Assembly (NCBI GenBank): GCA_964016885.1
Contig: OZ024742.1
Coordinates: 66,216,001 to 66,280,000 of the forward strand
DNA length: 64,000 bases
Direction: 5' to 3'
From: Eledone cirrhosa
Lineage: Eukaryota
Shown here: one piece after another, positions 1 to 64,000 of the stretch
Position numbering within the stretch: the stretch's first letter is position 1
How the letters are laid out: every line of letters starts with the position of its first letter
Translations under genes and position numbers: made by a program
Notes under the pieces: generated by a model
Told to the model about the DNA's origin: nothing
Seen by the model: only the letters and a program-made list of their open reading frames with translations
Database searches by the model: none

Positions 1-1003
1 AAAGGCATGCTTATCATAAAAAAATCATGCTTGGATATGTTGCCAGGATGCTCCAGAGTGAGAGTAATATAGATAAGGAAAGTAGTCTATTTCAGACCAA
101 CAACCACTATATTGGCTCCCACTTTGAAGGATACGCTTTTGCAATCCAAGAACAGGTGATTAACACGAAATACCTGATTCACAAAAGAGATAGGGATTCA
201 GGAAAAACACCTAGATGTGATAACAAGTGCAGACTCTGCAGAACTAACATCGAGGATATCACTCATGTCATCAGCAGCTGTCCAAAGATGTCATCGCGGT
301 ACTATCTACCTATGAGGCATGATGTAGTGGCCAGAACATTGTACAATGCGGTTCGTAAAAAAGATAGCCCCGATAATAAACACATTAAAAGCTACAGCAA
401 TGTGGAAGACATCCATGTACATAATAGGAAAGAGTACTGCTGGAATGTTCCAGTGAAAACCCCAATAAAATGCAGGCATAACAGACCAGATATTAAGATA
501 TGGCTCAGGGAGAAGAAAGCATGCACAGTAGTGGAAATTAGCTGCCCTGCAGATGCCAATATAATATCATAGATTAGCGAAAAGGAGAATATTTATGCAG
601 AACTGATGAGAAATCTGCAGATACTCCACCCTGATTACACCTTCAGATTTATGCCTGTGATTATTGGGGCACTGGGATATGTTAGTAACTGCTTCAATAC
701 AAAGCTTGGGAAGCTAGGCTTCACAGGAACAGAAAGAACACAACTAGTTAGGAAATTACAAGTACAATCCATTAATGGAACAGTAAAAATATGTAAAACA
801 TTCCAAACATTTTGCATCTAATAACTGCATATACACATTTACAGATACAAAGCATATACACATGCGTACTTCCAACTCAAAACATACACATCCACACATA
901 GAATAACATCCATATCTACACATGAATGCATACATCATCTACCTAGTTGATGTGTAAATTCCAATGAGAGAGTCTTGTGTCTATGTTAGAAAGCGACTCT
1001 CTC
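1..1003 (+). mobile_element. 3' part of an RLE-type (R4/Dong-like) non-LTR retrotransposon, pseudogenised; runs off the window start
   Basis: ORFs 27-572 and 606-821 are in the same frame, split by one stop. They contain the zinc knuckle CRLCRTNIEDITHVISSC, RHD, RPDI..VEISCP and PVIIGALG motifs. The 3' UTR is shared with the copy at 12645-13690. Confidence 0.8.
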
Positions 1004-1220
1004 TTTATTGGGAAAAAGAAGTTGTGAAATTATAAAGCCAGAAGAACATAAATAGATACATACATAAATACAAACATAGCTGGTAGCGAAAATGTAAAAT
1101 CCCGACAGTTCTAGCTGTTAGCGAATAAACAACACGAAAATCGTGTATAGAGAATGCCAGCGGACTTAGACTATGTGAAATAATGCAGTAGCAAGAAACA
1201 CGGAACACTTACGTATGCAT

Positions 1221-1300
<80 letters not shown>

Positions 1301-1380
1301 AAACCGTGGCTTAACTTAAACCCTAGTACTTTTTAGCCACGCATCATTTTTTCCTTTTTCTCAATCTCTAAACCTCGTTT

Positions 1381-1462
1381 CTTCTTCTTCTTCTTCTTCT
1401 TCTTCTTCTTCTTCTTCTTCTTCTTCTTCTTCTTCTTCTTCTTCTTCTTCTTCTTCTTCTTC
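1381..1462. repeat. (CTT)n microsatellite, probably the (GAA)n tail of the adjacent minus-strand LINE
   Basis: Perfect trinucleotide run directly at the 3' end of the fragment at 1463-2370. Confidence 0.85.
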
Positions 1463-2370
1463 GCCCAATTATTCCTGAGAATAGCCATCAAATACGCTTT
1501 TCAGCGAGGTCTCTCCGAGGCAAGATTCATTCCTTTGAAATTCTTGCCGCATGCCCATTGTATCGGAGCTGTGATCTCTCAATTCGGAGAAGTAGCGGCT
1601 CTACCTGGGGCGACTCTTTGATCCTCTGAGCTATGCACGCTATCAAGTAACGTTACTCCAAACACCCTTCGCAGGAACCCCATGTCGGCCGCTTTTATTC
1701 GCGATCTTATTCTTCCGGTTAGTACCAAAGAATTGTGACGATACGTAAAGGTTGGCACGAATCTCGAATTGAAGATAGCGAGTTCGTTTTTTAAATCTAC
1801 CTCCCTTGTTCCGCTTACTGAATGCTGAAGGGACGCATTACTGTACCAGCTCCTGCAATTCTTAAATTTAAGTCAGCATCCTGCCTTCCATCACTCGTGA
1901 AAACAGCCTCGAGATACTTGAATACCTCCACCTGCTTCAGTGGAGCTCCATTCAAATATTGTGTGCACTGCGCAGGCTTCTTTGAAAGGAAGAGTGTCTC
2001 AGTTTTCGCAGCACTGATTTGCATTCCAGCCATGCACACTCGGCATCAAATTTAGCAAATGTAATTCGGAGATCACCTTCTGTCGAGTTTAGTAATAGCC
2101 TGTCATCAACAAATTCCAGACGACTGATTCTACACAGTCCATTCGTGGTTCCACTTTAGACCCGGCTGCGCATGTCAATCCTCTTCAAAATATAATGAAC
2201 AGAATAGGTGCGAGTAGGCATCCTTGGTGATGTCTGAATTCTAAATTGAATGGCTTTGATTTAACATCATTTATCCGAACACTCTGACATTCGTAAATAA
2301 CTATCAGCGTATCAAGTAGCTGACCATCGATCCGGCACTCCTGCAGAACCTTGTATACCTTCGTATTGAC
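1463..2370 (-). mobile_element. Decayed RT fragment of an RTE-like LINE
   Basis: The minus strand gives HQGCLLAPILF, an FVDD catalytic remnant and the post-RT motif KQVEVFKYLEAVFTSDG..NLRI (ORF 1815-2039). Several stops and frameshifts are present. Confidence 0.65.
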
Positions 2371-2694
2371 GTGGTAAATGTTGTCACCATTATAATGTTG
2401 ATAGAGCTAATGACTCTTTAGGTGTGATTATGATTGATTTCTCCGGGAGAGAGAGAAAGACAGTGACGGAGAGAGAGGATGAGAGAGGGAGAGATGTTGG
2501 AAAAGGATATAGTTGAGTAAGGTGTAGCGAATGATATAAAAGGAAAAATATCGATCCTAGTACTCGACTGCTATTTTATATGTCGATCACAAACAACAGA
2601 AACGTGCGCTTTGCTAGTTCGAACTAATATCACAAGTCAATAAGTCTGACGTTCTAACGACTTTGAAAATTCGTTTTACACTAATACATACCCA

Positions 2695-2757
<63 letters not shown>

Positions 2758-2780
2758 AAAGAAACATATCTATCTATCTA
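2695..2780. repeat. (TATC)n tract forming the 5' flank of Tx1 family A
   Basis: Tetranucleotide run interrupted once by ATAAAGAAACA at 2756-2766. Confidence 0.9.
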
Positions 2781-3115
2781 AGTGTTTTATTTGAGACGTG
2801 TGCAAGTTCGTTGGTAAGTTTTTGTTGATTTTCTAAGTAAGAAATCAAAAATTTATTGTTAAATTTATTACTATTTTATCGCTTGACCCCACGTCTGGAC
2901 TTTCAGACGGTGAGTCAAGTCATCTTCACCCCTCCGTGGGTTTGGAAAAAAAATTTCGCCGGTGAAAAAAAAGTGTAAACAAACCTTGCATTCAGTCATG
3001 AACGCTGTGTTCATAACTAGAAGTGGTGGAGAGGCGGTAAGAGTGTTAAGCTCCCAGTCACCCCCTCTCACCACATCATTGAAAGACAATCGAAAATGTC
3101 AGTTTTGAAAATACG

Positions 3116-3199
3116 ATGTCGGACGTTGATTGTAACAACACTAACCCACATACTAATACAGACACCAATAACATGCAAAATATAAACAACACCAACCAG

Positions 3200-3241
<42 letters not shown>

Positions 3242-4903
3242 AATGACAACATGAACAACAACAACAACAATGATAACAACAACACCACCAACAACAGCAA
3301 CAATGATAACAACAACACCACCAACAACAACAGCAACATGAACAACTCCACGAACAAGGAAAATATTTCTTTTGCTCAAACCGTCCAAAAGACGGAACTG
3401 TTCACATACCTTGACATTTCCAATGCTAGGGAAATGTTAAGCGATGCAAAACAATACGTAACTTTTGGTGAGAGTGGTGCTTTTAGCATCACTTCTCCTC
3501 AACAGCTACGCAGAGAAACTGTTCCAAAAACAGTAATTTTTAGGACAGTTTCAAATGCGTCGAAAAAACCAGTTCAATTATCCCAAAACGATATTGAACT
3601 GGTTCTGGAGAATTCCATGAAGGATATTGCCTTCATCCAAAAAGGGTAACTTTTTGGAAACATTTCGGTGTTGTTGAAAGACCAATTGACAGCACAAAAA
3701 TATTCTGTATCGCCGATTGTGTCCCCCCTTTACACCTTTTTCCCCACATATATGGGAAAAAGAACACAAAAAATAAAAATTTCGAACATTGCACCAAATG
3801 TAAACGTCTGGTGGATTCTAACTGGCTTCATCGATTTCGACGAAGACATAATCATTTCGGTGGGAAAGTCCTCCAGAGGCACATTCAATGGTACAAGCAT
3901 TCAATGGTACAAATGAGGCCAGAACGGATAGCTAAAATACCCCAACGTGTGCCTCTGGATGGAATTTCACACATAAACATTTCTGTTGAGGGTAGGCGGC
4001 CTTCATGTTACCACTGTTTAAGCAGTGGTCACCTGAAGGCTTACTGTCCTCAGTTAACTACAAAAAAAGAGGCACTACTGCCAACACCCAAAACAACAAC
4101 ACAACCGCCACCACCACCACCACCACTACTACCACCACAACAACAACAACAAAAACACGCAAACACAACCAAAACAAGAACAACAAACCAACCTGCAAGC
4201 ACAGTCCCACCCAACCCCACTGCAAAAAGACCCACAAACACAACAACTCCCAAAAACATACCCCTTCCAAATAACACAGACACCACAACGGACGAGGCCC
4301 CCACATCATCACCAAGTGACGATGAGGGAGAGCCTCTCCGTTCGAAAAGAAAGAAGAAAAAACAAAACAAGAACAAAAAAAACAACAAACATACAACCAC
4401 CAACACAAACAACGCAAACCTTACAACCCCCCCCCCCGTCCCGAAAACAAAACCACGACATCACTCCAAACACAAACACCTACAACAAACGAAAGCTCCC
4501 ACAAGAACAACAGACAAAAACCACCGCAACACAACAAGAACATTATACATACATAAACAGTAAAAACAAAACTGTAATGGAGGTCATCTCCAACGACCCT
4601 TCGGTGAAAACCGTAGGGAAATATTTTTCGAACTGTGTAGACAAACCTAATTTAAAGATGATTAGGGTCCCTACGGACACCTATAAGTCTTTAAAGGAAA
4701 ACTTTCCTAATGAAGTGGATAATCCTTGTGTTAAACACATTAACCGCGTCCTTTTAAATCGTTTCCCCACCCTCACCCCAGACACCCCTACCCCACCAAA
4801 CATCTCCGTACCCACCCCGCCGGAAACCACCACCCACCCAGACAACCCCTTTAACACCCCCATGGAAACCGTGCGGCCTGATACCAGGGAGACGAAGAGG
4901 TGA
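3116..4903 (+). pseudogene. Tx1-A ORF1 (gag-like nucleic-acid-binding protein), disrupted
   Basis: Poly-Asn N-terminus, CYHCLSSGHLKAYC (CX2CX4HX4C) and a Pro/Thr/Lys-rich tail, split over ORFs 3116, 3668, 3811 and 4316. Confidence 0.8.
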
Positions 4904-4940
4904 GTGTTTTCTTCTCTTCTTTTAACTTTTTAGAACCAAC

Positions 4941-7900
4941 ATGGCCAATATAAGATTTGGATGTGTGAATGTACGCGGCCTGGGGATGCCCTGGAAACAG
5001 GGCAAACTCTTAAACGACCTCAAGTCGCACAGTATGGATGTAGTAGCCATTTATGAGTCCAGGATCCACAGCGAGCGACAGCTGGCCCCCATCTTCGATG
5101 TCTTTGAGATCTTCGCATCTCTCTGTCGGCCGGGGGGTGGGGGCGGGGTTGCTGTTTTGCTGCGGAAACACCTGGGCCTCGTAACACAGACGGTACATCT
5201 GAACCGGGAGGGTCAACTGGTGGTCCTAGACGTTGACGGTAATGAAGGTGGAGGCTTCAGGCTGGTGGCCGCATATACCCCATCCGGGACACCGCGGCCA
5301 GACTTCTTCAACGTCTAGAGACTTTTCTGGGAACGTCCCGCTCCTTTCTTTTAGTGGGGGACTGTAAATGGAATCCTAGATGCACGTTGGGACTATGTGG
5401 GAGCATGTCTCGATAAAGGGGGGTGTACAGCCTCAAACAGTTAATCGGCCGATTTGATCTGGCCGATAGATATCAAATAAATTTTCCGACTGTGCCACTG
5501 TGGATGTGGACTAATCGTAGCGGAACATCTAGATCGTACATAGATAGGGTTCTAGTTAGAAATAAGGATAGGGACATGTTAAGCTGTCCACACATGTTCA
5601 TGGTTGCCTATTCAGATCACAAACTAGTGACCTGCATGGTCAACCTTGATAGAACCCATAGACAAGGACCCGGCTACTGGAAGTTGAACTTGTCGTTACC
5701 GACATGCAAAGCCTACAGTAGACGGATTAGCACTTTAGTTAACCAGCACTTGACAGGGGCCATTGTCAACAACAGATGGTGGTACTCTCTCAAGAGGGCA
5801 GTTAGATTAGGCTCGTTAGTTTTTAGTAAAAGATTAGCCTTAGATAGAAATAGAACCGAGAAGGAACTGGTAGATAAAGTAGAAGATGCAATTAAAAGTG
5901 GCAACGTAGCCAGCGTGCTAGAAACAAGAACGGCCTTGGACCAGTTCTTCGACGCAAATCACGAGGGCTGCATTGTCAGAAGCAAAATACGTGCTCTGGG
6001 AAACGAGGGAGCCAAAGCTGTTAGCTGGGCCTGAGTGTCGGAGGCAAAAAGTGGCAACAAGTCCACGATTCGGTCTTTGAAGGACCAAAACGGACGCGTG
6101 TAACGTGACCCGAAGCAGATGTGTGCGGCCTTTCAGCAACACTTTGCTCAACTGTTCGCGCAGGGCGGCGCGGCGGGAGGGGCTATGGATTTCAGTCGAC
6201 CTACCGCGACTCTCGGACAGCGAGGCAAAGTTCTGCGAAAAGCCGATTTCAGCCACTGAGATAGGGGACGCGCTGAGCCAATTCGGCAAACGCAAATCTC
6301 CAGGTCTCGACGATCTACCCTACGAATTTTACGTAGCAATGCCAGACTTATTCTCCGGTCTCCTGGAAGCGGTCTACTGCAACTGGCAACAGAACGGGAA
6401 AATTCCCAGTTCTGTGACCGGGGGCGTAGTCACACTAGTCAGGAAGGACGAGAATAAGGGGGATGACAGGCATTTTCCGGCCCATAATTCTGCTAAACAC
6501 AGAGTTACAGATTTTGGCCAAGGTGTTGGCAAAGAGGCTGGTGCTTGTCGTCGAGAACCTGGTGGGAGAAGCGCATACACGACAACCTCCACCTCATGCG
6601 ATACATCATAGAGAGTGTGGGGTGTAAATCCGGCATCGGTGGGGCCCTAATCAACTTGGATCAGTCTAAGGCTTTCGATAGGGTTGACCATCGTTACCTG
6701 GATGCGGTGCTCGAGGCGGCAGGCTGCGGACCCGTGTTCAGGGGCTGGATTGCTGCAATGCACAATGGCAACATCTGCTCAAGGGTCAAGGTGAACGGCT
6801 ACCTCTCGGCGCCGTTCCATATCACGCGATGCATTCGACAGGGATTCCCTCTCTCCTCCCTTCTGCACGTACTGCCTCTCGAGCCACTAATGCGGAAGTT
6901 GGAGCTATTGCAGGGCACCCCCCTGGAACCGGGACTTCGGAAAGCGGCGTCGGCCTACGCCGACGACGTGACACTACTGGTGCCCAGCACCTCGCACATC
7001 GGGGAAGTCGCACCTTACTGAAGGAATACGAAAGTTTCACAGGAGCGAAGCTGAACCGGGACAAGTCCATCGGTTTGCAACTCGGATCGTGGAGAGGCAA
7101 ACGGATGCCTTCCGATGGCGTCGTCGGACGCTGGACGGAAGGACCTGTAAAGCTGCTCGGGGTCTGGTTTGGTCCGGACCTCCAGGTGGAGAAGAACTGG
7201 AACGAGGTGACGGCCAACGTATTTGCACTCACCCAGAAACGGGCCGAGTACAAACTATCCTTGAAAGGTCGACCGGAGGTGGCGAATACTTTTATAGCTC
7301 CGCCATGTACTACTGCTTGACCGTCGGGCCTTGTCCAGCCAAAACGCTGACCAAAATGGAGCGCGCGCTCTTCCAATTCCTTTGGAAGAGGCGGGCTCCT
7401 TTGGTGAGAAGATCCATCTGCTGCCAACACCCTTCCAACGGAGGTCTGGGGATGTCATGACTGACGATGCGCAAACACGCGGTCATGCTGCGGCATCTCT
7501 ACGCATTCCTCACCGAACAACCGGTGTGGGCCCCGTTCGTGAGGCGAGCCTTCCCATGACTGGTCTCGCTGACCGAGCTGCAGTCCTGGGTCAAGCAAAA
7601 CCGAGGAAAATGGGCGACTGGCACATCGAATGTGCTCAGGCGCTCACAGCCCTCTGGCAGACGGACCCGGCGATCAGTGGAGACTCCACTTCGTCATTCT
7701 ATAGAGCGTTGAACCGCAGCAAGTGCGACGACGCGCTCGGTGAAACTCTAGGCGTAGAGGAAGACGAACTAGCCAGTCTGTTCGGTAGGACCTTCCGCCC
7801 GGGACCGATGGACAACTTCCAAAAGTCCCTGGCCTGGCAGTGCTACGGAGGAGCTCTACCAGTTCGAAATAAGCTCTACAGACATGGGCGCCCGGGCAGG

Positions 7901-8336
7901 GACCCTGCAAAAAAAAATCGGTCCGATGTGCCTGCGATACGAAGAAATCGTCGCGCACGCATTCATACACTGCCCGGGCGTCACCGACCTGTGGGGCTAT
8001 GTAGAACGACTATTGTCGCGGGTGGGACCAATCCGGTTGACCACCGAGTCCATTCTCATGATCAAACCGCCACCCTCCTTCAAAAACGAAAGAGAGGCGG
8101 TTTTCCTTTGTGTGATAACTATGGCGAAATATGTTGTATGGTGGACAAGGTTGAAAGGGCTGAGGTCAGACACCTTTCTCTCCGGCCAACAACTGATTCT
8201 ATTTTTCAAATACCACTTTGGAAGAAGAATCAGGATGGAGAAAGAGGTGCTGTACCCCAGCAAGTTTTATGAAAGGTGGGTGAAAGTGGCGAGAATGGCC
8301 CGAGTGAATGGGCCTTCTCTCTATATCAGCCTGTAG
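4941..8336 (+). pseudogene. Tx1-A ORF2 (APE endonuclease + reverse transcriptase), multiple frameshifts
   Basis: Motifs NVRGL, SYIDRVL, SDH, GYWKLN, KSPGLD, DQSKAFDRV, RQG.PLS, AYADD and C..HAFIHC. Confidence 0.9.
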
Positions 8337-8568
8337 GTTGAGGAAAAAGGGGAGGAGAGGAAAGGAATACAAACTCTTCGTACTCCTGGAGATGAGGGTT
8401 GCACATTTTTTTTCGTGTTACCCATATGTAATGTCTCCCCCTATTGGGGAATATCGACTAATTTTAAAATTGCATTTGTGTTAATATTTTACACGTTTTT
8501 ATTGTATGTAAACTTCCCCCTTTGTATTTGTCCCCTTCTTTTGTGCCCCTGTGGCTAATAAAGAAACA

Positions 8569-8751
<183 letters not shown>

Positions 8752-9681
8752 CATATGTATATATAAACATATGCATACATATGTATATATAGACATATGC
8801 ATACATACAAACACAAACTCACCTAGATATTCTGACACGTGCATATATACGTGTGCACGTACGTACATATATATATTTATGCTTACATACATACATGCGT
8901 ACACAACACATACACATAAACACACGCATATATATATATATATATATACACATTCATAATTTATCGATTTAGTGTACACATATATAATTGTATTTACATC
9001 TAGTTCAAATATATAATTTCATTTCTTCACACAAATAACATTATACATCGTAACTTGTTTCTTATTGAGATATAGAAGAAAATGGCGTCGAAACCATGCA
9101 TATAAATAGAAGTAAAATAATGATCACTGTCTATTATTATTACAGTTCCCTGTACATGTAGCACTACCTCCTCGAGCATAGCAGAGATGATTAACACTAC
9201 TACCTTTATTCACAATATTACTACTGATGCTGTTATGTTTTAAAACTGATAACGAGAATTAGGAGCATTCATCAGAATTACAAATGACAAATTTTACTAA
9301 ATGATTTAATCTTAATTATGACATAAAATGTGATGATTTAGTGAATATATGATTAATATATAATTTATGCATACGATTATAAAGTAAGTAAATAAATTCT
9401 TCCCCGTCGGATTCGGCGGAGAGTATTCCAGTCGTTCGATTATCGTTCATCTACCGTTGAACACGAAACACACATACTATCACACATATACTGTATACTA
9501 TACCACCCGTGGCCCGTTGGGTCACGTTCCCTTAAAGATATTTTTGTAAATCATGTTCACTTTAAAATAAATTTTGAATAATTAAAATATGCACAGACAT
9601 GTATATAATGTGAAATGGAACTGGAAGGCCCATATGTATACGTGTGTGTATGCATATATATAAATATGCGTGTGTGAGTAT

Positions 9682-9720
<39 letters not shown>

Positions 9721-9726
9721 TAATTG

Positions 9727-9897
9727 TGGTAAGGAAACAGATGGGCCATAACGCACTAGAGTACTCAATACTTAGGGTAGTACAGTGGGCAATAGGAAAA
9801 TGTATGACCCCGATGGTAGAGCTCAAGCCATTTCAACTGCTATTTCTAGAGTCCAGAAATAGCTGTCGAAATGGCTTGAGCTCTGCCGTCGGGGTGA
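9727..9897. repeat. Dispersed repeat ending in a fold-back; relatives at 11849-12020, 17660-17790, 60199-60309 and 60735-60782
   Basis: Shared GTGGTAAGGAA..GGACCATAA..CCCGACGGCAGAGCTC..GTTTCGACAGCTA. Arms at 9807-9847 and 9856-9894 are reverse complements. Confidence 0.7.
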
Positions 9898-9907
9898 TAC
9901 ATTACCG

Positions 9908-9948
<41 letters not shown>

Positions 9949-10010
9949 AATCTATGTACACTGTTCGTAGCCACACACACACACTCACATATATACACAA
10001 CAACAACACC

Positions 10011-10109
<99 letters not shown>

Positions 10110-10394
10110 GGCTTAATAACAAAGTTAACATATTTAGCGACCAGACGGAGTAAATGGACCCGCTCATACTTCCCTAAGAAATGAAATAAATAACACAAAC
10201 ATAACATTATAATGATGCTACAGTGATGTAAGTAGTGGTAGGTAAGTAAAGGAAGACGAACATGAGTAAAACATGAAGCAAACGTGAAACAAAGTGAAAA
10301 TGAAGACGAATGGGAGGAGTGTGTTGATGGTAGTGGTTTTTGTGATGCAGTAATGTTGGGTTTGGTGGTGTTGATCAGCTATATAATGGTGCTG

Positions 10395-10484
10395 AGAAGA
10401 AGAAGAAGAAGAAGAAGAAGAAGAAGAAGAAGAAGAAGAAGAAGAAGAAGAAGAAGAAGAAGAAGAAGAAGAAGAAGAAGAAGA
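10395..10484. repeat. (GAA)n microsatellite
   Basis: Perfect run. Confidence 0.9.
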
Positions 10485-10730
10485 AAAAAATATGACAGGA
10501 ACATAACTATGCAGGAAAAGGCAGGAAAAATTTATAACAGAAAATATTAAGAATAGGGAAAAATAAAATAGTCACCATGGAAACATAGGGTTGTAGAAGT
10601 AAATTATACGAATAATAAAGTAAAATTACTGTAAAACAGAGAACCACAGATAGACTCTCATCACATAATTACATATAACCACACGGTCGTACATACACAT
10701 ATGTATGTGTGTGTGAGTATATATATATAT

Positions 10731-10984
10731 ATAGTAATAATAATAAACTTGAAGACTAAAATTCAAAGAGGGTTCGATAAGGATAAATATATATCAAATA
10801 TATAAGAACCGTAGAGCAAATATTTATTAAAATAACAGATTATTAAAATAACAGATTAAAGATTCATTGCTTAAACTTTAATCTGTTATTTTAATAAATA
10901 TTTGCTCTACGGTTCTTATATATTTGATATATATTTATCCTTATCGAACACTCTTTGAATTTTAGTCTTCAAGTTTATTATTAT

Positions 10985-10990
<6 letters not shown>
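10731..10990. repeat. Fold-back inverted repeat with ~115-130 bp arms; a single-arm relative lies at 56660-56770
   Basis: 10731-10860 is the near-exact reverse complement of 10878-10990. Confidence 0.85.
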
Positions 10991-11037
<47 letters not shown>

Positions 11038-11039
11038 CT

Positions 11040-11112
<73 letters not shown>

Positions 11113-11137
11113 TATATGTATATATATGTATTATATG

Positions 11138-11170
<33 letters not shown>

Positions 11171-11173
<3 letters not shown>

Positions 11174-11673
11174 AATTAAGTTAAAAATGTACATCTACAT
11201 ATGCATATGAATACACACACGTATACATATGTAGATGTAACAAGAAATTTTATTTCGTTTCGTTATTTGTTTTTATCGTCTCCGCTGAACCGGTGCGTAC
11301 TCACACTCTATGCAAATTAGTCTGCCCACTACTAATTTTCATAGAACAAGCATATAACGATATGTGCTTTTACGATTCTCCAGAAAGGCCGGTAGATAGG
11401 TAAATATTGCTGATGAGTTGTAACAACAACGAAACTAGTTCAATATTCCTTGTCTGGCTTTCTGCAGAATAGAGGAAAGGTGTTTCCTCGAAAACCAGTA
11501 TGACTCTAAAAACCGGTTTGTCTGTGTGTTTACATACAGAATAGCTGGGTTACTCACAGTAAAGTAACCAGTGAAAGACTTGTTACATCTACATATGTAT
11601 ACGTGTGTGTATTCATATGCATACTAGTATTTCAGTATGCATATGTAGATGTACATTTTTAACTTAATTGTTT
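11171..11673. mobile_element. Penelope-like pLTR remnant: inverted arms enclosing a hammerhead ribozyme
   Basis: 11171-11243 is inverted at 11578-11673, with a hammerhead core at 11403-11447. Confidence 0.6.
11403..11447 (+). ncRNA. Minimal type I hammerhead ribozyme
   Basis: AATATTG-CTGATGA-GTTGT aaca ACAAC-GAAA-CTAG-TT-CAATATT, giving a 7-bp stem I, a 5-bp stem II and a palindromic stem III loop. Confidence 0.8.
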
Positions 11674-11719
11674 AAGCGTCAGTCATACAAAAGTGAGTTA
11701 TATATATATACAAAAGTGA

Positions 11720-11752
<33 letters not shown>

Positions 11753-11778
11753 TGAGTTATATATATATACAAAAGTGA

Positions 11779-11834
<56 letters not shown>

Positions 11835-12038
11835 TATAACAAAGAAAGTGTGGTAAGGAACCAGGTGGACCATAATGCACCAGAGTACTCGATACTTAGG
11901 ATAGTAGAGTGGGTAATAGTAAAAGAATCAGGACCCCGACAGCGGAGCTCCGGCTGTTTCGACAGCTAGATCCAAACGGATCTAGCTGTCGAAACGACCG
12001 GAGCACAGTCGTAGGGTCCCGACTCTTTTCGTACACAC

Positions 12039-12091
<53 letters not shown>

Positions 12092-12171
12092 AGGATATGA
12101 ATGAACAACAGAAGATATGATTGAATTAAGAAAATAATCTTATCCACATACATGATACGAAAGAACCAATA

Positions 12172-12352
12172 ATTGTCTCTACTTTAGGCACAAGGCCAGC
12201 AATTACCCAGTGCATTACTGGTACTTTATTTTATCGACCCCGTAAGGATGAAAGGCAAAGTCAACCTCGGCGGGATTTGAACTCAGATCGTAAAGGGACG
12301 TAACTATGCTGGAAAGCATGGCGTCCGACCCTCTACTGATACTGCCAATCCA
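12172..12352 (-). mobile_element. tRNA-derived SINE (octopus OK-like, Nin/Deu-type core)
   Basis: The reverse complement has the B box GAGTTCAAATCC, the core TTTCATCCTTACGGGGTCGATAAAATAAAGTACCAG and the tail CCTTGTGCCTAAAGTAGAGACAATT. Confidence 0.85.
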
Positions 12353-12644
12353 CAAACAATAATGTTTGTATAAATTGTCCCCTAATGTCACTGTTAACTT
12401 GGAAACCACCTAAATGGTGTCTACGAGCAGCTTTGTTGCCTCGTTGTTTTGGTTTAATTTCTATTGCTTACTAAGCATATATTGTTCTATGATATCTCGT
12501 TTAGATTGATTGATGTTTATTAACTCATTCTCTCTTTCCGTTTCTCCACACACTCATCTCGCTTTTCATAGCAGGTTATTATACATTCACAAACATATCT
12601 ATGTATGTTCTTCTGGTTTAATAATTTCATAAATTATTACCAAT

Positions 12645-13690
12645 AGAGAGAGTGAGTCGGTTTCTAACATAGATACAAAACTCTCTCATTAGAATTTAAA
12701 CAACATCAACGAGGTAGATATGTATGCATGTGTGTGCAGGTATGGATGGTAATGTATGTTTGGATGAGTGTGTTTTAAGATATATATGTGCATGTGCATA
12801 TGCTTTGTATCTGTACATGTATATGCAGTTATTAGATGTAGAATTTTTGAAATGTTTTACATATTGTTAGTTCCATTAATGGATTGTACTTGTAATTTCC
12901 TAACTTTCTGTTTCTGTGAAGCCTAGCTTCACAAGTTTTGTATTGAGGCAGTTACTAATATAGACCAATGCCCCAATAGGTATAAATCTGAAGGTGTAAT
13001 CAGGGTGGAGTATCTGCAGATTTCTCATTATTTCTGCATAGCTATTCTTCTTTTCACGAATCTTTAATATTATATTGGCATCTACTGGGCAGTTATCTTC
13101 TACCACAGTGAATGCCTTCTTTTCAATGTCCCATATGATTATATTTGGTCTGTTATGTTTGCATTTTATTGAGGTTTTGACTGGAACAATCCACCGCAAC
13201 ACTTTCATATAATGTGTGTATGTTTCTTCCACATTGCTTTAAATTTTAATGTGTTTATAGTCGGGTCTATCTTTTTTACGGATTGCATTGTAAAGTGTTT
13301 TGGCCACTACATCATGCCTCACAGGTAGATAGTACCGCGATGACATCTTTGTACATCTGCTTATGACATGGGTGACATCTTCGATGTTAATTCTGGTTTT
13401 ATTGTTCGCAGAAAGTTCCGATGACCATATTTCTTTTAATCTGGTGTAATATTCCCTAGTTATGCGTTCCTTATTACAAATACCATTATAAGATATATTC
13501 TCATCTATTCCCATGTATCTGTAGCAGGCCTTGTCAGATATAGGTGAAACAGTTAGACCATTGATAAAAATGTTGTTAGATTGGGTTGTAGTTTTTCCTC
13601 GCTTTACAATCATATATGAACATTTATCCTGACCAAATTCCATATATCTTTCGAGAACGTCGTAACAAAGTCAAGTTCTTTCTTCATCCC
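12645..13690 (-). mobile_element. Second, internally deleted copy of the RLE family seen at 1-1003
   Basis: ORFs 13239-13643 (MEFGQDKC, YRYMG, SSRYYLPVRHD) and 12900-13232 (HNRPNI, MRNLQILHPDY), plus a homologous 3' UTR. Confidence 0.8.
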
Positions 13691-13870
13691 ATTTGTGTTA
13701 TTGGCATAGAGTTTCAGGTCACCCACAAAGAAATTATGAGTTAGGTTTGTATTCCTATCCTTCTATGTGCCAATTATGTATCCTTCATAAGCCGAATGTA
13801 TGTGTGTATGTAAGTATATACACACACATACACACACTCACGCACGCACACACACACACAGACCCCCCCC

Positions 13871-13913
<43 letters not shown>

Positions 13914-14879
13914 ATACTTGGGGAGGGTCATATTTGTGTAATATTGCCAGAATTAATAACAGAACACACTCACTGTTTGGTTGGTTTTCGCTTTTCGCTT
14001 CTGTGTCTTTTATATCGGTAATTTAATTTATTCGGTCCTCAATGTTGCCATTGACTGACCGACGGTCAAAAATAATACAGATACAATATAGACACAAACA
14101 CATATATATAGTTTATCATAAATCTTTCGTTGCACATCTGCAACATCGTCACTGGTTTTTATTGTTTCCTCCCGTTACATTGTATGTCTACGCCATTTTA
14201 ATTTAGTCTGTCTATATATATATATATACATACACTTATATACGCATATACACTTACATACACACACACACATGAATACATATGTGTGTGTTTATATATA
14301 TACAAATGTTTTGTTCAAGGTCTATATGGATGTTAAATGCCTTGTTGTTGTAATTCATTTTATGTTTAATCACAATGTCTTGTGAGCATAGTGAGATTGA
14401 ATCCTGGTTTATAGCATCCACATGAACCTAGAAACAAACAACGTTGAACCTTGTGTAACTGATCGATAATCAATTACCCAAATCCCCCGTGTTAAAATTA
14501 ATACATAGATTCTGCTTTTGCTTATAGTTCTGATATCGGTAGTACATCTATAAGTGAAATTAGTGAAACAGAGAAAGCGCATTCTCTTAATTGTTTTCAA
14601 TAAAAGCACTGTATGCAATAGTTACGATTCTATTACATGTGTTTGCTATTTTATGAGTTATATGTATCTACATACTTATATCCCAGTAGGATTGTCCTCT
14701 TAATTTGTACTCAGTTTGATACGACCACCTACCCGTTGGCTGCATTTCATTGCGTTCAACATTTTGCACTTCATTAGGCAATGCGTTCTGGTTAACCTTT
14801 ACGATATTTGCATTTTGAAAATGGGCTATAATTAGATAATGCAAGTTATTTGTAACAAACGTTCAAAATAATTTATATG

Positions 14880-15345
14880 CAATATTAAATTCTCTAGCAC
14901 AAGTCAAGAAATGTGTAGGGAGAGAAATGTCCATTATATTAATTTTCATACTTAAGTGGTATCTATTTATTTGACCGCAGGTAGATGAAAGGGAATATGA
15001 ACCTTATTAGAATTTGATCTCAGAACGTAATGGTTGGTAAGTAAATATCTAACGCCAATTATTTCGACGCTCTACTGATTCGCTCAAGTAATACCAATAT
15101 CTATGGTAATGCCCAATCTCACATAAACAAGACCTTTGTAATAATTTCCAAATTAAGGACAATCTAGACAATTTTTTGATGAAGGGAAACGTTGATTAAA
15201 TCAACCGCACTACTTAACTGGTACTTTAATTTATCGACCTGGAAGGATGAAAGGCAAAATTGACCGCAATAGGATTTGAATTCAGAATGCAATGAACCAG
15301 AATAAATACTGCAATGACATTTTATTCGATGTTCTATCGTTTCTC
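14880..15345 (-). mobile_element. Two older, degenerate SINE copies
   Basis: Core GGTACTTTAATTTATCGACC..GGATGAAAGGCAAA..GATTTGAATTCAG at ~15220-15285, with a weaker match at ~14955-15025. Confidence 0.65.
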
Positions 15346-15752
15346 CTTTATACTAACTCATATCATCATTGATCATACGCGATATCCCTTCTTCCAACCA
15401 CACATAACACCCTTCCCTTCCATCTCTCTCACTCTCTGTCTTACCCCCTCGTTCTGGTAAATTTCCCTATAATCTAACTTCTCTCTACCTATATAATATA
15501 CTTCGAAATAAACAGACATCGCAGTTAGCCATTATTCTTCCATTGATTGATTCATTCAACCCTCTCACCTGCCACTCCTGACATAATTTTCTTTGGTGGT
15601 GATGGTGGTGGCTTCATTTCCTTCTTCGTAGTCAGCCTGTCTGACTCTTTCTGTTTGTCTTTATTTCATTGCTTCATTTTTTCACTTTCTCTCATTTTGT
15701 TTGATCGTTTGTTTGATTCCTTCTTTCTGTTTTTCTTTCTTTCATTATGTAG

Positions 15753-16318
15753 AGTGGATTGGCAGTATCAGTAGAGGGTCGGACGTCATGCTTTCCAGCA
15801 TAGTTACGTCCCTTTACGATCTGAGTTCAAATCCCACCGTGGTTGACTTTGCCTTTCATCCTTACGGGGTCGATAAAATAAAGTACCAGTAATACACTGG
15901 GATAATTGCTGGCCTTGTGCCTAAAGTAGAAACAATTATGTAGAGAGTCGGACTCCATGCTTTGTAGAATAGAGTTACGCCCCTTTATGATCTGATTTCA
16001 AATCCCGCAGAGGTTTACTTTGCCTTTCATCCTTACGGGGTCGATAAAATAAAGTACCAGTAATGCACTGGGTAATTGCTGGCCTTGTGCAAAAGTAGAT
16101 ACAATTATTTATTTATTTATTTTGGCAGCATCGCTAGAGCATCAAACACCATGCTTTGCAGCATAGAGTTACGGGCCTTTACGTTCTGAGTTCAACGTTA
16201 GCTTTGCTTTTCATCCTTACGCGGTCGATAAAATAAAGTACCAGTAAAGCTCGGAGTCGATTTAATCTTTCAATCCCCTTCAAATTACTGGCCTTGTGCC
16301 TAAAGTAGAAATCATAAT
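15753..16318 (+). mobile_element. Three head-to-tail SINE copies
   Basis: The core GTCGATAAAATAAAGTACCAG recurs at ~15870, ~16040 and ~16224, each followed by a CCTTGTGC..AAAGTAGA tail. Confidence 0.85.
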
Positions 16319-16901
16319 TTCTTTCCTTCTTTCTTTCTTTCTTTCTCTTTCAATCTTCTTTCCTTACTCCTTTGCTTTCTGTCATTCATTTTCCTCTTTC
16401 TTCGTCTCTCTCTTCTTTCATTTATTATTTTTATTTACTCATTTTACTAAACTTTTTGTATTTTTTCTTTCTATCTTTCGTTCTTTCTTTCTCTCTTTCT
16501 TTCTTTCTTTATTTCTTTCTCTCGTTCTTTTCTTTTGTCTTTATGTCTTTTCTACTCTTATTCGGACGGTACAGTTTAATTTCATTTTTCTCTAATTTCT
16601 GTTCCTCATTTTGATTCTATCATTCTACCTTCACTCATTCTTGTTCTTTATTTCACTCTCGATTTCTCGATTACCATTCTTTGTTTGTCACTTTCTATTG
16701 ATATATTTATCTTTCTATTCTTTTTGCCCTGTTGTTCTACATCACTTTCTTTCTCTACTCTGTCTCGTATTTTTTAAATTTTGCTGTCTATATTTCATTT
16801 AACTTTTTTATCCTTTATTTTTGGCTTCAGTTTTCTGCGTTTTTCTTCCCCTTTTCCTGTTTTCCGCTTATCATTTCATCATTTATGTATCAAAATAATA
16901 A

Positions 16902-17290
16902 TTGTTTCTACTTTTGGCTCAATGCCAGCAATTACCCAGTGTATTACTGATACTTTATTTTATCGACCCCGTAAGGATGAAAGGCAAAGTTAACCTCGGC
17001 GGGATTTGAACTCAGAATGGCATGGGCCGTAACTCTATGCGTCAAAGCATGGCGTCCGACCTTCTACCGATACTGCCAATTCACCGCCCTCAAAATAATA
17101 ATGATTTCTGATTTAGTCACAACACCAACAATTTGAGGGAGGGGAAAGTCGATGAAATCAAACCCTGTGCTTTACTAGTGCTCTATGTTATCGACCATGT
17201 AAGGATGAAAGATAAATCTAACCTCGGCGGGATTTGAACACAGAAACCAAAGGGCCGTGACTCGACCCATATTGCCATCCATCGCTCTAA
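16902..17290 (-). mobile_element. Two SINE copies
   Basis: Same core and B box on the minus strand (16902-17090 and 17105-17290). Confidence 0.8.
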
Positions 17291-19377
17291 TAATTTCTAA
17301 CATTTGCCAGAAGGGCACAAACAGGATTTTGACGAAGTACGGACGAGAGATATAAGAACATGTAATTTTCTAAATATGAAGTGAAAATAAAACAAAACAA
17401 TGTGTATAGAAAATTATCAATAATAACAACCCCCAAAATGACTCTAACAGCTCTCTAGGACCAGTCAAAGAAACTCCTCAAAACTTGACTCAACCCGTAC
17501 TCCAAGAAAAAGTACTTTCTCTTATGGAACATCAACCAGTCTATATATATGCATATTTATATATACATATGCATATATATATATATTTATATATATATAT
17601 ACATACATACACACATACACACACACATCCACACACACACATATATATGAAGGATTTGGGAGCCCGACGGGTGAGCTCCGGCCGTTTCATCAGCTAGATC
17701 CGGACTGCTTTCCTTCATATTACTCACTCTACTACACCAAGTATCGAATGTTCTGATGAGTAATGGTCTAACTGGTTTTTACTGCATCCATTCTGATTTA
17801 TGTATATATGTATACATATCCATACTTTTGATTTTGTGACTTTGTTTGAATTCACAAGGAGAAAATAGTCAATATTATAGTAGGCTATAAATATTTAATC
17901 ACAGAGTACAGCAATGCATATATCACTTCTTTTTACGATTGAAAGGCTTGCATATTATGAAACATGATCCCCAGCTTAGTTATGTATATAAAGATACATA
18001 TACGACATAAATATACGCACAACACAGTCAAACATACAGGCACATCACTCTCACACACACCATATATACTTATATATACTACTATCTGTATGTATAGTTA
18101 CAGTTATTAAATTTACTTCCTGTATTTACAACGCTATAAAAGACTGCTAAATGTAAAATGGTGATTGTGTGCTCTATTGGCATTCTATTAACTAGTTTCG
18201 ATAAACATTTTACGAGCGACATTACAAGTATAATGTGGTTGATTATATCGCTTATGGTAAAAGATACCTTTAGTCAGAACTCTTTAAATCAATCCGTCGG
18301 AGATGGAAGTGGCAAGTTAATGTTATTGTTTCATTGTTTATATGTGTAGAGAATTGAGAACGTATGATACTAGATATATAGAAATTGTTTGATTTCTATC
18401 TGATGAATACTATATGTCTATTATTCATATATATATATATATATATATAATAGTGATTCAGTCATATTACATTCACAGGGAAAGATACAATTATAGGTTT
18501 AATAGACATATATTTAGCTTCGCCTTGAAATTAGTTGCCATAGTTGAACCAAATCTCGCTCAGCAACCAAGGAGATTTATTGGGTTAATTTATTAGTCTC
18601 GGAATTTTGAAAGCTATTTTCAGAATTCGTTTTCTTACTTCCTTTGACTGATTACAGATTTCAAATACACATAAAGTGAGTTTGTTTATAAATTACATGA
18701 ACAATATCAATTATTCAATGTCATTTTTTACTCCACATATTAAAAATATGATACGCTTTCAAATATATTTTCTCCGTGTAGACGCACGATACATATTTTC
18801 ATTCAGCATAAGTATCCGATTAATTTCCATTATTGTTGATAGATAACTGTTATCACTAATTTATCAGAATTGTAACCACGATTTATCTAGGAAGGAGTTT
18901 ATTTTTATGCTTATCGACTATTGTCTATATAACATAATTGTAGCTATCAAAATGGATAACGAGAACCTATGGGAACTTCCAAATAAATCTAAATTATACT
19001 TTTTGCTGGTTTAGGATGAGGAATACAACGGGCACTTCCACATCAACATCTAAAAAATCTATCAATGGTTAATAAAGTATTAGAATTACTTCCAATTTCG
19101 GGGGTGTTCCTCTGTGAATTCGAAAATCTACACTGAATTTGGGAGAGCTTAAGGATTGTATAGAGGGAAAAGCAAGATACATAGATTCAGCATTACTGGT
19201 TATTCCTAATTTATTTAAAATTAACCATCTTTTATCATGTTGTATTATATATACACCGTCCACCATGTATTGAACATGCGTATCCTCACATTATTTTGCT
19301 ACTTTCTTACAACATGATTTGTATTATATGTTTAGTAACTTTTTACCCTCTAAAGAATTAGCGTTGTTGTTGTTGTT

Positions 19378-19392
19378 ATAATAATAATAATG

Positions 19393-19439
<47 letters not shown>

Positions 19440-19441
19440 TA
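19378..19441. repeat. (TAA)n tract, left boundary of the retroelement cluster
   Basis: Directly visible. Confidence 0.9.
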
Positions 19442-22400
19442 GGGAAGAAGACGCACGAGGTGACGGAGGTCATGAAATCGCTCCCGTAAGTTTTGAATTT
19501 TTAACATATTTAAATCATTTGTGAAATAACAACTCTTAGTACAAATGCTACGTAAAGCACCCGGCTTGAGCCCCAAAAAATTCGGACCCAAAATATATTG
19601 TTATAAGGCTCAAATATTCAAATATTCAACTTTGTACTGTACACTGTATATCCCCCCAAAAAATGGCTATAAATGGAAGAAGAAGACCCCCCCCCCCCCC
19701 TCCTCTCCTCTGGCTACACTATATAGGACAGCTAAACTCACCAACACCAGAAACTAGATACACCACCCACCCCATCATCTGTGTACACTAAACACAACAG
19801 CATTTTCACCTCCACCGCCACCGCTCACTACGGCCATCATTACCACCACTATCCCATCACCGCCGCCACCACCCCTTGACTCCTTCACTGCTGCTGCCAC
19901 CGCTACAGCACCATCACTACAGTAATACGGTCGCATCACCGCCACCACTGCCTCGGTATCGACATCACCACCACCACTGTCTCAGTATCGCCAACGCCGC
20001 CCTCTCCCACTTCTCCCTGCTGGCTGCTACTACTCCCACATTATAGAATCCCTACTACTAACAAAGAGGAAGGCATCAAAATATATAGATAGACTCAAAA
20101 GAAAAAAGAAAAAACAAACAACAAAACCAAAGCAGCACAGCAACAACAGCAAAAAACGAGAAAAACAAACAGAGAAAAACAAAAACAAAAAAAGAAACCC
20201 CCAAAACGTAAAGAAAATAAGAATGAAGAGAGAAGCAGGCGGACGGACAGAGAAGAGGGGGGAAAAAGTAAAACTTAAAAAACAAAAACTAAGTCAGACA
20301 TTCGAATACTACATTACAATGAAACTTATGCTTATTCATTTTTGGGGCCCTTTCTGCCCGTGTGTTTGTTTGTTTATGTGTGTTCGTATACAGCGTCGTG
20401 ATAATGCCACACAAGGGCCAAGTGGGATGGCGGATCCACAGATGGCTATGTAAACATACATTCGCCAATCCTCGATAAGAGTGTTTAAATATCGAACATA
20501 AACAGTTCGAATAACGGTGAAATGGAGACTAGAACGTCATGTGACAGACTCTCACCCAACAGGTGCCCCCTGGCTCAGCAGCAGGAACCTGACTGTCAAC
20601 CAAATACTGCTGATGTTGGAGGAAGAAGAAGAAAGAAAGGGGCCAGAACCAACTGGACGAAAGAATTGAATAGAACTGTTATGCAATGCTACCTGAAAAG
20701 TAACCCCAAGGAGAGGGGCTACAGGAGACGGATGCATAACATCTGGAACGAGATTGGTTTATTTAAATTAGATGAACAAAAATTGGCCGGGCAGGCTCGG
20801 GTAATAAGAACTAATGGGTGGATAAGCGAGCTGGAACTGGAGGAACTGAGCAGAGAGAATGGCTTGGAGATGGCGGGTGTAGTATGCCAGACAAGCGAGC
20901 CGGTGGGAAATGAATGTGAGGAGATCCTGAGAACGGAGGAACCACCCGAAGCAGACAATGATCTGAATACTGAGATAAATAATACCTGGAACAGAGATAC
21001 GGCCACTGAGGAGATGAATGCTGACGGGCTAGGACAAGATTCGGTTGACATCCTAAATCTAGTGGTAGATGAATTGAACAATGATAGTGGGAGACCTATG
21101 AACCTAAGATTTGTAGACAGGAAAAAGTTAAAAGAAACAACAGCTAAGGTAAACAAAGTCATCCCATACCTTGAGGCGAGGAGTCTTCACCAGTGCAACA
21201 ATATCCTCAAAGCAACAGCAAATACGGTGAGGAAACTACTTGGTATAAAAGCGAGAGGAAACAACAGACAAGAAAGAGCAGAGCCGTGGTGGAAGAAGCG
21301 ACTGAGTGGGCAAATCGGGGAAATGAGAAATGACATAGGAAAGCTTGAGTCACTACTGAATGGGACACTAAAAAACATAGGCACTAAACATAGACTGGAA
21401 ATAAAATACAAAACTAGGAGTAAAAAGCTAAATATTATCATAGAGGAATTGAAGCAACGCATTGTAGCAAAGAGTGCCAAAATCAGGCGATACGAGAACA
21501 GAGTCAGTCAGTATAAACAGAACCGCATGTTCGACAACAACCAGAAGATGCTGTTTGGACAGCTTGAGGGGAAAGAAAGAGGCAACGACTTGATCCCTTG
21601 GGCGGAACAAGCTAAAACATTCTGGAGAGGAATATGGGAGCAGGATGTCAGACACAATGCCCAGGCAGGGTGGATTGAGACAGTACAGAGGGAGATCGGT
21701 GAGAAGGCACAACAACAGACTGATTTGAGTGTCACAGTTGAAACTCTTAAGGAGCAAGCCAAAAAACTAACCAACTGGAAATCACCAGGCCCAGATGGTG
21801 TGCAGGGGTATTGGATTAAACATTTAACATCCCTCCACCCGAAGCTGACGGCCATGTTCAATGACTGCTTGGTGTCGGGTGAGGTGCCAGAGTGGTTGAC
21901 AAAAGGTACCACAGTTCTGATAATGAAAGACCGAATCAAGGGTAATGATGTTACCAACTATAGACCTATCACATGTCTGCCCGTAATGTGGAAACTGTTG
22001 ACGAGCATTGTGTCTGAGGAAATCTACCATCACCTCCACACAAACAACTTGTTACCGGACGAACAGAAAGGATGCCGAAAGAAGTCACATGGTACAAAGG
22101 ACCAGTTGCTTATTGATAAGATGGTAATGGGGAATTGCAGGAGGAGACACACTGATCTTGCCATGGGATGGATAGACTACAGAAAGGCATTTGACATGGT
22201 GCCTCATTCCTGGATCACCAAAAGCCTGGAGGTCTTCAGGGTGGCAGATAACATCAGACAGTTGCTGGGCAGGAGTATGGGGTCCTGGGAGACAGAGTTG
22301 ACATCAACTGGAGTATCCTTGGGAAGCGTGAAGATCAAGAGAGGTATCTTCCAGGGAGATAGCCTGTCCCCTCTGTTGTTTGTCCTTGCCCTGATGCCCT

Positions 22401-23990
22401 TGACCATTATGCTGCGAAAAGTGAGAGCAGGATACAAGTTGGGAAGGGGAGAGCTTACCATCAATCACCTCCTCTTCATGGACGATCTTAAGCTCTTCGG
22501 GAAAAGTGAGAAGGAGTTGGATGTGCTTGTTGACACTGTCCGTATTTTCAGCAGTGATATATGTATGCAGTTTGGTATTGGTAAATGTGGAGTCATTGTG
22601 ATGAAGAGGGGTAGGTTGAGCAGAAGTAACGGGATCCAGATACCAACAGGTGAGATGATAAAGGAAATTGACTCTGAGGAAGGATACAAGTATTTGGGCG
22701 TTCTGGAGGCTGATGTCATAAAGAACAAAAAAATGAAGGAATTGTTAAGAACTGAATACATTCGGAGAGTAAGGAGCGTATTGAAGTCACATCTGAACAG
22801 CAGAAATGCCATAAGCGCAGTAAATTCCCGAGCTGTGTCTATTATTAGGTACAGTGCGGGAATTCTGAGATGGAATGTTGCTGAACAAAAAGAAATGGAT
22901 AGGAAGACTAGGAAGCTATTGACTATCTACAACATGTTCCACAAGAGGAGTGATGTCGATAGACTCTACCTAAGGAGATCTGAGGGTGGAAGAGGTCTTA
23001 TCAGCATAGAGGACTGTGTTCAGATGGAGAAAAACAACCTATACAAATACGTGACCTATAGTAAGGAGCCAATGCTCAGAACTGTACTGAAGGAGGGGAC
23101 AGTAGGCCAGGGGATGTCCAAGGAGGAAATAACATCAAGGAGGAAGAGCAGCCTTAAGGGAAAATCCCTTCATAGTACCTTCTTTGAGAAAACTGAACTT
23201 AGAGATCCACAGACATGGAACTGGTTGAGAAGAGGAGACCTCAAAAAGGCTACAGAAGGAATTCTAATGGCTGCGCAGGAGCAGGCCCTCAAAACGAAGT
23301 GGTTGAAGCACCATATCTACAAGGAGGAGGCTAGCCCACTGTGCAGGATCTGTGGAGAGAGAGAGGAGACTGTGGCTCACATTGTGTCCGAGTGTAAACA
23401 CCTAGCCCAGACCCACTATAAGGGCTGGAGACACGATGTGATGGGCAGGGTGATCCACTGGCACCTGTGCAAAGTAAACAATCTACCACATTCTGAGAAA
23501 TGGTATGAGCATAGGCCAGAGGCGGTGATGGAGAACAGTCAGGTGAAGGTGCTGTGGGATTTTAGGATACAGACGGACAAAAAACTGGAACACAATAGAC
23601 CTGACCTGGTGGTTGTGGACAAAGAAAAAAGATCGTGCCTGATTGTGGATGTGGCCTGCCCGTTCGACACGAGAGTGCAAGAGAAGGAGAGGGAGAAACT
23701 TAACCGATACCAGGACCTAAAGTGGGAGGTGAAAAGGATTTGGAACTGCCATGAAGTCAAAGTGATCCCGATTGTCATAGGCGCACTGGGGACTATCTCC
23801 AAAGGTTTCCAGGGATGGTTAAAGAAAATCGGCCCCTTCACGCTTTTTGGAACGCTTCAAAAGGCATGCTTGCTTGGAACAGCAAGAACCCTCCGATACG
23901 TCCTGAATATCTGAGGCTGCAGGTCGTGGCTTGATATTCAATGCAACGGACTTTCCAGTTAACCAACATCAATGACTGAGATTCAAGGAA
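19442..23990 (+). mobile_element. Apparently full-length R4/Dong-clade non-LTR retrotransposon in (TAA)n
   Basis: Single intact RT-RLE ORF and a short 3' UTR followed by TAACAATAAC(AAT)n. The 5' end is inferred from the upstream (TAA)n tract, so the ~1.1 kb leader assignment is less certain. Confidence 0.85.
20522..23914 (+). CDS. R4/Dong-type reverse transcriptase with restriction-like endonuclease, 1130 aa, uninterrupted
   Basis: Motifs KSPGPDG, YRPITCL, DYRKAFD, QGDSLSP, LFMDD, YKYLG, CRICGEREETVAHIVSEC, RHD and RPD..DVACP. Confidence 0.95.
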   Translation: METRTSCDRLSPNRCPLAQQQEPDCQPNTADVGGRRRKKGARTNWTKELNRTVMQCYLKSNPKERGYRRRMHNIWNEIGLFKLDEQKLAGQARVIRTNGWISELELEELSRENGLEMAGVVCQTSEPVGNECEEILRTEEPPEADNDLNTEINNTWNRDTATEEMNADGLGQDSVDILNLVVDELNNDSGRPMNLRFVDRKKLKETTAKVNKVIPYLEARSLHQCNNILKATANTVRKLLGIKARGNNRQERAEPWWKKRLSGQIGEMRNDIGKLESLLNGTLKNIGTKHRLEIKYKTRSKKLNIIIEELKQRIVAKSAKIRRYENRVSQYKQNRMFDNNQKMLFGQLEGKERGNDLIPWAEQAKTFWRGIWEQDVRHNAQAGWIETVQREIGEKAQQQTDLSVTVETLKEQAKKLTNWKSPGPDGVQGYWIKHLTSLHPKLTAMFNDCLVSGEVPEWLTKGTTVLIMKDRIKGNDVTNYRPITCLPVMWKLLTSIVSEEIYHHLHTNNLLPDEQKGCRKKSHGTKDQLLIDKMVMGNCRRRHTDLAMGWIDYRKAFDMVPHSWITKSLEVFRVADNIRQLLGRSMGSWETELTSTGVSLGSVKIKRGIFQGDSLSPLLFVLALMPLTIMLRKVRAGYKLGRGELTINHLLFMDDLKLFGKSEKELDVLVDTVRIFSSDICMQFGIGKCGVIVMKRGRLSRSNGIQIPTGEMIKEIDSEEGYKYLGVLEADVIKNKKMKELLRTEYIRRVRSVLKSHLNSRNAISAVNSRAVSIIRYSAGILRWNVAEQKEMDRKTRKLLTIYNMFHKRSDVDRLYLRRSEGGRGLISIEDCVQMEKNNLYKYVTYSKEPMLRTVLKEGTVGQGMSKEEITSRRKSSLKGKSLHSTFFEKTELRDPQTWNWLRRGDLKKATEGILMAAQEQALKTKWLKHHIYKEEASPLCRICGEREETVAHIVSECKHLAQTHYKGWRHDVMGRVIHWHLCKVNNLPHSEKWYEHRPEAVMENSQVKVLWDFRIQTDKKLEHNRPDLVVVDKEKRSCLIVDVACPFDTRVQEKEREKLNRYQDLKWEVKRIWNCHEVKVIPIVIGALGTISKGFQGWLKKIGPFTLFGTLQKACLLGTARTLRYVLNI

Positions 23991-24024
23991 TAACAATAAC
24001 AATAATAATAATAATAATAATAAT

Positions 24025-27000
24025 GATGATTTCTTTATTGGCCACAAGGGCTGACATCAAGAAAAACATCACAGACGGAACAGGGCGGTACGATGTGGGT
24101 TTTGTGCGTGTAAATATTTTTATTATTTATATAAGAAAGGAAAAAAGGCATAAAACATATATATATATAAACAATAAAATGAAAATTGAAACAATGAAAA
24201 ATTCCCCAATAGGGGGGAAACCTCCGAGGGTTACTCGTGGCGAAAACCACACAAAAGACCACGGCCACCCTGTCTACAAGGGCAAGCGCCCTCTCTCAAT
24301 TTTTCCATCTCTCAAACTACAGACGTATATTCACTCGGACCATTCTCGCTACATTCATCCACCTTTCAACAAACTTGCTAGAAAGTAGCACTTACTTCTC
24401 CACCCTGATTTTCCTCTTCAAGTGAAACTTGAAAAAGTTAATCAGGGATTCGCTGAAGAGGAAAGTGTTTGTCTTTAATCCTTTTAATCTTGTCCACCAC
24501 ACAATCTCTTTCGCCATGGCCACCAGGCAGATGAAAACCGCCTGCACTTCCTCCTCAAAGGAAGACGGCGAGACCATCTGCACAATGGACTCAGTCGACA
24601 ACCGGATCAGTCCCACACGTGACAGCAACTGTTCGACATAGCTCTACAAGTCAGCAATGCTCGGGCACTGAACGAGTGCGTGCACAACGGTTTCATCGCC
24701 ATGCGCGCATCTCGGACAGGCTCGGCTGACAGCACTTCCGTGCCTGTAGAGCTTATCTCGAACCGGCAGCGCTCCCCGGTAGCACTGCCAGGCCAGGAAT
24801 TTTTGGAAGTTATCCATAGGCCCCGGGCTGAAAGTTCTCCGGAAGAGAGCAAGCAGCTGATCTTCTTCGACGCCCAGGATCTCTTCGAGAACGTCGTCGC
24901 TCTTCCACTCCACTAGTCCTCTATAGAACGCCGAGGTGGATGTACCACCGATACTGGTGCCCAACTGGGAGAGGGCAGTGAGCGCCTGGAGACATTCCAG
25001 TTTCCAAGCGCTATCCCTCGGTCTTTTTCTGACCCAGGATTGCAGCTCCGTCAATGAGACGAGCTGTTTGAAAATGTGCCTGGCGAACGGCGTCCACACC
25101 CGTTCACCATCAAGGAAGCACCAGAGATGTCGCAGCCTCAGCGCGTGTTTGCGCATCATCAGCCATGGCATGCCCAGTCCTCCACGCAACGGGTGTTGAC
25201 AGCAGATAGATCGTCTGACCATGGGAGCGCGTCCCTTCCACAAAAAGCGGAAGAGGAGGCGCTCCATTTTGGTGAGAGTTGGGCTAGAGCAAGGGACGAC
25301 GGTGAGGCGGTAGCAGATGACGGATGCGATGTACGCATTCTCCACTTCCGCCCGGCCTTTCAGGGACAGCTTCCTCTCAGCCCATTTCTGGGTGAGGGAG
25401 GCCACCCTGCTCGTCACCTCGTTCCAGTTTTTCTCCATCTGGAGGTCCGGTCCGAACCAGACCCCTAGCAATTTAACCGGTCCGTCCGTCAAAAGCCCAA
25501 CGACGCTGTCGGACGGCATGGACTTGCCTCTCCAGGTGCCTAGCTGCAAGCCCACCGACTTTTCCTGGTTTATCTTTGCTCCTGTCACCGTTTCGTATTC
25601 ATTGAGAGCGGTGCCGAGCATCTGGACGTGTCTGGTGCTCGACACCACCACGGTGACGTCGTCAGCGTAAGCCGACTCGGATTTCCCACACCCTAGTTCG
25701 CGTGGGACGCCCCTCATCACCCCCAGTTTGTGCAGTAACGGCTCGAGAGCCAATACGAACAAGAGGGACGAGAGGGGACAACCCTGGCGGACTGAGCGCA
25801 TGATGCTGAACGGCTGCGACAGGTGACCGTTCACCCTCACAACTGAGCAGATGTCGCTGTACATTGCTGCGATCCAACGCCTGGAAACGGGCCCGAAACC
25901 GGCTGCCTCGAGGACCGCCGCCAGGTACCGATGGTCGACCCTATCGAATGCTTTGGATTGATCCAAGTTGATCAGAGCCCCACCCTTGCCAGGTTCCTTA
26001 ACCACCCTCTCTATGATGTATCGCATGAGGTGGAGGTTGTCGTGTATGGATCTGTCCGGGATCGCGCATGTCTGCACCTCTCCCACCAGACCCTTGACGA
26101 CAAGCGCCAACCTCGTTGCTAACACCTTGGCCAAAACCTTGAACTCTGCGTTTAGCAGAGTTATGGACCTGAAATTATCAATAACATTCCCCTTGTTCGG
26201 GTCTTTTCTCAGCAGCGCCACTGCTCCCCGGCTCACAAAACTGGGAATGCTCCCGTTCTGCTGCCAGTTGCAGTAGACGTCTGCCAAGAGGTCACCGAAC
26301 AAGTCTGGCATAAATGCATAAAGCTCGTAGGGTAGACCATCTAAACCTGGCGATTTACCTCTTGTGCAGTTAGCCATCGCTTCCCGTATTTCACCGGCTG
26401 TTATTGGCTTTTCGCAACACTGTGCTGCGGTCGTCGAGAGCCGAGGCAGTCCGTCGAGGTATGCACTGAAGTCCCGATACGGGCCGCCACCGCTCCCGAA
26501 CAGTTCAGCAAAGTGCTTCTGAAAAGCTTCACACATCCGCTCGGGTTCGAGCATCACGCACCCGTTTTGGTCAGACAAAGACCGAATTGTGGCTTTATTG
26601 CCACGTCGGGCCTCTGCCACCCGGGCCCATTGGACGGCTTTTGTCCCCTCGTGTTTCAGAGCACGCGCTCTAGCTCTGATAACGCAGCCTTCGTGTTTTG
26701 CGTTGAAGAATTGGTCGAGTGCCAATCTCGCCGCAAGCACGTCGGTTGCGATGCCTGTCCTAAACGCCTCTTCTAGCTATTTGACTAGCTCTCCCTGTAC
26801 TCTATTTTCTTCTATCACTACTCCTTTGCTAAACCTAATCGACTCTACTTTAATTGCCCTTTTCAGGGCGAACCACCACCTGTTGTTGACGACCGCTCCC
26901 GTCAACGCCCGCTTAACTAATACGCTAATCCGGTCCCTGTAGGCTTTGCGCGTCGGGAAAGACGCGTTCAGCTTCCAGTAACCAGGCCCTTGTCTATGAA

Positions 27001-27157
27001 GTCTGTCTATGTCGATCTCACAGATCACACATTTGTGGTCTGTGTAGTCGACTATTTTAAATTGTGGACAACTTATACTAGCATTATCTAGTTCCCTGCA
27101 GAATACCCTATCTAGATACGATCTGGATGAGCCGATGCGGTTTGTCCATGTCCACAT
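24025..27157 (-). mobile_element. 5'-truncated Tx1-clade LINE (diverged subfamily with its own 3' UTR) in (TAA)n
   Basis: ORF 24644-26740 is an RT (AYADD, CPRC..HALVQC). It starts mid-APE at MWTWTNR, has a stop near 26777 and a frameshift near 24640, and ends CCTTGTGGCCAATAAAGAAATC(ATT)n. Confidence 0.9.
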
Positions 27158-27175
27158 AATAATAATAATAATAAT

Positions 27176-30100
27176 GCTTTCTTTATTAACCACAAGGGTT
27201 TACATAAAGTAGACATTAAGGACAGTACAGGACAATACAGGACGGTGTAAATGGGCATTTCTGCGTGTAAAAAAAACAGAGGATGTAATAAAAAAATAAC
27301 AATGAAAAATTCCCCAATAAGGGGAGACTTCCGAGGGACATTTGTGGAGAAAGCCCATTAAAAGGCCACAGTGACCCTGACCACCAGAGCAAGTGCCCTC
27401 TCCCAGTTTTCCACCTTTATTTTACAGACACATACTCAGAGTAGGCCCATTCACTTGGGCCATACTTTCTTCTCACACCCATCTTTCAACAAAATACTGG
27501 GAAGAGAGCACTTCCCTCTCTACCCTGATTTTCCTTTTCAAATGAAATTTGAAAAAGTTAATCAGGGAATCACCGAAGAGGTAAGTGCTCGTCTTCAGCC
27601 CTTTCAAACGTGTCCACCATACTATCTCTTTCGCCATGGCCACCAGACAGATAAAAACTGCATGCTTTCACGGCTAAAGGAAGAGGGCGGGGAAATCCTC
27701 ACGATGGACTCAGCTGATAGTTGGATCCGTCCTACACGTGACAGCAGGTGTTCGACATAAACCCACAAGTCAGCAATTTCTGGAAGTTGTCCATAGGCCC
27801 CGGCCCGAAAGTCCTTCCGAAGAGATTGGCTAGTTGATTTTCGTCGATGCCTAGAGTTTCTCCAAGTACGTCGTCGCTCTTCCTCTCCACTGATCCTCTA
27901 TAGGACGCCAAGGTGGAGTTTCCACCGATCACATTGCCCAATTGGTCGAGGGCTGTGAGCGCCTGAAGACATTCCAGTCTCCAAGCGCTCCCTCTCGGTC
28001 TTCGCTTGACACAGGATTGCAACTTCGTCAAGGAGACGAGCTTGGGAAAGACGTGTCTAGCAAACGGCAACCACACCTAATCACCGTCGAGGAAGAGGTG
28101 GAGATGTCGTAGCCCGAGCGCGTGTCTGCGCAACATCAGCCACGGCATTCCCAGCCCTCCACGTAGCGGGTGTTGACAGCAAATGGACCGCCTGACCATA
28201 GGAGCGCGTCCCTTCCACAAAAAGCGAAAGAGCAAACGCTCCAGCGCAGTCAGGTGGGGCTTAGGACAAGGTACGACGGTCAGGCGGTAGTAGATGACGG
28301 ACGCGATGTACGCGTTAGCCACCTCCGCTCGACCTTTCAGGGATAGCTTCCTCTCCGCCCATTTCTGGGTGAGAGAAGCCACCCTGCTCGTCACCTCGTC
28401 CCAGTTTTTATCCGTCTGGAGATCCGGACCGAAACAGACCCCTAGCAATTTAACCGGTCCGTCCATCCAGCGCCCGATGACGCTGTTCGATGGCGTGGAC
28501 CTGCCTCTTCAGGTGCCGAGCTGCAGGCCCACTAACTTTTCCTGGTTGATCATTGCTCCTGTTACCGCTTCGTATTCTCTTAGTGTAGTGCCGATCGCCT
28601 CGATGTGTTTGGCGTTCGTCACCACTACGGTAACATCGTCCGCATATGCTGACACGGATCTTCCGCATCCTAGTTCGGGCGGGACCCCCCTCAACGTCTC
28701 CAGTTTGTGCAGTAATGTCTCGAGAGTCGATACGTAGAAGAGGGACGAGAGGGGACATCCTTGAAGGACCGAGCGCATGATGTTGAACGGTTCCGAAAGG
28801 TGACCGTTCACTCTCACCACAGAGCAGATGTCGCTGTGCATGGCAGCGATCCAGCCTCTGAAGACGGACCCAAAGCCAGCCGCCCTCAGGACTGCCGCTA
28901 TGTAACGATGGTCGACCCTATCGAAGGCTTTCGACTGATCTAATTTGATCAAGGATCCACCCGTGCCAGGTTCCCTAGCTACCTTCTCTACGATGTATCG
29001 CATGAGGTGTAGGTTGTCGTAGATGGATCTGTCGGGAATGGCACATGTCTGCGCCTCTCCCACCAGACCACCAACGACAAGCGCCAACATCTTTGCTAGC
29101 ACCTTGGCCAAAATCTTGAACTCTGTGTTTAGCAGAGTTATGGGCCTGAAATTATCTATGTTATCACCCTTGTTCGGATCCTTTCTCAGCAGCACCACAG
29201 CTCCTCGGCTCACAGAGCTGGGAATTTTCCCGTTCTGTTGCCAGTTACAGTAGACGTCCGCCAAGAGGCCTCCGAACAAGTCTGGCATCTGTACGTAAAG
29301 TTCATAGGGCAGACTATCCAAACCAGGCGATTTACCCCTTATGCAGCCAGTCATTGCCTTCCGTACTTCAGCGGCTGTTATCGGTTATGGTTTCTCCATC
29401 CTTTTCACTGCTTCTGGCCTCCTCCGGAAGGATGTCCTTATAAATCCTCCTGGAGAGTGCTTGTCGGAAGTTTCCGTTGTCTTTGTGGAATTTTTGTTTT
29501 AGTGTCGTGTACGTTTTCTGTGAGATGCGAGTGACTTGTATGTGTGGAGGTGGTGTGAACTTTTGGGTGGTTGTGTAGTCTTTTTCTGTGATGCTGGTGT
29601 TGTGTTGGATGTAGTGTAATAATTGGTTGTTGTTCAAATTTATTGCTGTGTAGTGTGTATCGTTTTGGTTGTTTTGTTTTGTTTGCGTTTGTTGTGGGTT
29701 TGTTTCTGTTTCGCTTTTTGGTGACTTTTGTGGTGTTGGTGATGGTGGTGTTGGGCTTAATGATGGTGATGGTGTTGGTGTTTGTGGTGATGGGTTTGGT
29801 GATGCTGGTGTGGATGGTGGCATAGCTGTCCTAACTTTTTTGTTTGATTGTTTTTTTGTTTCCCTCTGTATTTTGGTTTTGGAGGGGGAAGGAAGGGGAT
29901 TTTTCTTTTTGGGTTTCTTTTTCTTTTTTTCTTTTATTCTAAACCGTTCCCCACTCCTCGTCATCACAATCTGTCTCCAGTGGCGATAGGTCGGGGAGTG
30001 GAAAATCCTCCACAGGCGTTGGTTTTTGTTGTGGCGTGGTGGATGGTGTAGGCGCTGTTGTTTTATCTGGCGCGTTGGGTGGTGGTGGTGTTGGTTTTGC

Positions 30101-31534
30101 TATTGTTGCTGGGGTTGTTGCTGTTACAGTTTCTTCTGTTGTTGCTGCTACAGTTGTTGCTGACATTTCTGCTGCTGGGGGTGTTGATGGTTTAGTCACT
30201 GGGATCGGTAAAAGAGGTGGCCTTAACCTTTAAGCCTGAGGGCAGAAAGCCCTTAGGTGGGTTCCTTCACCACTAACGACACACCTAGGCCTTCTGCCCT
30301 CGACGATTACGGTGAGATGGCTGCCGTCAGTGAGGTCTATTACCTTTGGGATCTCCTCAATGCTTTTTTGGTCGGTTTGGATCAGGAGCTCCATCCCAGA
30401 TCCGGACCAGTTCTCCTGCTTTTCTTTCGCTATTTCGATTATCTTGGTGTTGGCATCAATGCCGGCGAGGACGGCAGCCATTAGCCAGGGAATTTCGATG
30501 GCAGGTGGAACGTGGGTCACCATGATCTTCACGAGTCTCTGGACACAATAGCTTGGGACGAGTCTGAAGTCGTCACTTCTTAATGAGACCATGGAGTGTT
30601 CTCTGGCCTCCTGTCGTGTTTCAAAGAACACGTCCTCGGTTCCATATTTCTGCCCACGTCTGATGTGGGTTTTCTTTTCCCACATATCCGAAAGCATTTT
30701 TTATTTAGGACTCCGATGCCCATTCCACTCGGCGCGATTTTATGTTAATCGTCTGATAAGACACGGTGCATAGGCGCCGTTGCTCCATTTTATTATGTGT
30801 GTGTGTGGGGGGGGGGGGGGCGAGGCTGACCCTGTACGCATCTTTCTTTACCATTTTTTTGGCTTCTTCTAATTCCTCCTGTGTTACCTGGAATGCTTCG
30901 CACTTTTTTGCTACTCTGGCAAAAGACAGGTTTGTTTTCTTAATTTCATTGTTGCTGCTTGTGTTTATCGTTATTTTTGTTATTGTTAATTTTAGTTTCA
31001 GTTGTGGTGGTGATGGCGTCAGTGGTGTTCGATGTGGAAGAGTTCATTTTGGCTGAATTCGTTTCGATATCACGAGATAATTTATTTTTTTCTTTTGTTT
31101 CTGTTGTCGCTGTGGTGGTGGTGGGGTTGGCGGCTTCAACACCTGCAGTCATTGGTAATGGCGGGAAATGAATGTCTGCCTGAGACAAATTTAAAACATT
31201 GCTGCTGCTATTATTTTTAGTGTTGGCAAACGTAATAATATTTATAATGGTGGTGTCGGTGTGAGGTGTTAGTTTGTGAGGAAGGCTCTCAGCTACTGGG
31301 TTCAGCTGTGAGTCGGCCATGATTTTTCAAAGAAATTTTTTTTTTTGTTTGATAATTATAAAAGTTTAAATTTTGGGCTCAAGGCCCCAATCTTTTTGAG
31401 TGTCCTTTTCAGAAAACAATGTATGTGCACTTATATACAGTTAACAATAACAATTTTCCTATAATGGCAATTTAAACAACTGAAAATAAACCTTTGCGGA
31501 GCTCACGATAATACGATTGACTACGTTGGTCGCC
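27176..31534 (-). mobile_element. Tx1-clade LINE with intact 5' end, type-C ORF1, and a ~1.4 kb internal deletion removing the APE domain
   Basis: The 5' end GGCGACC matches 32323. The ORF1 end is joined directly to RT-proximal CCGATAACAGCCGCTG at ~29385, and a second deletion at ~27775 removes the zinc finger. Confidence 0.9.
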
Positions 31535-31538
31535 AATA

Positions 31539-31569
<31 letters not shown>

Positions 31570-31666
31570 TTATTATTATTATTATTATAACAACAACAAC
31601 AACCCTAATTCTTTAGAGGGTAAAAAGTTGCTAAACATATAATACAAATCATGTTGTATTATAATG

Positions 31667-31853
31667 GGCTTTCTCCACGAATGTCCCTCGGAAGTATCCC
31701 CCGTATTGGGGAATTTTTCATTGTTATTTTTTTGTTACATCCTCTGTTTCTGTTTTTTACACGCAGAAATGCCCATTTGTACCATCCTGTATTGTCCTGT
31801 ACTGTCCTTAATGTCTACTTTATGTAAACCCTTGTGGTTAATACAGAAAGCAT
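31667..31853 (+). mobile_element. 3' UTR-only stub of the TAA-associated Tx1 family
   Basis: Matches 43807-44004. Confidence 0.85.
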
Positions 31854-32023
31854 TTATCGGTAGAGGGTGGGACGCCATGCTTTCCAGCATAGGTACGTTC
31901 CTTTACGATCTGAGTTCAAATCCTGTCGAGGTTGACTTTGCCTTTCATCCTTACAGGGTCGATAAAATAAAGCACCAGTAATGCACTGGGTAATTGCTGG
32001 CCTTGTGCCTAAAGTAGAAACAA
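31854..32023 (+). mobile_element. 5'-clipped SINE with (ATT)n tail
   Basis: B box, core and tail CCTTGTGCCTAAAGTAGAAACA(ATT)n. Confidence 0.85.
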
Positions 32024-32322
32024 TTATTATTATTATTATTATTATTGGCGACCTACGTAGTAAATCGTATTTATTATTTTTGCTATATTTTGAGCAATAT
32101 TGATAGCTGTATGTCTTTTGAAAATAGAGTAATATTTATGTGATCTAGGGAAGCATTTATCCAAGGCTTTAAAAAATAAGTGTGCTAAAGGTGTTTTAAT
32201 AGTTAAAGATGCTGGCGGAGCATACCAAATTATAGATCTAGTTCTTATTTTTGTCCGGATTTATTCCTCAAGTTGTTGTTTTTATAGTCAATATTTTTTT
32301 AATTATTATTATTATTATTATT

Positions 32323-35300
32323 GGCGACCTACGTAGTAAATCGTATCATTGTGAGCTCCGCAAAGGTTTCTTATTTTCAGTTGTTTAAAATTGCCATTTT
32401 ATTGTTAACTGTATATAAGTGCACATACATTGATTTCTGAAAAGGTCACTCAAAAATATTGGGGCGTTGAGCCCAAAATTTTAACTTTTTATAATTATCA
32501 AACAAAACTTTTTCTTTGAAAAATCATGGATGACTCAAGGTCACACCTTCCTCACAAACTAAGACCTCACACCGACACCACCATTGTAAATATTATTACG
32601 TTTGCCAACACTAAAAATATAAGCAGTAGCAATATTTTAAATTTGTCTCAGGCAGACATTCATTTCCCGCCATTACCAATGACTGCAGGTGTTACAGCCG
32701 CCCCCCTCCCCCCCCACACACAACCACAATACCGACAACAGAAACAAAAGAAAAAAATAAATTAACTCGTGATATCGAAATGAATTCAACCAAAATGAAC
32801 TCTTCCACAGCGAACACCACTGACGCCACCACCATCACAACTGAAACTAAAATTAACAATAACAAAAATAACAATAACAACAACAGCAACAATGAAATTA
32901 AGAAAACTATCCTGACTTTTGCGAGAGTAGCAAAACAGTGCGAAGCATTCCAGGTAACTCAAGAGGAATTAGAAGAAGCCAAAAAAATGGTAAAGAAAGA
33001 TGCGTACAGGGTCAGCCTCACGCCACCCCTCCCGCACGTAATAAAATGGAGCATCGGCGCCTATACAACGTGTCTTACCGGACGATTAACATAAAATCGC
33101 GCCGAGTGAAACGGGCATCCGAGTCCCAAATTCAAAAAGCTTTGGGACATGTCTGGGCAAAAAAACCCACATCAGACGTGGGCAGAAATATGGAACCGTG
33201 GACGTGTTCTTTGAAACACCACAGGCGGCCAGAGAACACTTAATGACCCCATTAAGAAGTGACGACTTCACACACGTCCCAAGCTATTGTGGCCAGAGAC
33301 TCGTGAAGATCAGGGTGACCCACGTTCCACCGGCCATCGAAATTCCCTGGCTAATGGCTGCCGTCCTCGCCGGCATCGAAGTCAACACCAAGATAATCGA
33401 AATAGCGAAAGAAAAGCAGGAGAACTGGTCCGGATCTGGGATGGAGCTCCTGATCCAGCCGACCAAAAAAGCATTGAGGAGATCCCAGAGGTAATAGACC
33501 TCACTGACGGCAGCCACCTCACCGTAATCGTCGAGGGCAGAATGCCTAGGTGTGTCGTTTGTGGTGAAGGAACCCACCTAAGGGCTGTCTGCCCTCAGGC
33601 TAAAAGGTTGAGGCCACCTCTTTTACCGACCCCAGTGACTCAACCATCAACACCAGCAGCAGCAGAAATGGCAGCAACAACTGTAGCAGCAGCAACAGAA
33701 GCAACTGTAACAGCAACAACCCCAGCAACAGTAGCAAAACCAACATCACTACCACCCAACGCGCCAGAACTAGCACCTGCGCCTACACCATCAACCACGC
33801 CACAACCAAAACCAACGCCCGTGGAGGATTTTTCCACTCCCCGACCTATCGCAACTGGAGACAGATTGTGACGACGAGGAGTGGTAAACGGTATAAGAAA
33901 AAAAGAAAAAAAGAAAAAAAGAAAAAAAGAAAAAAAGAAAAAAAGAAAAAGAAACCAAAAAATAAAGAAATTCTCTTACCTCCCCCTCCAAAAACAAAAT
34001 ACAGAGGGAAACAAATAAACTATCAAACAAAAAAGTTAGGACAGCTATGCCACCATCCACACCAGCATCACCAACTCCATCACCACAAACACCAACACCA
34101 TCACCATCATTAAGCGCAACACCACCATCACCAACACAACAAAAGTCACCAAAAAGCGAAACAGAAACAAACCCACAACAAACGCAAACAAAACAAAACA
34201 ACCAAAACGATACACACTACACAGCATTAAATTTGAACAACAACCAATTATTACACTACATCCAACACACCAGCATCACAGAAAAAGACTACACAACCAC
34301 CCAAAAGTTCACACCACCTCCACACATACAAATCACTCGCATCACACAGAAAACGTACACGACACTAAAACAAAAATTCCCCCAAAACATCGGAGTCTTT
34401 CGACAAACACTCTCCAGGAGGATTTATAAGGACATCCTTCCGGAGGAGGCCAGAAGCAGTGAAAAGGATGGAGAAACCATCTTTCCTCTACGAGAAGTAA
34501 GGTAAGTGGTCTTTCCCATCTTTTCCACTCCATTTTAACATGACCTCACTCAGAATAGGCAGCATAAATGCTCGTGGCTTGGGTTCGTCATGGAAGCAGG
34601 GCCACCTGCTCAACGACCTCAGGCGTTTTGAACTGTCTGACAGTTACCGATTGAATTTACCGAATGTTCCAATGTGGACTTGGACAAATCGCATAGGGTC
34701 ATCCAGATCATATCTAGGTAGAGTATTTTGTAGGGAAATAGATAGGTCTAGCATAGGCTGTCCACAATTCAAGATAGTCAGCTACACGGACCACAAATTC
34801 GTGATCTGTGTGCTTGACTTAGATAGGCTTCACAGACGAGGACTCGGCTACTGGAAGCTAAACGCGTCCTTACCAGCGCGCAAGGCCTACAGAGAAACGG
34901 ATTAGCGAACTAGTTAAGCGGGTGTTGACGGGGACCATCATGAACAACAAGTGGTGGTTTGCTCTGAAAAGAGCGATTAGAATAGAGTCTATTAGGTTTA
35001 GTAAGGCTTTAGCAATAGAGAAAAATAGAGCAGAGGGAGAATTAGTTAGAAAATTAGACGAGGCGCTTAGCAAAGGCATCGCGACTGACGTACTTGCGGC
35101 GAAATTGGCCCTTGACAAATTCTTCAATGCAAAGCACGAAGGCTGCGTTGTCAGAGCTAGGGTGCGTGCTCTCAGACACGAGGGGACGAAAGCCGTTCAA
35201 TGGGCCCGAGTGGTGGAGGCGCGTCGTGGGAACAAAGCCACGATCCGGTATTTGGTGGACCACGACGGGCGTATGCTACTCTATCCCGGGCAAATGGATG

Positions 35301-37644
35301 AAGCTTTTCAGCGACACTTCGCAGAGCTGTTCGGGGGCAGCGGCGGGCCGGATCGAGGGATGGACTTTAGTGTCTACCTCGACGAACTGCCGCAGCTCTT
35401 GGCCACTGAGGCGGAGTGTTGCGAAAGCCGATAACAGCCGCTGAAATACGGGAGGCAATGACTGGCTGCCCAAGTGGTAAATCGCCCGGTTTGGATAGTC
35501 TGCCCTATGAACTTTACGTACAGATGCCAGACTTGTTCGGAGACCTTTTGGCGGACGTCTACTGCAACTGGCAACAGACCGGAGAATTCCCAGCTCTGTG
35601 AGCCGAGGAGCTGTGGCGCTATTGAGAAAGGATCCGAACAAGGGGGATAACATAGATCATTTCAGGCCCATAACTCTGCTAAACACAGAGTTCAAGGTTT
35701 TGGCCAAGGTGCTAGCAACGAGGTTGGCGCTTGTCGTTGGTGGTCTGGTGGGAGAGGCGCAGACATGCGCCATTCCCGACAGATCCATCTACGATAACCT
35801 ACACCTCATGCGATACATCGTAGAGAAGGTAGCTAGGGAACCTGGCACGGGTGGATCCTTGATCAAATTAGATCAGTCGAAAGCTTTCGATAGGGTCGAC
35901 CATCGTTACCTAGCGGCAGTCCTGAGGTCTGCTGGCTTTGGGCCCGTCTTCAGAGGCTGGATCGCTGCCATACACAGTGACATCTGCTCTGTGGTGAGAG
36001 TGAACCGTTCAACCTCATGCGCTCGGTTCGCCAAGGATGTCCCCTCTCGTCCCTCTTGTTGTTATTGACTCTCGAGCCATTACTGCACAAACTGGAGACG
36101 TTGAAGGGGGTCCCACGCGAACTAGGATGCGGAATATCCGTGTCAGCATATGCGGACGATGTCACCTTAGTGGTGTCGAACGCCAAACACATCGATGTGA
36201 TCGGCACTATACTAAGAGAATACGAAGCGGTGACAGGAGCAATGATCAACCAGGAAATGGTTTGGTTCGGTCCGGACCTCCAGATGGACAAAAACTGGGA
36301 CAAGGTGACGAGCAGGGTGGCTTCTCTCACACAGAAATGGGCGGAGAGGAAGCTATCCCTGAAGTGTCGAGCAGAGGTGGCTAACGCGTACATCGCGTCT
36401 GTCATCTACTACCGCCTGACCATCGTACCTCGTCCTAAGCTCCGCTGACTGCGCTGGAGCGTTTGCTCTTTCACTTTATGTGGAAGGGACGCGCTCCGAT
36501 GGTCAGGCAGTCCATCTGCAGTCAACACCCGATACGTGAAGGGCTGGGCATGCCGTGGCTGATGATGCGCAGACACGCGCTCAGGCTACGACATTTCTAC
36601 CTCTTCCTCGACTGTGATCAGGTATGGTCGCCGTTTGCTAGACACGTCTTTCCCCAGCTCGTCTCCTTGACGGAGCTGCAGTCCTGGGTCAAACGAAGAC
36701 CGAGAGGGAGCGCTTGGAGACTGGAATGTCTTCAGGCGCTCACAGCCCTCGACCATTTGGGCAATGTGTTCGGTGGAAACTCCACCTTGGCGTTTTATAG
36801 AGGATTAGTGGAGGAGAAGAGCGACGACGTACTTGGAGAAACTCTAGGCGTCGACGAAAATCAACTAGCCAATCTCTTCGGAAGGACTTTCGGGTCGGGG
36901 CCTATGGACAACTTCCAGAAATCCCTGGCCTGGCAGTGCTACCGAGGATCTTTGCCAGTTCGGGATAAACTCTACCGGCATGGAGGTGCCGTCAGCCGGA
37001 CATGTCCGAGATGCGCGCAGGGCGACGAAACCGTCCTGCACGCACACGTCCAATGTCTGAGCATTGCTGACTTGTGGGTTTATGTCGAACAACTGCTGTC
37101 ACGTGTAGGACGGATCAAGCTATCAGCTGAGTCCATCGTGAGGATTGCCCCGCCCTCTTCCTTTAGCCGGGAAGAGCAGGCTGTTTTTATCTGCCTGGTG
37201 GCCATGGCGAAAAAGATAGTATGGTGGACACGTTTGAAAGGGCTGAGCACTTACCTCTTCGGTGATGCCCTGATTAACTTTTTCAAATTTCATTTAAAAA
37301 TGAAAATCTGGGTAGAGAAGGAAGTGCTCTCTTCCCAGCATTTGGTTGAAAGATGGGTGAGAGAAGCAAGTATGGCCGGAGTATGTGTCTGTAAATTAAA
37401 TGTGGAAAACTGGGAGAGGGCACTTGCCCTGGTGGTCAGGGTCACTGTGGCTTTTCAATAGGCTTTCTCCACCAATGTCCCTCGGAAGTCTCTCCCCTAT
37501 TGGGGAATTTGTTCATTGTTCTATTATTACATCCTCTGTTTCTTTTTTTTTACACGCAGAAATGCCCATTTGTACCGCCCTGTATTGTCCTGTACTGTCC
37601 TTAATGTCTACTTTATGTAAACCCTTGTGGTTAATAAAGAAATC
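32323..37644 (+). mobile_element. Full-span, decayed Tx1-clade LINE with type-C ORF1, in (ATT)n
   Basis: ORF1 fragments include CVVCGEGTHLRAVC. ORF2 starts at 34540, has a 426-bp in-frame APE deletion and is broken into fragments 34922, 35598, 36017 and 36463. Confidence 0.9.
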
Positions 37645-37666
37645 ATTATTATTATTATTATTATTA

Positions 37667-37940
37667 GGGCGGTGGATTGGCAGTATTGGGAGAGGGTCGG
37701 ACGCCATGCTTTGACGTATAGAGTTACGGCCCTTGCCATTATTATTATTATTAGGGCGGTGGATTGGCAGTATTGGGAGAGGGTCGGACGCCATGCTTTG
37801 ACGTATAGAGTTACGGCCCTTGCCATTCTGAGTTCAAATACCGCTGAGGTTAACTTTGCCTTTTATCCTTACGGGGTCGATAAAATAAAGTACCAGTAAT
37901 GCACTGGTTAATTGCTGGCCTTGTGCTTAACGAAGAAACA
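37667..37940 (+). mobile_element. SINE with an 87-bp tandem duplication of its head
   Basis: GGGCGGTGGATTGGCAG..GCCATT occurs at 37667 and 37754; the second copy continues into a full SINE. Confidence 0.85.
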
Positions 37941-37976
<36 letters not shown>

Positions 37977-38191
37977 GAATGCCATGGTTGACGGAGGCTC
38001 GGCTCTGTAAGGTATAGTAATTTTTAACCGTTAAAACAATTGTAAATTGTTTAAAACTTGAACCAAATTGTTGATAAAGACACCCTCCTCCTCGTGAGAG
38101 GGGTCTTTCTGTCCGTTATTTGGCCCTTCGGGGTTAAATAATCAGTTATTGGGGTTTTGTACCCAAAATTTCATTTTAAACAAAAAACAAC

Positions 38192-40285
38192 ATGGCTACG
38201 AAAAAGAAATTTCATACGTCACTCCCACTCATTCCGTCTTCTTCTTCCTCAATCATCACTACAGCAGAGAGAAGATTGTCTCTCTCCCTCCCTTCTTTAA
38301 ATGTGTCTCTCTCCCTCCCTTCTCTTTCGCAAGTGACGAAAGAAAAGAAAAGTCTCGTGCAAAGCGTGCAAGGTTTCTCCACGACGACGACGACAGCGAC
38401 GAAACAGGTGTGCGGGAAATACGAAAACCCAGTTCATTCGTCTGACGTCAGGAATAATAACAGTAGCAGCCGTAATAACAACAGCAACAGTGACAATGAA
38501 AACAACAGTAGCAGCCGCAACAGCATCACCAGCAGCATAAACAACAACAGCATTAGCAGCAGCAACACCAACAACAACCACAGCAACAGCGGCGGAGGCA
38601 GTAGTCGTAGTACCTGCAGCAACAACAAAAGTACCAGCAGCTCTGACGACAGCAACAGCAGAGAAAAACCAATCTCATTTGCAGGTATTGCGAAAAACTT
38701 GGAAACAATCCTCATAACAAATGAGGAATTAGAGGAAGCGAAGAAGATGGTGACAAAGAACGGACACCGAGCAATCTGCAAGGCAGCGAAAAATTTTTTC
38801 GAAACCCAAGAGCACTGTACGGTCACGTACCGTACAGTAAGTACAAAATCCCGTAGGGTGGAAAGAGCCACAGAGGCCCAAATACAAAAAGCCTTGGGGT
38901 CTGTGTGGCAGCGGAAAACGCACATCACCCGAGGCAAAAAATATGCCACCGTAGACGTACTTTTTGCCACACCCCAGGAGGCAAAGGCCCAATCAGTAGT
39001 GACCCTAAGGAGCGAGGAAATGGTGTTGGTGCCCTCCTACTGTGGGCAAAAAATTGTGAGGGTCAAACTGACCCACGTCCCCCCCGGAATGACCCCTTCT
39101 TGGCTGGCCGCGTCTGTCCTCGTCGGAATCGAGGACAAAACAACTGTACTGCAAGTACAGAAAAAAGTAAGAGAAGATTGGGTCGGCTCCTCCATTGAGA
39201 TGCTAATCCAAACCAACCAGGAGTGCATCGAAGCTATCCCGGATGTGATAGACTTCGATAACGGCACTCAACTGCCCATAAGTGTTGAGGGCAAACGCCC
39301 GAAATGCTTTCGCTGTGGATCGAAGACTCACCTCAGGGCCTTCTGCAACGAGAAGACCCTGAGAAAGGAGAAAACCCCCCTCCTTCCGAATCCGGCTCCA
39401 CGGCTACCAGCAACAGGACAAGCGGCAACCAGGAACGATAGGCCCGTGGCACCCATACCCACTCCACGGAAATCAAAAACAGCAGCAGCAGTGGAAATAC
39501 TAACAACAACAACAGCAATACCAAATGCAGCTGCAACAGAGACTCCAGTGCAAACATCACCAACAACAACAAGTGAAAGAGTGGAGTTGGTACCCCTCCC
39601 CGACCTCACAGAATCAGACATGGAGTGTGAGGTGGGAGAGAGATGGCAAAAGGTCGTAAGAAGGCACAAACGCAGAAGCAGCGCATCGTCGCCTTTGAAA
39701 AGGGAGGAAAGAAATGAGAAAAGGGTAAAGTCTACTGCAAAGAGACCCACAGCAGCAACAACACCAACACCATCACCACCCACACTAGCGCCACCATCAC
39801 CACCGGCGACAACCCCACCGCCAACAACACCTTCAACACCACCACCACAAGCACCAACATCGCAAACACAACAACAAAACACACACACCCAGCAACAACG
39901 ACAAGAAAATAGCAGAACCACACCCCACCCCCAGAAAAACAAATGCACGGCAATAAATACACACAACAAGAAACTAATGACTTACATAATTGAACACACA
40001 GACATTTCACAACAGGACTACATAATACCAGCACCAATCAAAACGCCAACTAACATAAGACTGCTAAAAATAGCACAGAAACAATACACAAATATTAAAA
40101 CGAAATTCCCCAACGCAGTTGGTGATTTCAGGGACCTAGGAGGAACCATCAATCGAAGAGTATACTCAGACATTCTCTTAGAAGAGCCGACGACCAGCCG
40201 AAGGGACGATTCAACGGTCCCTTCACCAGACGATCAAGTGAAAAGGGATGTAAAAACCATCCCTCCTCTACCAAAAGTACGGTAA
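38192..40285 (+). CDS. Tx1 ORF1 protein, 697 aa
   Basis: Ser/Asn low-complexity N-terminus, CFRCGSKTHLRAFC zinc knuckle, basic patch and Pro/Thr-rich region; located directly upstream of ORF2. Confidence 0.88.
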   Translation: MATKKKFHTSLPLIPSSSSSIITTAERRLSLSLPSLNVSLSLPSLSQVTKEKKSLVQSVQGFSTTTTTATKQVCGKYENPVHSSDVRNNNSSSRNNNSNSDNENNSSSRNSITSSINNNSISSSNTNNNHSNSGGGSSRSTCSNNKSTSSSDDSNSREKPISFAGIAKNLETILITNEELEEAKKMVTKNGHRAICKAAKNFFETQEHCTVTYRTVSTKSRRVERATEAQIQKALGSVWQRKTHITRGKKYATVDVLFATPQEAKAQSVVTLRSEEMVLVPSYCGQKIVRVKLTHVPPGMTPSWLAASVLVGIEDKTTVLQVQKKVREDWVGSSIEMLIQTNQECIEAIPDVIDFDNGTQLPISVEGKRPKCFRCGSKTHLRAFCNEKTLRKEKTPLLPNPAPRLPATGQAATRNDRPVAPIPTPRKSKTAAAVEILTTTTAIPNAAATETPVQTSPTTTSERVELVPLPDLTESDMECEVGERWQKVVRRHKRRSSASSPLKREERNEKRVKSTAKRPTAATTPTPSPPTLAPPSPPATTPPPTTPSTPPPQAPTSQTQQQNTHTQQQRQENSRTTPHPQKNKCTAINTHNKKLMTYIIEHTDISQQDYIIPAPIKTPTNIRLLKIAQKQYTNIKTKFPNAVGDFRDLGGTINRRVYSDILLEEPTTSRRDDSTVPSPDDQVKRDVKTIPPLPKVR

Positions 40286-40320
40286 GTGGTCTTTCCCATC
40301 TTTTCCACTCTATTTTAAAC

Positions 40321-43300
40321 ATGACCTCACTCAGAATAGGCAGCATAAATGCGCGTGGCTTGGGGTCGTCATGGAAGCAGGGTCACCTGCTCAACGACCT
40401 CAGGTCACTAAACATAGATGTAGTGGCCATCAGCGAGACCAGAATCTCCGAAGCACGGGCCTTCGCACCGATCTTCGGCGGCTACGATGTGTACGCATCT
40501 CCCAGCCGTCCTGGATCCGGTGGAGGAGTTGCTGTACTTTTTCGGAGAGGTTTGGATCTCGCCATACGGGCCATCTTCCTGGACCCAGAGGGTAAGCTGG
40601 TGGTGCTGGACGTGACCAGCGGAGACGGGCAAGCTTTCAGGCTAGTGGCCGTCTATGCCCCGACAGGAGCAGGGCGGCCTGATTTCTTCCGGCGTCTGGA
40701 GACCTTTCTTGGAACGTCGCGCTCTTTAGTGTTAGTGGGCGACTGGAACGGGATCTTAGATGCACGCTGGGACTGTGTGGGATTAGCGGATAGGGGTGGA
40801 GGGTGCAAGAGCCTCACCAACCTGCTCAGGCGTTTTGAACTGTCTGACAGGTACCGATTGGATTTCCCGAATGTGCCAATGTGGACTTGGACAAACCGCA
40901 TAGGGTCATCCAGATCATATCTAGATAGAGTATTTTTGTAGGGAAATAGATAGGTCTAGCATAGGCTGTCCACAATTCAAGATAGTCAGCTACACGGACC
41001 ACAAATTCGTGATCTGTGTGCTTGACTTAGATAGGCTTCATAGACGAGGACCCGGCTACTGGAATCTAAACGCGTCCTTACCAGCGCGCAAGGCCTACAG
41101 AGACCAGATTAGCGAACTAGTTAAGCGGGCGTTGACGGGGGCCATCGTCAACAACAAGTGGTGGTTTGCTCTGAAAAGAGCGATTAGAATAGAATCGATT
41201 AGGTTTAGTAAGGCTTTAGCAATAGAGAAAAATAGAGCAGAGGGAGAACTAGTTAGAAAATTAGACGAGGCGCTTAGCAAAGGCATTGCGACCGACGTGC
41301 TTGCGGCGAAATTGGCCCTTGACCAATTCTTCAATGCAAAGCACGAAGGCTGCGTTGTCAGAGCTAGGGTGCGTGCTCTCAGAGACGAGGGGACGAAAGC
41401 CGTTCAATGGGCCCGAGTGGCGGAGGCGCGTCGTGGCAACAAAGCCACGATCCGGTCTTTGGTGGACCACGACGGGCGCATGCTACTCGATCCCGGGCAA
41501 ATGTGTGAAGCTTTTCAGCGACACTTCACTCAGCTGTTCGGGGGCAGCGGGGGGCCGGGTAGAGGGATGGACTTTAGTGTCTACCTCGACGGACTGCCGC
41601 GGCTCTCGGCCACTGAGGCGAAGTGTTGCGAAAAGCCGATAACAGCCGCTGAAGTACGGGAGGCAATGACTGGCTGCACAAGGGGTAAATCGCCTGGTTT
41701 GGATGGTCTGCCCTATGAACTTTACGTACAGATGCCAGACTTGTTCGGAGGCCTCTTGGCGGACGTCTACTGCAACTGGCAACAGAACGGGAGAATTCCC
41801 AGTTCTGTGAGCCGAGGAGCGGTGGCACTGCTGAGAAAGGATCCGAACAAGGGGGATAACATAGACAATTTCCGGCCCATAACTCTGCTAAACACAGAGT
41901 TTAAGATTTTGGCCAAGGTGCTAGCAAAGAGGTTGGCGCTTGTCGTTGGTGGTCTGGTGGGAGAGGCGCAGACATGCGCCATTCTCGACAGATCCATCCA
42001 CGACAACCTCCACCTCATGCGATACATCGTAGAGAGGGTAGCTAGGGAACCTGGCACGGGTGGGTCCTTGATCAATTTAGATCAGTCGAAAGCTTTCGAT
42101 AGGGTCAACCATCGTTACCTAGCGGCAGTCCTGAGGGCGGCTGGCTTTGGGCCCGTCTTCAGAGGCTGGATCGCTGCCATGCACAGCGACATCTGCTCTG
42201 TGGTGAGAGTGAACGGTCACCTGTCGGAACCGTTCAACATCATGCGCTCGGTCCGCCAAGGATGTCCCCTCTCGTCCCTCCTGTACGTATTGACTCTCGA
42301 GCCATTACTGCACAAACTGGAGACGTTGAGGGGGGTCCCGCGCGAACTAGGATGCGGAAGATCCGTGTCAGCATATGCGGACGATGTCACCGTAGTGGTG
42401 TCGAACGCCAAACACATCGAGGCGATCGGCACTACACTAAGAGAATACGAAGCGGTGACAGGAGCAATGATCAACCAGGAAAAGTCAGTGGGCCTGCAGC
42501 TCGGCACCTGGAGAGGCAGGTCCATGCCGTCCAACAGCGTCGTCGGGCGCTGGACGGACGGACCGGTTAAATTGCTAGGGGTCTGGTTCGGTCCGGACCT
42601 CCAGACGGACAAAAACTGGGACGAGGTGACGAGCAGGGTGGCTTCTCTCACCCAGAAATGGGCGGAGAGGAAGCTATCCCTGAAAGGTCGAGCGGAGGTG
42701 GCTAACGCGTACATCGCGTCTGTCATCTGCTACCGCCTAACCGTCGTACCTTGTCCTAAGCCTCGCCTGACTGCGCTGGAGCGTTTGCTCTTTCGCTTTT
42801 TGTGGAAGGGACGTGCTCCGATGGTCAGGCGGTCCATCTGTTGTCAACACCCGCTACGTGGAGGGCTGGGCATGCCGTGGCTGATGATGCGCAGGCACGC
42901 GCTCAGGCTACGACATCTCCACCTCTTCCTCGACGGTGATCAGGTGTGGTCGCCGTTTGCTAGACGCGTTTTTCCCCAGCTCGTTTCCTTGACGGAGCTG
43001 CAGTCTTGTGTCAAGCGAAGACCGAGAGGGAGCGCCTGGAGACTGGAATGTCTTCAGGCGCTCACAGCCCTCGACCAATCGGGCAATGTGATCGGTGGAA
43101 ACTCCACCTCGGCGTTCTATAGAGGATTAGTGGAGGGGAAGAGCGACGACGTACTTGGGGAAACTCTAGGCGTCGACGAAAATCAACTAGCCAATCTCTT
43201 CGGAAGAACTTTCGGGCCAGGGCCTATGGACAACTTCCAGAAATCTCTGGCCTGGCAGTGCTACCGAGGAGCCTTGCCAGTTCGGGATAAACTCTACAGG

Positions 43301-43741
43301 CATGGAGGTGCCGTCAGCCGGGCATGTCCGAGATGCGCGCAGGGCGACGAAACCGCCCTGCACGCACTCGTCCAGTGTCCGAAAATTGCTGACTTGTGGG
43401 TTTATGTCGAACACCTGCTGTCGCGTTTAGGACGGATCCAGCTATCATCTGAGTCTATCGTGAGGATTGCCCCGCCCTCCTCCTTTAGCCGGGAAGGGCA
43501 GGCAGTTTTTATCTGTCTGGTGGCCATGGCGAAAGAGATAGTATGGTGGACACGTTTGAAAGGGCTGAAGACGAGCACTTACCTCTTCGGTGATGCTCTG
43601 ATTGACTTTTTCAAATTTCATTTGAAAAGGAAAATCAGAGTAGAGAAGGAAGTGCTCTCTTCCCAGCATTTTGTTGAAAGATGGGTGAGAGAAGCAAGAA
43701 TGGCCCGAGTGAATGGGCCGACTCTGAGTATATATCTGTAA
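40321..43741 (+). CDS. Tx1 ORF2 (APE endonuclease-RT-CCHC) with a single +1 T frameshift at 40933-40937
   Basis: Motifs NARGL, SETR, VYAP, GDWN, YLDRVF, then TDH, KSPGLDG, FRPITLLN, RQGCPLS, AYADD and CPRC..HALVQC. This copy has 5 T where the sister copy (~34726) has 4. Confidence 0.9.
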
Positions 43742-44002
43742 ACTAAAGGTGGAAAACTGGGAGAGGGCACTTGCCTTGGTGGTCAGGGTCATTGTGGCTT
43801 TTTACTGGGCTTTCTCCACAAATGTCCCTCCGAAGTCTCCCCCCCTATTGGGGAATTTTTCATTGTTATTTTCATTGTTATTTTTGTTACATCCTCTGTT
43901 TTTGTTTTTTTACACGCAGAAATGCCCATTTGTACCGTCCTGCATTGTCCTGCACTGTCCTTAATGTCTACTTTATGTAAACCCTTGTGGTTAATAAAGA
44001 AA

Positions 44003-44004
<2 letters not shown>

Positions 44005-44061
<57 letters not shown>

Positions 44062-44071
44062 GTTATTGTTA
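44005..44071. repeat. (TTA)n tract shared tail-to-tail by Tx1 and Dong
   Basis: Directly visible; mirror of 23991-24024. Confidence 0.9.
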
Positions 44072-46963
44072 TTCCTTGAATCTCAGTCATTGATGTTGGT
44101 TAACTGGAAAGTCCGTTGGATTGAATATCAAGCCACTACCTGCAGCCTCAGATATTCAGGACGTATCGGAGGGTTCTTGCTGTTCCAAGCAAGCATGCCT
44201 TTTGAAGCGTTCCAAAAAGCGTGAAGGGGCCGATTTTCTTTAACCATCCCTGGAAACCTTTGGAGATAGTCCCCAGTGCGCCTATGACAATTGGGATCAC
44301 TTTGACTTCATGGCAGTTCCAAATCCTTTTCACCTCCCACTTTAGGTCCTGGTATCGGTTAATTTTCTCCCTCTCCTTCTCTTGCACTCTCGTGTCGAAC
44401 GGGCAGGCCACATCCACAATCAGGCACGATCTTTTTTCTTTGTCCACAACCACCAGGTCAGGTCTATTGTGTTCCAGTTTTTTGTCCGTCTGTATCCTAA
44501 AATCCCACAGCACCTTCACCTGACTGTTCTCCATCACCGCCTCTGGCCTATGCTCATACCATTTCTCAGAATGTGGTAGATTGTTTACTTTGCACAGGTG
44601 CCAGTGGATCACCCTGCCCATCACATCGTGTCTCCAGCCCTTATAGTGGGTCTGGGCTAGGTGTTTACACTCGGACACAATGTGAGCCACAGTCTCCTCT
44701 CTCTCTCTCTCCACAGATCCTGCACAGTGGGCTAGCCTCCTCCTTGTAGATATGGTGCTTCAACCACTTCGTTTTGAGGGCCTGCTCCTGCGCAGCCATT
44801 AGCATTCCTTCTGTAGCCTTTTTGAGGTCTCCTCTTCTCAACCAGTTCCATGTCTGTGGATCTCTAAATTCAGTTTTCTCAAAGAAGGTACTATGAAGGG
44901 ATTTTCCCTTAAGGCTGCTCTTCCTCCTTGATGTTATTTCCTCCTTGGATATCCCCTGGCCTACTGTCCCCTCCTTCAGTACAGCTCTGAGCATTGGCTC
45001 CTTACTATAGGTCACGTATTTGTATAGGTTGTTTTTCTCCATCTGAACACAGTCCTCTATGCTGATAAGACCTCTTCCACCCTCAGATCTCCTTAGGTAG
45101 AGTCTATCGACATCACTCCTCTTGTGGAACATGTTGTAGATAGTCAATATCTTCCTAGTCTTCCTATCCATTTCTTTTTGTTCAGCAACATTCCATCTCA
45201 GAATTCCCGCACTGTACCTAATAATAGACACAGCTCGGGAATTTACTGCGCTTATGGCATTTCTGCTGTTCAGATGTGACTTCAATACGCTCCTTACTCT
45301 CCGAATGTATTCAGTTCTTAACAATTCCTTCATTTTTTTGTTCTTTATGCCATCAGCCTCCAGAACGCCCAAATACTTGTATCCTTCCTCAGAGTCAATT
45401 TCCTTTATCATCTCACCTGTTGGTATCTGGATCCCGTTACTTCTGCTCAACCTAACCCTCTTCATCACAATGACTCCACATTTACCAATACCAAACTGCA
45501 TACATATATCACTGCTGAAAATACGGACAGTGTCAACAAGCACATCCAACTCCTTCTCACTTTTCCCGAAGAGCTTAAGATCGTCCATGAAGAGGAGGTG
45601 ATTGATGGTAAGCTCTCCCCTTCCCAACTTGTATCCTGCTCTCACTTTTCGCAGCATAATGGTCAAGGGCATCAGGGCAAGGACAAACAACAGAGGGGAC
45701 AGGCTATCTCCCTGGAAGATACCTCTCTTGATCTTCACGCTTCCCAAGGATACTCCAGTTGATGTCAACTCTGTCTCCCAGGACCCCATACTCCTGTCCA
45801 GCAACTGTCTGATGTTATCTGCCACCCTGAAGATCTCCAGGCTTTTGGTGATCCAGGAATGAGGCACCATGTCAAATGCCTTTCTGTAGTCTATCCATCC
45901 CATGGCAAGATCAGTGTGTCTCCTCCTGCAATTCCCCATTACCATCTTATCAATAAGCAACTGGTCCTTTGTACCACGTGACTTCTTTCGGCATCCTTTC
46001 TGTTCGTCCGGTAACAAGTTGTTTGTGTGGAGGTGATGGTAGATTTCCTCAGACACAATGCTCGTCAACAGTTTCCACATTACGGGCAGACATGTGATAG
46101 GTCTATAGTTGGTAACATCATTACCCTTGATTCGGTCTTTCATTATCAGAACTGTGGTACCTTTTGTCAACCACTCTGGCACCTCACCCGACACCAAGCA
46201 GTCATTGAACATGGCCGTCAGCTTCGGGTGGAGGGATGTTAAATGTTTAATCCAATACCCCTGCACACCATCTGGGCCTGGTGATTTCCAGTTGGTTAGT
46301 TTTTTGGCTTGCCCCTTAAGAGTTTCAACTGTGATACTCAAATTAGTCTGTTGTTGTGCCTGCTCACCGATCTCCCTCTGTACTGTCTCAATCCACCCTG
46401 CCTGGGCATTGTGTCTAACATCCTGCTCCCATATTCCTCTCCAGAATGTTTTAGCTTGTTCCGCCCCAGGGATCAAGTCGTTGCCTCTTTCTTTCCCCTC
46501 AAGCTGTCCAAACAGCATCTTCTGGTTGTTGTCGAACATGCGGTTCTGTTTATACTGACTGACTCTGTTCTCGTATCGCCTGATTTTGGCACTCTTTGCT
46601 ACAATGCGTTGCTTCAATTCCTCTATGATAATATTTAGCTTTTTACTCCTAGTTTTGTATTTTATTTCCAGTCTATTTTTAGTGCCTATGTTTTTTAGTG
46701 TCCCATTCAGTAGTGACTCAAGCTTTCCTATGTCATTTCTCATTTCCCCGATTTGCCCACTCAGTCGCTTCTTCCACCACGGCTCTGCTCTTTCTCGTCT
46801 GTTGTTCCCTCTCGCTTTTATACCAAGTAGTTTCCTCACCGTATTTGCTGTTGCTTTGAGGATATTGTTGCACTGGTGAAGACTCCTCGCCTCAAGGTAT
46901 GGGATGACTTTGTTTACCTTAGCTGTTGTTTCTTTTAACTTTTTCCTGTCTACAAATCTTAGG

Positions 46964-46965
<2 letters not shown>
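44072..46965 (-). mobile_element. 5'-truncated second copy of the R4/Dong element
   Basis: Nearly identical to 21101-23990. A 4-nt (GA)n expansion at ~44700 splits it into ORFs 44665-46839 and 44148-44714. Confidence 0.95.

Positions 46966-47047
<82 letters not shown>
46966..47047. repeat. (TTA)n tract, right boundary of the cluster; an uninterrupted (TTA)n lies at 47404-47476
   Basis: Directly visible. Confidence 0.9.
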
Positions 47048-47399
47048 GTACTTTTATGGTTTGTTGCTATTCATTAATTATTAGTCTTTCATTTGCAGTG
47101 TTTTGAGAACCAAATGTCTCTATGATTACATCTGTCATTTCAGATGGCGCCAGCATGCTATGGTTCTGTTCGGAAATAATATCGGAGCGGAATTCTATCG
47201 GCGCAATCAAAACGAAACTTCTTACAGAGGAGAATCTCCATAAATGTCATGATAATGTTTATCATAATGATTTTTTCTTTTTTAAAGCTCTGTAGAGACC
47301 ATTATGTTGCTGGTGATGATGTTCATTGTGTTAACAACAACAACGACAGCAATAAAAATATTAATAATAATAATAACAACAACAACAATAATAAACCTA

Positions 47400-47476
<77 letters not shown>

Positions 47477-48954
47477 CAAACTACACATAAAATAGACAAC
47501 CGACAATTTTCAGCAATAATATTATTGCCTCAAACATAACCGAGTCAGATAAACTGAGGAAATGATGGAGAAAGATTATTGACACCAAAACAGAAGACAA
47601 ATAAAGAAAGTTTAAAAAAGGCTTTGATAGCAAATTTCCAGAATGAAATTAGTTTTAAACAGAATTTACAATCAACGAGCAATGAGAGTGCTGATGGCAT
47701 TTGCTGCTAATTAAATGAGACATTTTATTAATTTAAAATGTGAATTCATTGCGAATGAAAACGGAACGGATTTGTCATAACGAATCTTGTTCAAAAGAAA
47801 TACTGGATACATTTCATCAAGGCAGAGAATTTATTTACATTAGAAAAACGACTAGAATGAGAGGGTTTAGCATTTATGAGTTAGGAAAGAACATTAACTG
47901 TGTAAAATGAAATAATTTTCTTGCTGCCTGGTATTAAATATCGATCGCAATCCTGTTACATGTCCTTCACCATTTGATAAATAATGGACATATTTCACCC
48001 CCGGTTATCCAGGCGAAAATGTATTAATATTGAAGGATTTGACCTCTGCTTTTTAGTAGCATTTAATTTATGATGCTAGAATGGATTAAAAGACAAGGTA
48101 TAGGAGAACGGGGAGATAGTGAATGTGCGAATAAGTTTGAGTGTATTATTTTTTCTTTCCGTTGTTTTTTTTTCTCTTCTTTTGGCTTTTATCACATGGC
48201 TACTTAGCTTATTGTACCTGTAAATTGTTTATGTAAATATTCCTTTGTTCTCTTAGTAGAGACGTTACTTCCTTCTGGAAATTCTTTAGCATTTGATACC
48301 GAAGAAATCATTAAAAACTTCCTTTTATTTACTGATGGTTTTAAACAACCTTGTCCATAATTTTTATAATCAAACTGGATGTATTGAATCATCTCTTCTA
48401 TACCACAACGCTTTTTTCTCATATCGTAGCAAAGAGTGATGCATCCAGATGCATCAGAGCGTTCTTATCTCTACATAGATATGTCAGAACAAAATCCAGT
48501 TTCACTTTGTTACTATTTCACCTACATAATGCTGAGAACCAAGACAGATTATATAAGATATTATAGTTAAGCCTGTATTGTAGACATTATTGCGCCCTTT
48601 TCTGTGTACAAATGAATAGTTAATATGGACAATACTTCGGAGTTTATTCTTTTCACAACTAAAATTTACATTTAAAAAAACTAGTTGCACCTAACCCAAA
48701 AAATATACGCACTATTCTGGCATAACAATATATATGAGTTTTTCTCTACACTGCAAGACATATATTACATTACCAGAGCAATATTCCTCATTAGAAAAAA
48801 TCTGTAGGTGTGTTAATATGTACGGAGAAACAAAAGAAACTGTTTACAATTCACTGGTACTTAGTTTCAGAACAAAAGAAACTTCTAATTAAGAAAAATT
48901 AATAAAACGGTAACTCTATTTACTTTAATATCACATAAAACATGAAATCTACGG

Positions 48955-49072
<118 letters not shown>

Positions 49073-49153
49073 TATATATAAGTAAGGTACTCAATACATA
49101 CCAGACGATTTCTCCCGAATGGAACTGTTCTAGTCCTGTAGAAGCCATTTCTG

Positions 49154-49205
<52 letters not shown>

Positions 49206-49332
49206 AAAGTTATATTTAAATTGTTGGGTTACAACGAGTAAATATTTATAACTGATATAAAAGCACTCAACAAGTATTTGGAGTATATTTACGATATTAA
49301 ATAAATGGAAATTATATTTATAAAACCATATT

Positions 49333-49399
49333 TATTTCATTATATATATTTCAGGGATATCATATTAAAAAATATGTTATGCCTTCTTCAGACAAAATA
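49333..49399 (-). ncRNA. Hammerhead ribozyme (inverted copy of 49899-49965)
   Basis: Reverse complement of the plus-strand motif. Confidence 0.6.
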
Positions 49400-49898
49400 C
49401 AATATTAACAGTCTTATAAATAGATAGATTCGACATACCTTTCAACATCGACTTGCATTTGAAAAGTTGATTTGGTAGTAAAAATATTATGGACAGTTGT
49501 AAAAAGAAAGAAAGAAAGAAAGAAAGAAAAACGAAGAAAAAGAAGAAATGCATGCAACTAAATAGAGAGAGATAGAAAGATATATAGAGAAGAAATTCAT
49601 GTAAAGAAACAGATAGAGATATATAGAGAGAGGAAAAAAATATCTATCTCCCTCTATTTTTGTCCTCTCTCTATATATCTCTATCTGTTTCTTTACATGA
49701 ATTTCTTCTCTATATATCTTTCTATCTCTCTCTATTTAGTTGCATGCATTTCTTCTTTTTCTTCGTTTTTCTTTCTTTCTTTCTTTCTTTCTTTTTACAA
49801 CTGTCCATAATATTTTTACTACCTATTTTTACTTTTCAAATGCAAGTCGATGTTGAAAGGTATGTCGAATCTATCTATTTATAAGACTGTTTATATTG

Positions 49899-49965
49899 TA
49901 TTTTGTCTGAAGAAGGCATAACATATTTTTTAATATGATATCCCTGAAATATATATAATGAAATA
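49899..49965 (+). ncRNA. Minimal type I hammerhead ribozyme, TATATA-loop variant
   Basis: TATTTTGT-CTGAAGA-AGG c ATA a CATATT tttt AATATG a TAT c CCT-GAAA-TATATA-TA-ATGAAATA. Confidence 0.6.
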
Positions 49966-50256
49966 AATATGGTTTTATAAATATAATTTCCATTTATTTA
50001 ATACCGCATATATATATATATTTATTACAGAAATGTATGTGTGTATATTTCTTTATGTGTAGAAAATAAACAAAAGCATTTTCGCACGCAGATACACATA
50101 CAAACACACCGAAAGGCATGTACAGGCAAACATTAATTATTCACGCACACACACACAGAGACACACACACACGCACGCACACACACACACAAACACATAC
50201 ACAGAGACACACACGCACACACTCACACACACACACAAACACATACACAGAGACAC

Positions 50257-50332
<76 letters not shown>

Positions 50333-51382
50333 TAATAAACAACATAACATAACTATTTCATTTACCACTGCTTTCTTGAAGGCAGATGTTATGTCTGTCT
50401 TCAGTCGTCAGAATGAATAAATAACATGGTGTTTTTATTAAATATGGATTTGAAAACAAATTTAGGAAATATGAAAGTGAGACTGAAAAAACGGGCAAAA
50501 AGGAATTATAAATAAATATCCAGAACATAAACATACACACCCTCAACCACGCGCATATACATAATAGTACGTAGACGTATACTTTCTCAGATAAGCGTAT
50601 TTGCGTCTACATGGAAATATGAGCAGGCACATAAATACATACACATACATATACACAAATATATATTCACTCAAATATGTACACACAACTACACACACAC
50701 ACATATAAAAAAGAGGGTATATATATATACACTCATATATACATACATACATACAAATCAAAAACACAAAAACAAAAAGCTCTATACATACGCGCATATA
50801 TACACATATACATACTCATACACACGTACTCATACATACCCACACACGCATACACACACATACATATATATAAAATAACAGGGTTCAATGACCTACGTGT
50901 ATATTATTTTATGTTTTACGATGACCCCCCCCCCCCACTCCTTCCCATTTGGCGACAGTGTGACATTTCTTTTTGAAGAACTGCTGGACTTTCTAACCTA
51001 GCAGTCCTTGTAGCACTGACGGAGACCATCGCTGAATATTAATATCAATGTAGTTTTTTATATTGATATTGCCTGGGCATCCACTGATGCGTTATAAGGG
51101 CCCACTTGTATGGATATCTATGGATTATATGCAAGCTTCTACATAACTTGGACATTATTTTCCCACCTTGTAGAAATCTTATAACGAAACGATCGCATGG
51201 AAAGAAAGATTTATTTAATTATGTCTCATATAAAATAATACAGCCAATTATCCACGAAATACAATATAGTTAGCACCCCAAACGTATAATTGAGATTATA
51301 CTCAGGGATATACTAATGTTTGTTGAGTGAGATGGGAGTTGGTCGGAGTATCGCTAAAAGCTTTCTCTGTTAATGTATTAAG

Positions 51383-51442
<60 letters not shown>

Positions 51443-51562
51443 GATAGACATAGAATATTCGAAAATATTCTGTATGTTTATAATAAACATTTTGAAGACC
51501 TAATCGCTATAGAATAGAATACGTCACGTATTACAATTAGATTCTCGATAAAAGCAAGGGAA

Positions 51563-51605
51563 GTAACCTACGCGTTTCATTCTTATTAGAAATCTTCAGG
51601 ATTAC
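51563..51605 (-). ncRNA. Minimal hammerhead ribozyme in pLTR
   Basis: GTAATC-CTGAAGA-t TTCT aata AGAA t-GAAA-CGCG-TA-GGTTAC, enclosed by the 16-bp stem ATTCTCGATAAAAGCA/TGCTTTTATCGAGAAT. Confidence 0.8.
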
Positions 51606-51872
51606 ATATCCAGTGCTTTTATCGAGAATGACACAGCTAGAGACTTATAGAATACTTAGCTGTGTACAGGAACTGGTTTGAAAGAGCGGTTGCCGGTCCG
51701 GCAGAAATTAGAAATTGGATTAAATGCTCTGAAATAGCGATATATATGTGAAGATAGACATAGAATATTCGAAAATATTCTGTATGTTTATAATAAACAT
51801 TTTGAAGACCTAATCGCTATAGAATAGAATACGTCACGTATTACAATTAGATTCTCGATAAAAGCAAGGGAA

Positions 51873-51915
51873 GTAACCTACGCGTTTCATTCTTATTAGA
51901 AATCTTCAGGATTAC
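51873..51915 (-). ncRNA. Minimal hammerhead ribozyme in pLTR (tandem copy)
   Basis: Identical to 51563-51605. Confidence 0.8.
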
Positions 51916-53425
51916 ATATCCAGTGCTTTTATCGAGAATGACACAGCTAAGTATTCTATAAGTCTCTAGCGCATGTGTTACATCCGGGTGCCTGTGTGTG
52001 TTTTTATTTGTTTATTTATTTGTTTATTTACATTTTACTGGTTGGTTTTTGTTCTATGTGTGTGTGTTTTCATTTTGTCCTTAATTGTAAGTTGTGATGT
52101 TGCTACTCGATTCATGTTTTCTATTTAATTTTAGTTGGAGTTCATTTATGTTTATTGCCTCTGTGATTTGTCTAAACATTGCGTCTTTTCTGTTTGTTGA
52201 TTTTATTTTTATTTCTATGTTCTCTAATTCGCCCTTATGTTCTATTTGAGCATGTTGGAGGAGTACTGATGACTCTTTTCTATCTTGAAGCTCTCCCCAG
52301 TGTTCATTTAATCGTTCTCCTTTACTACGAGCTGTCCCACCTATGTACACTATATTCTTATCTTTACATTGTCCTTCAGTACATCTTATGCTATATACTA
52401 TATTTCTAGTTTTACAGTTAATATGGGGGCTTAGTTTACAGATTATGCATTTCTTATGTATACAGGGAGGTCTTTGAAAAGGGTATGTATTACAATAATT
52501 GTTTTTATGGAGGTACCTGGTCTTTCTACTATCTTAATATTTAGTTTAAGTTTATCTAGGGCCCTTCGAAATGTGTAAGCTAATTCACCTCTAGGGGTTG
52601 TATCGATGAACATTACACTCTGGTATTTATTGCTATCATACCATGATTTTATTCTATTAACCGCATTCCTAGTTCTTTCTATTCTATTCCAAAATTTGCT
52701 CCTATACAAGGGGCAGGTCCCATTTGTATCATTATTTACCATTTTTTCCCATTTGGTTCTGGCTCCTCTATATACTCTGATTTTATCTCTCTGATTGAAA
52801 CCAGAGAACTCCATACGGTGGAGGAAGTGTTGGGGTTGCACATGCGGGACACGTTTCTCATCACCCGTACTAAATCCGCAATCAGTATGTTGATTTTGGT
52901 GTGATCCGAAACACCTGAGTTTCGGTGGATAAGATATTTGGAAGTCATGGGTTTGGCATAATGGGAATGGAGGATTTGTTTTTTGTTATTAATGGTTTCT
53001 AACCAGATCTCTGTGTCTAGTACAGGTCATCGATGGTTGGGGTGTTTGCTTGGGTAGTCTATAGTAACTCTAATACTGGTGGATGGAGTTAGCTATTTGC
53101 TGGATGCTTTCCATGGTGTTTCTCTCTAATTCCTAACTGTTCTCTAGTGGGGATGTTTTTACTACGATGTTTATATCATCGACGTAGTAAGAGTACGTTA
53201 TCAGGGTTAAGAGGGTGGTGTCTTCTAATTGTTCTTTAAGTTTAAGTTTAAGTCTATTGTCCCACCATACCATGAATAGGTTAGCTATGTCACCTGCAAT
53301 ACTAACACCAATGGCTGCTTCCGCCTCTTAAAAATAAACAAATACACACGATATCCATATATATATATATATATATATATACAATAATATTAAATTAATG
53401 GAAACTATATTTATAAAACCATATT

Positions 53426-53486
53426 TATTCTATTATATATATTTCAAATGTACCAAAACTTTGGTAAGCACTCTTCAGATAAAATA
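53426..53486 (-). ncRNA. Degenerate hammerhead ribozyme, TATATA-loop family
   Basis: TATTTTAT-CTGAAGA-(TACCA/TGGTA stem)-GAAA-TATATA-TA-ATAGAATA. Confidence 0.5.
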
Positions 53487-53542
53487 CAAAGTTTGTTTTA
53501 TAAATATTGACATAACATATCGCTTTTGCCTATATGTATATT

Positions 53543-54836
53543 GAGAAGCAGCACGATTATACCAGCTCTGAGTTGTAGCTGACCACCAGGGTAATGTCTC
53601 CCAGGCTGGCCACAATTTACTTTCCCTACTTTCCACGGTCACTTTTTTGCATGTTTCTTTCACCTGTGTCTTCCCACGATGGGACGTGTACACTTTTTTT
53701 TCTCCTATTCCTTTCCTATTTTCCCCTTCTTCCTCTCTCCTCATCCTTTCCCCCCTCTTATTCCTCCTTTCCCTCTTTTTCCTTTTCTCTCTCCTTTTTT
53801 CTCCCACTTTTCCTCTCTCTTTCTCTCTCCTTTTCCACCTGGCCTTTTGATTAACAAAAGGCCTCGGGCGCACCCGAACTACACCGATGTCCTGTAATTC
53901 AGCGCCGAAACATCGGTCCAGGAAACATTTACAGCTGACGTTGGAAACTCCTTTCTTCCTTTCTCCTCCTGTTCTATCCTTACCACCATCCTAAACCTTG
54001 TCTTTAATAACCACACAGCTCTTTTCGTTTCATAACTTGTTGTATTTACCGCTGTGACCCTACCTGCTTTGGTCGATCTAGTTTCCCTCCACACTTTCGC
54101 ATGGACCCTCCCTTCTCTCTTCCCTTCTTCTCCTCACTCTCGTTTCTGTTCTCTCTCCCTCTCTCACTGTCCATCCGGTCGGTTTTGATTGTTGATATGT
54201 TTACACGTGCCGTGGTGGTCTCTCTGTCAGCAATCTTGGCGGCACATTTTTACCACCATCGTAAAATAAACCTTCTGCATTATATGCCTTTCCCTTCTCC
54301 TCACTTTTGGTTGCCTGTGTCTCTCTCTCACTTTCTCCTGTCTATGCGAGAGGCAGCACGATTATACCAGCTCTGAGCCGTAGCTGACCACCAGGCTAAA
54401 GTCTCCTAGGTTGGTCACAACTTACTTTCCCTATTTTTCCACGGTTACTTTTTTGCATGTTTCTTTCACCTGTGTCTTCCAACGATGGGACCTGTACATT
54501 TTTTTTCTCCTATTCCTTTCCTATTTTTACCCTTCTTCCTCTCTCCTCAACCCCCCACCCCTGTTCTTCGTCCTTTCCCTCTCTTTCCTTTAACTCTCCT
54601 TTTTTCTCCCCCTTTTTTCTCTCTTTCTCCTTTTCCAACTGACCTTTTGATTAATATAGGGCCTCGGGCGCACCCGAAAAACACCAATGTCCTGTAATTG
54701 AGCGCCGAAACATCGGTCCGACAAACATTTACAGCTGACGATGGAAACTCCTTTCTTCTTTTCTCCTCCTGTTCCGTCCTAACGACCATCCTAAACCTTG
54801 TTTTTAGTAACCAGACAGCTCCGTTAGTTTCATAAC
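53543..54836. repeat. Diverged direct repeat: ~490 bp shared, ~800 bp period, unknown family
   Basis: 53543-54036 aligns with 54348-54836. Confidence 0.8.
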
Positions 54837-54844
54837 ATTTTGTT

Positions 54845-54880
<36 letters not shown>

Positions 54881-54976
54881 CCTATACACACATACAAACC
54901 CACACACACATATGTATATATATAAAAATAAATATATATACATATATATATATATGCATATATATATATATATATA

Positions 54977-55804
54977 TAAGTATGTACACGTACATACATA
55001 TATGTATACCGACGTACAGTAGTATGTATATATATATATACATACATGCACACATATATATATGCACGTATGGATTCACCGAACATTTATTATAATGCTC
55101 GGTGTGTTTGTAAACAAACATCCCGTATTAAGCCGTAGTGTCTAGCAACCACCGTTGCTAGACACTACGGCTTAATACGGGATGTTTGTTTACAAACACA
55201 CCGAGCATTATAATACATGTTCGGTGAATCCATACGTGCATATATATATGTGTGCATGTATGTATATATATATATACATACTACTGTACGTCGGTATACA
55301 TATATGTATGTACGTGTACATACTTATATTTAAGTAACAGCCGTACTAAGAGTGGGAAATGAAATATCGTTTCATTTTTTCCGTTTATCGTTTTCGGTGC
55401 ACCCGGCCGATTAACCCACTCGATATGCATATTGGGCTACTCGGCCGTCAATATGCATAAGGTAAGTATATACGTTCAACAATCTGGCAGGAAGGTATAC
55501 GTTGCTGACGATAGCTAACAAGCTTGAAACTAGTACAGCGTTCCTTTGTCAATGTTGAACAAACGAGCAACGGTGGTTGCTAGACACTACGGCTTAATAC
55601 GGGATGTTTGTTTACAAACACACCGAGCATTATAATAAATGTTCGGTGAATCCATACGTGCATATATATATGTGTGCATGTATGTATATATATATATACA
55701 TACTACTGTACGTCGGTATACATATATGTATGTACGTGTACATACTTATATTTAAGTAACAGCCGTACTAAGAGTGGGAAATGAAATATCGTTTCATTTT
55801 TTCC

Positions 55805-55806
<2 letters not shown>
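54977..55806. mobile_element. Penelope-like pLTR array (one inverted plus two direct copies) with a hammerhead
   Basis: 54977-55155 is inverted relative to 55156-55330. 55156-55385 is repeated at 55579-55806. Confidence 0.7.
55499..55541 (+). ncRNA. Minimal type I hammerhead ribozyme
   Basis: ACGTTG-CTGACGA-t AGCT aaca AGCT t-GAAA-CTAG-TA-CAGCGT. Confidence 0.8.
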
Positions 55807-55855
<49 letters not shown>

Positions 55856-56099
55856 TATATATATTTTCAAATACATACATACATACACACACACATCCTC
55901 ATACATGCACATATAGAAAAACATACAATAAATTAGATAGATGAATCTCATAGGTACATAACCCACGTATATACGTACACACGCGCGCGCGCACACACGC
56001 ACGCAATAGAAAATCAACACACGCATACATATAAACATATACGTAAATCCATACACACATATAGACACATATATACAAAAACATATATACATATATATG

Positions 56100-56140
<41 letters not shown>

Positions 56141-56143
56141 TTG

Positions 56144-56180
<37 letters not shown>

Positions 56181-56441
56181 CTATACATACACATAACACA
56201 CACACAAACACATGCATGCATACATAAACGTGCGTGTGTGTGTGTGCATAAACATATAGTCAGACAAACTATAAATACATACACGCTCGCAGGTGGGAGT
56301 ATAAAAAGTGGGGTACCAAAATATGAAAAGAGGAAAAATGATATTATACTCCTGAAGACTTGTCGGGTGCTTCGAATCAGTTATAAATATAAATATGTTT
56401 GTTGAATAACCGACAAATTAAATATCACTATGCTTATATAT

Positions 56442-56580
<139 letters not shown>

Positions 56581-56581
56581 G

Positions 56582-56641
<60 letters not shown>

Positions 56642-56909
56642 GTAATATATTATATAATAGTAATAATAATAAATTTGAAGACTAAAATCCAAAGAGGGCT
56701 CGATAAGGAAAAATATATATCAAATATATAAGAATCGTAGAGCACATATTTATTAAAATAACGGATTAAAGTTTAAGCAAAGAATCGCTGCTTTCACCCT
56801 TAACGGGATCTTCTGAAACTAACAAAGTCAATCTGTGAACGCAGAAGTGAATATTTAAAAAAACGTTGCAACCAGAGGAAGACAGGAAGACGATACTTTG
56901 GTTCGTGGA

Positions 56910-57176
56910 AACGTTCGCTGGCAAAGACCGGGAAAAAACGAATATAAACGTCATTATTTGGAGCGGTGAAAAACAATTACACGCAAAGACAAAACCACGT
57001 TTATGGTATAAAAGAAGTCGTAAACTAATATTCTATTAGGTGGTTCATAGAGACGTTCTCTGGCAATGAACGGAAAAAACGAAGATAATACGTCATATGT
57101 GGAGCGGGGAGAACAATTGCATGCAAAGACAAAACCACGTAAATGGTATAACTGAAGTCGTAGAGTAAAATTCTAA
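56910..57176. repeat. Two diverged tandem copies of a ~140 bp unit
   Basis: ACGTTC.CTGGCAA..GCAAAGACAAAACCACGT..GAAGTCGTA occurs twice. Confidence 0.7.
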
Positions 57177-57559
57177 CTAGGAAACCGAATGATTCTTGAC
57201 TTCAGAGTTAAGAATAAAGTAAATAAAATACTGTAAATGAAATTAAATAAATACATACACGCATCCATATACGTACATACACAAGTATACACAAAACACT
57301 CTCCATAGGTACACAAATACACGCACGTAAGCTAAAAAAAAAACAAAAAAAAACGCACGCACATACAGAACCCACGCAACGCCTGTACCCGCACGCATAC
57401 GAATGTATACACCAAATACACATACAAATATATATTAAAAAAAAAAGATATGTATATATATATGTGTGTGTGTATAATTAAATAAACGTATATAAATAAA
57501 TAAATACGTATATAACAAGCGCACACACATACCGTATCAAGGATGGCACGCTGCAAACA

Positions 57560-58246
57560 CCATCTTTACAGATGAGAAGTTATTCACTGTGCAGCAGTCT
57601 CACAATCATCAAAATGATCGAGTACTTGCAAAAAGTCTCAAATCAATTCCTTCAAGTGTAGGAAAAGTGTTCAGAACACAGAAACCAGCATCAGTGATGG
57701 ATTGGGCAGCCATTTCTGAAAGAGGGAAGTCTCCTATGATTTTTGTGCCTCAAGGAGTTAAAATTAACAAAAACTTTGCATAAAGGATATTTTGGAAAGA
57801 GCACTGATGCCATGGTGCATATCTGTTTGGACTCGCAAACAAGATGGCGCGACGAGCCACACTGCTTGCGTAACTCAACAGTGGTGTAGAGACCATTGTC
57901 CTGCATGGATCAGTAACGAAGAGTGGCCTCCCACATCACCAGATCTCAACCCTCTCGATTTTTCTTTACGGTCAATTTTTGAGAGTGAAGCCGGCTCTAC
58001 TCCTAGCCAAAATATTGAAACTCTAAAATGAAAACTGAATAAAATATGGGAGAAAATACCCATGGAAACTGTTCGTGCAGCCATCGAAGACTTTCCTAGA
58101 AGTCTAGGAAAACATTTCGAATAAAGTTTTGTGCAGTTGTTTAATAGTATATTACTTACTATTTGTTGAAGTCAGATCTTGAAATAAATGTTTTTTTCAA
58201 GAACTATTTGCATTTTATTTTGTAACAGTTTTTATGCCCCACCCTG
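57560..58246 (+). mobile_element. Tc1/mariner DD37D (maT-type) transposon, 3' half, pseudogenised
   Basis: FTDEKLF, QDGA..H and WPPTSPDLNPLD, with 37 residues between the second and third Asp. The probable right TIR ends ..CCCCACCCTG followed by TA. Confidence 0.85.
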
Positions 58247-58351
58247 TATATATTTATAGGTGAATATGCAACAATATATGAATATATATATATGTATAAA
58301 TACTTATACACACCCACGCACACACACACACATGCGGGCACACACACAAAT

Positions 58352-58387
<36 letters not shown>

Positions 58388-58805
58388 AGCACACGAACGT
58401 ATATATATAAATATATACGTTCGTGTGCTTGTCTATCTATGTAAACAATTTTATGTCTATAAGTATGCGAATACACGCTATCTTATAACCACGTAACAAT
58501 ACACGCCAAGATAGTCCATGGGCAACATTTGATATAGCATATGAAACAAGACAGCTATTTCAAATAAAATCTTCATGTCATTTTACTGAAATCTAGGACA
58601 ATGGTCAATCTTCTAAACATAGTAACTTCCATCAGCTTAGAGACAAGCAAAATATACTAACATGGCCATTTTCCAAGAAAGATCTATTAGTTGTAAGAGG
58701 TAAGACTTTCATGGAGCCTCGATGTGGAAAATTCTTTGTAAGTAATATATTAAGAGACGTCTTTTCTTTTTCTTCCCCTCTTTACACATCTATCTATCTA
58801 TCTAC

Positions 58806-58841
<36 letters not shown>

Positions 58842-58856
58842 ATAAATAAAGAAATA

Positions 58857-58903
<47 letters not shown>

Positions 58904-58963
58904 GTCTGTCTATCTATCTAACCGTCTGTCTGTCTGCCTACCTGTCTGTCTGTTTCTCTCTCA

Positions 58964-59073
<110 letters not shown>

Positions 59074-59484
59074 TTTTTTTTCACATTAATCATATCCTGT
59101 ATCAGTTTCTGAGTGTTAGCGAATGTGTTTGATTCTCTATATAAATGTATTTACCTATACACATACACCACATATATATATACACACATATATATATATA
59201 TACACATACATATATATATATATATACACATATGCATAAATACACTCATACACGTCCGTCCACACGTCAACCCATGCACACATACATGTATATAAAGTAC
59301 TTATACATTGAAGTGTATATGTGTACATTCAGAATAATTTACGAGTATCGTAGATGTAGATGTGTATGTATTTATGTATTTATGTATTTATGTGTGTATG
59401 TATGTACGTATGAATGTTCGCTTTCTCTTAAATTTGAGTACACTTTGACCTTCCTGGTGGCAAGGTTATTAAAGAAAATAAATT

Positions 59485-59830
59485 GTCATCCATTGACTCG
59501 CAAGAATGTTTTGCAAATTTTGAATGTGCCAGATATCGCGGCCATTTGTAGTCTATGAATTAGAGAACTGCGCTACTTGTCCACACATCCATGTACAGTC
59601 ACACTGTAAGCACCAATAATAATGGTTATGAGGCTTAAGTTGTATCTTGTATACTAGATCTGTAAATTCCTCATCAATGGTCCGTAGATGTCCTCCTTCT
59701 GTATTTATCTTAAAACGTTGACATCAAGTGGGCAGTTGTTCTCTATACCAGAGCACGTTGTCAATGTGTGGTCCCAAAACCAATATCAGCTAAGTTGTGT
59801 CTTAATTCCTGGAAAAACTTGAACTGTTAA
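59485..59830 (-). mobile_element. Old RLE-domain fragment related to the family at 1-1003
   Basis: Manual minus-strand translation gives IENNCPLDVN, KEDIYGPLMRNLQI, IIIGA and RLQMAAISGTFKICKTF. Confidence 0.7.
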
Positions 59831-59873
59831 GTTCTTCTTCCTGGATATGTCAATATTTATAAAAGAAACTTTG

Positions 59874-59934
59874 TATTTTATCTGAAGAGAGCGTACCCAA
59901 GTTTTGGTATCCTTGAAATATATATAATAGAATA
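59874..59934 (+). ncRNA. Hammerhead ribozyme, TATATA-loop family
   Basis: TATTTTAT-CTGAAGA-GAG c GTACC..GGTAT c CTT-GAAA-TATATA-TA-ATAGAATA. Confidence 0.55.
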
Positions 59935-60080
59935 AATATGGTTTTATAAATATAGTTTGCATTTATTTAATATTATTGAATATTATACTACAGAAAAACT
60001 GTCGATTTCTTTGAATCAGTTATAAACATTTATATTTGTTGAATTACCAACAAATTAAATATCCTATTTGCTTATATATA

Positions 60081-60178
<98 letters not shown>

Positions 60179-60407
60179 TATATATATAACAAAGGAATTG
60201 TGGTAAGGAACCAGATGGACCATAACGCACCAGAGTAATCAATACTTAGGGTAGTAGAGTGGGAAATAGGAAAAAGTATGACCCTGACGGCAGAGCTCAA
60301 GCCGTTTCCTATATCTATATATGTATATATATATATTATTAAGCGTTGGGACCCGATATGTGAGCTCTTTCAACAGCACTAGATATGTATATATAGATAT
60401 ATTCTTT

Positions 60408-60582
60408 GGCACTATCGGCAGAGAGTCGGACGCTATGCTTTGCAGCATAAAGTTACTTCCCTTTTCGGTCTAAGTTCAAATCCCGCCGAGGTTAACTTTG
60501 CCTTTCACACTTACTGGGTCGATAAAATAAAGTGCTTATAATACACTGGGATAATTGGTGGCCTCGTGAAAAAGGTATAAGC

Positions 60583-60588
<6 letters not shown>
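60408..60588 (+). mobile_element. SINE copy
   Basis: B box GTTCAAATCC and core GGGTCGATAAAATAAAGT. Confidence 0.8.
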
Positions 60589-60620
<32 letters not shown>

Positions 60621-61079
60621 AAAACATGAGAAGAAAGAATACTGCGTGGTTGCACATGGGTTACATATGATGAAAATAGTCCTTCATCAGTGATTTTCCA
60701 ACCTTCATTATATATATAAATATAGGAACAAGTAGGACCCCGACGGCTGAGCTCAAGCCGTTTCGACGGCTAATTCTGGACTCTCTCTCTATATATATAT
60801 CAGATTGTATGTGCGTATGTGTATGAAACTGCGTGCGCGCGCGTGTGTGTGTGTCTGTGTCTGTGCGTGCATGTGTGTGTGTGTCTGCATGAATGTGTAT
60901 GGGGAGCTGTGGGTCTACTTCAATCGTTTGAACATCTGTAACTGTAATACTAATAATTATGATTGAGGAGATGCATTATTTAATAAAAATGACATACTAT
61001 ATTTAATGCATTCAGTGTGTCTGCTCCAATGGTAAACACTCCACCACTCCTCCACGTGGATATCTCCACCCGCCACATA

Positions 61080-61184
<105 letters not shown>

Positions 61185-61241
61185 TAATAAAATAATGAAT
61201 AAACAAAGAAACAGTTCCTTATATTAAAAAAAATTCATCAT

Positions 61242-62066
61242 TTTACGATCGTTTCTAGGATATATATGAGTTAGAGTTGGTATGCATACTCGATAGATCT
61301 ATGTACAATATTTATACAAACTATCAGAGGGAATATACATACCTACACATATATATGCTGTCTTCAGAAATAATGATATTTGTTTATTGATAAAGACAAA
61401 GATTCTATCCAATAGGTCTGTTTGGGAACAGGTTTTGAATTGACCAATCAGGAGATAGTGAGGGTCAAGATAGTAATATAGTAGTAGAAGACCCTTAAAT
61501 TATGGGTAGAGGAAGGTAGATTTCAGTTTTGGATGGAAAAGAATATTATGAATGAAGGATTATGTTAGGGAAGAAATAGGTCATATGCTGACCTCAGAAA
61601 TAATTTTATTTGTTTATTGAATAAAACCAACAAAGATCTAGTATATTATGTCTGTTTAGTAAGAGGTTTAGAATTAACGAATAGAAAGTTAATAATTGGC
61701 CAAATGGTAAAATAGTAGTAATTGAAGCTTATTTTAGGGGTGAAACTAGGTCAGGGGGTCAGTAAAAGGTATACAAGCAGTTGCTGTTATAAAATAGTAA
61801 TGCCAATACAAATATCTAAGGTGACAAAAGTTTTAAGATAAGAATGTTAGTGAAAAAAGTACATCTATGAAAAGAATATAAAATTAATTTAATTGAAGGG
61901 TATATTTATATTGATAAAATTATACTAATACATATAGATATGATAAATAAGAGTTAGATGCAGTTGAAAAGTGCTGCTAAAGATGAGGGGAGATTAAAAG
62001 AATATAAAAATAATATATATATATATATATACACTTATATATATATATACATATATATACACACAG

Positions 62067-62114
<48 letters not shown>

Positions 62115-62225
62115 GTATATACACTTATATATACACATATATATATATATGTATATGTACATATATATACACACACACACATACACACATTATATATATA
62201 TATATATATACACATACATATATAT

Positions 62226-62265
<40 letters not shown>

Positions 62266-64000
62266 ATACACACATACATACATTTACACATATATACACA
62301 CACATACACAGTCATATATACATATAATTATTGGGGGGGGGGGATTAAATTTATTAGTGAGAAATAGTAAAAATATATAATTTTCAAGGAACATAGGGTC
62401 ATAACCTGAAGTTAAAGCATTATATATGTTTACTTAATGGTATCAGTTTTAGGAAATGATATTTGTAAGAAGGAAAGCCAAATTATGCAGTTCATCAGTA
62501 GTAGAATATTAATTATAGGTTAACTAAATTAAAAATAGTTTATATATTAGTTTCTAAAGTGTATATTAATTAGGTTTATAATATTTAAAGCAGAATTATG
62601 TAGTTCATCTGTAGTAGAATATTAATTATAGGTTAACTAAATTAAAAATAATTTATGTATTAATTTCTAAAGTGTATATTAATTAGGTTTATAATATTTA
62701 AAGGTTTTTCTCAGTTTATGATTACACCATATTATTAATTCCTGTCGCTTATTTAATAGGATATCCTTAGATTTCATTATTTCGAAAAGTTCTTGGGAAC
62801 ATAATCTACATTCATTTCTACTATTTTGATAAGGGGTGGCCCTTTTGAGCACACTCCAGGTCAGGTCATATTCTATATTCCTCTTTCTATAACTATTAAT
62901 TATTTCAGCTAGAGATGTTGTATTAGCTAGTGCGGCATTTTTAAAACTATGTTTGTGGGTATTAAATCTTACCTTAAAATTGTTAGAGGTAGCTCTTATA
63001 TATGAATAAATAGAGTCCTTAGTGTTAACTTTACATTTATATACTATGTTATTAACAAGGCAATTTCCTTTTAATGGACAGTTTGCCTTGTTTCTACAGT
63101 TACAACTTTTCGTGAATCCTGTATCTGAGGAGATATTATGGTTAGTTTGATGTACTGGTGGTATACTCATGGTTTTTTTTACATTTATATGCATTATATG
63201 CACTTATATTTTGTTTTATGTTTTTGGTTGTTGAGTAGGAGAATTTAACCGTTGATCTATTTAAGATTTGATGGTATTTGTGGTTTGGCGGGAAGTTTTT
63301 CTCTAGGATATTAAAGAATTTTTTAGGTATATTATCCTTAATTTGTAAATTAAATGGAGCATTATACCAAGTAACTCGTCTATTACGGTTTCTATGTTGT
63401 TTATTGTTTTTATAGGATGCATCCTGATGTTTATTAAGAGAATTATTGTTAATGACCTCTCCACACACATTTTTAGTTAGATTTATTGATTTAGGTGTTT
63501 TAGCTTGTTTATTAGGAGTTTTATTATTAACATTTATTAGAGTTGTAGGATGAGTAGTTTTTTGAGAGTTACTATACTGTATACTAGAAGAATTAGAGAA
63601 ATTTGGTTTTATGTTGGTGTTTTGGGGTATATTGTGAGTGGCATTTAGGTGTGTATGTTTCATTTGGTGTTTGTTGGTAATATTAGGTTGTATGTTTGTA
63701 GTGTTATTGGTAGAAGGTATATATACTAATCTATTTTTGTGGCAATTCTAGCTAGGGCTTCGTTACAAAAGGTCGCATTTTTATCAAATAAATCTTGGTT
63801 AGACGAAAGGTTAGAAATTCTAAGTGATATTGTATTGAATCTTTGTCTTTATCAATAAACTAATATCATTATTTCTGAAGACAGCATATATATGTGTAGG
63901 TATGTATATTCCCTCTGATAGTTTGTATAAATATTGTACATAGATCTATAGAATATGCATACCAACTCTAACACATATATATCCTAGAAACGATCGTAAA
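61242..64000 (-). mobile_element. Penelope-like element 3' part (RT C-terminus, linker, GIY-YIG) with an inverted copy of its 3' end at the 5' side
   Basis: ORFs 63142-63663 (WYNAPF, FPPNHKYHQILNRSTVKFSYS) and 62679-63203 (CNCR..CPLKGNC, IVYKC..YIRAT..FKVR..H). 61242-61403 is inverted at 63840-64000. Confidence 0.85.

Follow-up and report, generated by a model that had tools for sequence, protein, structure and literature searches.

Splice sites within LINEs are mostly harmful to the element that contains them, and, to our knowledge, the mode by which ORF2 is expressed from a bicistronic LINE RNA has been established for few elements. Human L1 is a LINE with functional splice sites in its 5' UTR and ORF1; splicing is reported to inhibit the element, and spliced RNAs are copied into the genome, where the spliced copies (SpIREs) are found in DNA (PMC5860796). 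Rat and human L1 have a short spacer (~60 nt) and a separate ORF2 start for which reinitiation has been proposed, and the rat spacer is A-rich (PMC2241872, PMC4859970). In the Ogre LTR retrotransposons of legumes, two ORFs are likewise separated by a spacer, of ~274 bp, which is described as an intron removed in a subset of transcripts to give the full polyprotein; splicing has been demonstrated for these elements, and their genomic RNA is packaged (PMC6317226). U1 bound to the major splice donor of foamy virus is reported to block early polyadenylation of the full-length RNA independently of splicing, and this donor adjoins a defined LTR poly(A) site (PMC3694450). Tx1 is described as an APE-bearing group and as one of three target-specific groups (PMC4640811).

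In a window of 64,000 nucleotides from Eledone cirrhosa, which is the whole stretch of DNA that was analysed, the ORF1 stop of two diverged LINE families (A and B) sits within the strongest or near-strongest donor motif of the element. A strong donor over the ORF1 stop of a LINE was not found in published papers; Repbase entries and bioRxiv supplements, which lay outside the search, may describe one. In contrast to human L1, the site here is retained and lies at the ORF1 stop, and the joints listed include no spliced copy. Unlike Ogre, these LINEs have a spacer of ~40 nt that is at most a putative intron, and their ORF2 keeps an ATG. Unlike that of rat L1, the spacer is U/C-rich and begins with a donor, and in contrast to foamy virus, no conserved poly(A) signal was found nearby.

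The two families and their relatives

The window copy of family A lies on the forward strand. On its 5' side is a (TATC)n array (2695..2757), at 2756 of which a short family-A-type 3' end (ATAAAGAAACA followed by TATC) begins. A 5' UTR stretch (2811..3044) is followed by ORF1 (3116..4903), split over three frames (one covering 3116-3649, one covering 3598-4563 and including the zinc knuckle, one covering 4058-4903 and including the C-terminal domain), and by ORF2 (4941..8336), which encodes an APE endonuclease, RT and a C-terminal zinc domain, is interrupted by frameshifts and stops and has 70% DNA identity to family B ORF2. A 3' UTR with AATAAA at 8557 then runs into (TATC)n (8337..8570). This copy is degenerate.

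Family B ORF2 matched PF03372, PF00078 and PF13966, and the best PDB matches of ORF2 were human L1 endonuclease structures. ORF1 gave no Pfam match; it matches CCHC and ZCCHC3-type RNA-binding clusters (0.90-0.93) and has a zinc knuckle reading CFRCG..THLRAFC in B and CYHC...GHLKAYC in A. In a small sample from one window, family-A-type 3' ends enter (TATC)n at 2756, 8558 and 58845, and family B ends enter (ATT)n at 24039, 27187, 37633 and 43993. The elements thus share with Tx1-clade LINEs the APE, RT and C-terminal zinc domains, a CCHC/ZCCHC3-like ORF1 and an association with microsatellites. Judged from sequence, the ORF2 domains, the separate zinc-knuckle ORF1 and the repeat-targeted insertion are those expected of the Tx1 clade within the L1 group, and the elements are provisionally assigned to Tx1, the label of the preliminary description, by architecture and targeting.

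Further copies were surveyed in the aligned contigs of three public runs (X1-X3) from one sample, which is a survey of contigs rather than of the family in a whole genome. Summed depth was ~26,000 at the junction against ~10 for single-copy contigs, and the family is estimated to number thousands of copies. Metagenome and viral contigs gave 54 and 31 pattern matches to close relatives, none of them confirmed. A broad scan yielded 24 distant loci at 22-43% identity, of which five with too little upstream DNA were left out.

The ORF1 stop within a donor motif

Family A ORF1 ends with the codons gag acg aag agg tga, so that positions 4898-4905 (+) read AG/G TGA GT, with GT at 4900-4901, GTGAGT at 4900-4905 and the stop TGA (4901..4903) in donor positions +2 to +4. 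The U1-complementary stretch GAG/GTGAGTGT (4897..4907, +) pairs at -12.7 kcal/mol and ranks first among 294 sense GT sites of the element, by U1 duplex energy rather than by a species-trained model. The tail aligns with the C-terminal domain of intact family B ORF1 (24% over 94 aa, E 6e-4), which identifies the frame ending at TGA as the true ORF1 tail. Hence the preliminary description, which had ORF1 ending in AG/GTGAGT with a TGA stop, is borne out by position and by homology, and a true end in another frame was not found.

In family B the stop is TAA. Copy 1 (40279..40334, +) reads ACG/GTAAGTGG with a pyrimidine spacer, the ATG at 40321 and the first AG at 40334, 53 nt from the donor; copy 2 (34499..34553, +) reads AAG/GTAAGTGG with the ATG at 34540 and the first AG at 34553, 52 nt away. 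Their donors rank 2/316 and 1/256 among sense GT sites, respectively. A second family A form in the public contigs, AG/GTAGGT, has TAG. The exchange of TAA for TGA inside GTRAGT that had been noted earlier is therefore joined by a third stop codon; phase 2 is indeed kept, but this is automatic for a stop inside G/TRA. All three forms retain G-1, G+1, T+2, G+5, T+6 and G+7, and the ORF1 tails just 5' of the donor vary in length and sequence between A and B. Either GTGAGT or GTAGGT may be the commonest family A form; depth falls to 3,200-6,400 at 4888-4916 from ~26,000 at 4851 and 4931 (40 of 117 difference rows listed).

Only 1/210 stop triplets in the family A element and 22/5,939 in the whole window lie within an equally strong donor, a prior of ~0.4% per stop triplet. 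The placement in these elements exceeds chance. A stop followed by G is a good termination context, and after an Arg codon it may have spelled a donor in an ancestor by coincidence, to be retained by shared descent beside a pyrimidine spacer that would be an older, translation-related feature of the L1 group. A single origin would be enough for this: 4-fold sites of A and B are still 57% identical (169/294), which makes retention from their ancestor alone modest evidence, the chance of retaining a few bases at this neutral identity being ~0.1, and the junctions of B1 and B2, at 92% identity, do not count as independent. Moreover, the window has 15 occurrences of GGTRAGT over its two strands, one of them an antisense site kept in three B copies, and three distant loci (L002, L005 and L012) have a pyrimidine-rich stretch before ORF2 without any donor. 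However, coincidence has to meet the low prior with a top rank in two of three elements, and a stop core that varied through all three stops between constant flanks. Nor is the donor a generic stop context, as none of the 19 remaining distant loci has a strong donor over its putative ORF1 stop (two near-identical pairs are among them, and the longest upstream ORF is an uncertain proxy). On balance, coincidence appears unlikely.

The sequence comparison supports selection acting on a U1-type donor signal, given the top rank in the element, three stops in one G/GT..GT frame and the retention of non-coding positions +5 to +7. This is the part that stands of the earlier proposal of selection on a splice signal, whereas the implied ORF1-ORF2 fusion is not supported. 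The spacer had been called otherwise different. Between A and B, 21/35 aligned columns are identical, a likeness that stays within what composition explains (152/2,000 shuffles reach the score). RNA folding at the junction amounts to nothing in A (z -0.39) and gives z -2.4 in B, with no fold common to both.

Acceptor-like sites and possible splicing

The donor of family A is followed by a U/C-rich tract (4907..4931, +) that contains a branch-like YTNAY motif (its A is at 4925, just 25 nt away from the donor), an in-frame acceptor-like TAG (4931..4933, +; 34 nt from the donor) that comes first among 326 AG sites on a crude pyrimidine-based score, the ORF2 ATG (4941..4943, +; A at -3, G at +4) and an in-frame AAG (4952..4954, +; 55 nt) entering the AGA of Arg codon 5 (4953-4955), which ranks 268/326 on the same score. 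The R-T-N-M junction described earlier for the 34-nt option holds for the window copy. In runs X1-X3, position 4931 is C at ~100% of depth, so that most copies have CAG and a fused junction would read S-T-N-M. With C at 4934 in 91-94% and G at 4956 in ~100% of depth, the probe sequences first proposed would miss most copies.

A minority of transcripts might lose a stop-holding intron of 52-55 nt (or 34 nt) to join ORF1 to ORF2, the unspliced RNA serving for ORF1 alone and as the copied template. The stop lies within the donor, the first AG 3' of the donor is in frame with ORF2 in A, B1 and B2, and the best donor and the best acceptor-like site of the 5.8-kb family A element face each other. 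In family B the CAG ranks 23/441 and 13/356 AG sites in the two copies. A precedent is the Ogre inter-ORF intron, spliced in a subset of transcripts (PMC6317226), and the frame-restoring GT-AG ends seen there are present here as well, although partly automatically. Both downstream AGs of family A do keep the ORF2 frame, as first described; an Arg AGA codon makes a phase-2 AG automatic, as the enclosed stop does for the donor phase, and the sole independent frame match is the acceptor at 4933 (1 in 3). The acceptor in codon 5 can arise as a side effect of the Arg codon there. AGR makes up 52% of the Arg codons of B1 ORF2, and only 13/26 close homologs have Arg at codon 5.

The lengths argue against such an intron. 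Short introns of Octopus bimaculoides make up 2.3% of introns with a mode of 105 nt (PMC6157073), and in the fitted length distribution, which served as yardstick, a length of no more than 55 nt is predicted for 0.4% of the short component and one of no more than 34 nt for 8e-6 of it (PMC6157073). The earlier suspicion that 34 nt may be too short is thus supported, 34 and 55 nt both being far under the mode. The Ogre spacer averages 274 bp (PMC6317226), and, unlike this one, the lengths seen here appear too short for the host spliceosome. The distance from donor to branch-like motif is 25 nt in A and 36-47 nt in B, and neither family B junction has an AG upstream of the ORF2 ATG. An in-frame CAG 121-124 nt downstream, which B shares with most A copies, would give an intron of suitable length. 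It lies within conserved Leu-Arg codons, however, and its use would remove 27 endonuclease residues, so that it was discarded as a way of making a functional ORF2.

If spliced RNA were copied, as expected under cis preference, the intron would be lost from genomic copies. The spacer and the ORF2 ATG are intact in genomic copies, and a precise 34- or 55-nt GT-AG loss was seen in none of the seven joints listed (window-like subfamilies, 4540-5400; limited sensitivity). The commonest subfamilies align poorly at 4870-4920, which makes the intron-loss test weak for them. Two joints that cross the junction were rejected as splicing, each from one contig at depth ~10 and with a start not at the donor: one runs from 4880 to 4935 and has three intervening letters, and the other runs from 4894 to 4947 and is flanked by AA on each side.

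Protein searches gave weak negatives for a fused product: none was found with family B ORF1 as query among proteins of 1221-3485 aa, nor with an ORF1 C-terminal alignment among those of 211-2000 aa, and the endonuclease gave four matches among proteins of 362-2000 aa, none joined to ORF1. Among 149 listed representatives, 66 align over the N-terminus and two (P0082 and P0095) have an extension of more than 40 aa. P0082 was rejected as a spliced fusion, as it reads through a spacer-like stretch. Given the lengths, the AAG rank, the lack of an AG before the family B ATG and the absence of intron-less joints and fused proteins from these searches, fusion through a 34- or 55-nt intron is doubtful. 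If true, with unspliced RNA still the copied template, no earlier LINE would be known to combine an intron switch of the Ogre type with a lack of the cis preference of L1, and the spliced intron would be a third to half of the usual shortest octopus class.

The donor might instead be spliced over a long range to an acceptor at the 3' end, which would remove ORF2 and leave an mRNA that has ORF1 alone and a short new tail, comparable to the Gag-only RNA made by copia. The best acceptor-like site of B lies in the 3' UTR (43919 and 37559, rank 1 in both copies), 74 nt before AATAAA, and is found in 4/5 B 3' UTRs examined; the second-best of A is at the ORF2 stop TAG (8336). The resulting intron of 3.4-3.6 kb would be ordinary for octopus, where the long component has a median of 1.8 kb (O. 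bimaculoides, PMC6157073). However, the A and B sites are at non-homologous places, A has no AG from 8397 to 8562, and U-rich 3' UTRs score high through composition. A copy with an ORF1-to-3' UTR deletion does not occur within the window, and ORF1 protein in trans is reported to help L1 little (PMC5860796). Splicing of this kind is quite unlikely.

The CAG at 4933 of family A could also be an acceptor for donors in the 5' UTR, yielding an ORF2-only mRNA, the donor at the stop being separate or competing. Three of the eight best donor-like sites of A (GT at 2814, 2910 and 3037) are in the 5' UTR, where finding at least three of the top eight among 31 of the 294 GT sites has P = 0.04. The acceptor lies 7 nt before the ORF2 ATG, a pyrimidine tract and an AG are likewise found close upstream of the ORF2 ATG in distant loci L001 and L005, and human L1 RNAs spliced in the 5' UTR are reported to still yield ORF2p (PMC5860796). 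Against this, family B has no such AG, the donor at the stop stays unexplained, and no loose end at 4934 was found among 18 of the 516 loose ends. We consider this route highly improbable.

A candidate landing site for U1

The explanation that we favour, tentatively and with less than even confidence, is that the donor at the ORF1 stop is a candidate U1 landing site on unspliced RNA, with ORF2 translated by reinitiation. The proteins of L1 work in cis, and its spliced RNAs are described as dead ends (PMC5860796); by analogy, any signal that is retained should benefit the very RNA on which it lies. Loading of U1 may be assisted by the U-rich tract that spans 8-30 nt behind the donor. In human cells TIA proteins have such a role, and their binding 10-28 nt downstream of donors is reported to recruit U1 (PMC2964331). 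A donor-side element of this kind would fit family B, where the tract is present and no AG precedes the ATG. The nearest acceptors, at 34 and 52-55 nt, would be too close for the octopus spliceosome, and the RNA would stay intact. Donor-bound U1 is reported to suppress polyadenylation (PMC3694450) and might prevent premature cleavage and polyadenylation of the 6-kb transcript, which has no introns, as at the foamy virus donor, where the effect is independent of splicing.

The AUG of ORF2 itself would be used by termination-reinitiation, as proposed for L1; a Met lies exactly four residues before the codon-5 position in 14/26 close homologs, a count inflated by gene callers that start at Met. 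The position of the site may reflect that non-coding sequence in the middle of the element is confined to the spacer, and that the donor consensus itself spells a stop. What counts against poly(A) shielding is that poly(A) signals near the donor are few and not common to A and B: family A has AATAAA at 5476, 576 nt downstream of the donor, and the signals of B1 before the element end are only upstream of the junction (39952 and 40094). The U1 landing site also leaves the best acceptor-like site of family A, in frame and 34 nt away, without explanation.

A donor kept through three stop codons would mean that a LINE uses U1 to protect its RNA, or else has a spliced route to its reverse transcriptase. 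With thousands of copies, the family would scatter strong donors across the genome.

Stop codon and donor at the ORF1-ORF2 junction

The ORF1 of family A, a TATC-associated LINE, ends as AG|G TGA GT at 4898-4905, so a donor-like motif lies over the stop as stated in the preliminary description, and the pyrimidine run described downstream is present. The frame is that of the true ORF1, its tail matching the C-terminal domain of ORF1 of family B (E 6e-4), an ATT-associated LINE with an intact ORF1 (697 aa) used for the alignment. Both proposed acceptors were also found: TAG ending at 4933 is 34 nt from the donor, ahead of the ORF2 ATG at 4941, AGA at 4953-4955 is 55 nt from it, and either AG restores the ORF2 frame. 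The design recurs in family B, where ORF1 ends CG|GTAAGTG and AG|GTAAGTG. No AG lies upstream of the ATG there; the first one falls within codon 5, at 52-53 nt from the donor. Two family B copies (40237-40404 and 34458-34623) are 92% identical over ORF1 tail and spacer, yet their ORF1 proteins share just ~30-57% identity, depending on the segment, a pattern suggestive of an ORF1 swap immediately upstream of the donor.

Donors were scored by pairing to the U1 5'-end motif, as a duplex energy and not by a trained model. The stop donor of family A ranked 1/294 among sense GT sites, and those of family B ranked 1/256 (copy 2) and 2/316 (copy 1). In the window, an equally strong donor over a stop triplet was found in only 22 of 5,939 cases (both strands); as a counterweight, GGTRAGT is present there in 15 instances. 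The origin of a stop-in-donor is improbable; its retention by chance is only moderately improbable. Families A and B still have 57% of 4-fold sites in common (169/294), so the chance of four bases being kept is ~0.1, and the junctions of family B copies 1 and 2, being 92% identical, count once. The proposed selection on a splice signal is backed by donor rank and rarity among stops, whereas retention from the A-B ancestor is only modest evidence. Overall, the donor over the ORF1 stop is quite probably a selected signal, and its position there by coincidence is unlikely. Three family B copies keep an antisense AG|GTRAGT motif close to the 3' terminus of ORF2, at 43582 (-), 37254 (-) and 27581 (+).

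Elements in the window and distant relatives

The DNA is rich in microsatellites. The family A copy (~2770-8570), disrupted by stops and frameshifts, is flanked on both sides by TATC arrays, which family-A-type 3' ends enter at 2756, 8558 and 58845; those at 2756-2770 and 58845-58860 are very short (AATAAAGAAA-like) and lie inside the arrays. Family B has several copies with ATT arrays as 3' ends, and its ORF2, 70% identical to that of family A in DNA, encodes an apurinic-type endonuclease, RT and a C-terminal zinc domain. Compared with the Tx1 domains and target specificity in PMC4640811, domains and targeting fit a putative Tx1 membership. Named ORF2 homologs are from Argonauta hians and Octopus sinensis, which makes an octopod the most likely source of this animal DNA.

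An intact single-ORF non-LTR element of 1141 aa, presumably R4/Dong-like, lies between ATA/AAT arrays at 20489-23914 (+), with RT, zinc knuckle and a PD..D-type C-terminus; an APE domain was sought without a match. Its 5'-truncated copy (97-99% identity) is at 44151-46968 (-), and both copies have their tail opposite a family B tail with an ATT array in between. A ~190-bp repeat, SINE-like by its look (80-97% identity; 12168-12353, 15754-15939, 15940-16109, 16894-17084, 31855-32046, 37759-37946, 60406-60591), contains a B-box-like motif and often has ATT arrays at its end.

Upstream DNA was sufficient in 19 of 24 metagenome loci, and a putative ORF1 stop inside a strong donor was found in 0/19, while several have a pyrimidine-rich stretch ahead of ORF2. 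By this comparison the tract predates the donor and is more widely spread, and the donor over the stop is so far confined to the lineage of families A and B. In two of the distant L1-group loci (L001, ~1425-1470; L005, ~3925-3990), a pyrimidine tract and an AG lying two bases ahead of the ORF2 ATG occur without a strong donor. A Logan protein relative (P0082, cluster of 3) runs from an ORF1-like part through a spacer-like stretch into an endonuclease with no stop between; judged from the protein alone, a donor might be hidden in the codons for Gly-Glu, and an acceptor 34 nt further on in those for Thr-Arg-Met. The LINE itself is a known kind of element. The donor-over-stop junction looks undescribed so far: no such design in LINEs was found in literature on spliced inter-ORF regions, introns and U1, with subscription papers and Repbase outside the scope.

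Possible splicing from the stop donor

Contigs from three DNA-like sequencing runs made on a single sample, their kind not recorded, were aligned to 4540-5400 at 80% likeness. In most family A copies 4931 is C, which makes the acceptor CAG, 4934 is C and 4956 is G, and a fused junction would therefore read S-T-N-M; the proposed R-T-N-M applies to the window copy, with TAG at 4933, but not to most others. No change at 4898-4905 was among 40 of the 117 differences. With only 10-25% of the depth reached at 4851 and 4931, this stretch does not show the commonest family A form. Behind 4880, a variant at a loose end (2 contigs in run X1, partly X2) ends ORF1 with Arg and then TAG within AG|GTAGGTGT. 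Together with TGA (family A) and TAA (family B), all three stops are thus found in one G|GT..GTG frame.

Removal of a 34- or 52-55-nt intron in a subset of RNAs, giving an ORF1-ORF2 fusion, is rather improbable. In its favour, the stop is within the donor, and in family A the best donor faces the best acceptor-like site in frame (1/326, crude score). In Ogre elements, an inter-ORF intron is removed from only part of the transcripts (PMC6317226). However, short introns of O. bimaculoides (2.3% of all introns) have a mode of 105 nt in Tables S2 and S3 of PMC6157073, against 34-55 nt here. Their short component holds 8e-6 at <=34 nt, in line with the earlier suspicion that the 34-nt option may be too short, and 0.4% at <=55 nt; the whole model gives 0.2-0.3%, its long component being unreliable at that end. 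Branch-like motifs lie only 25-47 nt from the donors, and the codon-5 acceptor is weak in family A (rank 268/326). AGR makes up 52% of Arg codons anyway. Of 26 close homologs, 13 carry Arg at codon 5, 6 carry Lys and 7 another residue, with Met, which gene callers favour, exactly four residues ahead in 14/26. In L1, proteins work on the RNA that encodes them, in cis, and a spliced RNA leads nowhere (PMC5860796); if this preference holds here, a fusion from spliced RNA would copy that RNA and erase the intron.

Precise intron loss was not found among 7 joints and 18 of 516 loose ends: 2 of the joints cross the junction, and neither begins at the donor or shows GT-AG ends, a weak test for subfamilies diverging just upstream. 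Protein searches gave no ORF1-ORF2 fusion, a weak negative. In family B copy 2, ~420 nt of endonuclease are missing at 34618-34625, with CTCAGG microhomology; the break is readable with GT-AG ends, yet the donor is poor. Family B copy 3 breaks off ~20 nt short of the ORF1 donor, at 29384-29387 (-), and continues in mid-ORF2, the break not being at the donor.

Gag-only RNA is known from copia, and stop-context effects are known too. Long-range splicing from the stop donor to a 3' acceptor, dropping ORF2, is still less probable: the best acceptor-like site of family B lies in the 3' UTR and the second-best of family A at the ORF2 stop, but these places are not homologous. Splicing of family A 5' UTR donors to yield ORF2-only RNA is very unlikely.

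A putative U1 landing site

The reading tentatively favoured is that the donor is a putative U1 landing site and ORF2 is made by reinitiation. It leaves the in-frame CAG of family A unaccounted for, and a conserved poly(A) signal near the donor was looked for in families A and B and not found. A signal retained in a LINE should benefit the unspliced RNA bearing it. TIA proteins load U1 where a strong donor precedes a U-rich tract (PMC2964331); the layout here is the same, and the tract would aid U1 loading. In foamy viruses, donor-bound U1 stops early polyadenylation without need for splicing (PMC3694450), and by analogy it may block early polyadenylation of the LINE RNA. ORF2 would then be translated by reinitiation, as proposed for L1 ORF2 in PMC4859970 and PMC2241872. 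The expected help to the unspliced RNA, the TIA-like layout and the foamy virus effect together favour a U1 landing site.

Follow-up and report, generated by a model that had tools for sequence, protein, structure and literature searches.

Organization of the retroelement array

The 64-kb stretch of DNA analysed here (the window), which probably comes from an octopod, contains a 27.7-kb array of retroelements (19378-47047), in which nine copies of three kinds of element lie in a mirror-image arrangement. The array as a whole is probably best explained by independent, oriented insertions into one microsatellite reading first TAA and then TTA, with a possible snap-back event at its centre.

The elements follow the order Dong(+), Tx1(-), Tx1(-) | Tx1 stub(+), SINE(+), Tx1(+), SINE(+), Tx1(+), Dong(-); the mapped coordinates of all nine copies confirmed this order and these strands, which had been proposed in the initial annotation of the sequence. 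Its claim that the tracts read TAA to the left of the centre and TTA to the right also held. There are 14 perfect TAA/TTA tracts of at least 5 units in the window, 12 of them inside the array, and these read TAA in 4/4 cases to the left of 31569|31570 and TTA in 8/8 cases to the right. The tracts of the array include the outer left (TAA)n tract of about 20 units (19378-19439, +), a (TAA)6 junction tract (27156-27175, +), an (ATT)19 junction tract common to the 3' ends of the elements T4 and Dong R (44005-44061, +) and the outer right (TTA)27 tract (46965-47047, +), behind which a unique-looking flank begins with TTGTAC.

Dong-type copies are oriented in the TAA sense, and Tx1-type copies and SINEs in the ATT sense. 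This rule is obeyed by 8/8 elements if the stub is set aside (0.5^8=0.004 by simple arithmetic, a figure which overstates independence, since tracts are common to neighbouring elements). Seventeen of the 18 element ends adjoin a tract of the expected polarity, counting a 5' end with a single ATT (SINE S1), and the sole exception is the 5' end of the stub, which adjoins an inverted copy of the left flank (a', described below) and not ATT. Not every long tract is filled, as the array is followed, 360 bp to its right, by an empty (TTA)24; a similar empty TAA..TTA switch occurs at 47362-47475.

Dong-type elements

Dong L (20331-24000, +) is an RLE-type LINE with an uninterrupted 1141-codon frame (20489-23914) containing RT, CCHC, RHD and PD..D motifs. 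This single ORF bears a non-LTR reverse transcriptase (RVT_1, E 2.5e-23), the closest relatives of solved structure are R2 proteins (E 2e-30), and its relatives align starting at residues 1-7. The C-terminal motifs (C952-x2-C-x8-H-x4-C, RHD981 and PD1038..D) we take to be the finger and the PD-(D/E)xK endonuclease of the Dong/R4 clade, while a search of Dong L for an APE domain gave no Exo_endo_phos match. The RT matches are unnamed or ‘uncharacterized’ proteins, and the tree included no named Dong, NeSL or Hero. The element ends in AATAACAATAAC, followed by (AAT)8.

Dong R (44062-46964, -) is 5'-truncated, corresponds to positions 21102-24000 of Dong L and carries a frameshift caused by a 4-bp insertion. 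The sense strand has (TAA)n at 4/4 ends of the two copies, provided that the segment preceding Dong L (segment X; 19441-20330, +, right boundary approximate) is counted in the left insertion. This segment consists of an AT-rich leader followed by C/A-rich and A-rich low-complexity sequence, and a composition shift near 20340 marks its right limit. Judged from the sequence, it may represent the 5' UTR of Dong or else a Tx1-like 5' end that was captured: its comparison with the T4 5' end gave z=5.0 against shuffles, yet an unrelated tile scores higher, and no protein match with T4 ORF1 was found. If segment X is a Tx1 5' end, its (+) orientation after TAA breaks the orientation rule and counts against the model proposed below, unless it was carried with the Dong RNA. 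An HDV-like ribozyme has been shown at the 5' end of Bombyx mori Dong (PMC3774820); at either candidate 5' end here, there was no Rfam match at E<=1 and none by a strict pattern that was run without a positive control.

Tx1-type elements and the associated SINE

T1 (24028-27155, -) is a 5'-truncated Tx1-type LINE of a divergent subfamily (about 82% to T4) with 3 in-frame stops. T2 (27176-31534, -) has an intact 5' end, 3 stops and two deletions, one in the endonuclease region (about 950 bp) and another of 142 bp. The 193-bp 3' stub (31659-31851, +) differs from T2 by 4.8% and has the terminal AAGAAAGC in common with it. T3 (32323-37644, +), with several deletions and frameshifts, has an intact 5' end of the same subfamily as that of T2.

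T4 (37977-44004, +) is the youngest of these elements and is near-intact. Its ORF1 (38192-40285) encodes a CCHC zinc knuckle (C376-x2-C-x4-H-x4-C); nothing relevant was found for it in Pfam, and the look-alikes in the Atlas, CCHC and ZCCHC3-type RNA-binding clusters (0.90-0.93), are taken as a lead only. ORF2, broken by one frameshift near 40933, matches Exo_endo_phos (E 6e-14), RVT_1 (E 3e-28) and zf-RVT (E 9e-8), and the endonuclease resembles L1-type endonuclease structures (E 6e-6). In an RT tree that included no named Tx1, T1, T2 and T4 cluster together with support (99/93), close to an Argonauta protein; the nearest named relative is an Argonauta hians protein (68%). ATT tracts adjoin 9/10 ends of the five Tx1 copies of the array, and T0 (2781-8568), a sister Tx1 outside the array with the same 3' end, is flanked on both sides by (TATC)n.

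Two SINEs belong to the array: S1 (31855-32022, +), which lacks about 18 nt at its 5' end and is linked to the stub via one ATT, and the full-length S2 (37753-37940, +), with a Tx1-like 22-nt 3' end. A-box/B-box-like motifs were read by eye in the head of S2; ARAGORN predicted 0 genes, and Rfam gave no tRNA match. The SINE and Tx1 3' ends are identical at 15-17 of the last 22 nt. An identity of 17/22 to the Tx1 end is reached by 8 of the 128,008 22-mers of the window, namely 6 Tx1 ends and 2 SINE ends, and an identity of 15/22 by 16 (6 Tx1, 5 SINE and 5 unrelated). No 3' stem-loop common to both was evident (z -0.03 to -2.4). The likeness of the termini makes Tx1 the probable mobiliser of the SINE, acting in trans.

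The near-full-length dispersed SINEs outside the array carry, in 3/3 cases, duplications beginning with ATTAT on both sides. These are 7-12 bp long: ATTATTATTTTG (16903-17090), ATTATGTAGA (15754-15934) and ATTATTG (12174-12353). ATT follows the 3' end in 5/6 dispersed SINEs, a count that excludes one copy truncated at its 3' end and an internal fragment. The ATTAT duplications, together with the location of T0 inside (TATC)n, support strand-specific targeting.

Independence and age of the arms

The arms measure 12.2 kb (left) and 15.5 kb (right) and differ in content, even if 9.7 of the 12.2 kb of the left arm have an inverted homologue in the right arm. In the RT core, T1 diverges from T2, T3 and T4 by 15.6-17.8%, and the values for T2-T3, T2-T4 and T3-T4 are 5.9%, 4.3% and 5.3%, respectively; Dong L and Dong R differ by 0.79%. 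An inverted segmental duplication, for which colinear arms, uniform divergence and shared breakpoints would be expected, was considered and rejected: divergence ranges over 0.8-18%, and content and deletions differ. The arms are thus independent insertions, and the earlier statement that they are not one duplication is borne out by the divergence, subfamily and deletions of each copy.

Over 1798 sites, T2, T3 and T4 carry 29, 43 and 9 private substitutions, respectively (T4 versus T2, p=0.002). The private changes of T2 and T3 comprise 53 non-synonymous or stop versus 19 synonymous changes. The coding differences between the two Dongs, which point to independent decay, are 3 synonymous and 18 non-synonymous; by copy, 10 differences were tentatively assigned as derived in Dong L and 7 in Dong R, and 1 was unclear. 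The core of the array is made up of Tx1s that are older and decayed (T1-T3, private change about 1.6-2.9%), with T4 and both Dongs (<=0.5%) outside it, a pattern which has a chance of 4/35=0.11 by arithmetic and in which the age of T1 is confounded with subfamily divergence.

Centre of the array and local duplications

Besides segment X, the array holds several features that the initial annotation did not mention, i.e. a central 89-bp inverted flank copy, two duplications of 45-87 bp and a Penelope-like filler. That annotation gave no reason for the polarity switch, a question on which the inverted flank copy bears.

The switch, (TAA)9|(TTA)6, forms a perfect palindrome whose arms measure 19 bp each (31543-31588, centre 31569|31570). 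It overlaps a' (31570-31658, -), an inverted copy, with 3 mismatches, of 89 bp comprising the left flank and the start of the TAA tract (19308-19396). The source in the flank is segment a (19308-19377, +), 70 bp ending in (GTT)4, which blastn aligned with 31658-31589 at 97%. The copy ends after 89 bp and does not include the left flank beyond; its junction with the stub is without clear microhomology.

The second duplication consists of (ATT)8 and the first 24 bp of T3 (first copy 32023-32070, +), and its two copies of 45-48 bp are separated by a 231-bp filler (32071-32301, -). A minus-strand frame of the filler (32075-32260) has a Penelope-like counterpart at 63202-63387 (tblastn within the window, 40% identity, E 6e-11); Pfam, protein search and the Atlas gave no support for this assignment. 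The third, of 87 bp and without filler, comprises (ATT)5 and 72 bp of the SINE head (37651-37737, +), and its tandem copy is 100% identical. All three local duplications, including that of 89 bp, begin in an ATT tract and extend downstream in the ATT sense, and two of them are direct.

Proposed origin and alternatives

We consider it very likely that the array arose by oriented targeting and stacking, a model whose evidence base is one locus in one assembled 64-kb window. The founding empty site would have been flank-a(TAA)n(TTA)m-TTGTAC. Each family likely cuts one strand, and the direction of an element would then track the polarity of the tract. Near the switch, a Tx1 may have inserted and halted after 193 nt, leaving the stub, the cDNA end of which would then have used the opposite strand of the adjacent left flank as template for 89 bp (‘snap-back’). 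As this copy ended in TAA repeats, it could have annealed to an ATT overhang, giving rise to a' and the perfect palindrome. Such a step implies that the 12-kb left arm arrived later; we give it about an even chance of being the origin of a'. Snap-back 5' junctions that copy nearby target DNA in antisense are described in PMC11371274, a precedent that concerns, as presented there, an engineered R2 system and not Tx1. Tx1, with its APE endonuclease and carrying the SINE via the common 22-nt 3' end, would have kept inserting by target-primed reverse transcription, as would Dong with its restriction-like endonuclease. Every insertion presumably duplicated a few repeat units, turning a single tract into many.

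With one fixed direction per kind of element and a strand switch in the middle of the repeat, the symmetry is mechanical and requires no function; it is likely a side effect of targeting that is already known, not a novel device. The initial annotation had envisaged a strand-specific landing pad that grows by itself. Targeting and target regeneration are supported by 17/18 element ends, 3/3 dispersed SINEs and T0 in TATC, but the self-reinforcing growth is not, given the single locus and the empty (TTA)24.

An unlikely alternative accepts the same stacking and reads a' as the distal half of a target-site duplication of 89 bp, with a later inversion of the interior of the array. The stub would have inserted (-) into the TAA tract, and the recombination behind the inversion would have involved either the two inverted Dongs or a TAA and a TTA tract. 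The geometry of the three local duplications is that of target duplication, 18/18 element ends would then follow the rule, an inner inversion leaves the mirror rule intact, and exceptionally long target duplications are on record. R9 is reportedly one element with such a duplication. However, two events are required, the duplications of dispersed SINEs reach merely 7-12 bp, and the derived changes along Dong L and Dong R show no clear switch (low power). The longest stretch of full identity measures 110 nt for an inverted pair of Tx1s versus 107 nt for a direct pair, and no conversion tract or crossover signature of arm-to-arm recombination was found, both at low power. It is likewise doubtful that bipolar TAA|TTA microsatellites assemble themselves into invertible cassettes, with two unrelated LINE clades of opposite polarity surrounding them with inverted repeats of several kb, Tx1 sometimes making 45-90-bp target duplications and this array having already flipped once, an event that would have converted an 89-bp direct duplication into a'. 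If the central flank copy does record a past inversion, such arrays would connect active LINEs with rearrangement in a lineage noted for the reshuffling of its genomes (PMC13282606); if this held generally, inversions in octopod genomes would arise from them recurrently and predictably.

It is very improbable that the tracts are nothing more than 3' tails which the elements supplied, and that the array accumulated passively, with no sequence targeting, in a region that tolerates insertions. Every inner tract is indeed the 3' neighbour of some element, and 3'-side tracts of LINEs can lengthen by slippage; TE hotspots are also present in Octopus vulgaris (PMC13282606). This reading is largely refuted within the window, as ATT motifs stand at the 5' side of 3/3 dispersed SINEs, within the duplication, TATC flanks T0 on either side, the truncated 5' end of Dong R adjoins (TAA)27, and no element cuts into the body of another, the filler excepted. 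An assembly artefact (fold-back read or head-to-head haplotypes) or one inverted segmental duplication is also highly unlikely: the perfect AT-rich palindrome and the 99%-identical terminal Dongs are hard for assemblers, and the third duplication is 100% identical, but the arms are unlike in content, length, subfamily and deletions, with 0.8-18% divergence, and a' has 3 mismatches and ends after 89 bp without continuing into the left flank. The assembly may nevertheless show the part enclosed by the two Dongs in the wrong orientation.

We find it hardly credible that selection retained the array as a source of dsRNA or piRNA against active Dong and Tx1 families, even with inverted homology over 9.7 kb of the 12.2-kb left arm, recent activity of Dong-R4 and L1-Tx1 in O. 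vulgaris (PMC13282606) and the antisense Dong RNA that Tx1 read-through would produce, since the decay of T2 and T3 (53 versus 19 changes) resembles that of neutral DNA, the central 5'-intact Tx1s face outwards, so that read-through from both arms would be same-sense and form no arm-to-arm duplex, and the mechanical account of symmetry already suffices.

Comparison with known systems

Each ingredient of the oriented-insertion model is known. Taken together, they amount to a simple rule: a short, strand-switching microsatellite yields tens of kb of inverted repeats without any duplication. It predicts that orientation follows tract polarity, that array sizes are heavy-tailed and that mirror arrays occur at switch sites only.

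The closest known system is that of SART1 and TRAS1 in the (TTAGG)n telomeric repeats of B. mori. There, two LINE families share a simple repeat as target and insert in opposite directions, which the endonuclease determines; as described in PMC7265360, a few repeat units suffice. In contrast, the array described here occupies an interstitial TAA/TTA microsatellite, a strand switch within the tract produces the mirror, and the families come from unrelated clades (RLE-type versus APE-type), with a SINE in addition.

Dong is described as targeting TAA, and Kibi and Koshi as targeting TC and TTC (PMC3812793). Dong L resembles the Dongs (R4 clade) of B. mori, Anopheles and Biomphalaria in its single ORF, RT, C-terminal CCHC and PD..D motifs and sense-strand TAA flanks; as a difference, its ORF is preceded by the unassigned 0.9-kb segment X. 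The Rfam and pattern searches detected no HDV-like ribozyme at the candidate 5' ends. The Tx1 elements share with Kibi (TC), Koshi (TTC) and the crocodilian Tx1 (TTCC/TTTC), as characterized in PMC4494074, two ORFs, a zinc-knuckle ORF1, an APE endonuclease-RT-zf ORF2 and microsatellite on both sides. They differ in targeting (ATT)n in the array and (TATC)n in the case of T0, neither of which is among the targets named there. The locus suggests two Tx1 families, one directed at ATT and the other at TATC, and a Tx1 that is the probable partner of an abundant SINE; none of these was found in the literature searched, which did not extend to Repbase and subscription journals.

According to the same account (PMC4494074), Tx1 mobilises SINEU, often in tandem, and SINEU and Tx1-Mar of crocodilians have, like the SINE and Tx1 of the array, a common target and tandem stacking. 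The link described there is the common target, to which the present array adds a common 22-nt 3' terminus, and the SINE head is tRNA-like by eye, unlike that of the snRNA-derived SINEU. Repeated insertion at a regenerated target also builds arrays in the case of Utopia in U2 genes (PMC4640811) and of MoTeRs in fungal telomeres, interstitial MoTeR tracts being described as starting points of rearrangements (PMC7367193). As portrayed in these sources, Utopia and MoTeR arrays are single-family or single-polarity, whereas the present array is bipolar and combines several clades.

Architecture of the retroelement pile

The pile, a 27.7-kb mirror-image array at window positions 19378-47047, consists of nine retroelement copies parted by TAA/TTA tracts. 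Self-comparison, ORF listing and Pfam searches reproduced the order and strands proposed in the initial annotation: Dong L (20331-24000, +) and the Tx1-type LINEs T1 (24028-27155, -) and T2 (27176-31534, -) on the left; a Tx1 3' stub (31659-31851, +), the SINE S1 (31855-32022, +), T3 (32323-37644, +), the SINE S2 (37753-37940, +), T4 (37977-44004, +) and Dong R (44062-46964, -) on the right. Around the centre (31569/31570) the sequence reads as a perfect palindrome, each arm being 19 bp long, and inverted homologues on the right cover about 9.7 kb of the 12.2-kb left arm. Twelve of the window's 14 perfect TAA/TTA tracts of at least 5 units fall inside the pile and, as had been noted for the junctions, they read TAA to the left of 31570 (4/4) and TTA to the right (8/8).

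The view that the arms are not a single duplication also held, since RT-core divergence is uneven across the copies (15.6-17.8% between T1 and the others, 4.3-5.9% among T2, T3 and T4, 0.79% between Dong L and Dong R) and deletions are specific to each copy, which rules out one inverted duplication as the source. The pile is best explained by the known strand-specific targeting of a microsatellite that changes strand. A TAA..TTA polarity switch without insertion, (TAA)5(CAA)4..(TTA)24, lies 300-430 bp to the right (47331-47476) and serves as a model for the ancestral site; the empty (TTA)24 at 47404 speaks against saturation of the tracts.

Identity and coding state of the LINEs

The labels Dong and Tx1 follow domain layout and target, the tree having been built without any named reference. 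Dong L contains an open frame of 1141 codons with RT, CCHC, RHD and PD..D motifs; among solved structures, R2 proteins are its best relatives. Alignments with database relatives start at residues 1-7, which shows that the ORF is full length. The frame may nevertheless not be active, because position 22089 encodes His in Dong L, and Arg in Dong R and 37 of 40 relatives. One database record, P0004 (1710 aa), is a tandem fusion of two Dong-type ORFs, which suggests tandem Dong insertions elsewhere. A further RLE-type LINE is represented by two old 3' portions (126-1058, +; 12596-13643, -), which are 82% alike, share 28-32% protein identity with Dong L and have no flanking TAA tracts.

Segment X (19441-~20330), the 0.9 kb upstream of the Dong L ORF, resembles a Tx1 ORF1 in composition and is weakly similar to the 5' end of T4. 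This match (z=5.0 against 200 shuffles) was the best among the X comparisons of that run and ranked second among ~1,136 non-self tiles, one unrelated tile scoring higher; no protein-level match was found between segment X and T4 ORF1. Dong L measures 3.7 kb without X and 4.6 kb with it, and the mean of ~4.2 kb for recently active Dong-R4 copies of Octopus vulgaris (Table 1 of PMC13282606) falls in between. Segment X is either a native long 5' UTR or a captured Tx1-like leader.

In T4, ORF1 carries a zinc knuckle, and ORF2, which combines APE endonuclease, RT and zf-RVT domains, is broken by one frameshift; the nearest named relative of ORF2 is a protein of Argonauta hians (68%). Both Dong-R4 and L1-Tx1 are recorded as recently active in O. 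vulgaris (PMC13282606, Table 1). Taken with the Argonauta relative, this makes an octopod host probable. The ORF2 DNA of T4 is ~95% identical to that of T2 and T3, while its 5' end differs and the ORF1 proteins are only ~40-55% identical (regions compared: T4 38192-40285, T3 32526-34500, T2 29387-31326). Judged from these alignments, exchange of a 5' module is probable. At neither candidate 5' end of Dong were HDV-like ribozymes detected by Rfam, or by our own pattern search, run without a positive control. Elsewhere in the window, 11392-11463 (+) resembles the hammerhead ribozyme HH9 (E 1.8e-6), its 38.6 bits falling short of the gathering score, 52.

Probable strand-specific targeting

The initial annotation had proposed that strand-specific targeting sets the orientation of each element. 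The nine elements of the pile have 18 ends, and 17 of these adjoin a tract of the expected polarity, with Dong lying in the sense of TAA, and Tx1 and SINE in the sense of ATT. The sole exception is the 5' end of the stub; the 5' end of S1 has just one ATT. As neighbours share the inner tracts, copies outside the pile provide a better test. All three dispersed near-full-length SINEs are flanked by target duplications (12, 10 and 7 bp) that start with ATTAT on both sides, and ATT directly follows the 3' end in five of six dispersed SINEs, counts from which one 3'-truncated copy (60406) and one internal fragment (15217) are excluded.

T0, a decayed full-length sister Tx1 (element 2781-8568) in a (TATC)n tract (2695-8612), is ~70% identical to the pile Tx1s and has the same terminus. 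It is bordered by (TATC)n on both sides, and 10 bp of its own 3' end (TAAAGAAACA) plus (TATC)3 are copied just upstream of its 5' end. T0 points to a second target specificity within the same Tx1 lineage. The ATTAT duplications of the SINEs and the TATC on both sides of T0 imply that the motif pre-exists in the target and is duplicated by insertion. Within this window, these 5'-side motifs largely rule out tracts that are merely tails added without targeting and, together with the ends inside the pile, support the proposal. Stacking also occurs on a small scale: three tandem SINEs are joined through ATT motifs (15754-16313), and another SINE has inserted at the terminal ATT of an older copy (16903-17263). 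Oriented targeting with stacking is very probable.

In each of four SINE copies compared, 14-17 of the 22 terminal nucleotides agree with the Tx1 end. Of the 128,008 22-mers in the window, those matching this end at 17/22 or better are six Tx1 ends and two SINE ends, with no others; lowering the cut-off to 15/22 gives 6 Tx1, 5 SINE and 5 unrelated sequences. The shared 3' end and ATT target make Tx1 the likely carrier of the SINE, although folding gave no evident stem-loop common to the two.

Age and independent insertion

Over 1798 shared ORF2 sites, T2 has 29 private changes, T3 has 43 and T4 has 9 (7 synonymous). Those of T2 and T3 comprise 53 non-synonymous or stop changes versus 19 synonymous, a pattern as in neutral decay. 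T1 has 105 private changes, a number confounded by subfamily divergence, as well as 3 stops. Dong L and Dong R differ by 18 non-synonymous and 3 synonymous changes; polarised against 40 relatives, 10 of them look derived in Dong L and 7 in Dong R, with 1 ambiguous, several calls depending on few residues. At the rate of 0.0036 per million years quoted in PMC13282606, if it fits this host, the age of T2 and T3 would be roughly 4-7 million years and that of the Dongs ~1 million. The core LINEs are older than the edge ones, but such a pattern has a chance of 4/35 (p ~0.11, seven LINEs), and the idea of an outward age gradient was dropped.

Origin of the centre

The segment a' (31570-31658) is an 89-bp inverted copy of 19308-19396, at the left flank (a), with 3 mismatches and a blunt end at the stub. 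Two further local duplications occur: (ATT)7-8 with the first 24 bp of T3 is present on either side of a 231-bp filler, and (ATT)5 plus 72 bp at the head of S2 is repeated in tandem, the copies being 100% identical. All three begin in an ATT tract and extend downstream. None of them, nor segment X, figures in the initial annotation.

The ancestral site may have read a(TAA)n(TTA)mTTGTAC, resembling the switch at 47362-47475, which is empty. Near the ancestral polarity switch, insertion of a Tx1 would have halted after 193 nt, leaving the stub, whose cDNA end could have copied the opposite strand of the neighbouring flank and finished in TAA repeats to which the ATT overhang could anneal, yielding a'. 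Snap-back junctions of this kind have been described for R2 insertions in an engineered system (PMC11371274), and we give this origin of a' about an even chance. Copying of the adjacent left flank would imply that the stub event predates growth of the left arm, and the a/a' divergence of 3.4% (3 of 88 sites; 95% interval ~0.7-9.6%) is in keeping with the age of T2 and T3. Each subsequent insertion would have duplicated its target, with its direction set by the tract.

The main rival, possible though unlikely, keeps the same stacking and takes a' for one half of a target duplication of 89 bp that was turned round by a flip of the inner segment. All 18 element ends would then obey the polarity rule, and the geometry agrees with that of the other two local duplications; however, two events are required and no recombination trace is detectable, a comparison of the arms, of low power, giving no signal of conversion or crossover. 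This account and snap-back predict an identical empty allele. As for the stub being a local copy of the T2 3' end (circular permutation), one site sides with T2 and one with T4.

The end of a' and the right flank share the 5-bp match TTGTA, which might reflect a target duplication but does not exceed what chance would give. The minus strand of the filler matches 63202-63387 (40%, E 6e-11), and this in-window match is its support, as Pfam, a 5.8-billion-protein search and Atlas returned nothing for the filler's family. The matched piece belongs to a fragment (62679-63747, -) which we take to be Penelope-like from its motifs, Pfam giving 0 matches there. A second Penelope-like fragment (52084-52985, -) has a weak GIY-YIG match (E 0.0055).

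Precedents and consequences

Several components are already known: Dong insertion into TAA (PMC3812793), Tx1 families in TC/TTC repeats (PMC3812793; PMC4494074), arrays built in tandem where the target is regenerated (PMC4640811), rearrangements that start from MoTeR-derived tracts (PMC7367193) and opposite-direction insertion, described for SART1 and TRAS1 (PMC7265360) and paralleled by Dong versus Tx1 and SINE in the pile. Our literature searches turned up neither a bipolar pile of several clades, nor a Tx1 that targets ATT or TATC, nor an octopod SINE with a Tx1 tail, each of which Repbase, subscription journals or supplements (for Tx1 targets, e.g. those of PMC4494074) may hold.

Since T2 and T3 face outward from the centre, their read-through would yield RNA of the same sense from either arm, and arm-to-arm dsRNA would require a transcript crossing 31570. 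The Dongs, 99.2% identical over 2.9 kb, could recombine, inverting ~20 kb while preserving the mirror rule.

Fold-back structures are common in the window. Other palindromic or inverted-repeat structures lie at 10690-11031 (83%), 54971-55332 (98%) and 61242-61414 with 63828-64000 (97%), and two of these three adjoin TA-rich microsatellites.

Follow-up and report, generated by a model that had tools for sequence, protein, structure and literature searches.

The stop codon of ORF1 lies inside a consensus splice donor in a LINE retrotransposon of Eledone cirrhosa. Comparison between families and with distant relatives supports the reading that selection maintains this motif as a genuine signal of the 5' splice-site type, which marks the end of ORF1. 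As far as sequence and analogy go, the donor may well serve to make an ORF1-only mRNA through a distal acceptor (first exon base 43920 here) rather than a fusion of the two ORFs, although this is put at somewhat less than an even chance.

From a single bicistronic RNA, LINEs obtain far more ORF1p than ORF2p. How they do so has been worked out for only a few of them, and the usual explanation is translational. The retention of a donor at the end of ORF1 over several families, and in relatives with only 41% identity in ORF2, suggests control through RNA processing, in convergence with the LTR elements copia, BARE1 and EVD. In the literature searched, no donor at the ORF1 end of any LINE is described.

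The window analysed is a stretch of 64,000 nucleotides (contig OZ024742.1), and its main features are listed in Table 1. ORF2 of the element matches PF03372 (AP endonuclease), PF00078 (reverse transcriptase, RT) and PF13966 (a zinc-binding domain). Among solved structures its best match is L1 ORF2p (E 6e-52), versus E 6e-22 for R2. The intact siblings L136 and L137 have an ORF2 of 1,139 codons. ORF1 has no Pfam match, but its translation contains a CCHC zinc knuckle of the form CX2CX4HX4C (39305-39346).

Tx1 elements typically have a separate ORF1 with such a zinc knuckle, and they insert into simple repeats, often in tandem arrays. Both traits are seen here: element ends carry (ATT)n or (TATC)n, and copies lie about 6 kb apart. 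We take the element to be Tx1-like, a label that comes from an initial annotation; the tree was built from unnamed rows. It shares a superfamily with human L1, and in both the inter-ORF spacer is non-coding and splice sites occur within the LINE. The element belongs to family B, the largest family, for which the count of at least 4,613 copies is a lower bound.

Table 1. Features of the window that bear on the ORF1-ORF2 junction (all coordinates are positions in the window).
Feature	Position	Strand	Remarks
ORF1, 697 aa, low-complexity	38192..40285	+	Reading frame; CCHC zinc knuckle read from translation
5' splice-site motif ACG/GTAAGT over ORF1 stop	40279..40287	+	GT 40282-83, TAA 40283-85
AG-free pyrimidine-rich inter-ORF spacer; adjoins donor, not proposed acceptor	40288..40320	+	
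ORF2 ATG	40321..40323	+	Kept in sampled families; a 53-nt splice would delete it
Proposed acceptor CAG, ORF2 codon 4-5	40332..40334	+	-0.3 bits, scored on identical sibling L136
ORF2 (AP endonuclease, RT, zinc-binding domain)	40321..43741	+	Pfam; frameshift near 40933 in window copy
Strong acceptor in the 3' UTR, with a U-rich tract up to CAG	43906..43919	+	First exon base 43920; 10.6 bits; best downstream of donor in family B
AATAAA signal, then (ATT)n tail closing element	43993..43998	+	
Second family-B copy: AAG/GTAAGT, spacer, ATG 34540, AG ending 34553	34499..34553	+	GT 34502; ORF2 internally deleted
Family-A copy: GAG/GTGAGT over TGA stop, ORF2 ATG 4941	4897..4943	+	GT 4900; strong acceptor ending 4933

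The initial annotation had described most of this layout, and the sequence agrees with it. The stop sits inside the donor, a pyrimidine-rich spacer follows, and the first AG past the donor hexamer ends at 40334, within codon 5 of ORF2. Removing 40282-40334 (53 nt) cuts at phase 2 on both sides and joins ORF1 to ORF2 in frame, with no stop in the 100 codons that were checked. The same arrangement was confirmed in the second family-B copy (34502-34553, 52 nt, phase 2) and in the family-A copy (34 nt, phase 2). The two family-B copies have their donor, spacer and ORF2 start in common by descent, so they do not count as independent cases.

The donor is not a chance match, because out of 5,939 stop-like triplets in the window only 24 fall within a donor of at least 9 bits, as scored with approximate metazoan weight matrices that are not trained on the host (this goes for all splice-site scores given here). 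Among nine family representatives from the same genome, the donor is the top sense-strand GT site in eight and ranks third in the ninth; in sibling L136 it is first of 281 GT sites. When copies were picked solely by the start of ORF2, 69 out of 78 had the donor, versus 40 out of 780 control windows.

The variants found (GTAAGT, GTGAGT, GTAATT, GTAGGT and GTATGT) are those that 5' splice sites tolerate. The donor is kept between families that are 61-90% identical in the endonuclease. It recurs in the relatives that are 41% identical in ORF2, where it lies 4 nt past the ORF1 stop. In A-prime and B2 it is likewise uncoupled from the stop, at phase 1, yet it is kept, and it is always found within 5 nt of the stop.

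The ORF1-only reading would work as follows. U1 snRNP would bind the donor, and some transcripts would be spliced from there to the distal acceptor, which drops all of ORF2. The spliced ORF1 would gain a tail of 19 residues, with a stop ahead of the AATAAA. From RNA that stays unspliced, reinitiation at the conserved start codon of ORF2 would give ORF2p, and the same RNA would be the template for retrotransposition. The position of the donor in the relatives suits this scheme, since an intron that starts 4 nt past the stop allows an ORF1-only RNA with an unchanged ORF1p. Strong 3' UTR acceptors are also present, in family B and in both related families of an outside record (11-14 bits). These two outside families have a second strong donor just past the ORF2 stop as well.

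Not every family with the donor has the 3' UTR acceptor, however. In B2 the corresponding place reads CAC, and all that A, A-prime, C and D offer is a modest acceptor (about 5-8 bits) close to the end of ORF2. In L134, which has a variant of the B-type 3' UTR, the join of donor to 3' UTR would by eye read open into the repeat tail. L244, a family inside the same clade, has no donor at its ORF1 end at all (2.0 bits).

Precedents come from LTR elements. Splicing of copia removes almost all of pol, and the donor of BARE1 lies 2 nt past gag (PMC3735527). In both, as described there, the donor ends the structural ORF, splicing gives a structural-protein-only message, and the unspliced RNA is replicated. 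These are LTR elements with a single gag-pol ORF and splicing that has been shown, whereas the present element is a non-LTR element with two ORFs, in which ORF1 already ends in a stop and any splicing is a prediction from sequence. EVD, a Ty1/copia element of Arabidopsis, couples its donor to a Gag-only RNA, and there too the donor, at the gag-pol border, is conserved better than the acceptor (PMC5580714). The elements differ in that the intron of EVD has been mapped and that EVD has a proximal poly(A) site, whereas no AATAAA or ATTAAA is found past the present donor within ORF2.

Retrotransposition of a spliced RNA would leave an intron-less copy in the genome, and none was found. Precise loss of 40282-40334, which had been proposed as a check, was seen in 0 of 22 candidate matches, next to the unspliced copies of family B counted above. 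Further scans for precise GT-AG loss gave 0 of 16 and 0 of 19 matches, and 0 of 18 internal deletions. No recurring upstream partner emerged from 54 matches to a pattern that excluded the precise join. Two deletions do end at the proposed acceptor, but neither is a GT-AG event: that in L054 starts 6-8 nt ahead of the donor, and that in L055, a single copy, is one base off a cryptic ORF1-donor join and out of frame. Contigs from three of four sequencing runs, whose kind is unlabelled, cross the junction unspliced, which has no bearing on expression; a joint of 40281 to 40335 is absent among the 15 joints shown of 318 from these four runs.

The donor joined to 43920 was likewise found in 0 of 15 genomic matches. 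An ORF1-only RNA would seldom be copied under cis-preference because it carries no ORF2, and this fits the lack of spliced copies. That lack is expected under the ORF1-only reading, yet lends it no positive support. In human L1, by comparison, 131 of 6,609 copies are spliced, or about 2% (PMC5860796). The spliced L1 classes (SpIREs) counted in that source use a 5' UTR donor, at position 97, unlike the donor at the ORF1 stop here.

Somewhat less likely than the ORF1-only reading is that the donor works without splicing. U1 snRNP, helped by the U-rich tract, might then prevent early cleavage, or steer export or escape from silencing, with little or no splicing involved. The initial annotation had suggested a U1-related role as an alternative to fusion, and this suggestion remains live. 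It predicts a donor that is conserved without a conserved acceptor, which is what is seen, and it agrees with the lack of spliced genomic copies of any kind. The position could be explained by the spacer being the sole internal non-coding place in the element. In EVD, U1 bound at the donor holds back early termination, a role that is independent of splicing (PMC5580714). On the other side, two intact elements contain no AATAAA or ATTAAA from the donor onwards to where ORF2 ends, which leaves no obvious downstream signal to protect, albeit as a weak test with about 0.5 expected by composition. Poly(A) hexamers upstream, within 350 nt, are present in family B but absent in A-prime.

The motif might instead be a signal for translation termination and reinitiation, or an inherited stop context, that merely resembles a donor. 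This seems improbable. In its favour, the motif is never more than 5 nt from the stop of ORF1, the spacer that follows is unstructured and leads to a kept ATG, and ORF2 of L1 and SART1 is translated by reinitiation (PMC5972666). Like the present element, these two are bicistronic, with a short spacer (of 35 nt here and 63 nt in L1) before a kept ATG of ORF2; the passages on them mention no donor that overlaps the end of ORF1. But the bases to either side of the GT match the donor consensus, and the motif is retained in three different registers with respect to the stop, as a mere stop context would not be. There is also no special hairpin: only 1 of 10 junctions beats shuffles of its spacer at p<0.05, and a hairpin that hides the donor was rejected on the same result.

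The initial annotation had favoured a fusion, in which splicing of the 52-53-nt intron would yield an ORF1-APE-RT polyprotein, much like a gag/gag-pol switch. The analysis does not bear this out, and judged from the sequence such a switch is quite unlikely. The in-frame join that suggested it is weak evidence, because a stop inside G/TRA fixes the donor at phase 2 and about one third of the AGs in ORF2 (85 of 259) are also at phase 2. That figure, together with 77 of 247, rules out a phase-2 bias of AG in ORF2. By the first-AG rule the join is in frame in four of nine junction types (family B, which is the largest, and A, C2 and D), and out of frame in the other five. Of what had been expected of relatives, the donor is thus conserved but the phase is not.

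The out-of-frame types include intact subfamilies. A-prime has 309 exact copies with a complete ORF1 (641 codons) and ORF2 (1,139 codons from a conserved Gly). B2-prime, with 62 copies, lacks any phase-1 AG over the first 84 nt. B2 could recover the frame through a second AG that lies 5 nt further on (TAG, phase 1, 1.3 bits versus 0.6).

The acceptor at 40334 itself scores below zero and has no adjacent pyrimidine tract. The introns of family A would span 28-38 nt, a length at which few animals are known to splice. For the distant relatives, where the stop comes ahead of the donor, a fusion is impossible. A spliced RNA that codes for ORF2 should moreover be favoured in cis, and still no intron-less copy turned up. 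No ORF1 fusion appears among those ORF2 homologues, long or with an N-terminal extension, that were read, and protein searches for ORF1 extensions also found none, which is weak evidence. One close match with a long N-terminal extension, P0055, keeps the ORF2 Met and reads as an unspliced, decayed copy. Narrow-profile scans of metagenome and viral contigs matched no relative. A fused product would resemble that of Ogre, a Ty3/gypsy element for which splicing between ORFs is mentioned in PMC3735527; here the in-frame join is not conserved over the clade and the acceptor is weak.

A combination of both outcomes is equally improbable, going by the sequence. The donor of family B would then serve two acceptors, that in the 3' UTR for an ORF1-only RNA and, at a low level, 40335 for the polyprotein, with spliced RNAs barred from retrotransposition. 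If true, this would be a LINE that tunes its protein ratio by alternative splicing, and a retrovirus-like fused polyprotein would be possible.

Least probable is that ORF1 is a skippable cassette exon defined by the donor at its end, with donors in the 5' UTR joined to an acceptor before ORF2 for an ORF2-only mRNA: family A (10.7-11.0 bits) and B3 (11.2 bits) do have a strong acceptor just before the ATG, and the family-A copy in the window has two 5' UTR donors (GT 2814 and 2910), but a good acceptor is missing there in B, B2, C and D, and against 1,292 unspliced copies 0 of 3 matches have the acceptor of family A joined to an upstream donor.

Whatever its use to the element, the motif also puts thousands of strong sense-strand donors across the genome, and these could draw host transcripts into splicing.

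The focal element is a copy of family B. It is an L1-clade LINE whose ORF2 has an AP endonuclease, a reverse transcriptase and a zinc domain, and human L1 ORF2p is the closest solved structure to this ORF2. ORF1 contains a CCHC knuckle, and the element carries an AATAAA as well as an (ATT)n tail. The name Tx1 is used for it provisionally. In the focal copy ORF2 is broken by a frameshift close to 40933; siblings with intact ORFs are present. The 3.0-Gb genome holds at least 4,613 exact matches to the 29-base ORF2 start of family B, and an Octopus sinensis gene model contains a decayed fragment of a related ORF2 (64%, 61 residues), which makes an octopod-like host likely. Family B also occurs in head-to-tail arrays with a spacing of about 6 kb, in line with insertion into its own simple-repeat tails.

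The ORF1 stop lies inside a splice donor, as the initial annotation had it: ORF1 terminates ACG|GTAAGT, and taking out the 53 nt up to the first AG beyond the donor hexamer preserves the frame, with both cuts in phase 2. Two other copies in the window have the same layout. By approximate metazoan weights, which are not trained on the host and are used for all splice-site scores here, a donor of at least 9 bits encloses only 24 of the 5,939 stop-like triplets of the window. Family-B copies picked on their ORF2 start keep the donor in 29 of 30 cases and have it deleted in one. For other families, a degenerate pattern matched 2,479 further ORF2 starts. Eighty loci, selected solely by ORF2 start, gave 78 junctions, and 69 of these have a donor of at least 8 bits in the expected window, versus 40 of 780 control windows. 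Among nine family representatives, six of which were aligned (endonuclease identity 61-90%), the site is the top GT of the entire sense strand in eight and the third in one. The donor is at most 5 nt from the ORF1 stop, in three registers, and the ORF2 ATG is kept. Judged from sequence, this LINE clade has a genuine donor where ORF1 ends, selected and conserved. It is apparently undescribed so far: a full-text search, with most subscription journals and Repbase reports outside it, returned neither a conserved ORF1-end donor for a Tx1-like LINE nor a spliced ORF1-ORF2 fusion.

The ORF1 end in the window (40200-40285) matches B2-prime until roughly 45 nt short of the donor, and family B from there on. 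This suggests recombination or ORF1 swapping just upstream of the donor.

The best explanation, offered tentatively, is that the donor would serve to make an ORF1-only mRNA. U1 would bind it, and a fraction of transcripts would splice to a distal acceptor, with 43920 as the first exon base in the focal copy. The product there would be ORF1 plus 19 residues, with a stop ahead of the AATAAA. Unspliced RNA would be the template for retrotransposition, and would also yield ORF2p through reinitiation, as described for L1 and SART1 (PMC5972666). In family B the acceptor before 43920 is strong by the same approximate weights, and the best downstream of the donor. No matching strong 3' UTR acceptor was found in A, A-prime, B2, C or D, which is the weak point of this explanation.

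Somewhat less probable is that U1 at the donor acts independently of splicing. Such a role has been shown for EVD (PMC5580714), but no AATAAA or ATTAAA lies downstream in ORF2 to support it here. The nearest working models, copia, BARE1 and EVD, are all LTR elements, and the focal LINE is outside their families. That the donor motif is a translation signal is improbable.

The initial annotation proposed that splicing would join ORF1 to ORF2 in frame, and this we rate as slightly more improbable still. Conservation across related families holds for the donor and fails for the in-frame phase. With ORF1 frames set by the longest open frame or, where a copy is decayed, by the similarity of its peptide to relatives, a join at the first AG keeps the frame in four of nine junction types (B, A, C2, D) and loses it in A-prime, B2, B2-prime, B3 and C1. 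This is close to the expected one third, because a stop in G|TRA forces phase 2 and the AGs in ORF2 are evenly distributed over phases (85 of 259 in phase 2). The clearest out-of-frame case is A-prime (309 exact matches), where the donor is in phase 1 and a strong first acceptor in phase 2; its intact copy L122 has an ORF1 open for 641 codons and an ORF2 of 1,139. B2-prime (62 exact matches) has no phase-1 AG in its first 84 nt. In B2, conversely, the second AG, at +59, is in phase 1, scores slightly above the first and would restore the frame. The B copies in the window share their junction by descent, and are therefore not separate cases of the design. For the acceptor at 40334 the score is -0.3 bits (approximate metazoan weights), weak because the pyrimidine tract adjoins the donor and not the AG, and no nearby acceptor is conserved across families. 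Introns in family A would measure just 28-38 nt, below the size that most animals splice.

LINE RNA that encodes ORF2p is copied preferentially in cis. Among full-length human L1s, 131 of 6,609 are spliced copies (PMC5860796). The genome scan for precise intron loss found the exact join in 0 of 22 matches searched from the acceptor side. Three donor-side patterns, together covering acceptors 40334, 40343, 40403 and 43919 plus most arbitrary partners, found spliced joins in 0 of 16, 0 of 19 and 0 of 15. Family A had 0 of 3 spliced matches beside 1,292 unspliced copies, and 0 of 18 internal deletions in fetched loci had GT-AG ends. For the 53-nt loss, the 95% upper bound is about 0.07% (at least 4,613 unspliced copies). 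A spliced RNA with ORF2p coding capacity is thus disfavoured. The splice-controlled fusion is not supported. Splicing to an RNA lacking ORF2 is compatible with these counts; in BARE1, spliced RNA can be excluded from replication (PMC3735527). One deletion (L055:1206-1825) was considered as a splice and rejected: it runs from a cryptic donor-like ORF1 site (window 39725) to one base off the 40334 acceptor, imprecisely and in a single copy. That ORF1 is skipped by splicing is the least probable reading.

A broad ORF2 profile gave 80 loci in metagenomes and 58 in genome records. The nearest relatives share 41% identity over ORF2; they form tandem arrays in CAXXMW contigs of one bacterial-labelled assembly, likely host animal DNA. 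With the own-genome families they form a clade of 13 rows (support 100/100). In one CAXXMW family the stop is followed by G|GTAAGT, with the ORF2 ATG 14 nt from the stop, so that no fusion is possible there. This donor ranks first within its element, and 71 of 71 matches are unspliced (43 overlapping loci, one assembly). A second CAXXMW family inside the clade (L244) has an ORF1 end without a donor. In both families a strong donor lies 17-43 nt past the ORF2 stop, and 190-280 nt further on there is a strong acceptor in the 3' UTR, an apparent 3' UTR intron; this donor is unspliced in 63 of 63 matches (43 overlapping loci). From 97 loci came 70 junction rows, of which 31 were kept (long ORF1, ATG, short spacer). 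The motif is seldom seen beyond this clade, reaching 9 bits in 2 of 27 filtered rows (L175, L198); the remaining 4 of the 31 are the family with the post-stop donor. Several bacterial-labelled genome records (loci L244-L285 and L292 on CAXXMW contigs, and L286-L301) contain animal-type LINE tandem arrays whose ORFs are intact; this is likely DNA of the host that was binned into the assemblies.

Positions of the features discussed, in the window unless another sequence is named
Feature	Positions	Remark
ORF1, focal copy	38192-40285	donor GT at 40282
First AG beyond donor	ends 40334	ORF2 codon 5
Same layout, other copy	34502-34553
Same layout, family-A copy	4900-4933
Family-A 5' UTR donors	2811-2819, 2907-2915	strong
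Family-A acceptor-like site	about 2985-2996	directly before ATG
Family-B regions with antisense donor	43383-44024, 37063-37664, 27156-27779	GAG|GTAAGT at 43583, 37255, 27580
RT element, single ORF	20522-23914, 44148-46968	1,130 aa
Self-complementary stretches	10690-11031, 49284-50014, 54971-55332	360-730 nt
Family-B arrays	G000:C1:55427332-55453278, C1:57089489-57101652	own genome
Apparent 3' UTR intron, relatives	L246:7468-7750, L244:7459-7650, L279:7486-7730	CAXXMW loci

The two donors and the acceptor-like site of the family-A copy make a possible 5' UTR intron. On its antisense strand, near the ORF2 3' end, family B has a strong donor, which might influence host genes that carry antisense insertions. 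The near-identical copies of a different RT element flank the Tx1-like cluster in opposite orientation. The self-complementary stretches, outside the LINEs, are probably inverted-repeat elements.
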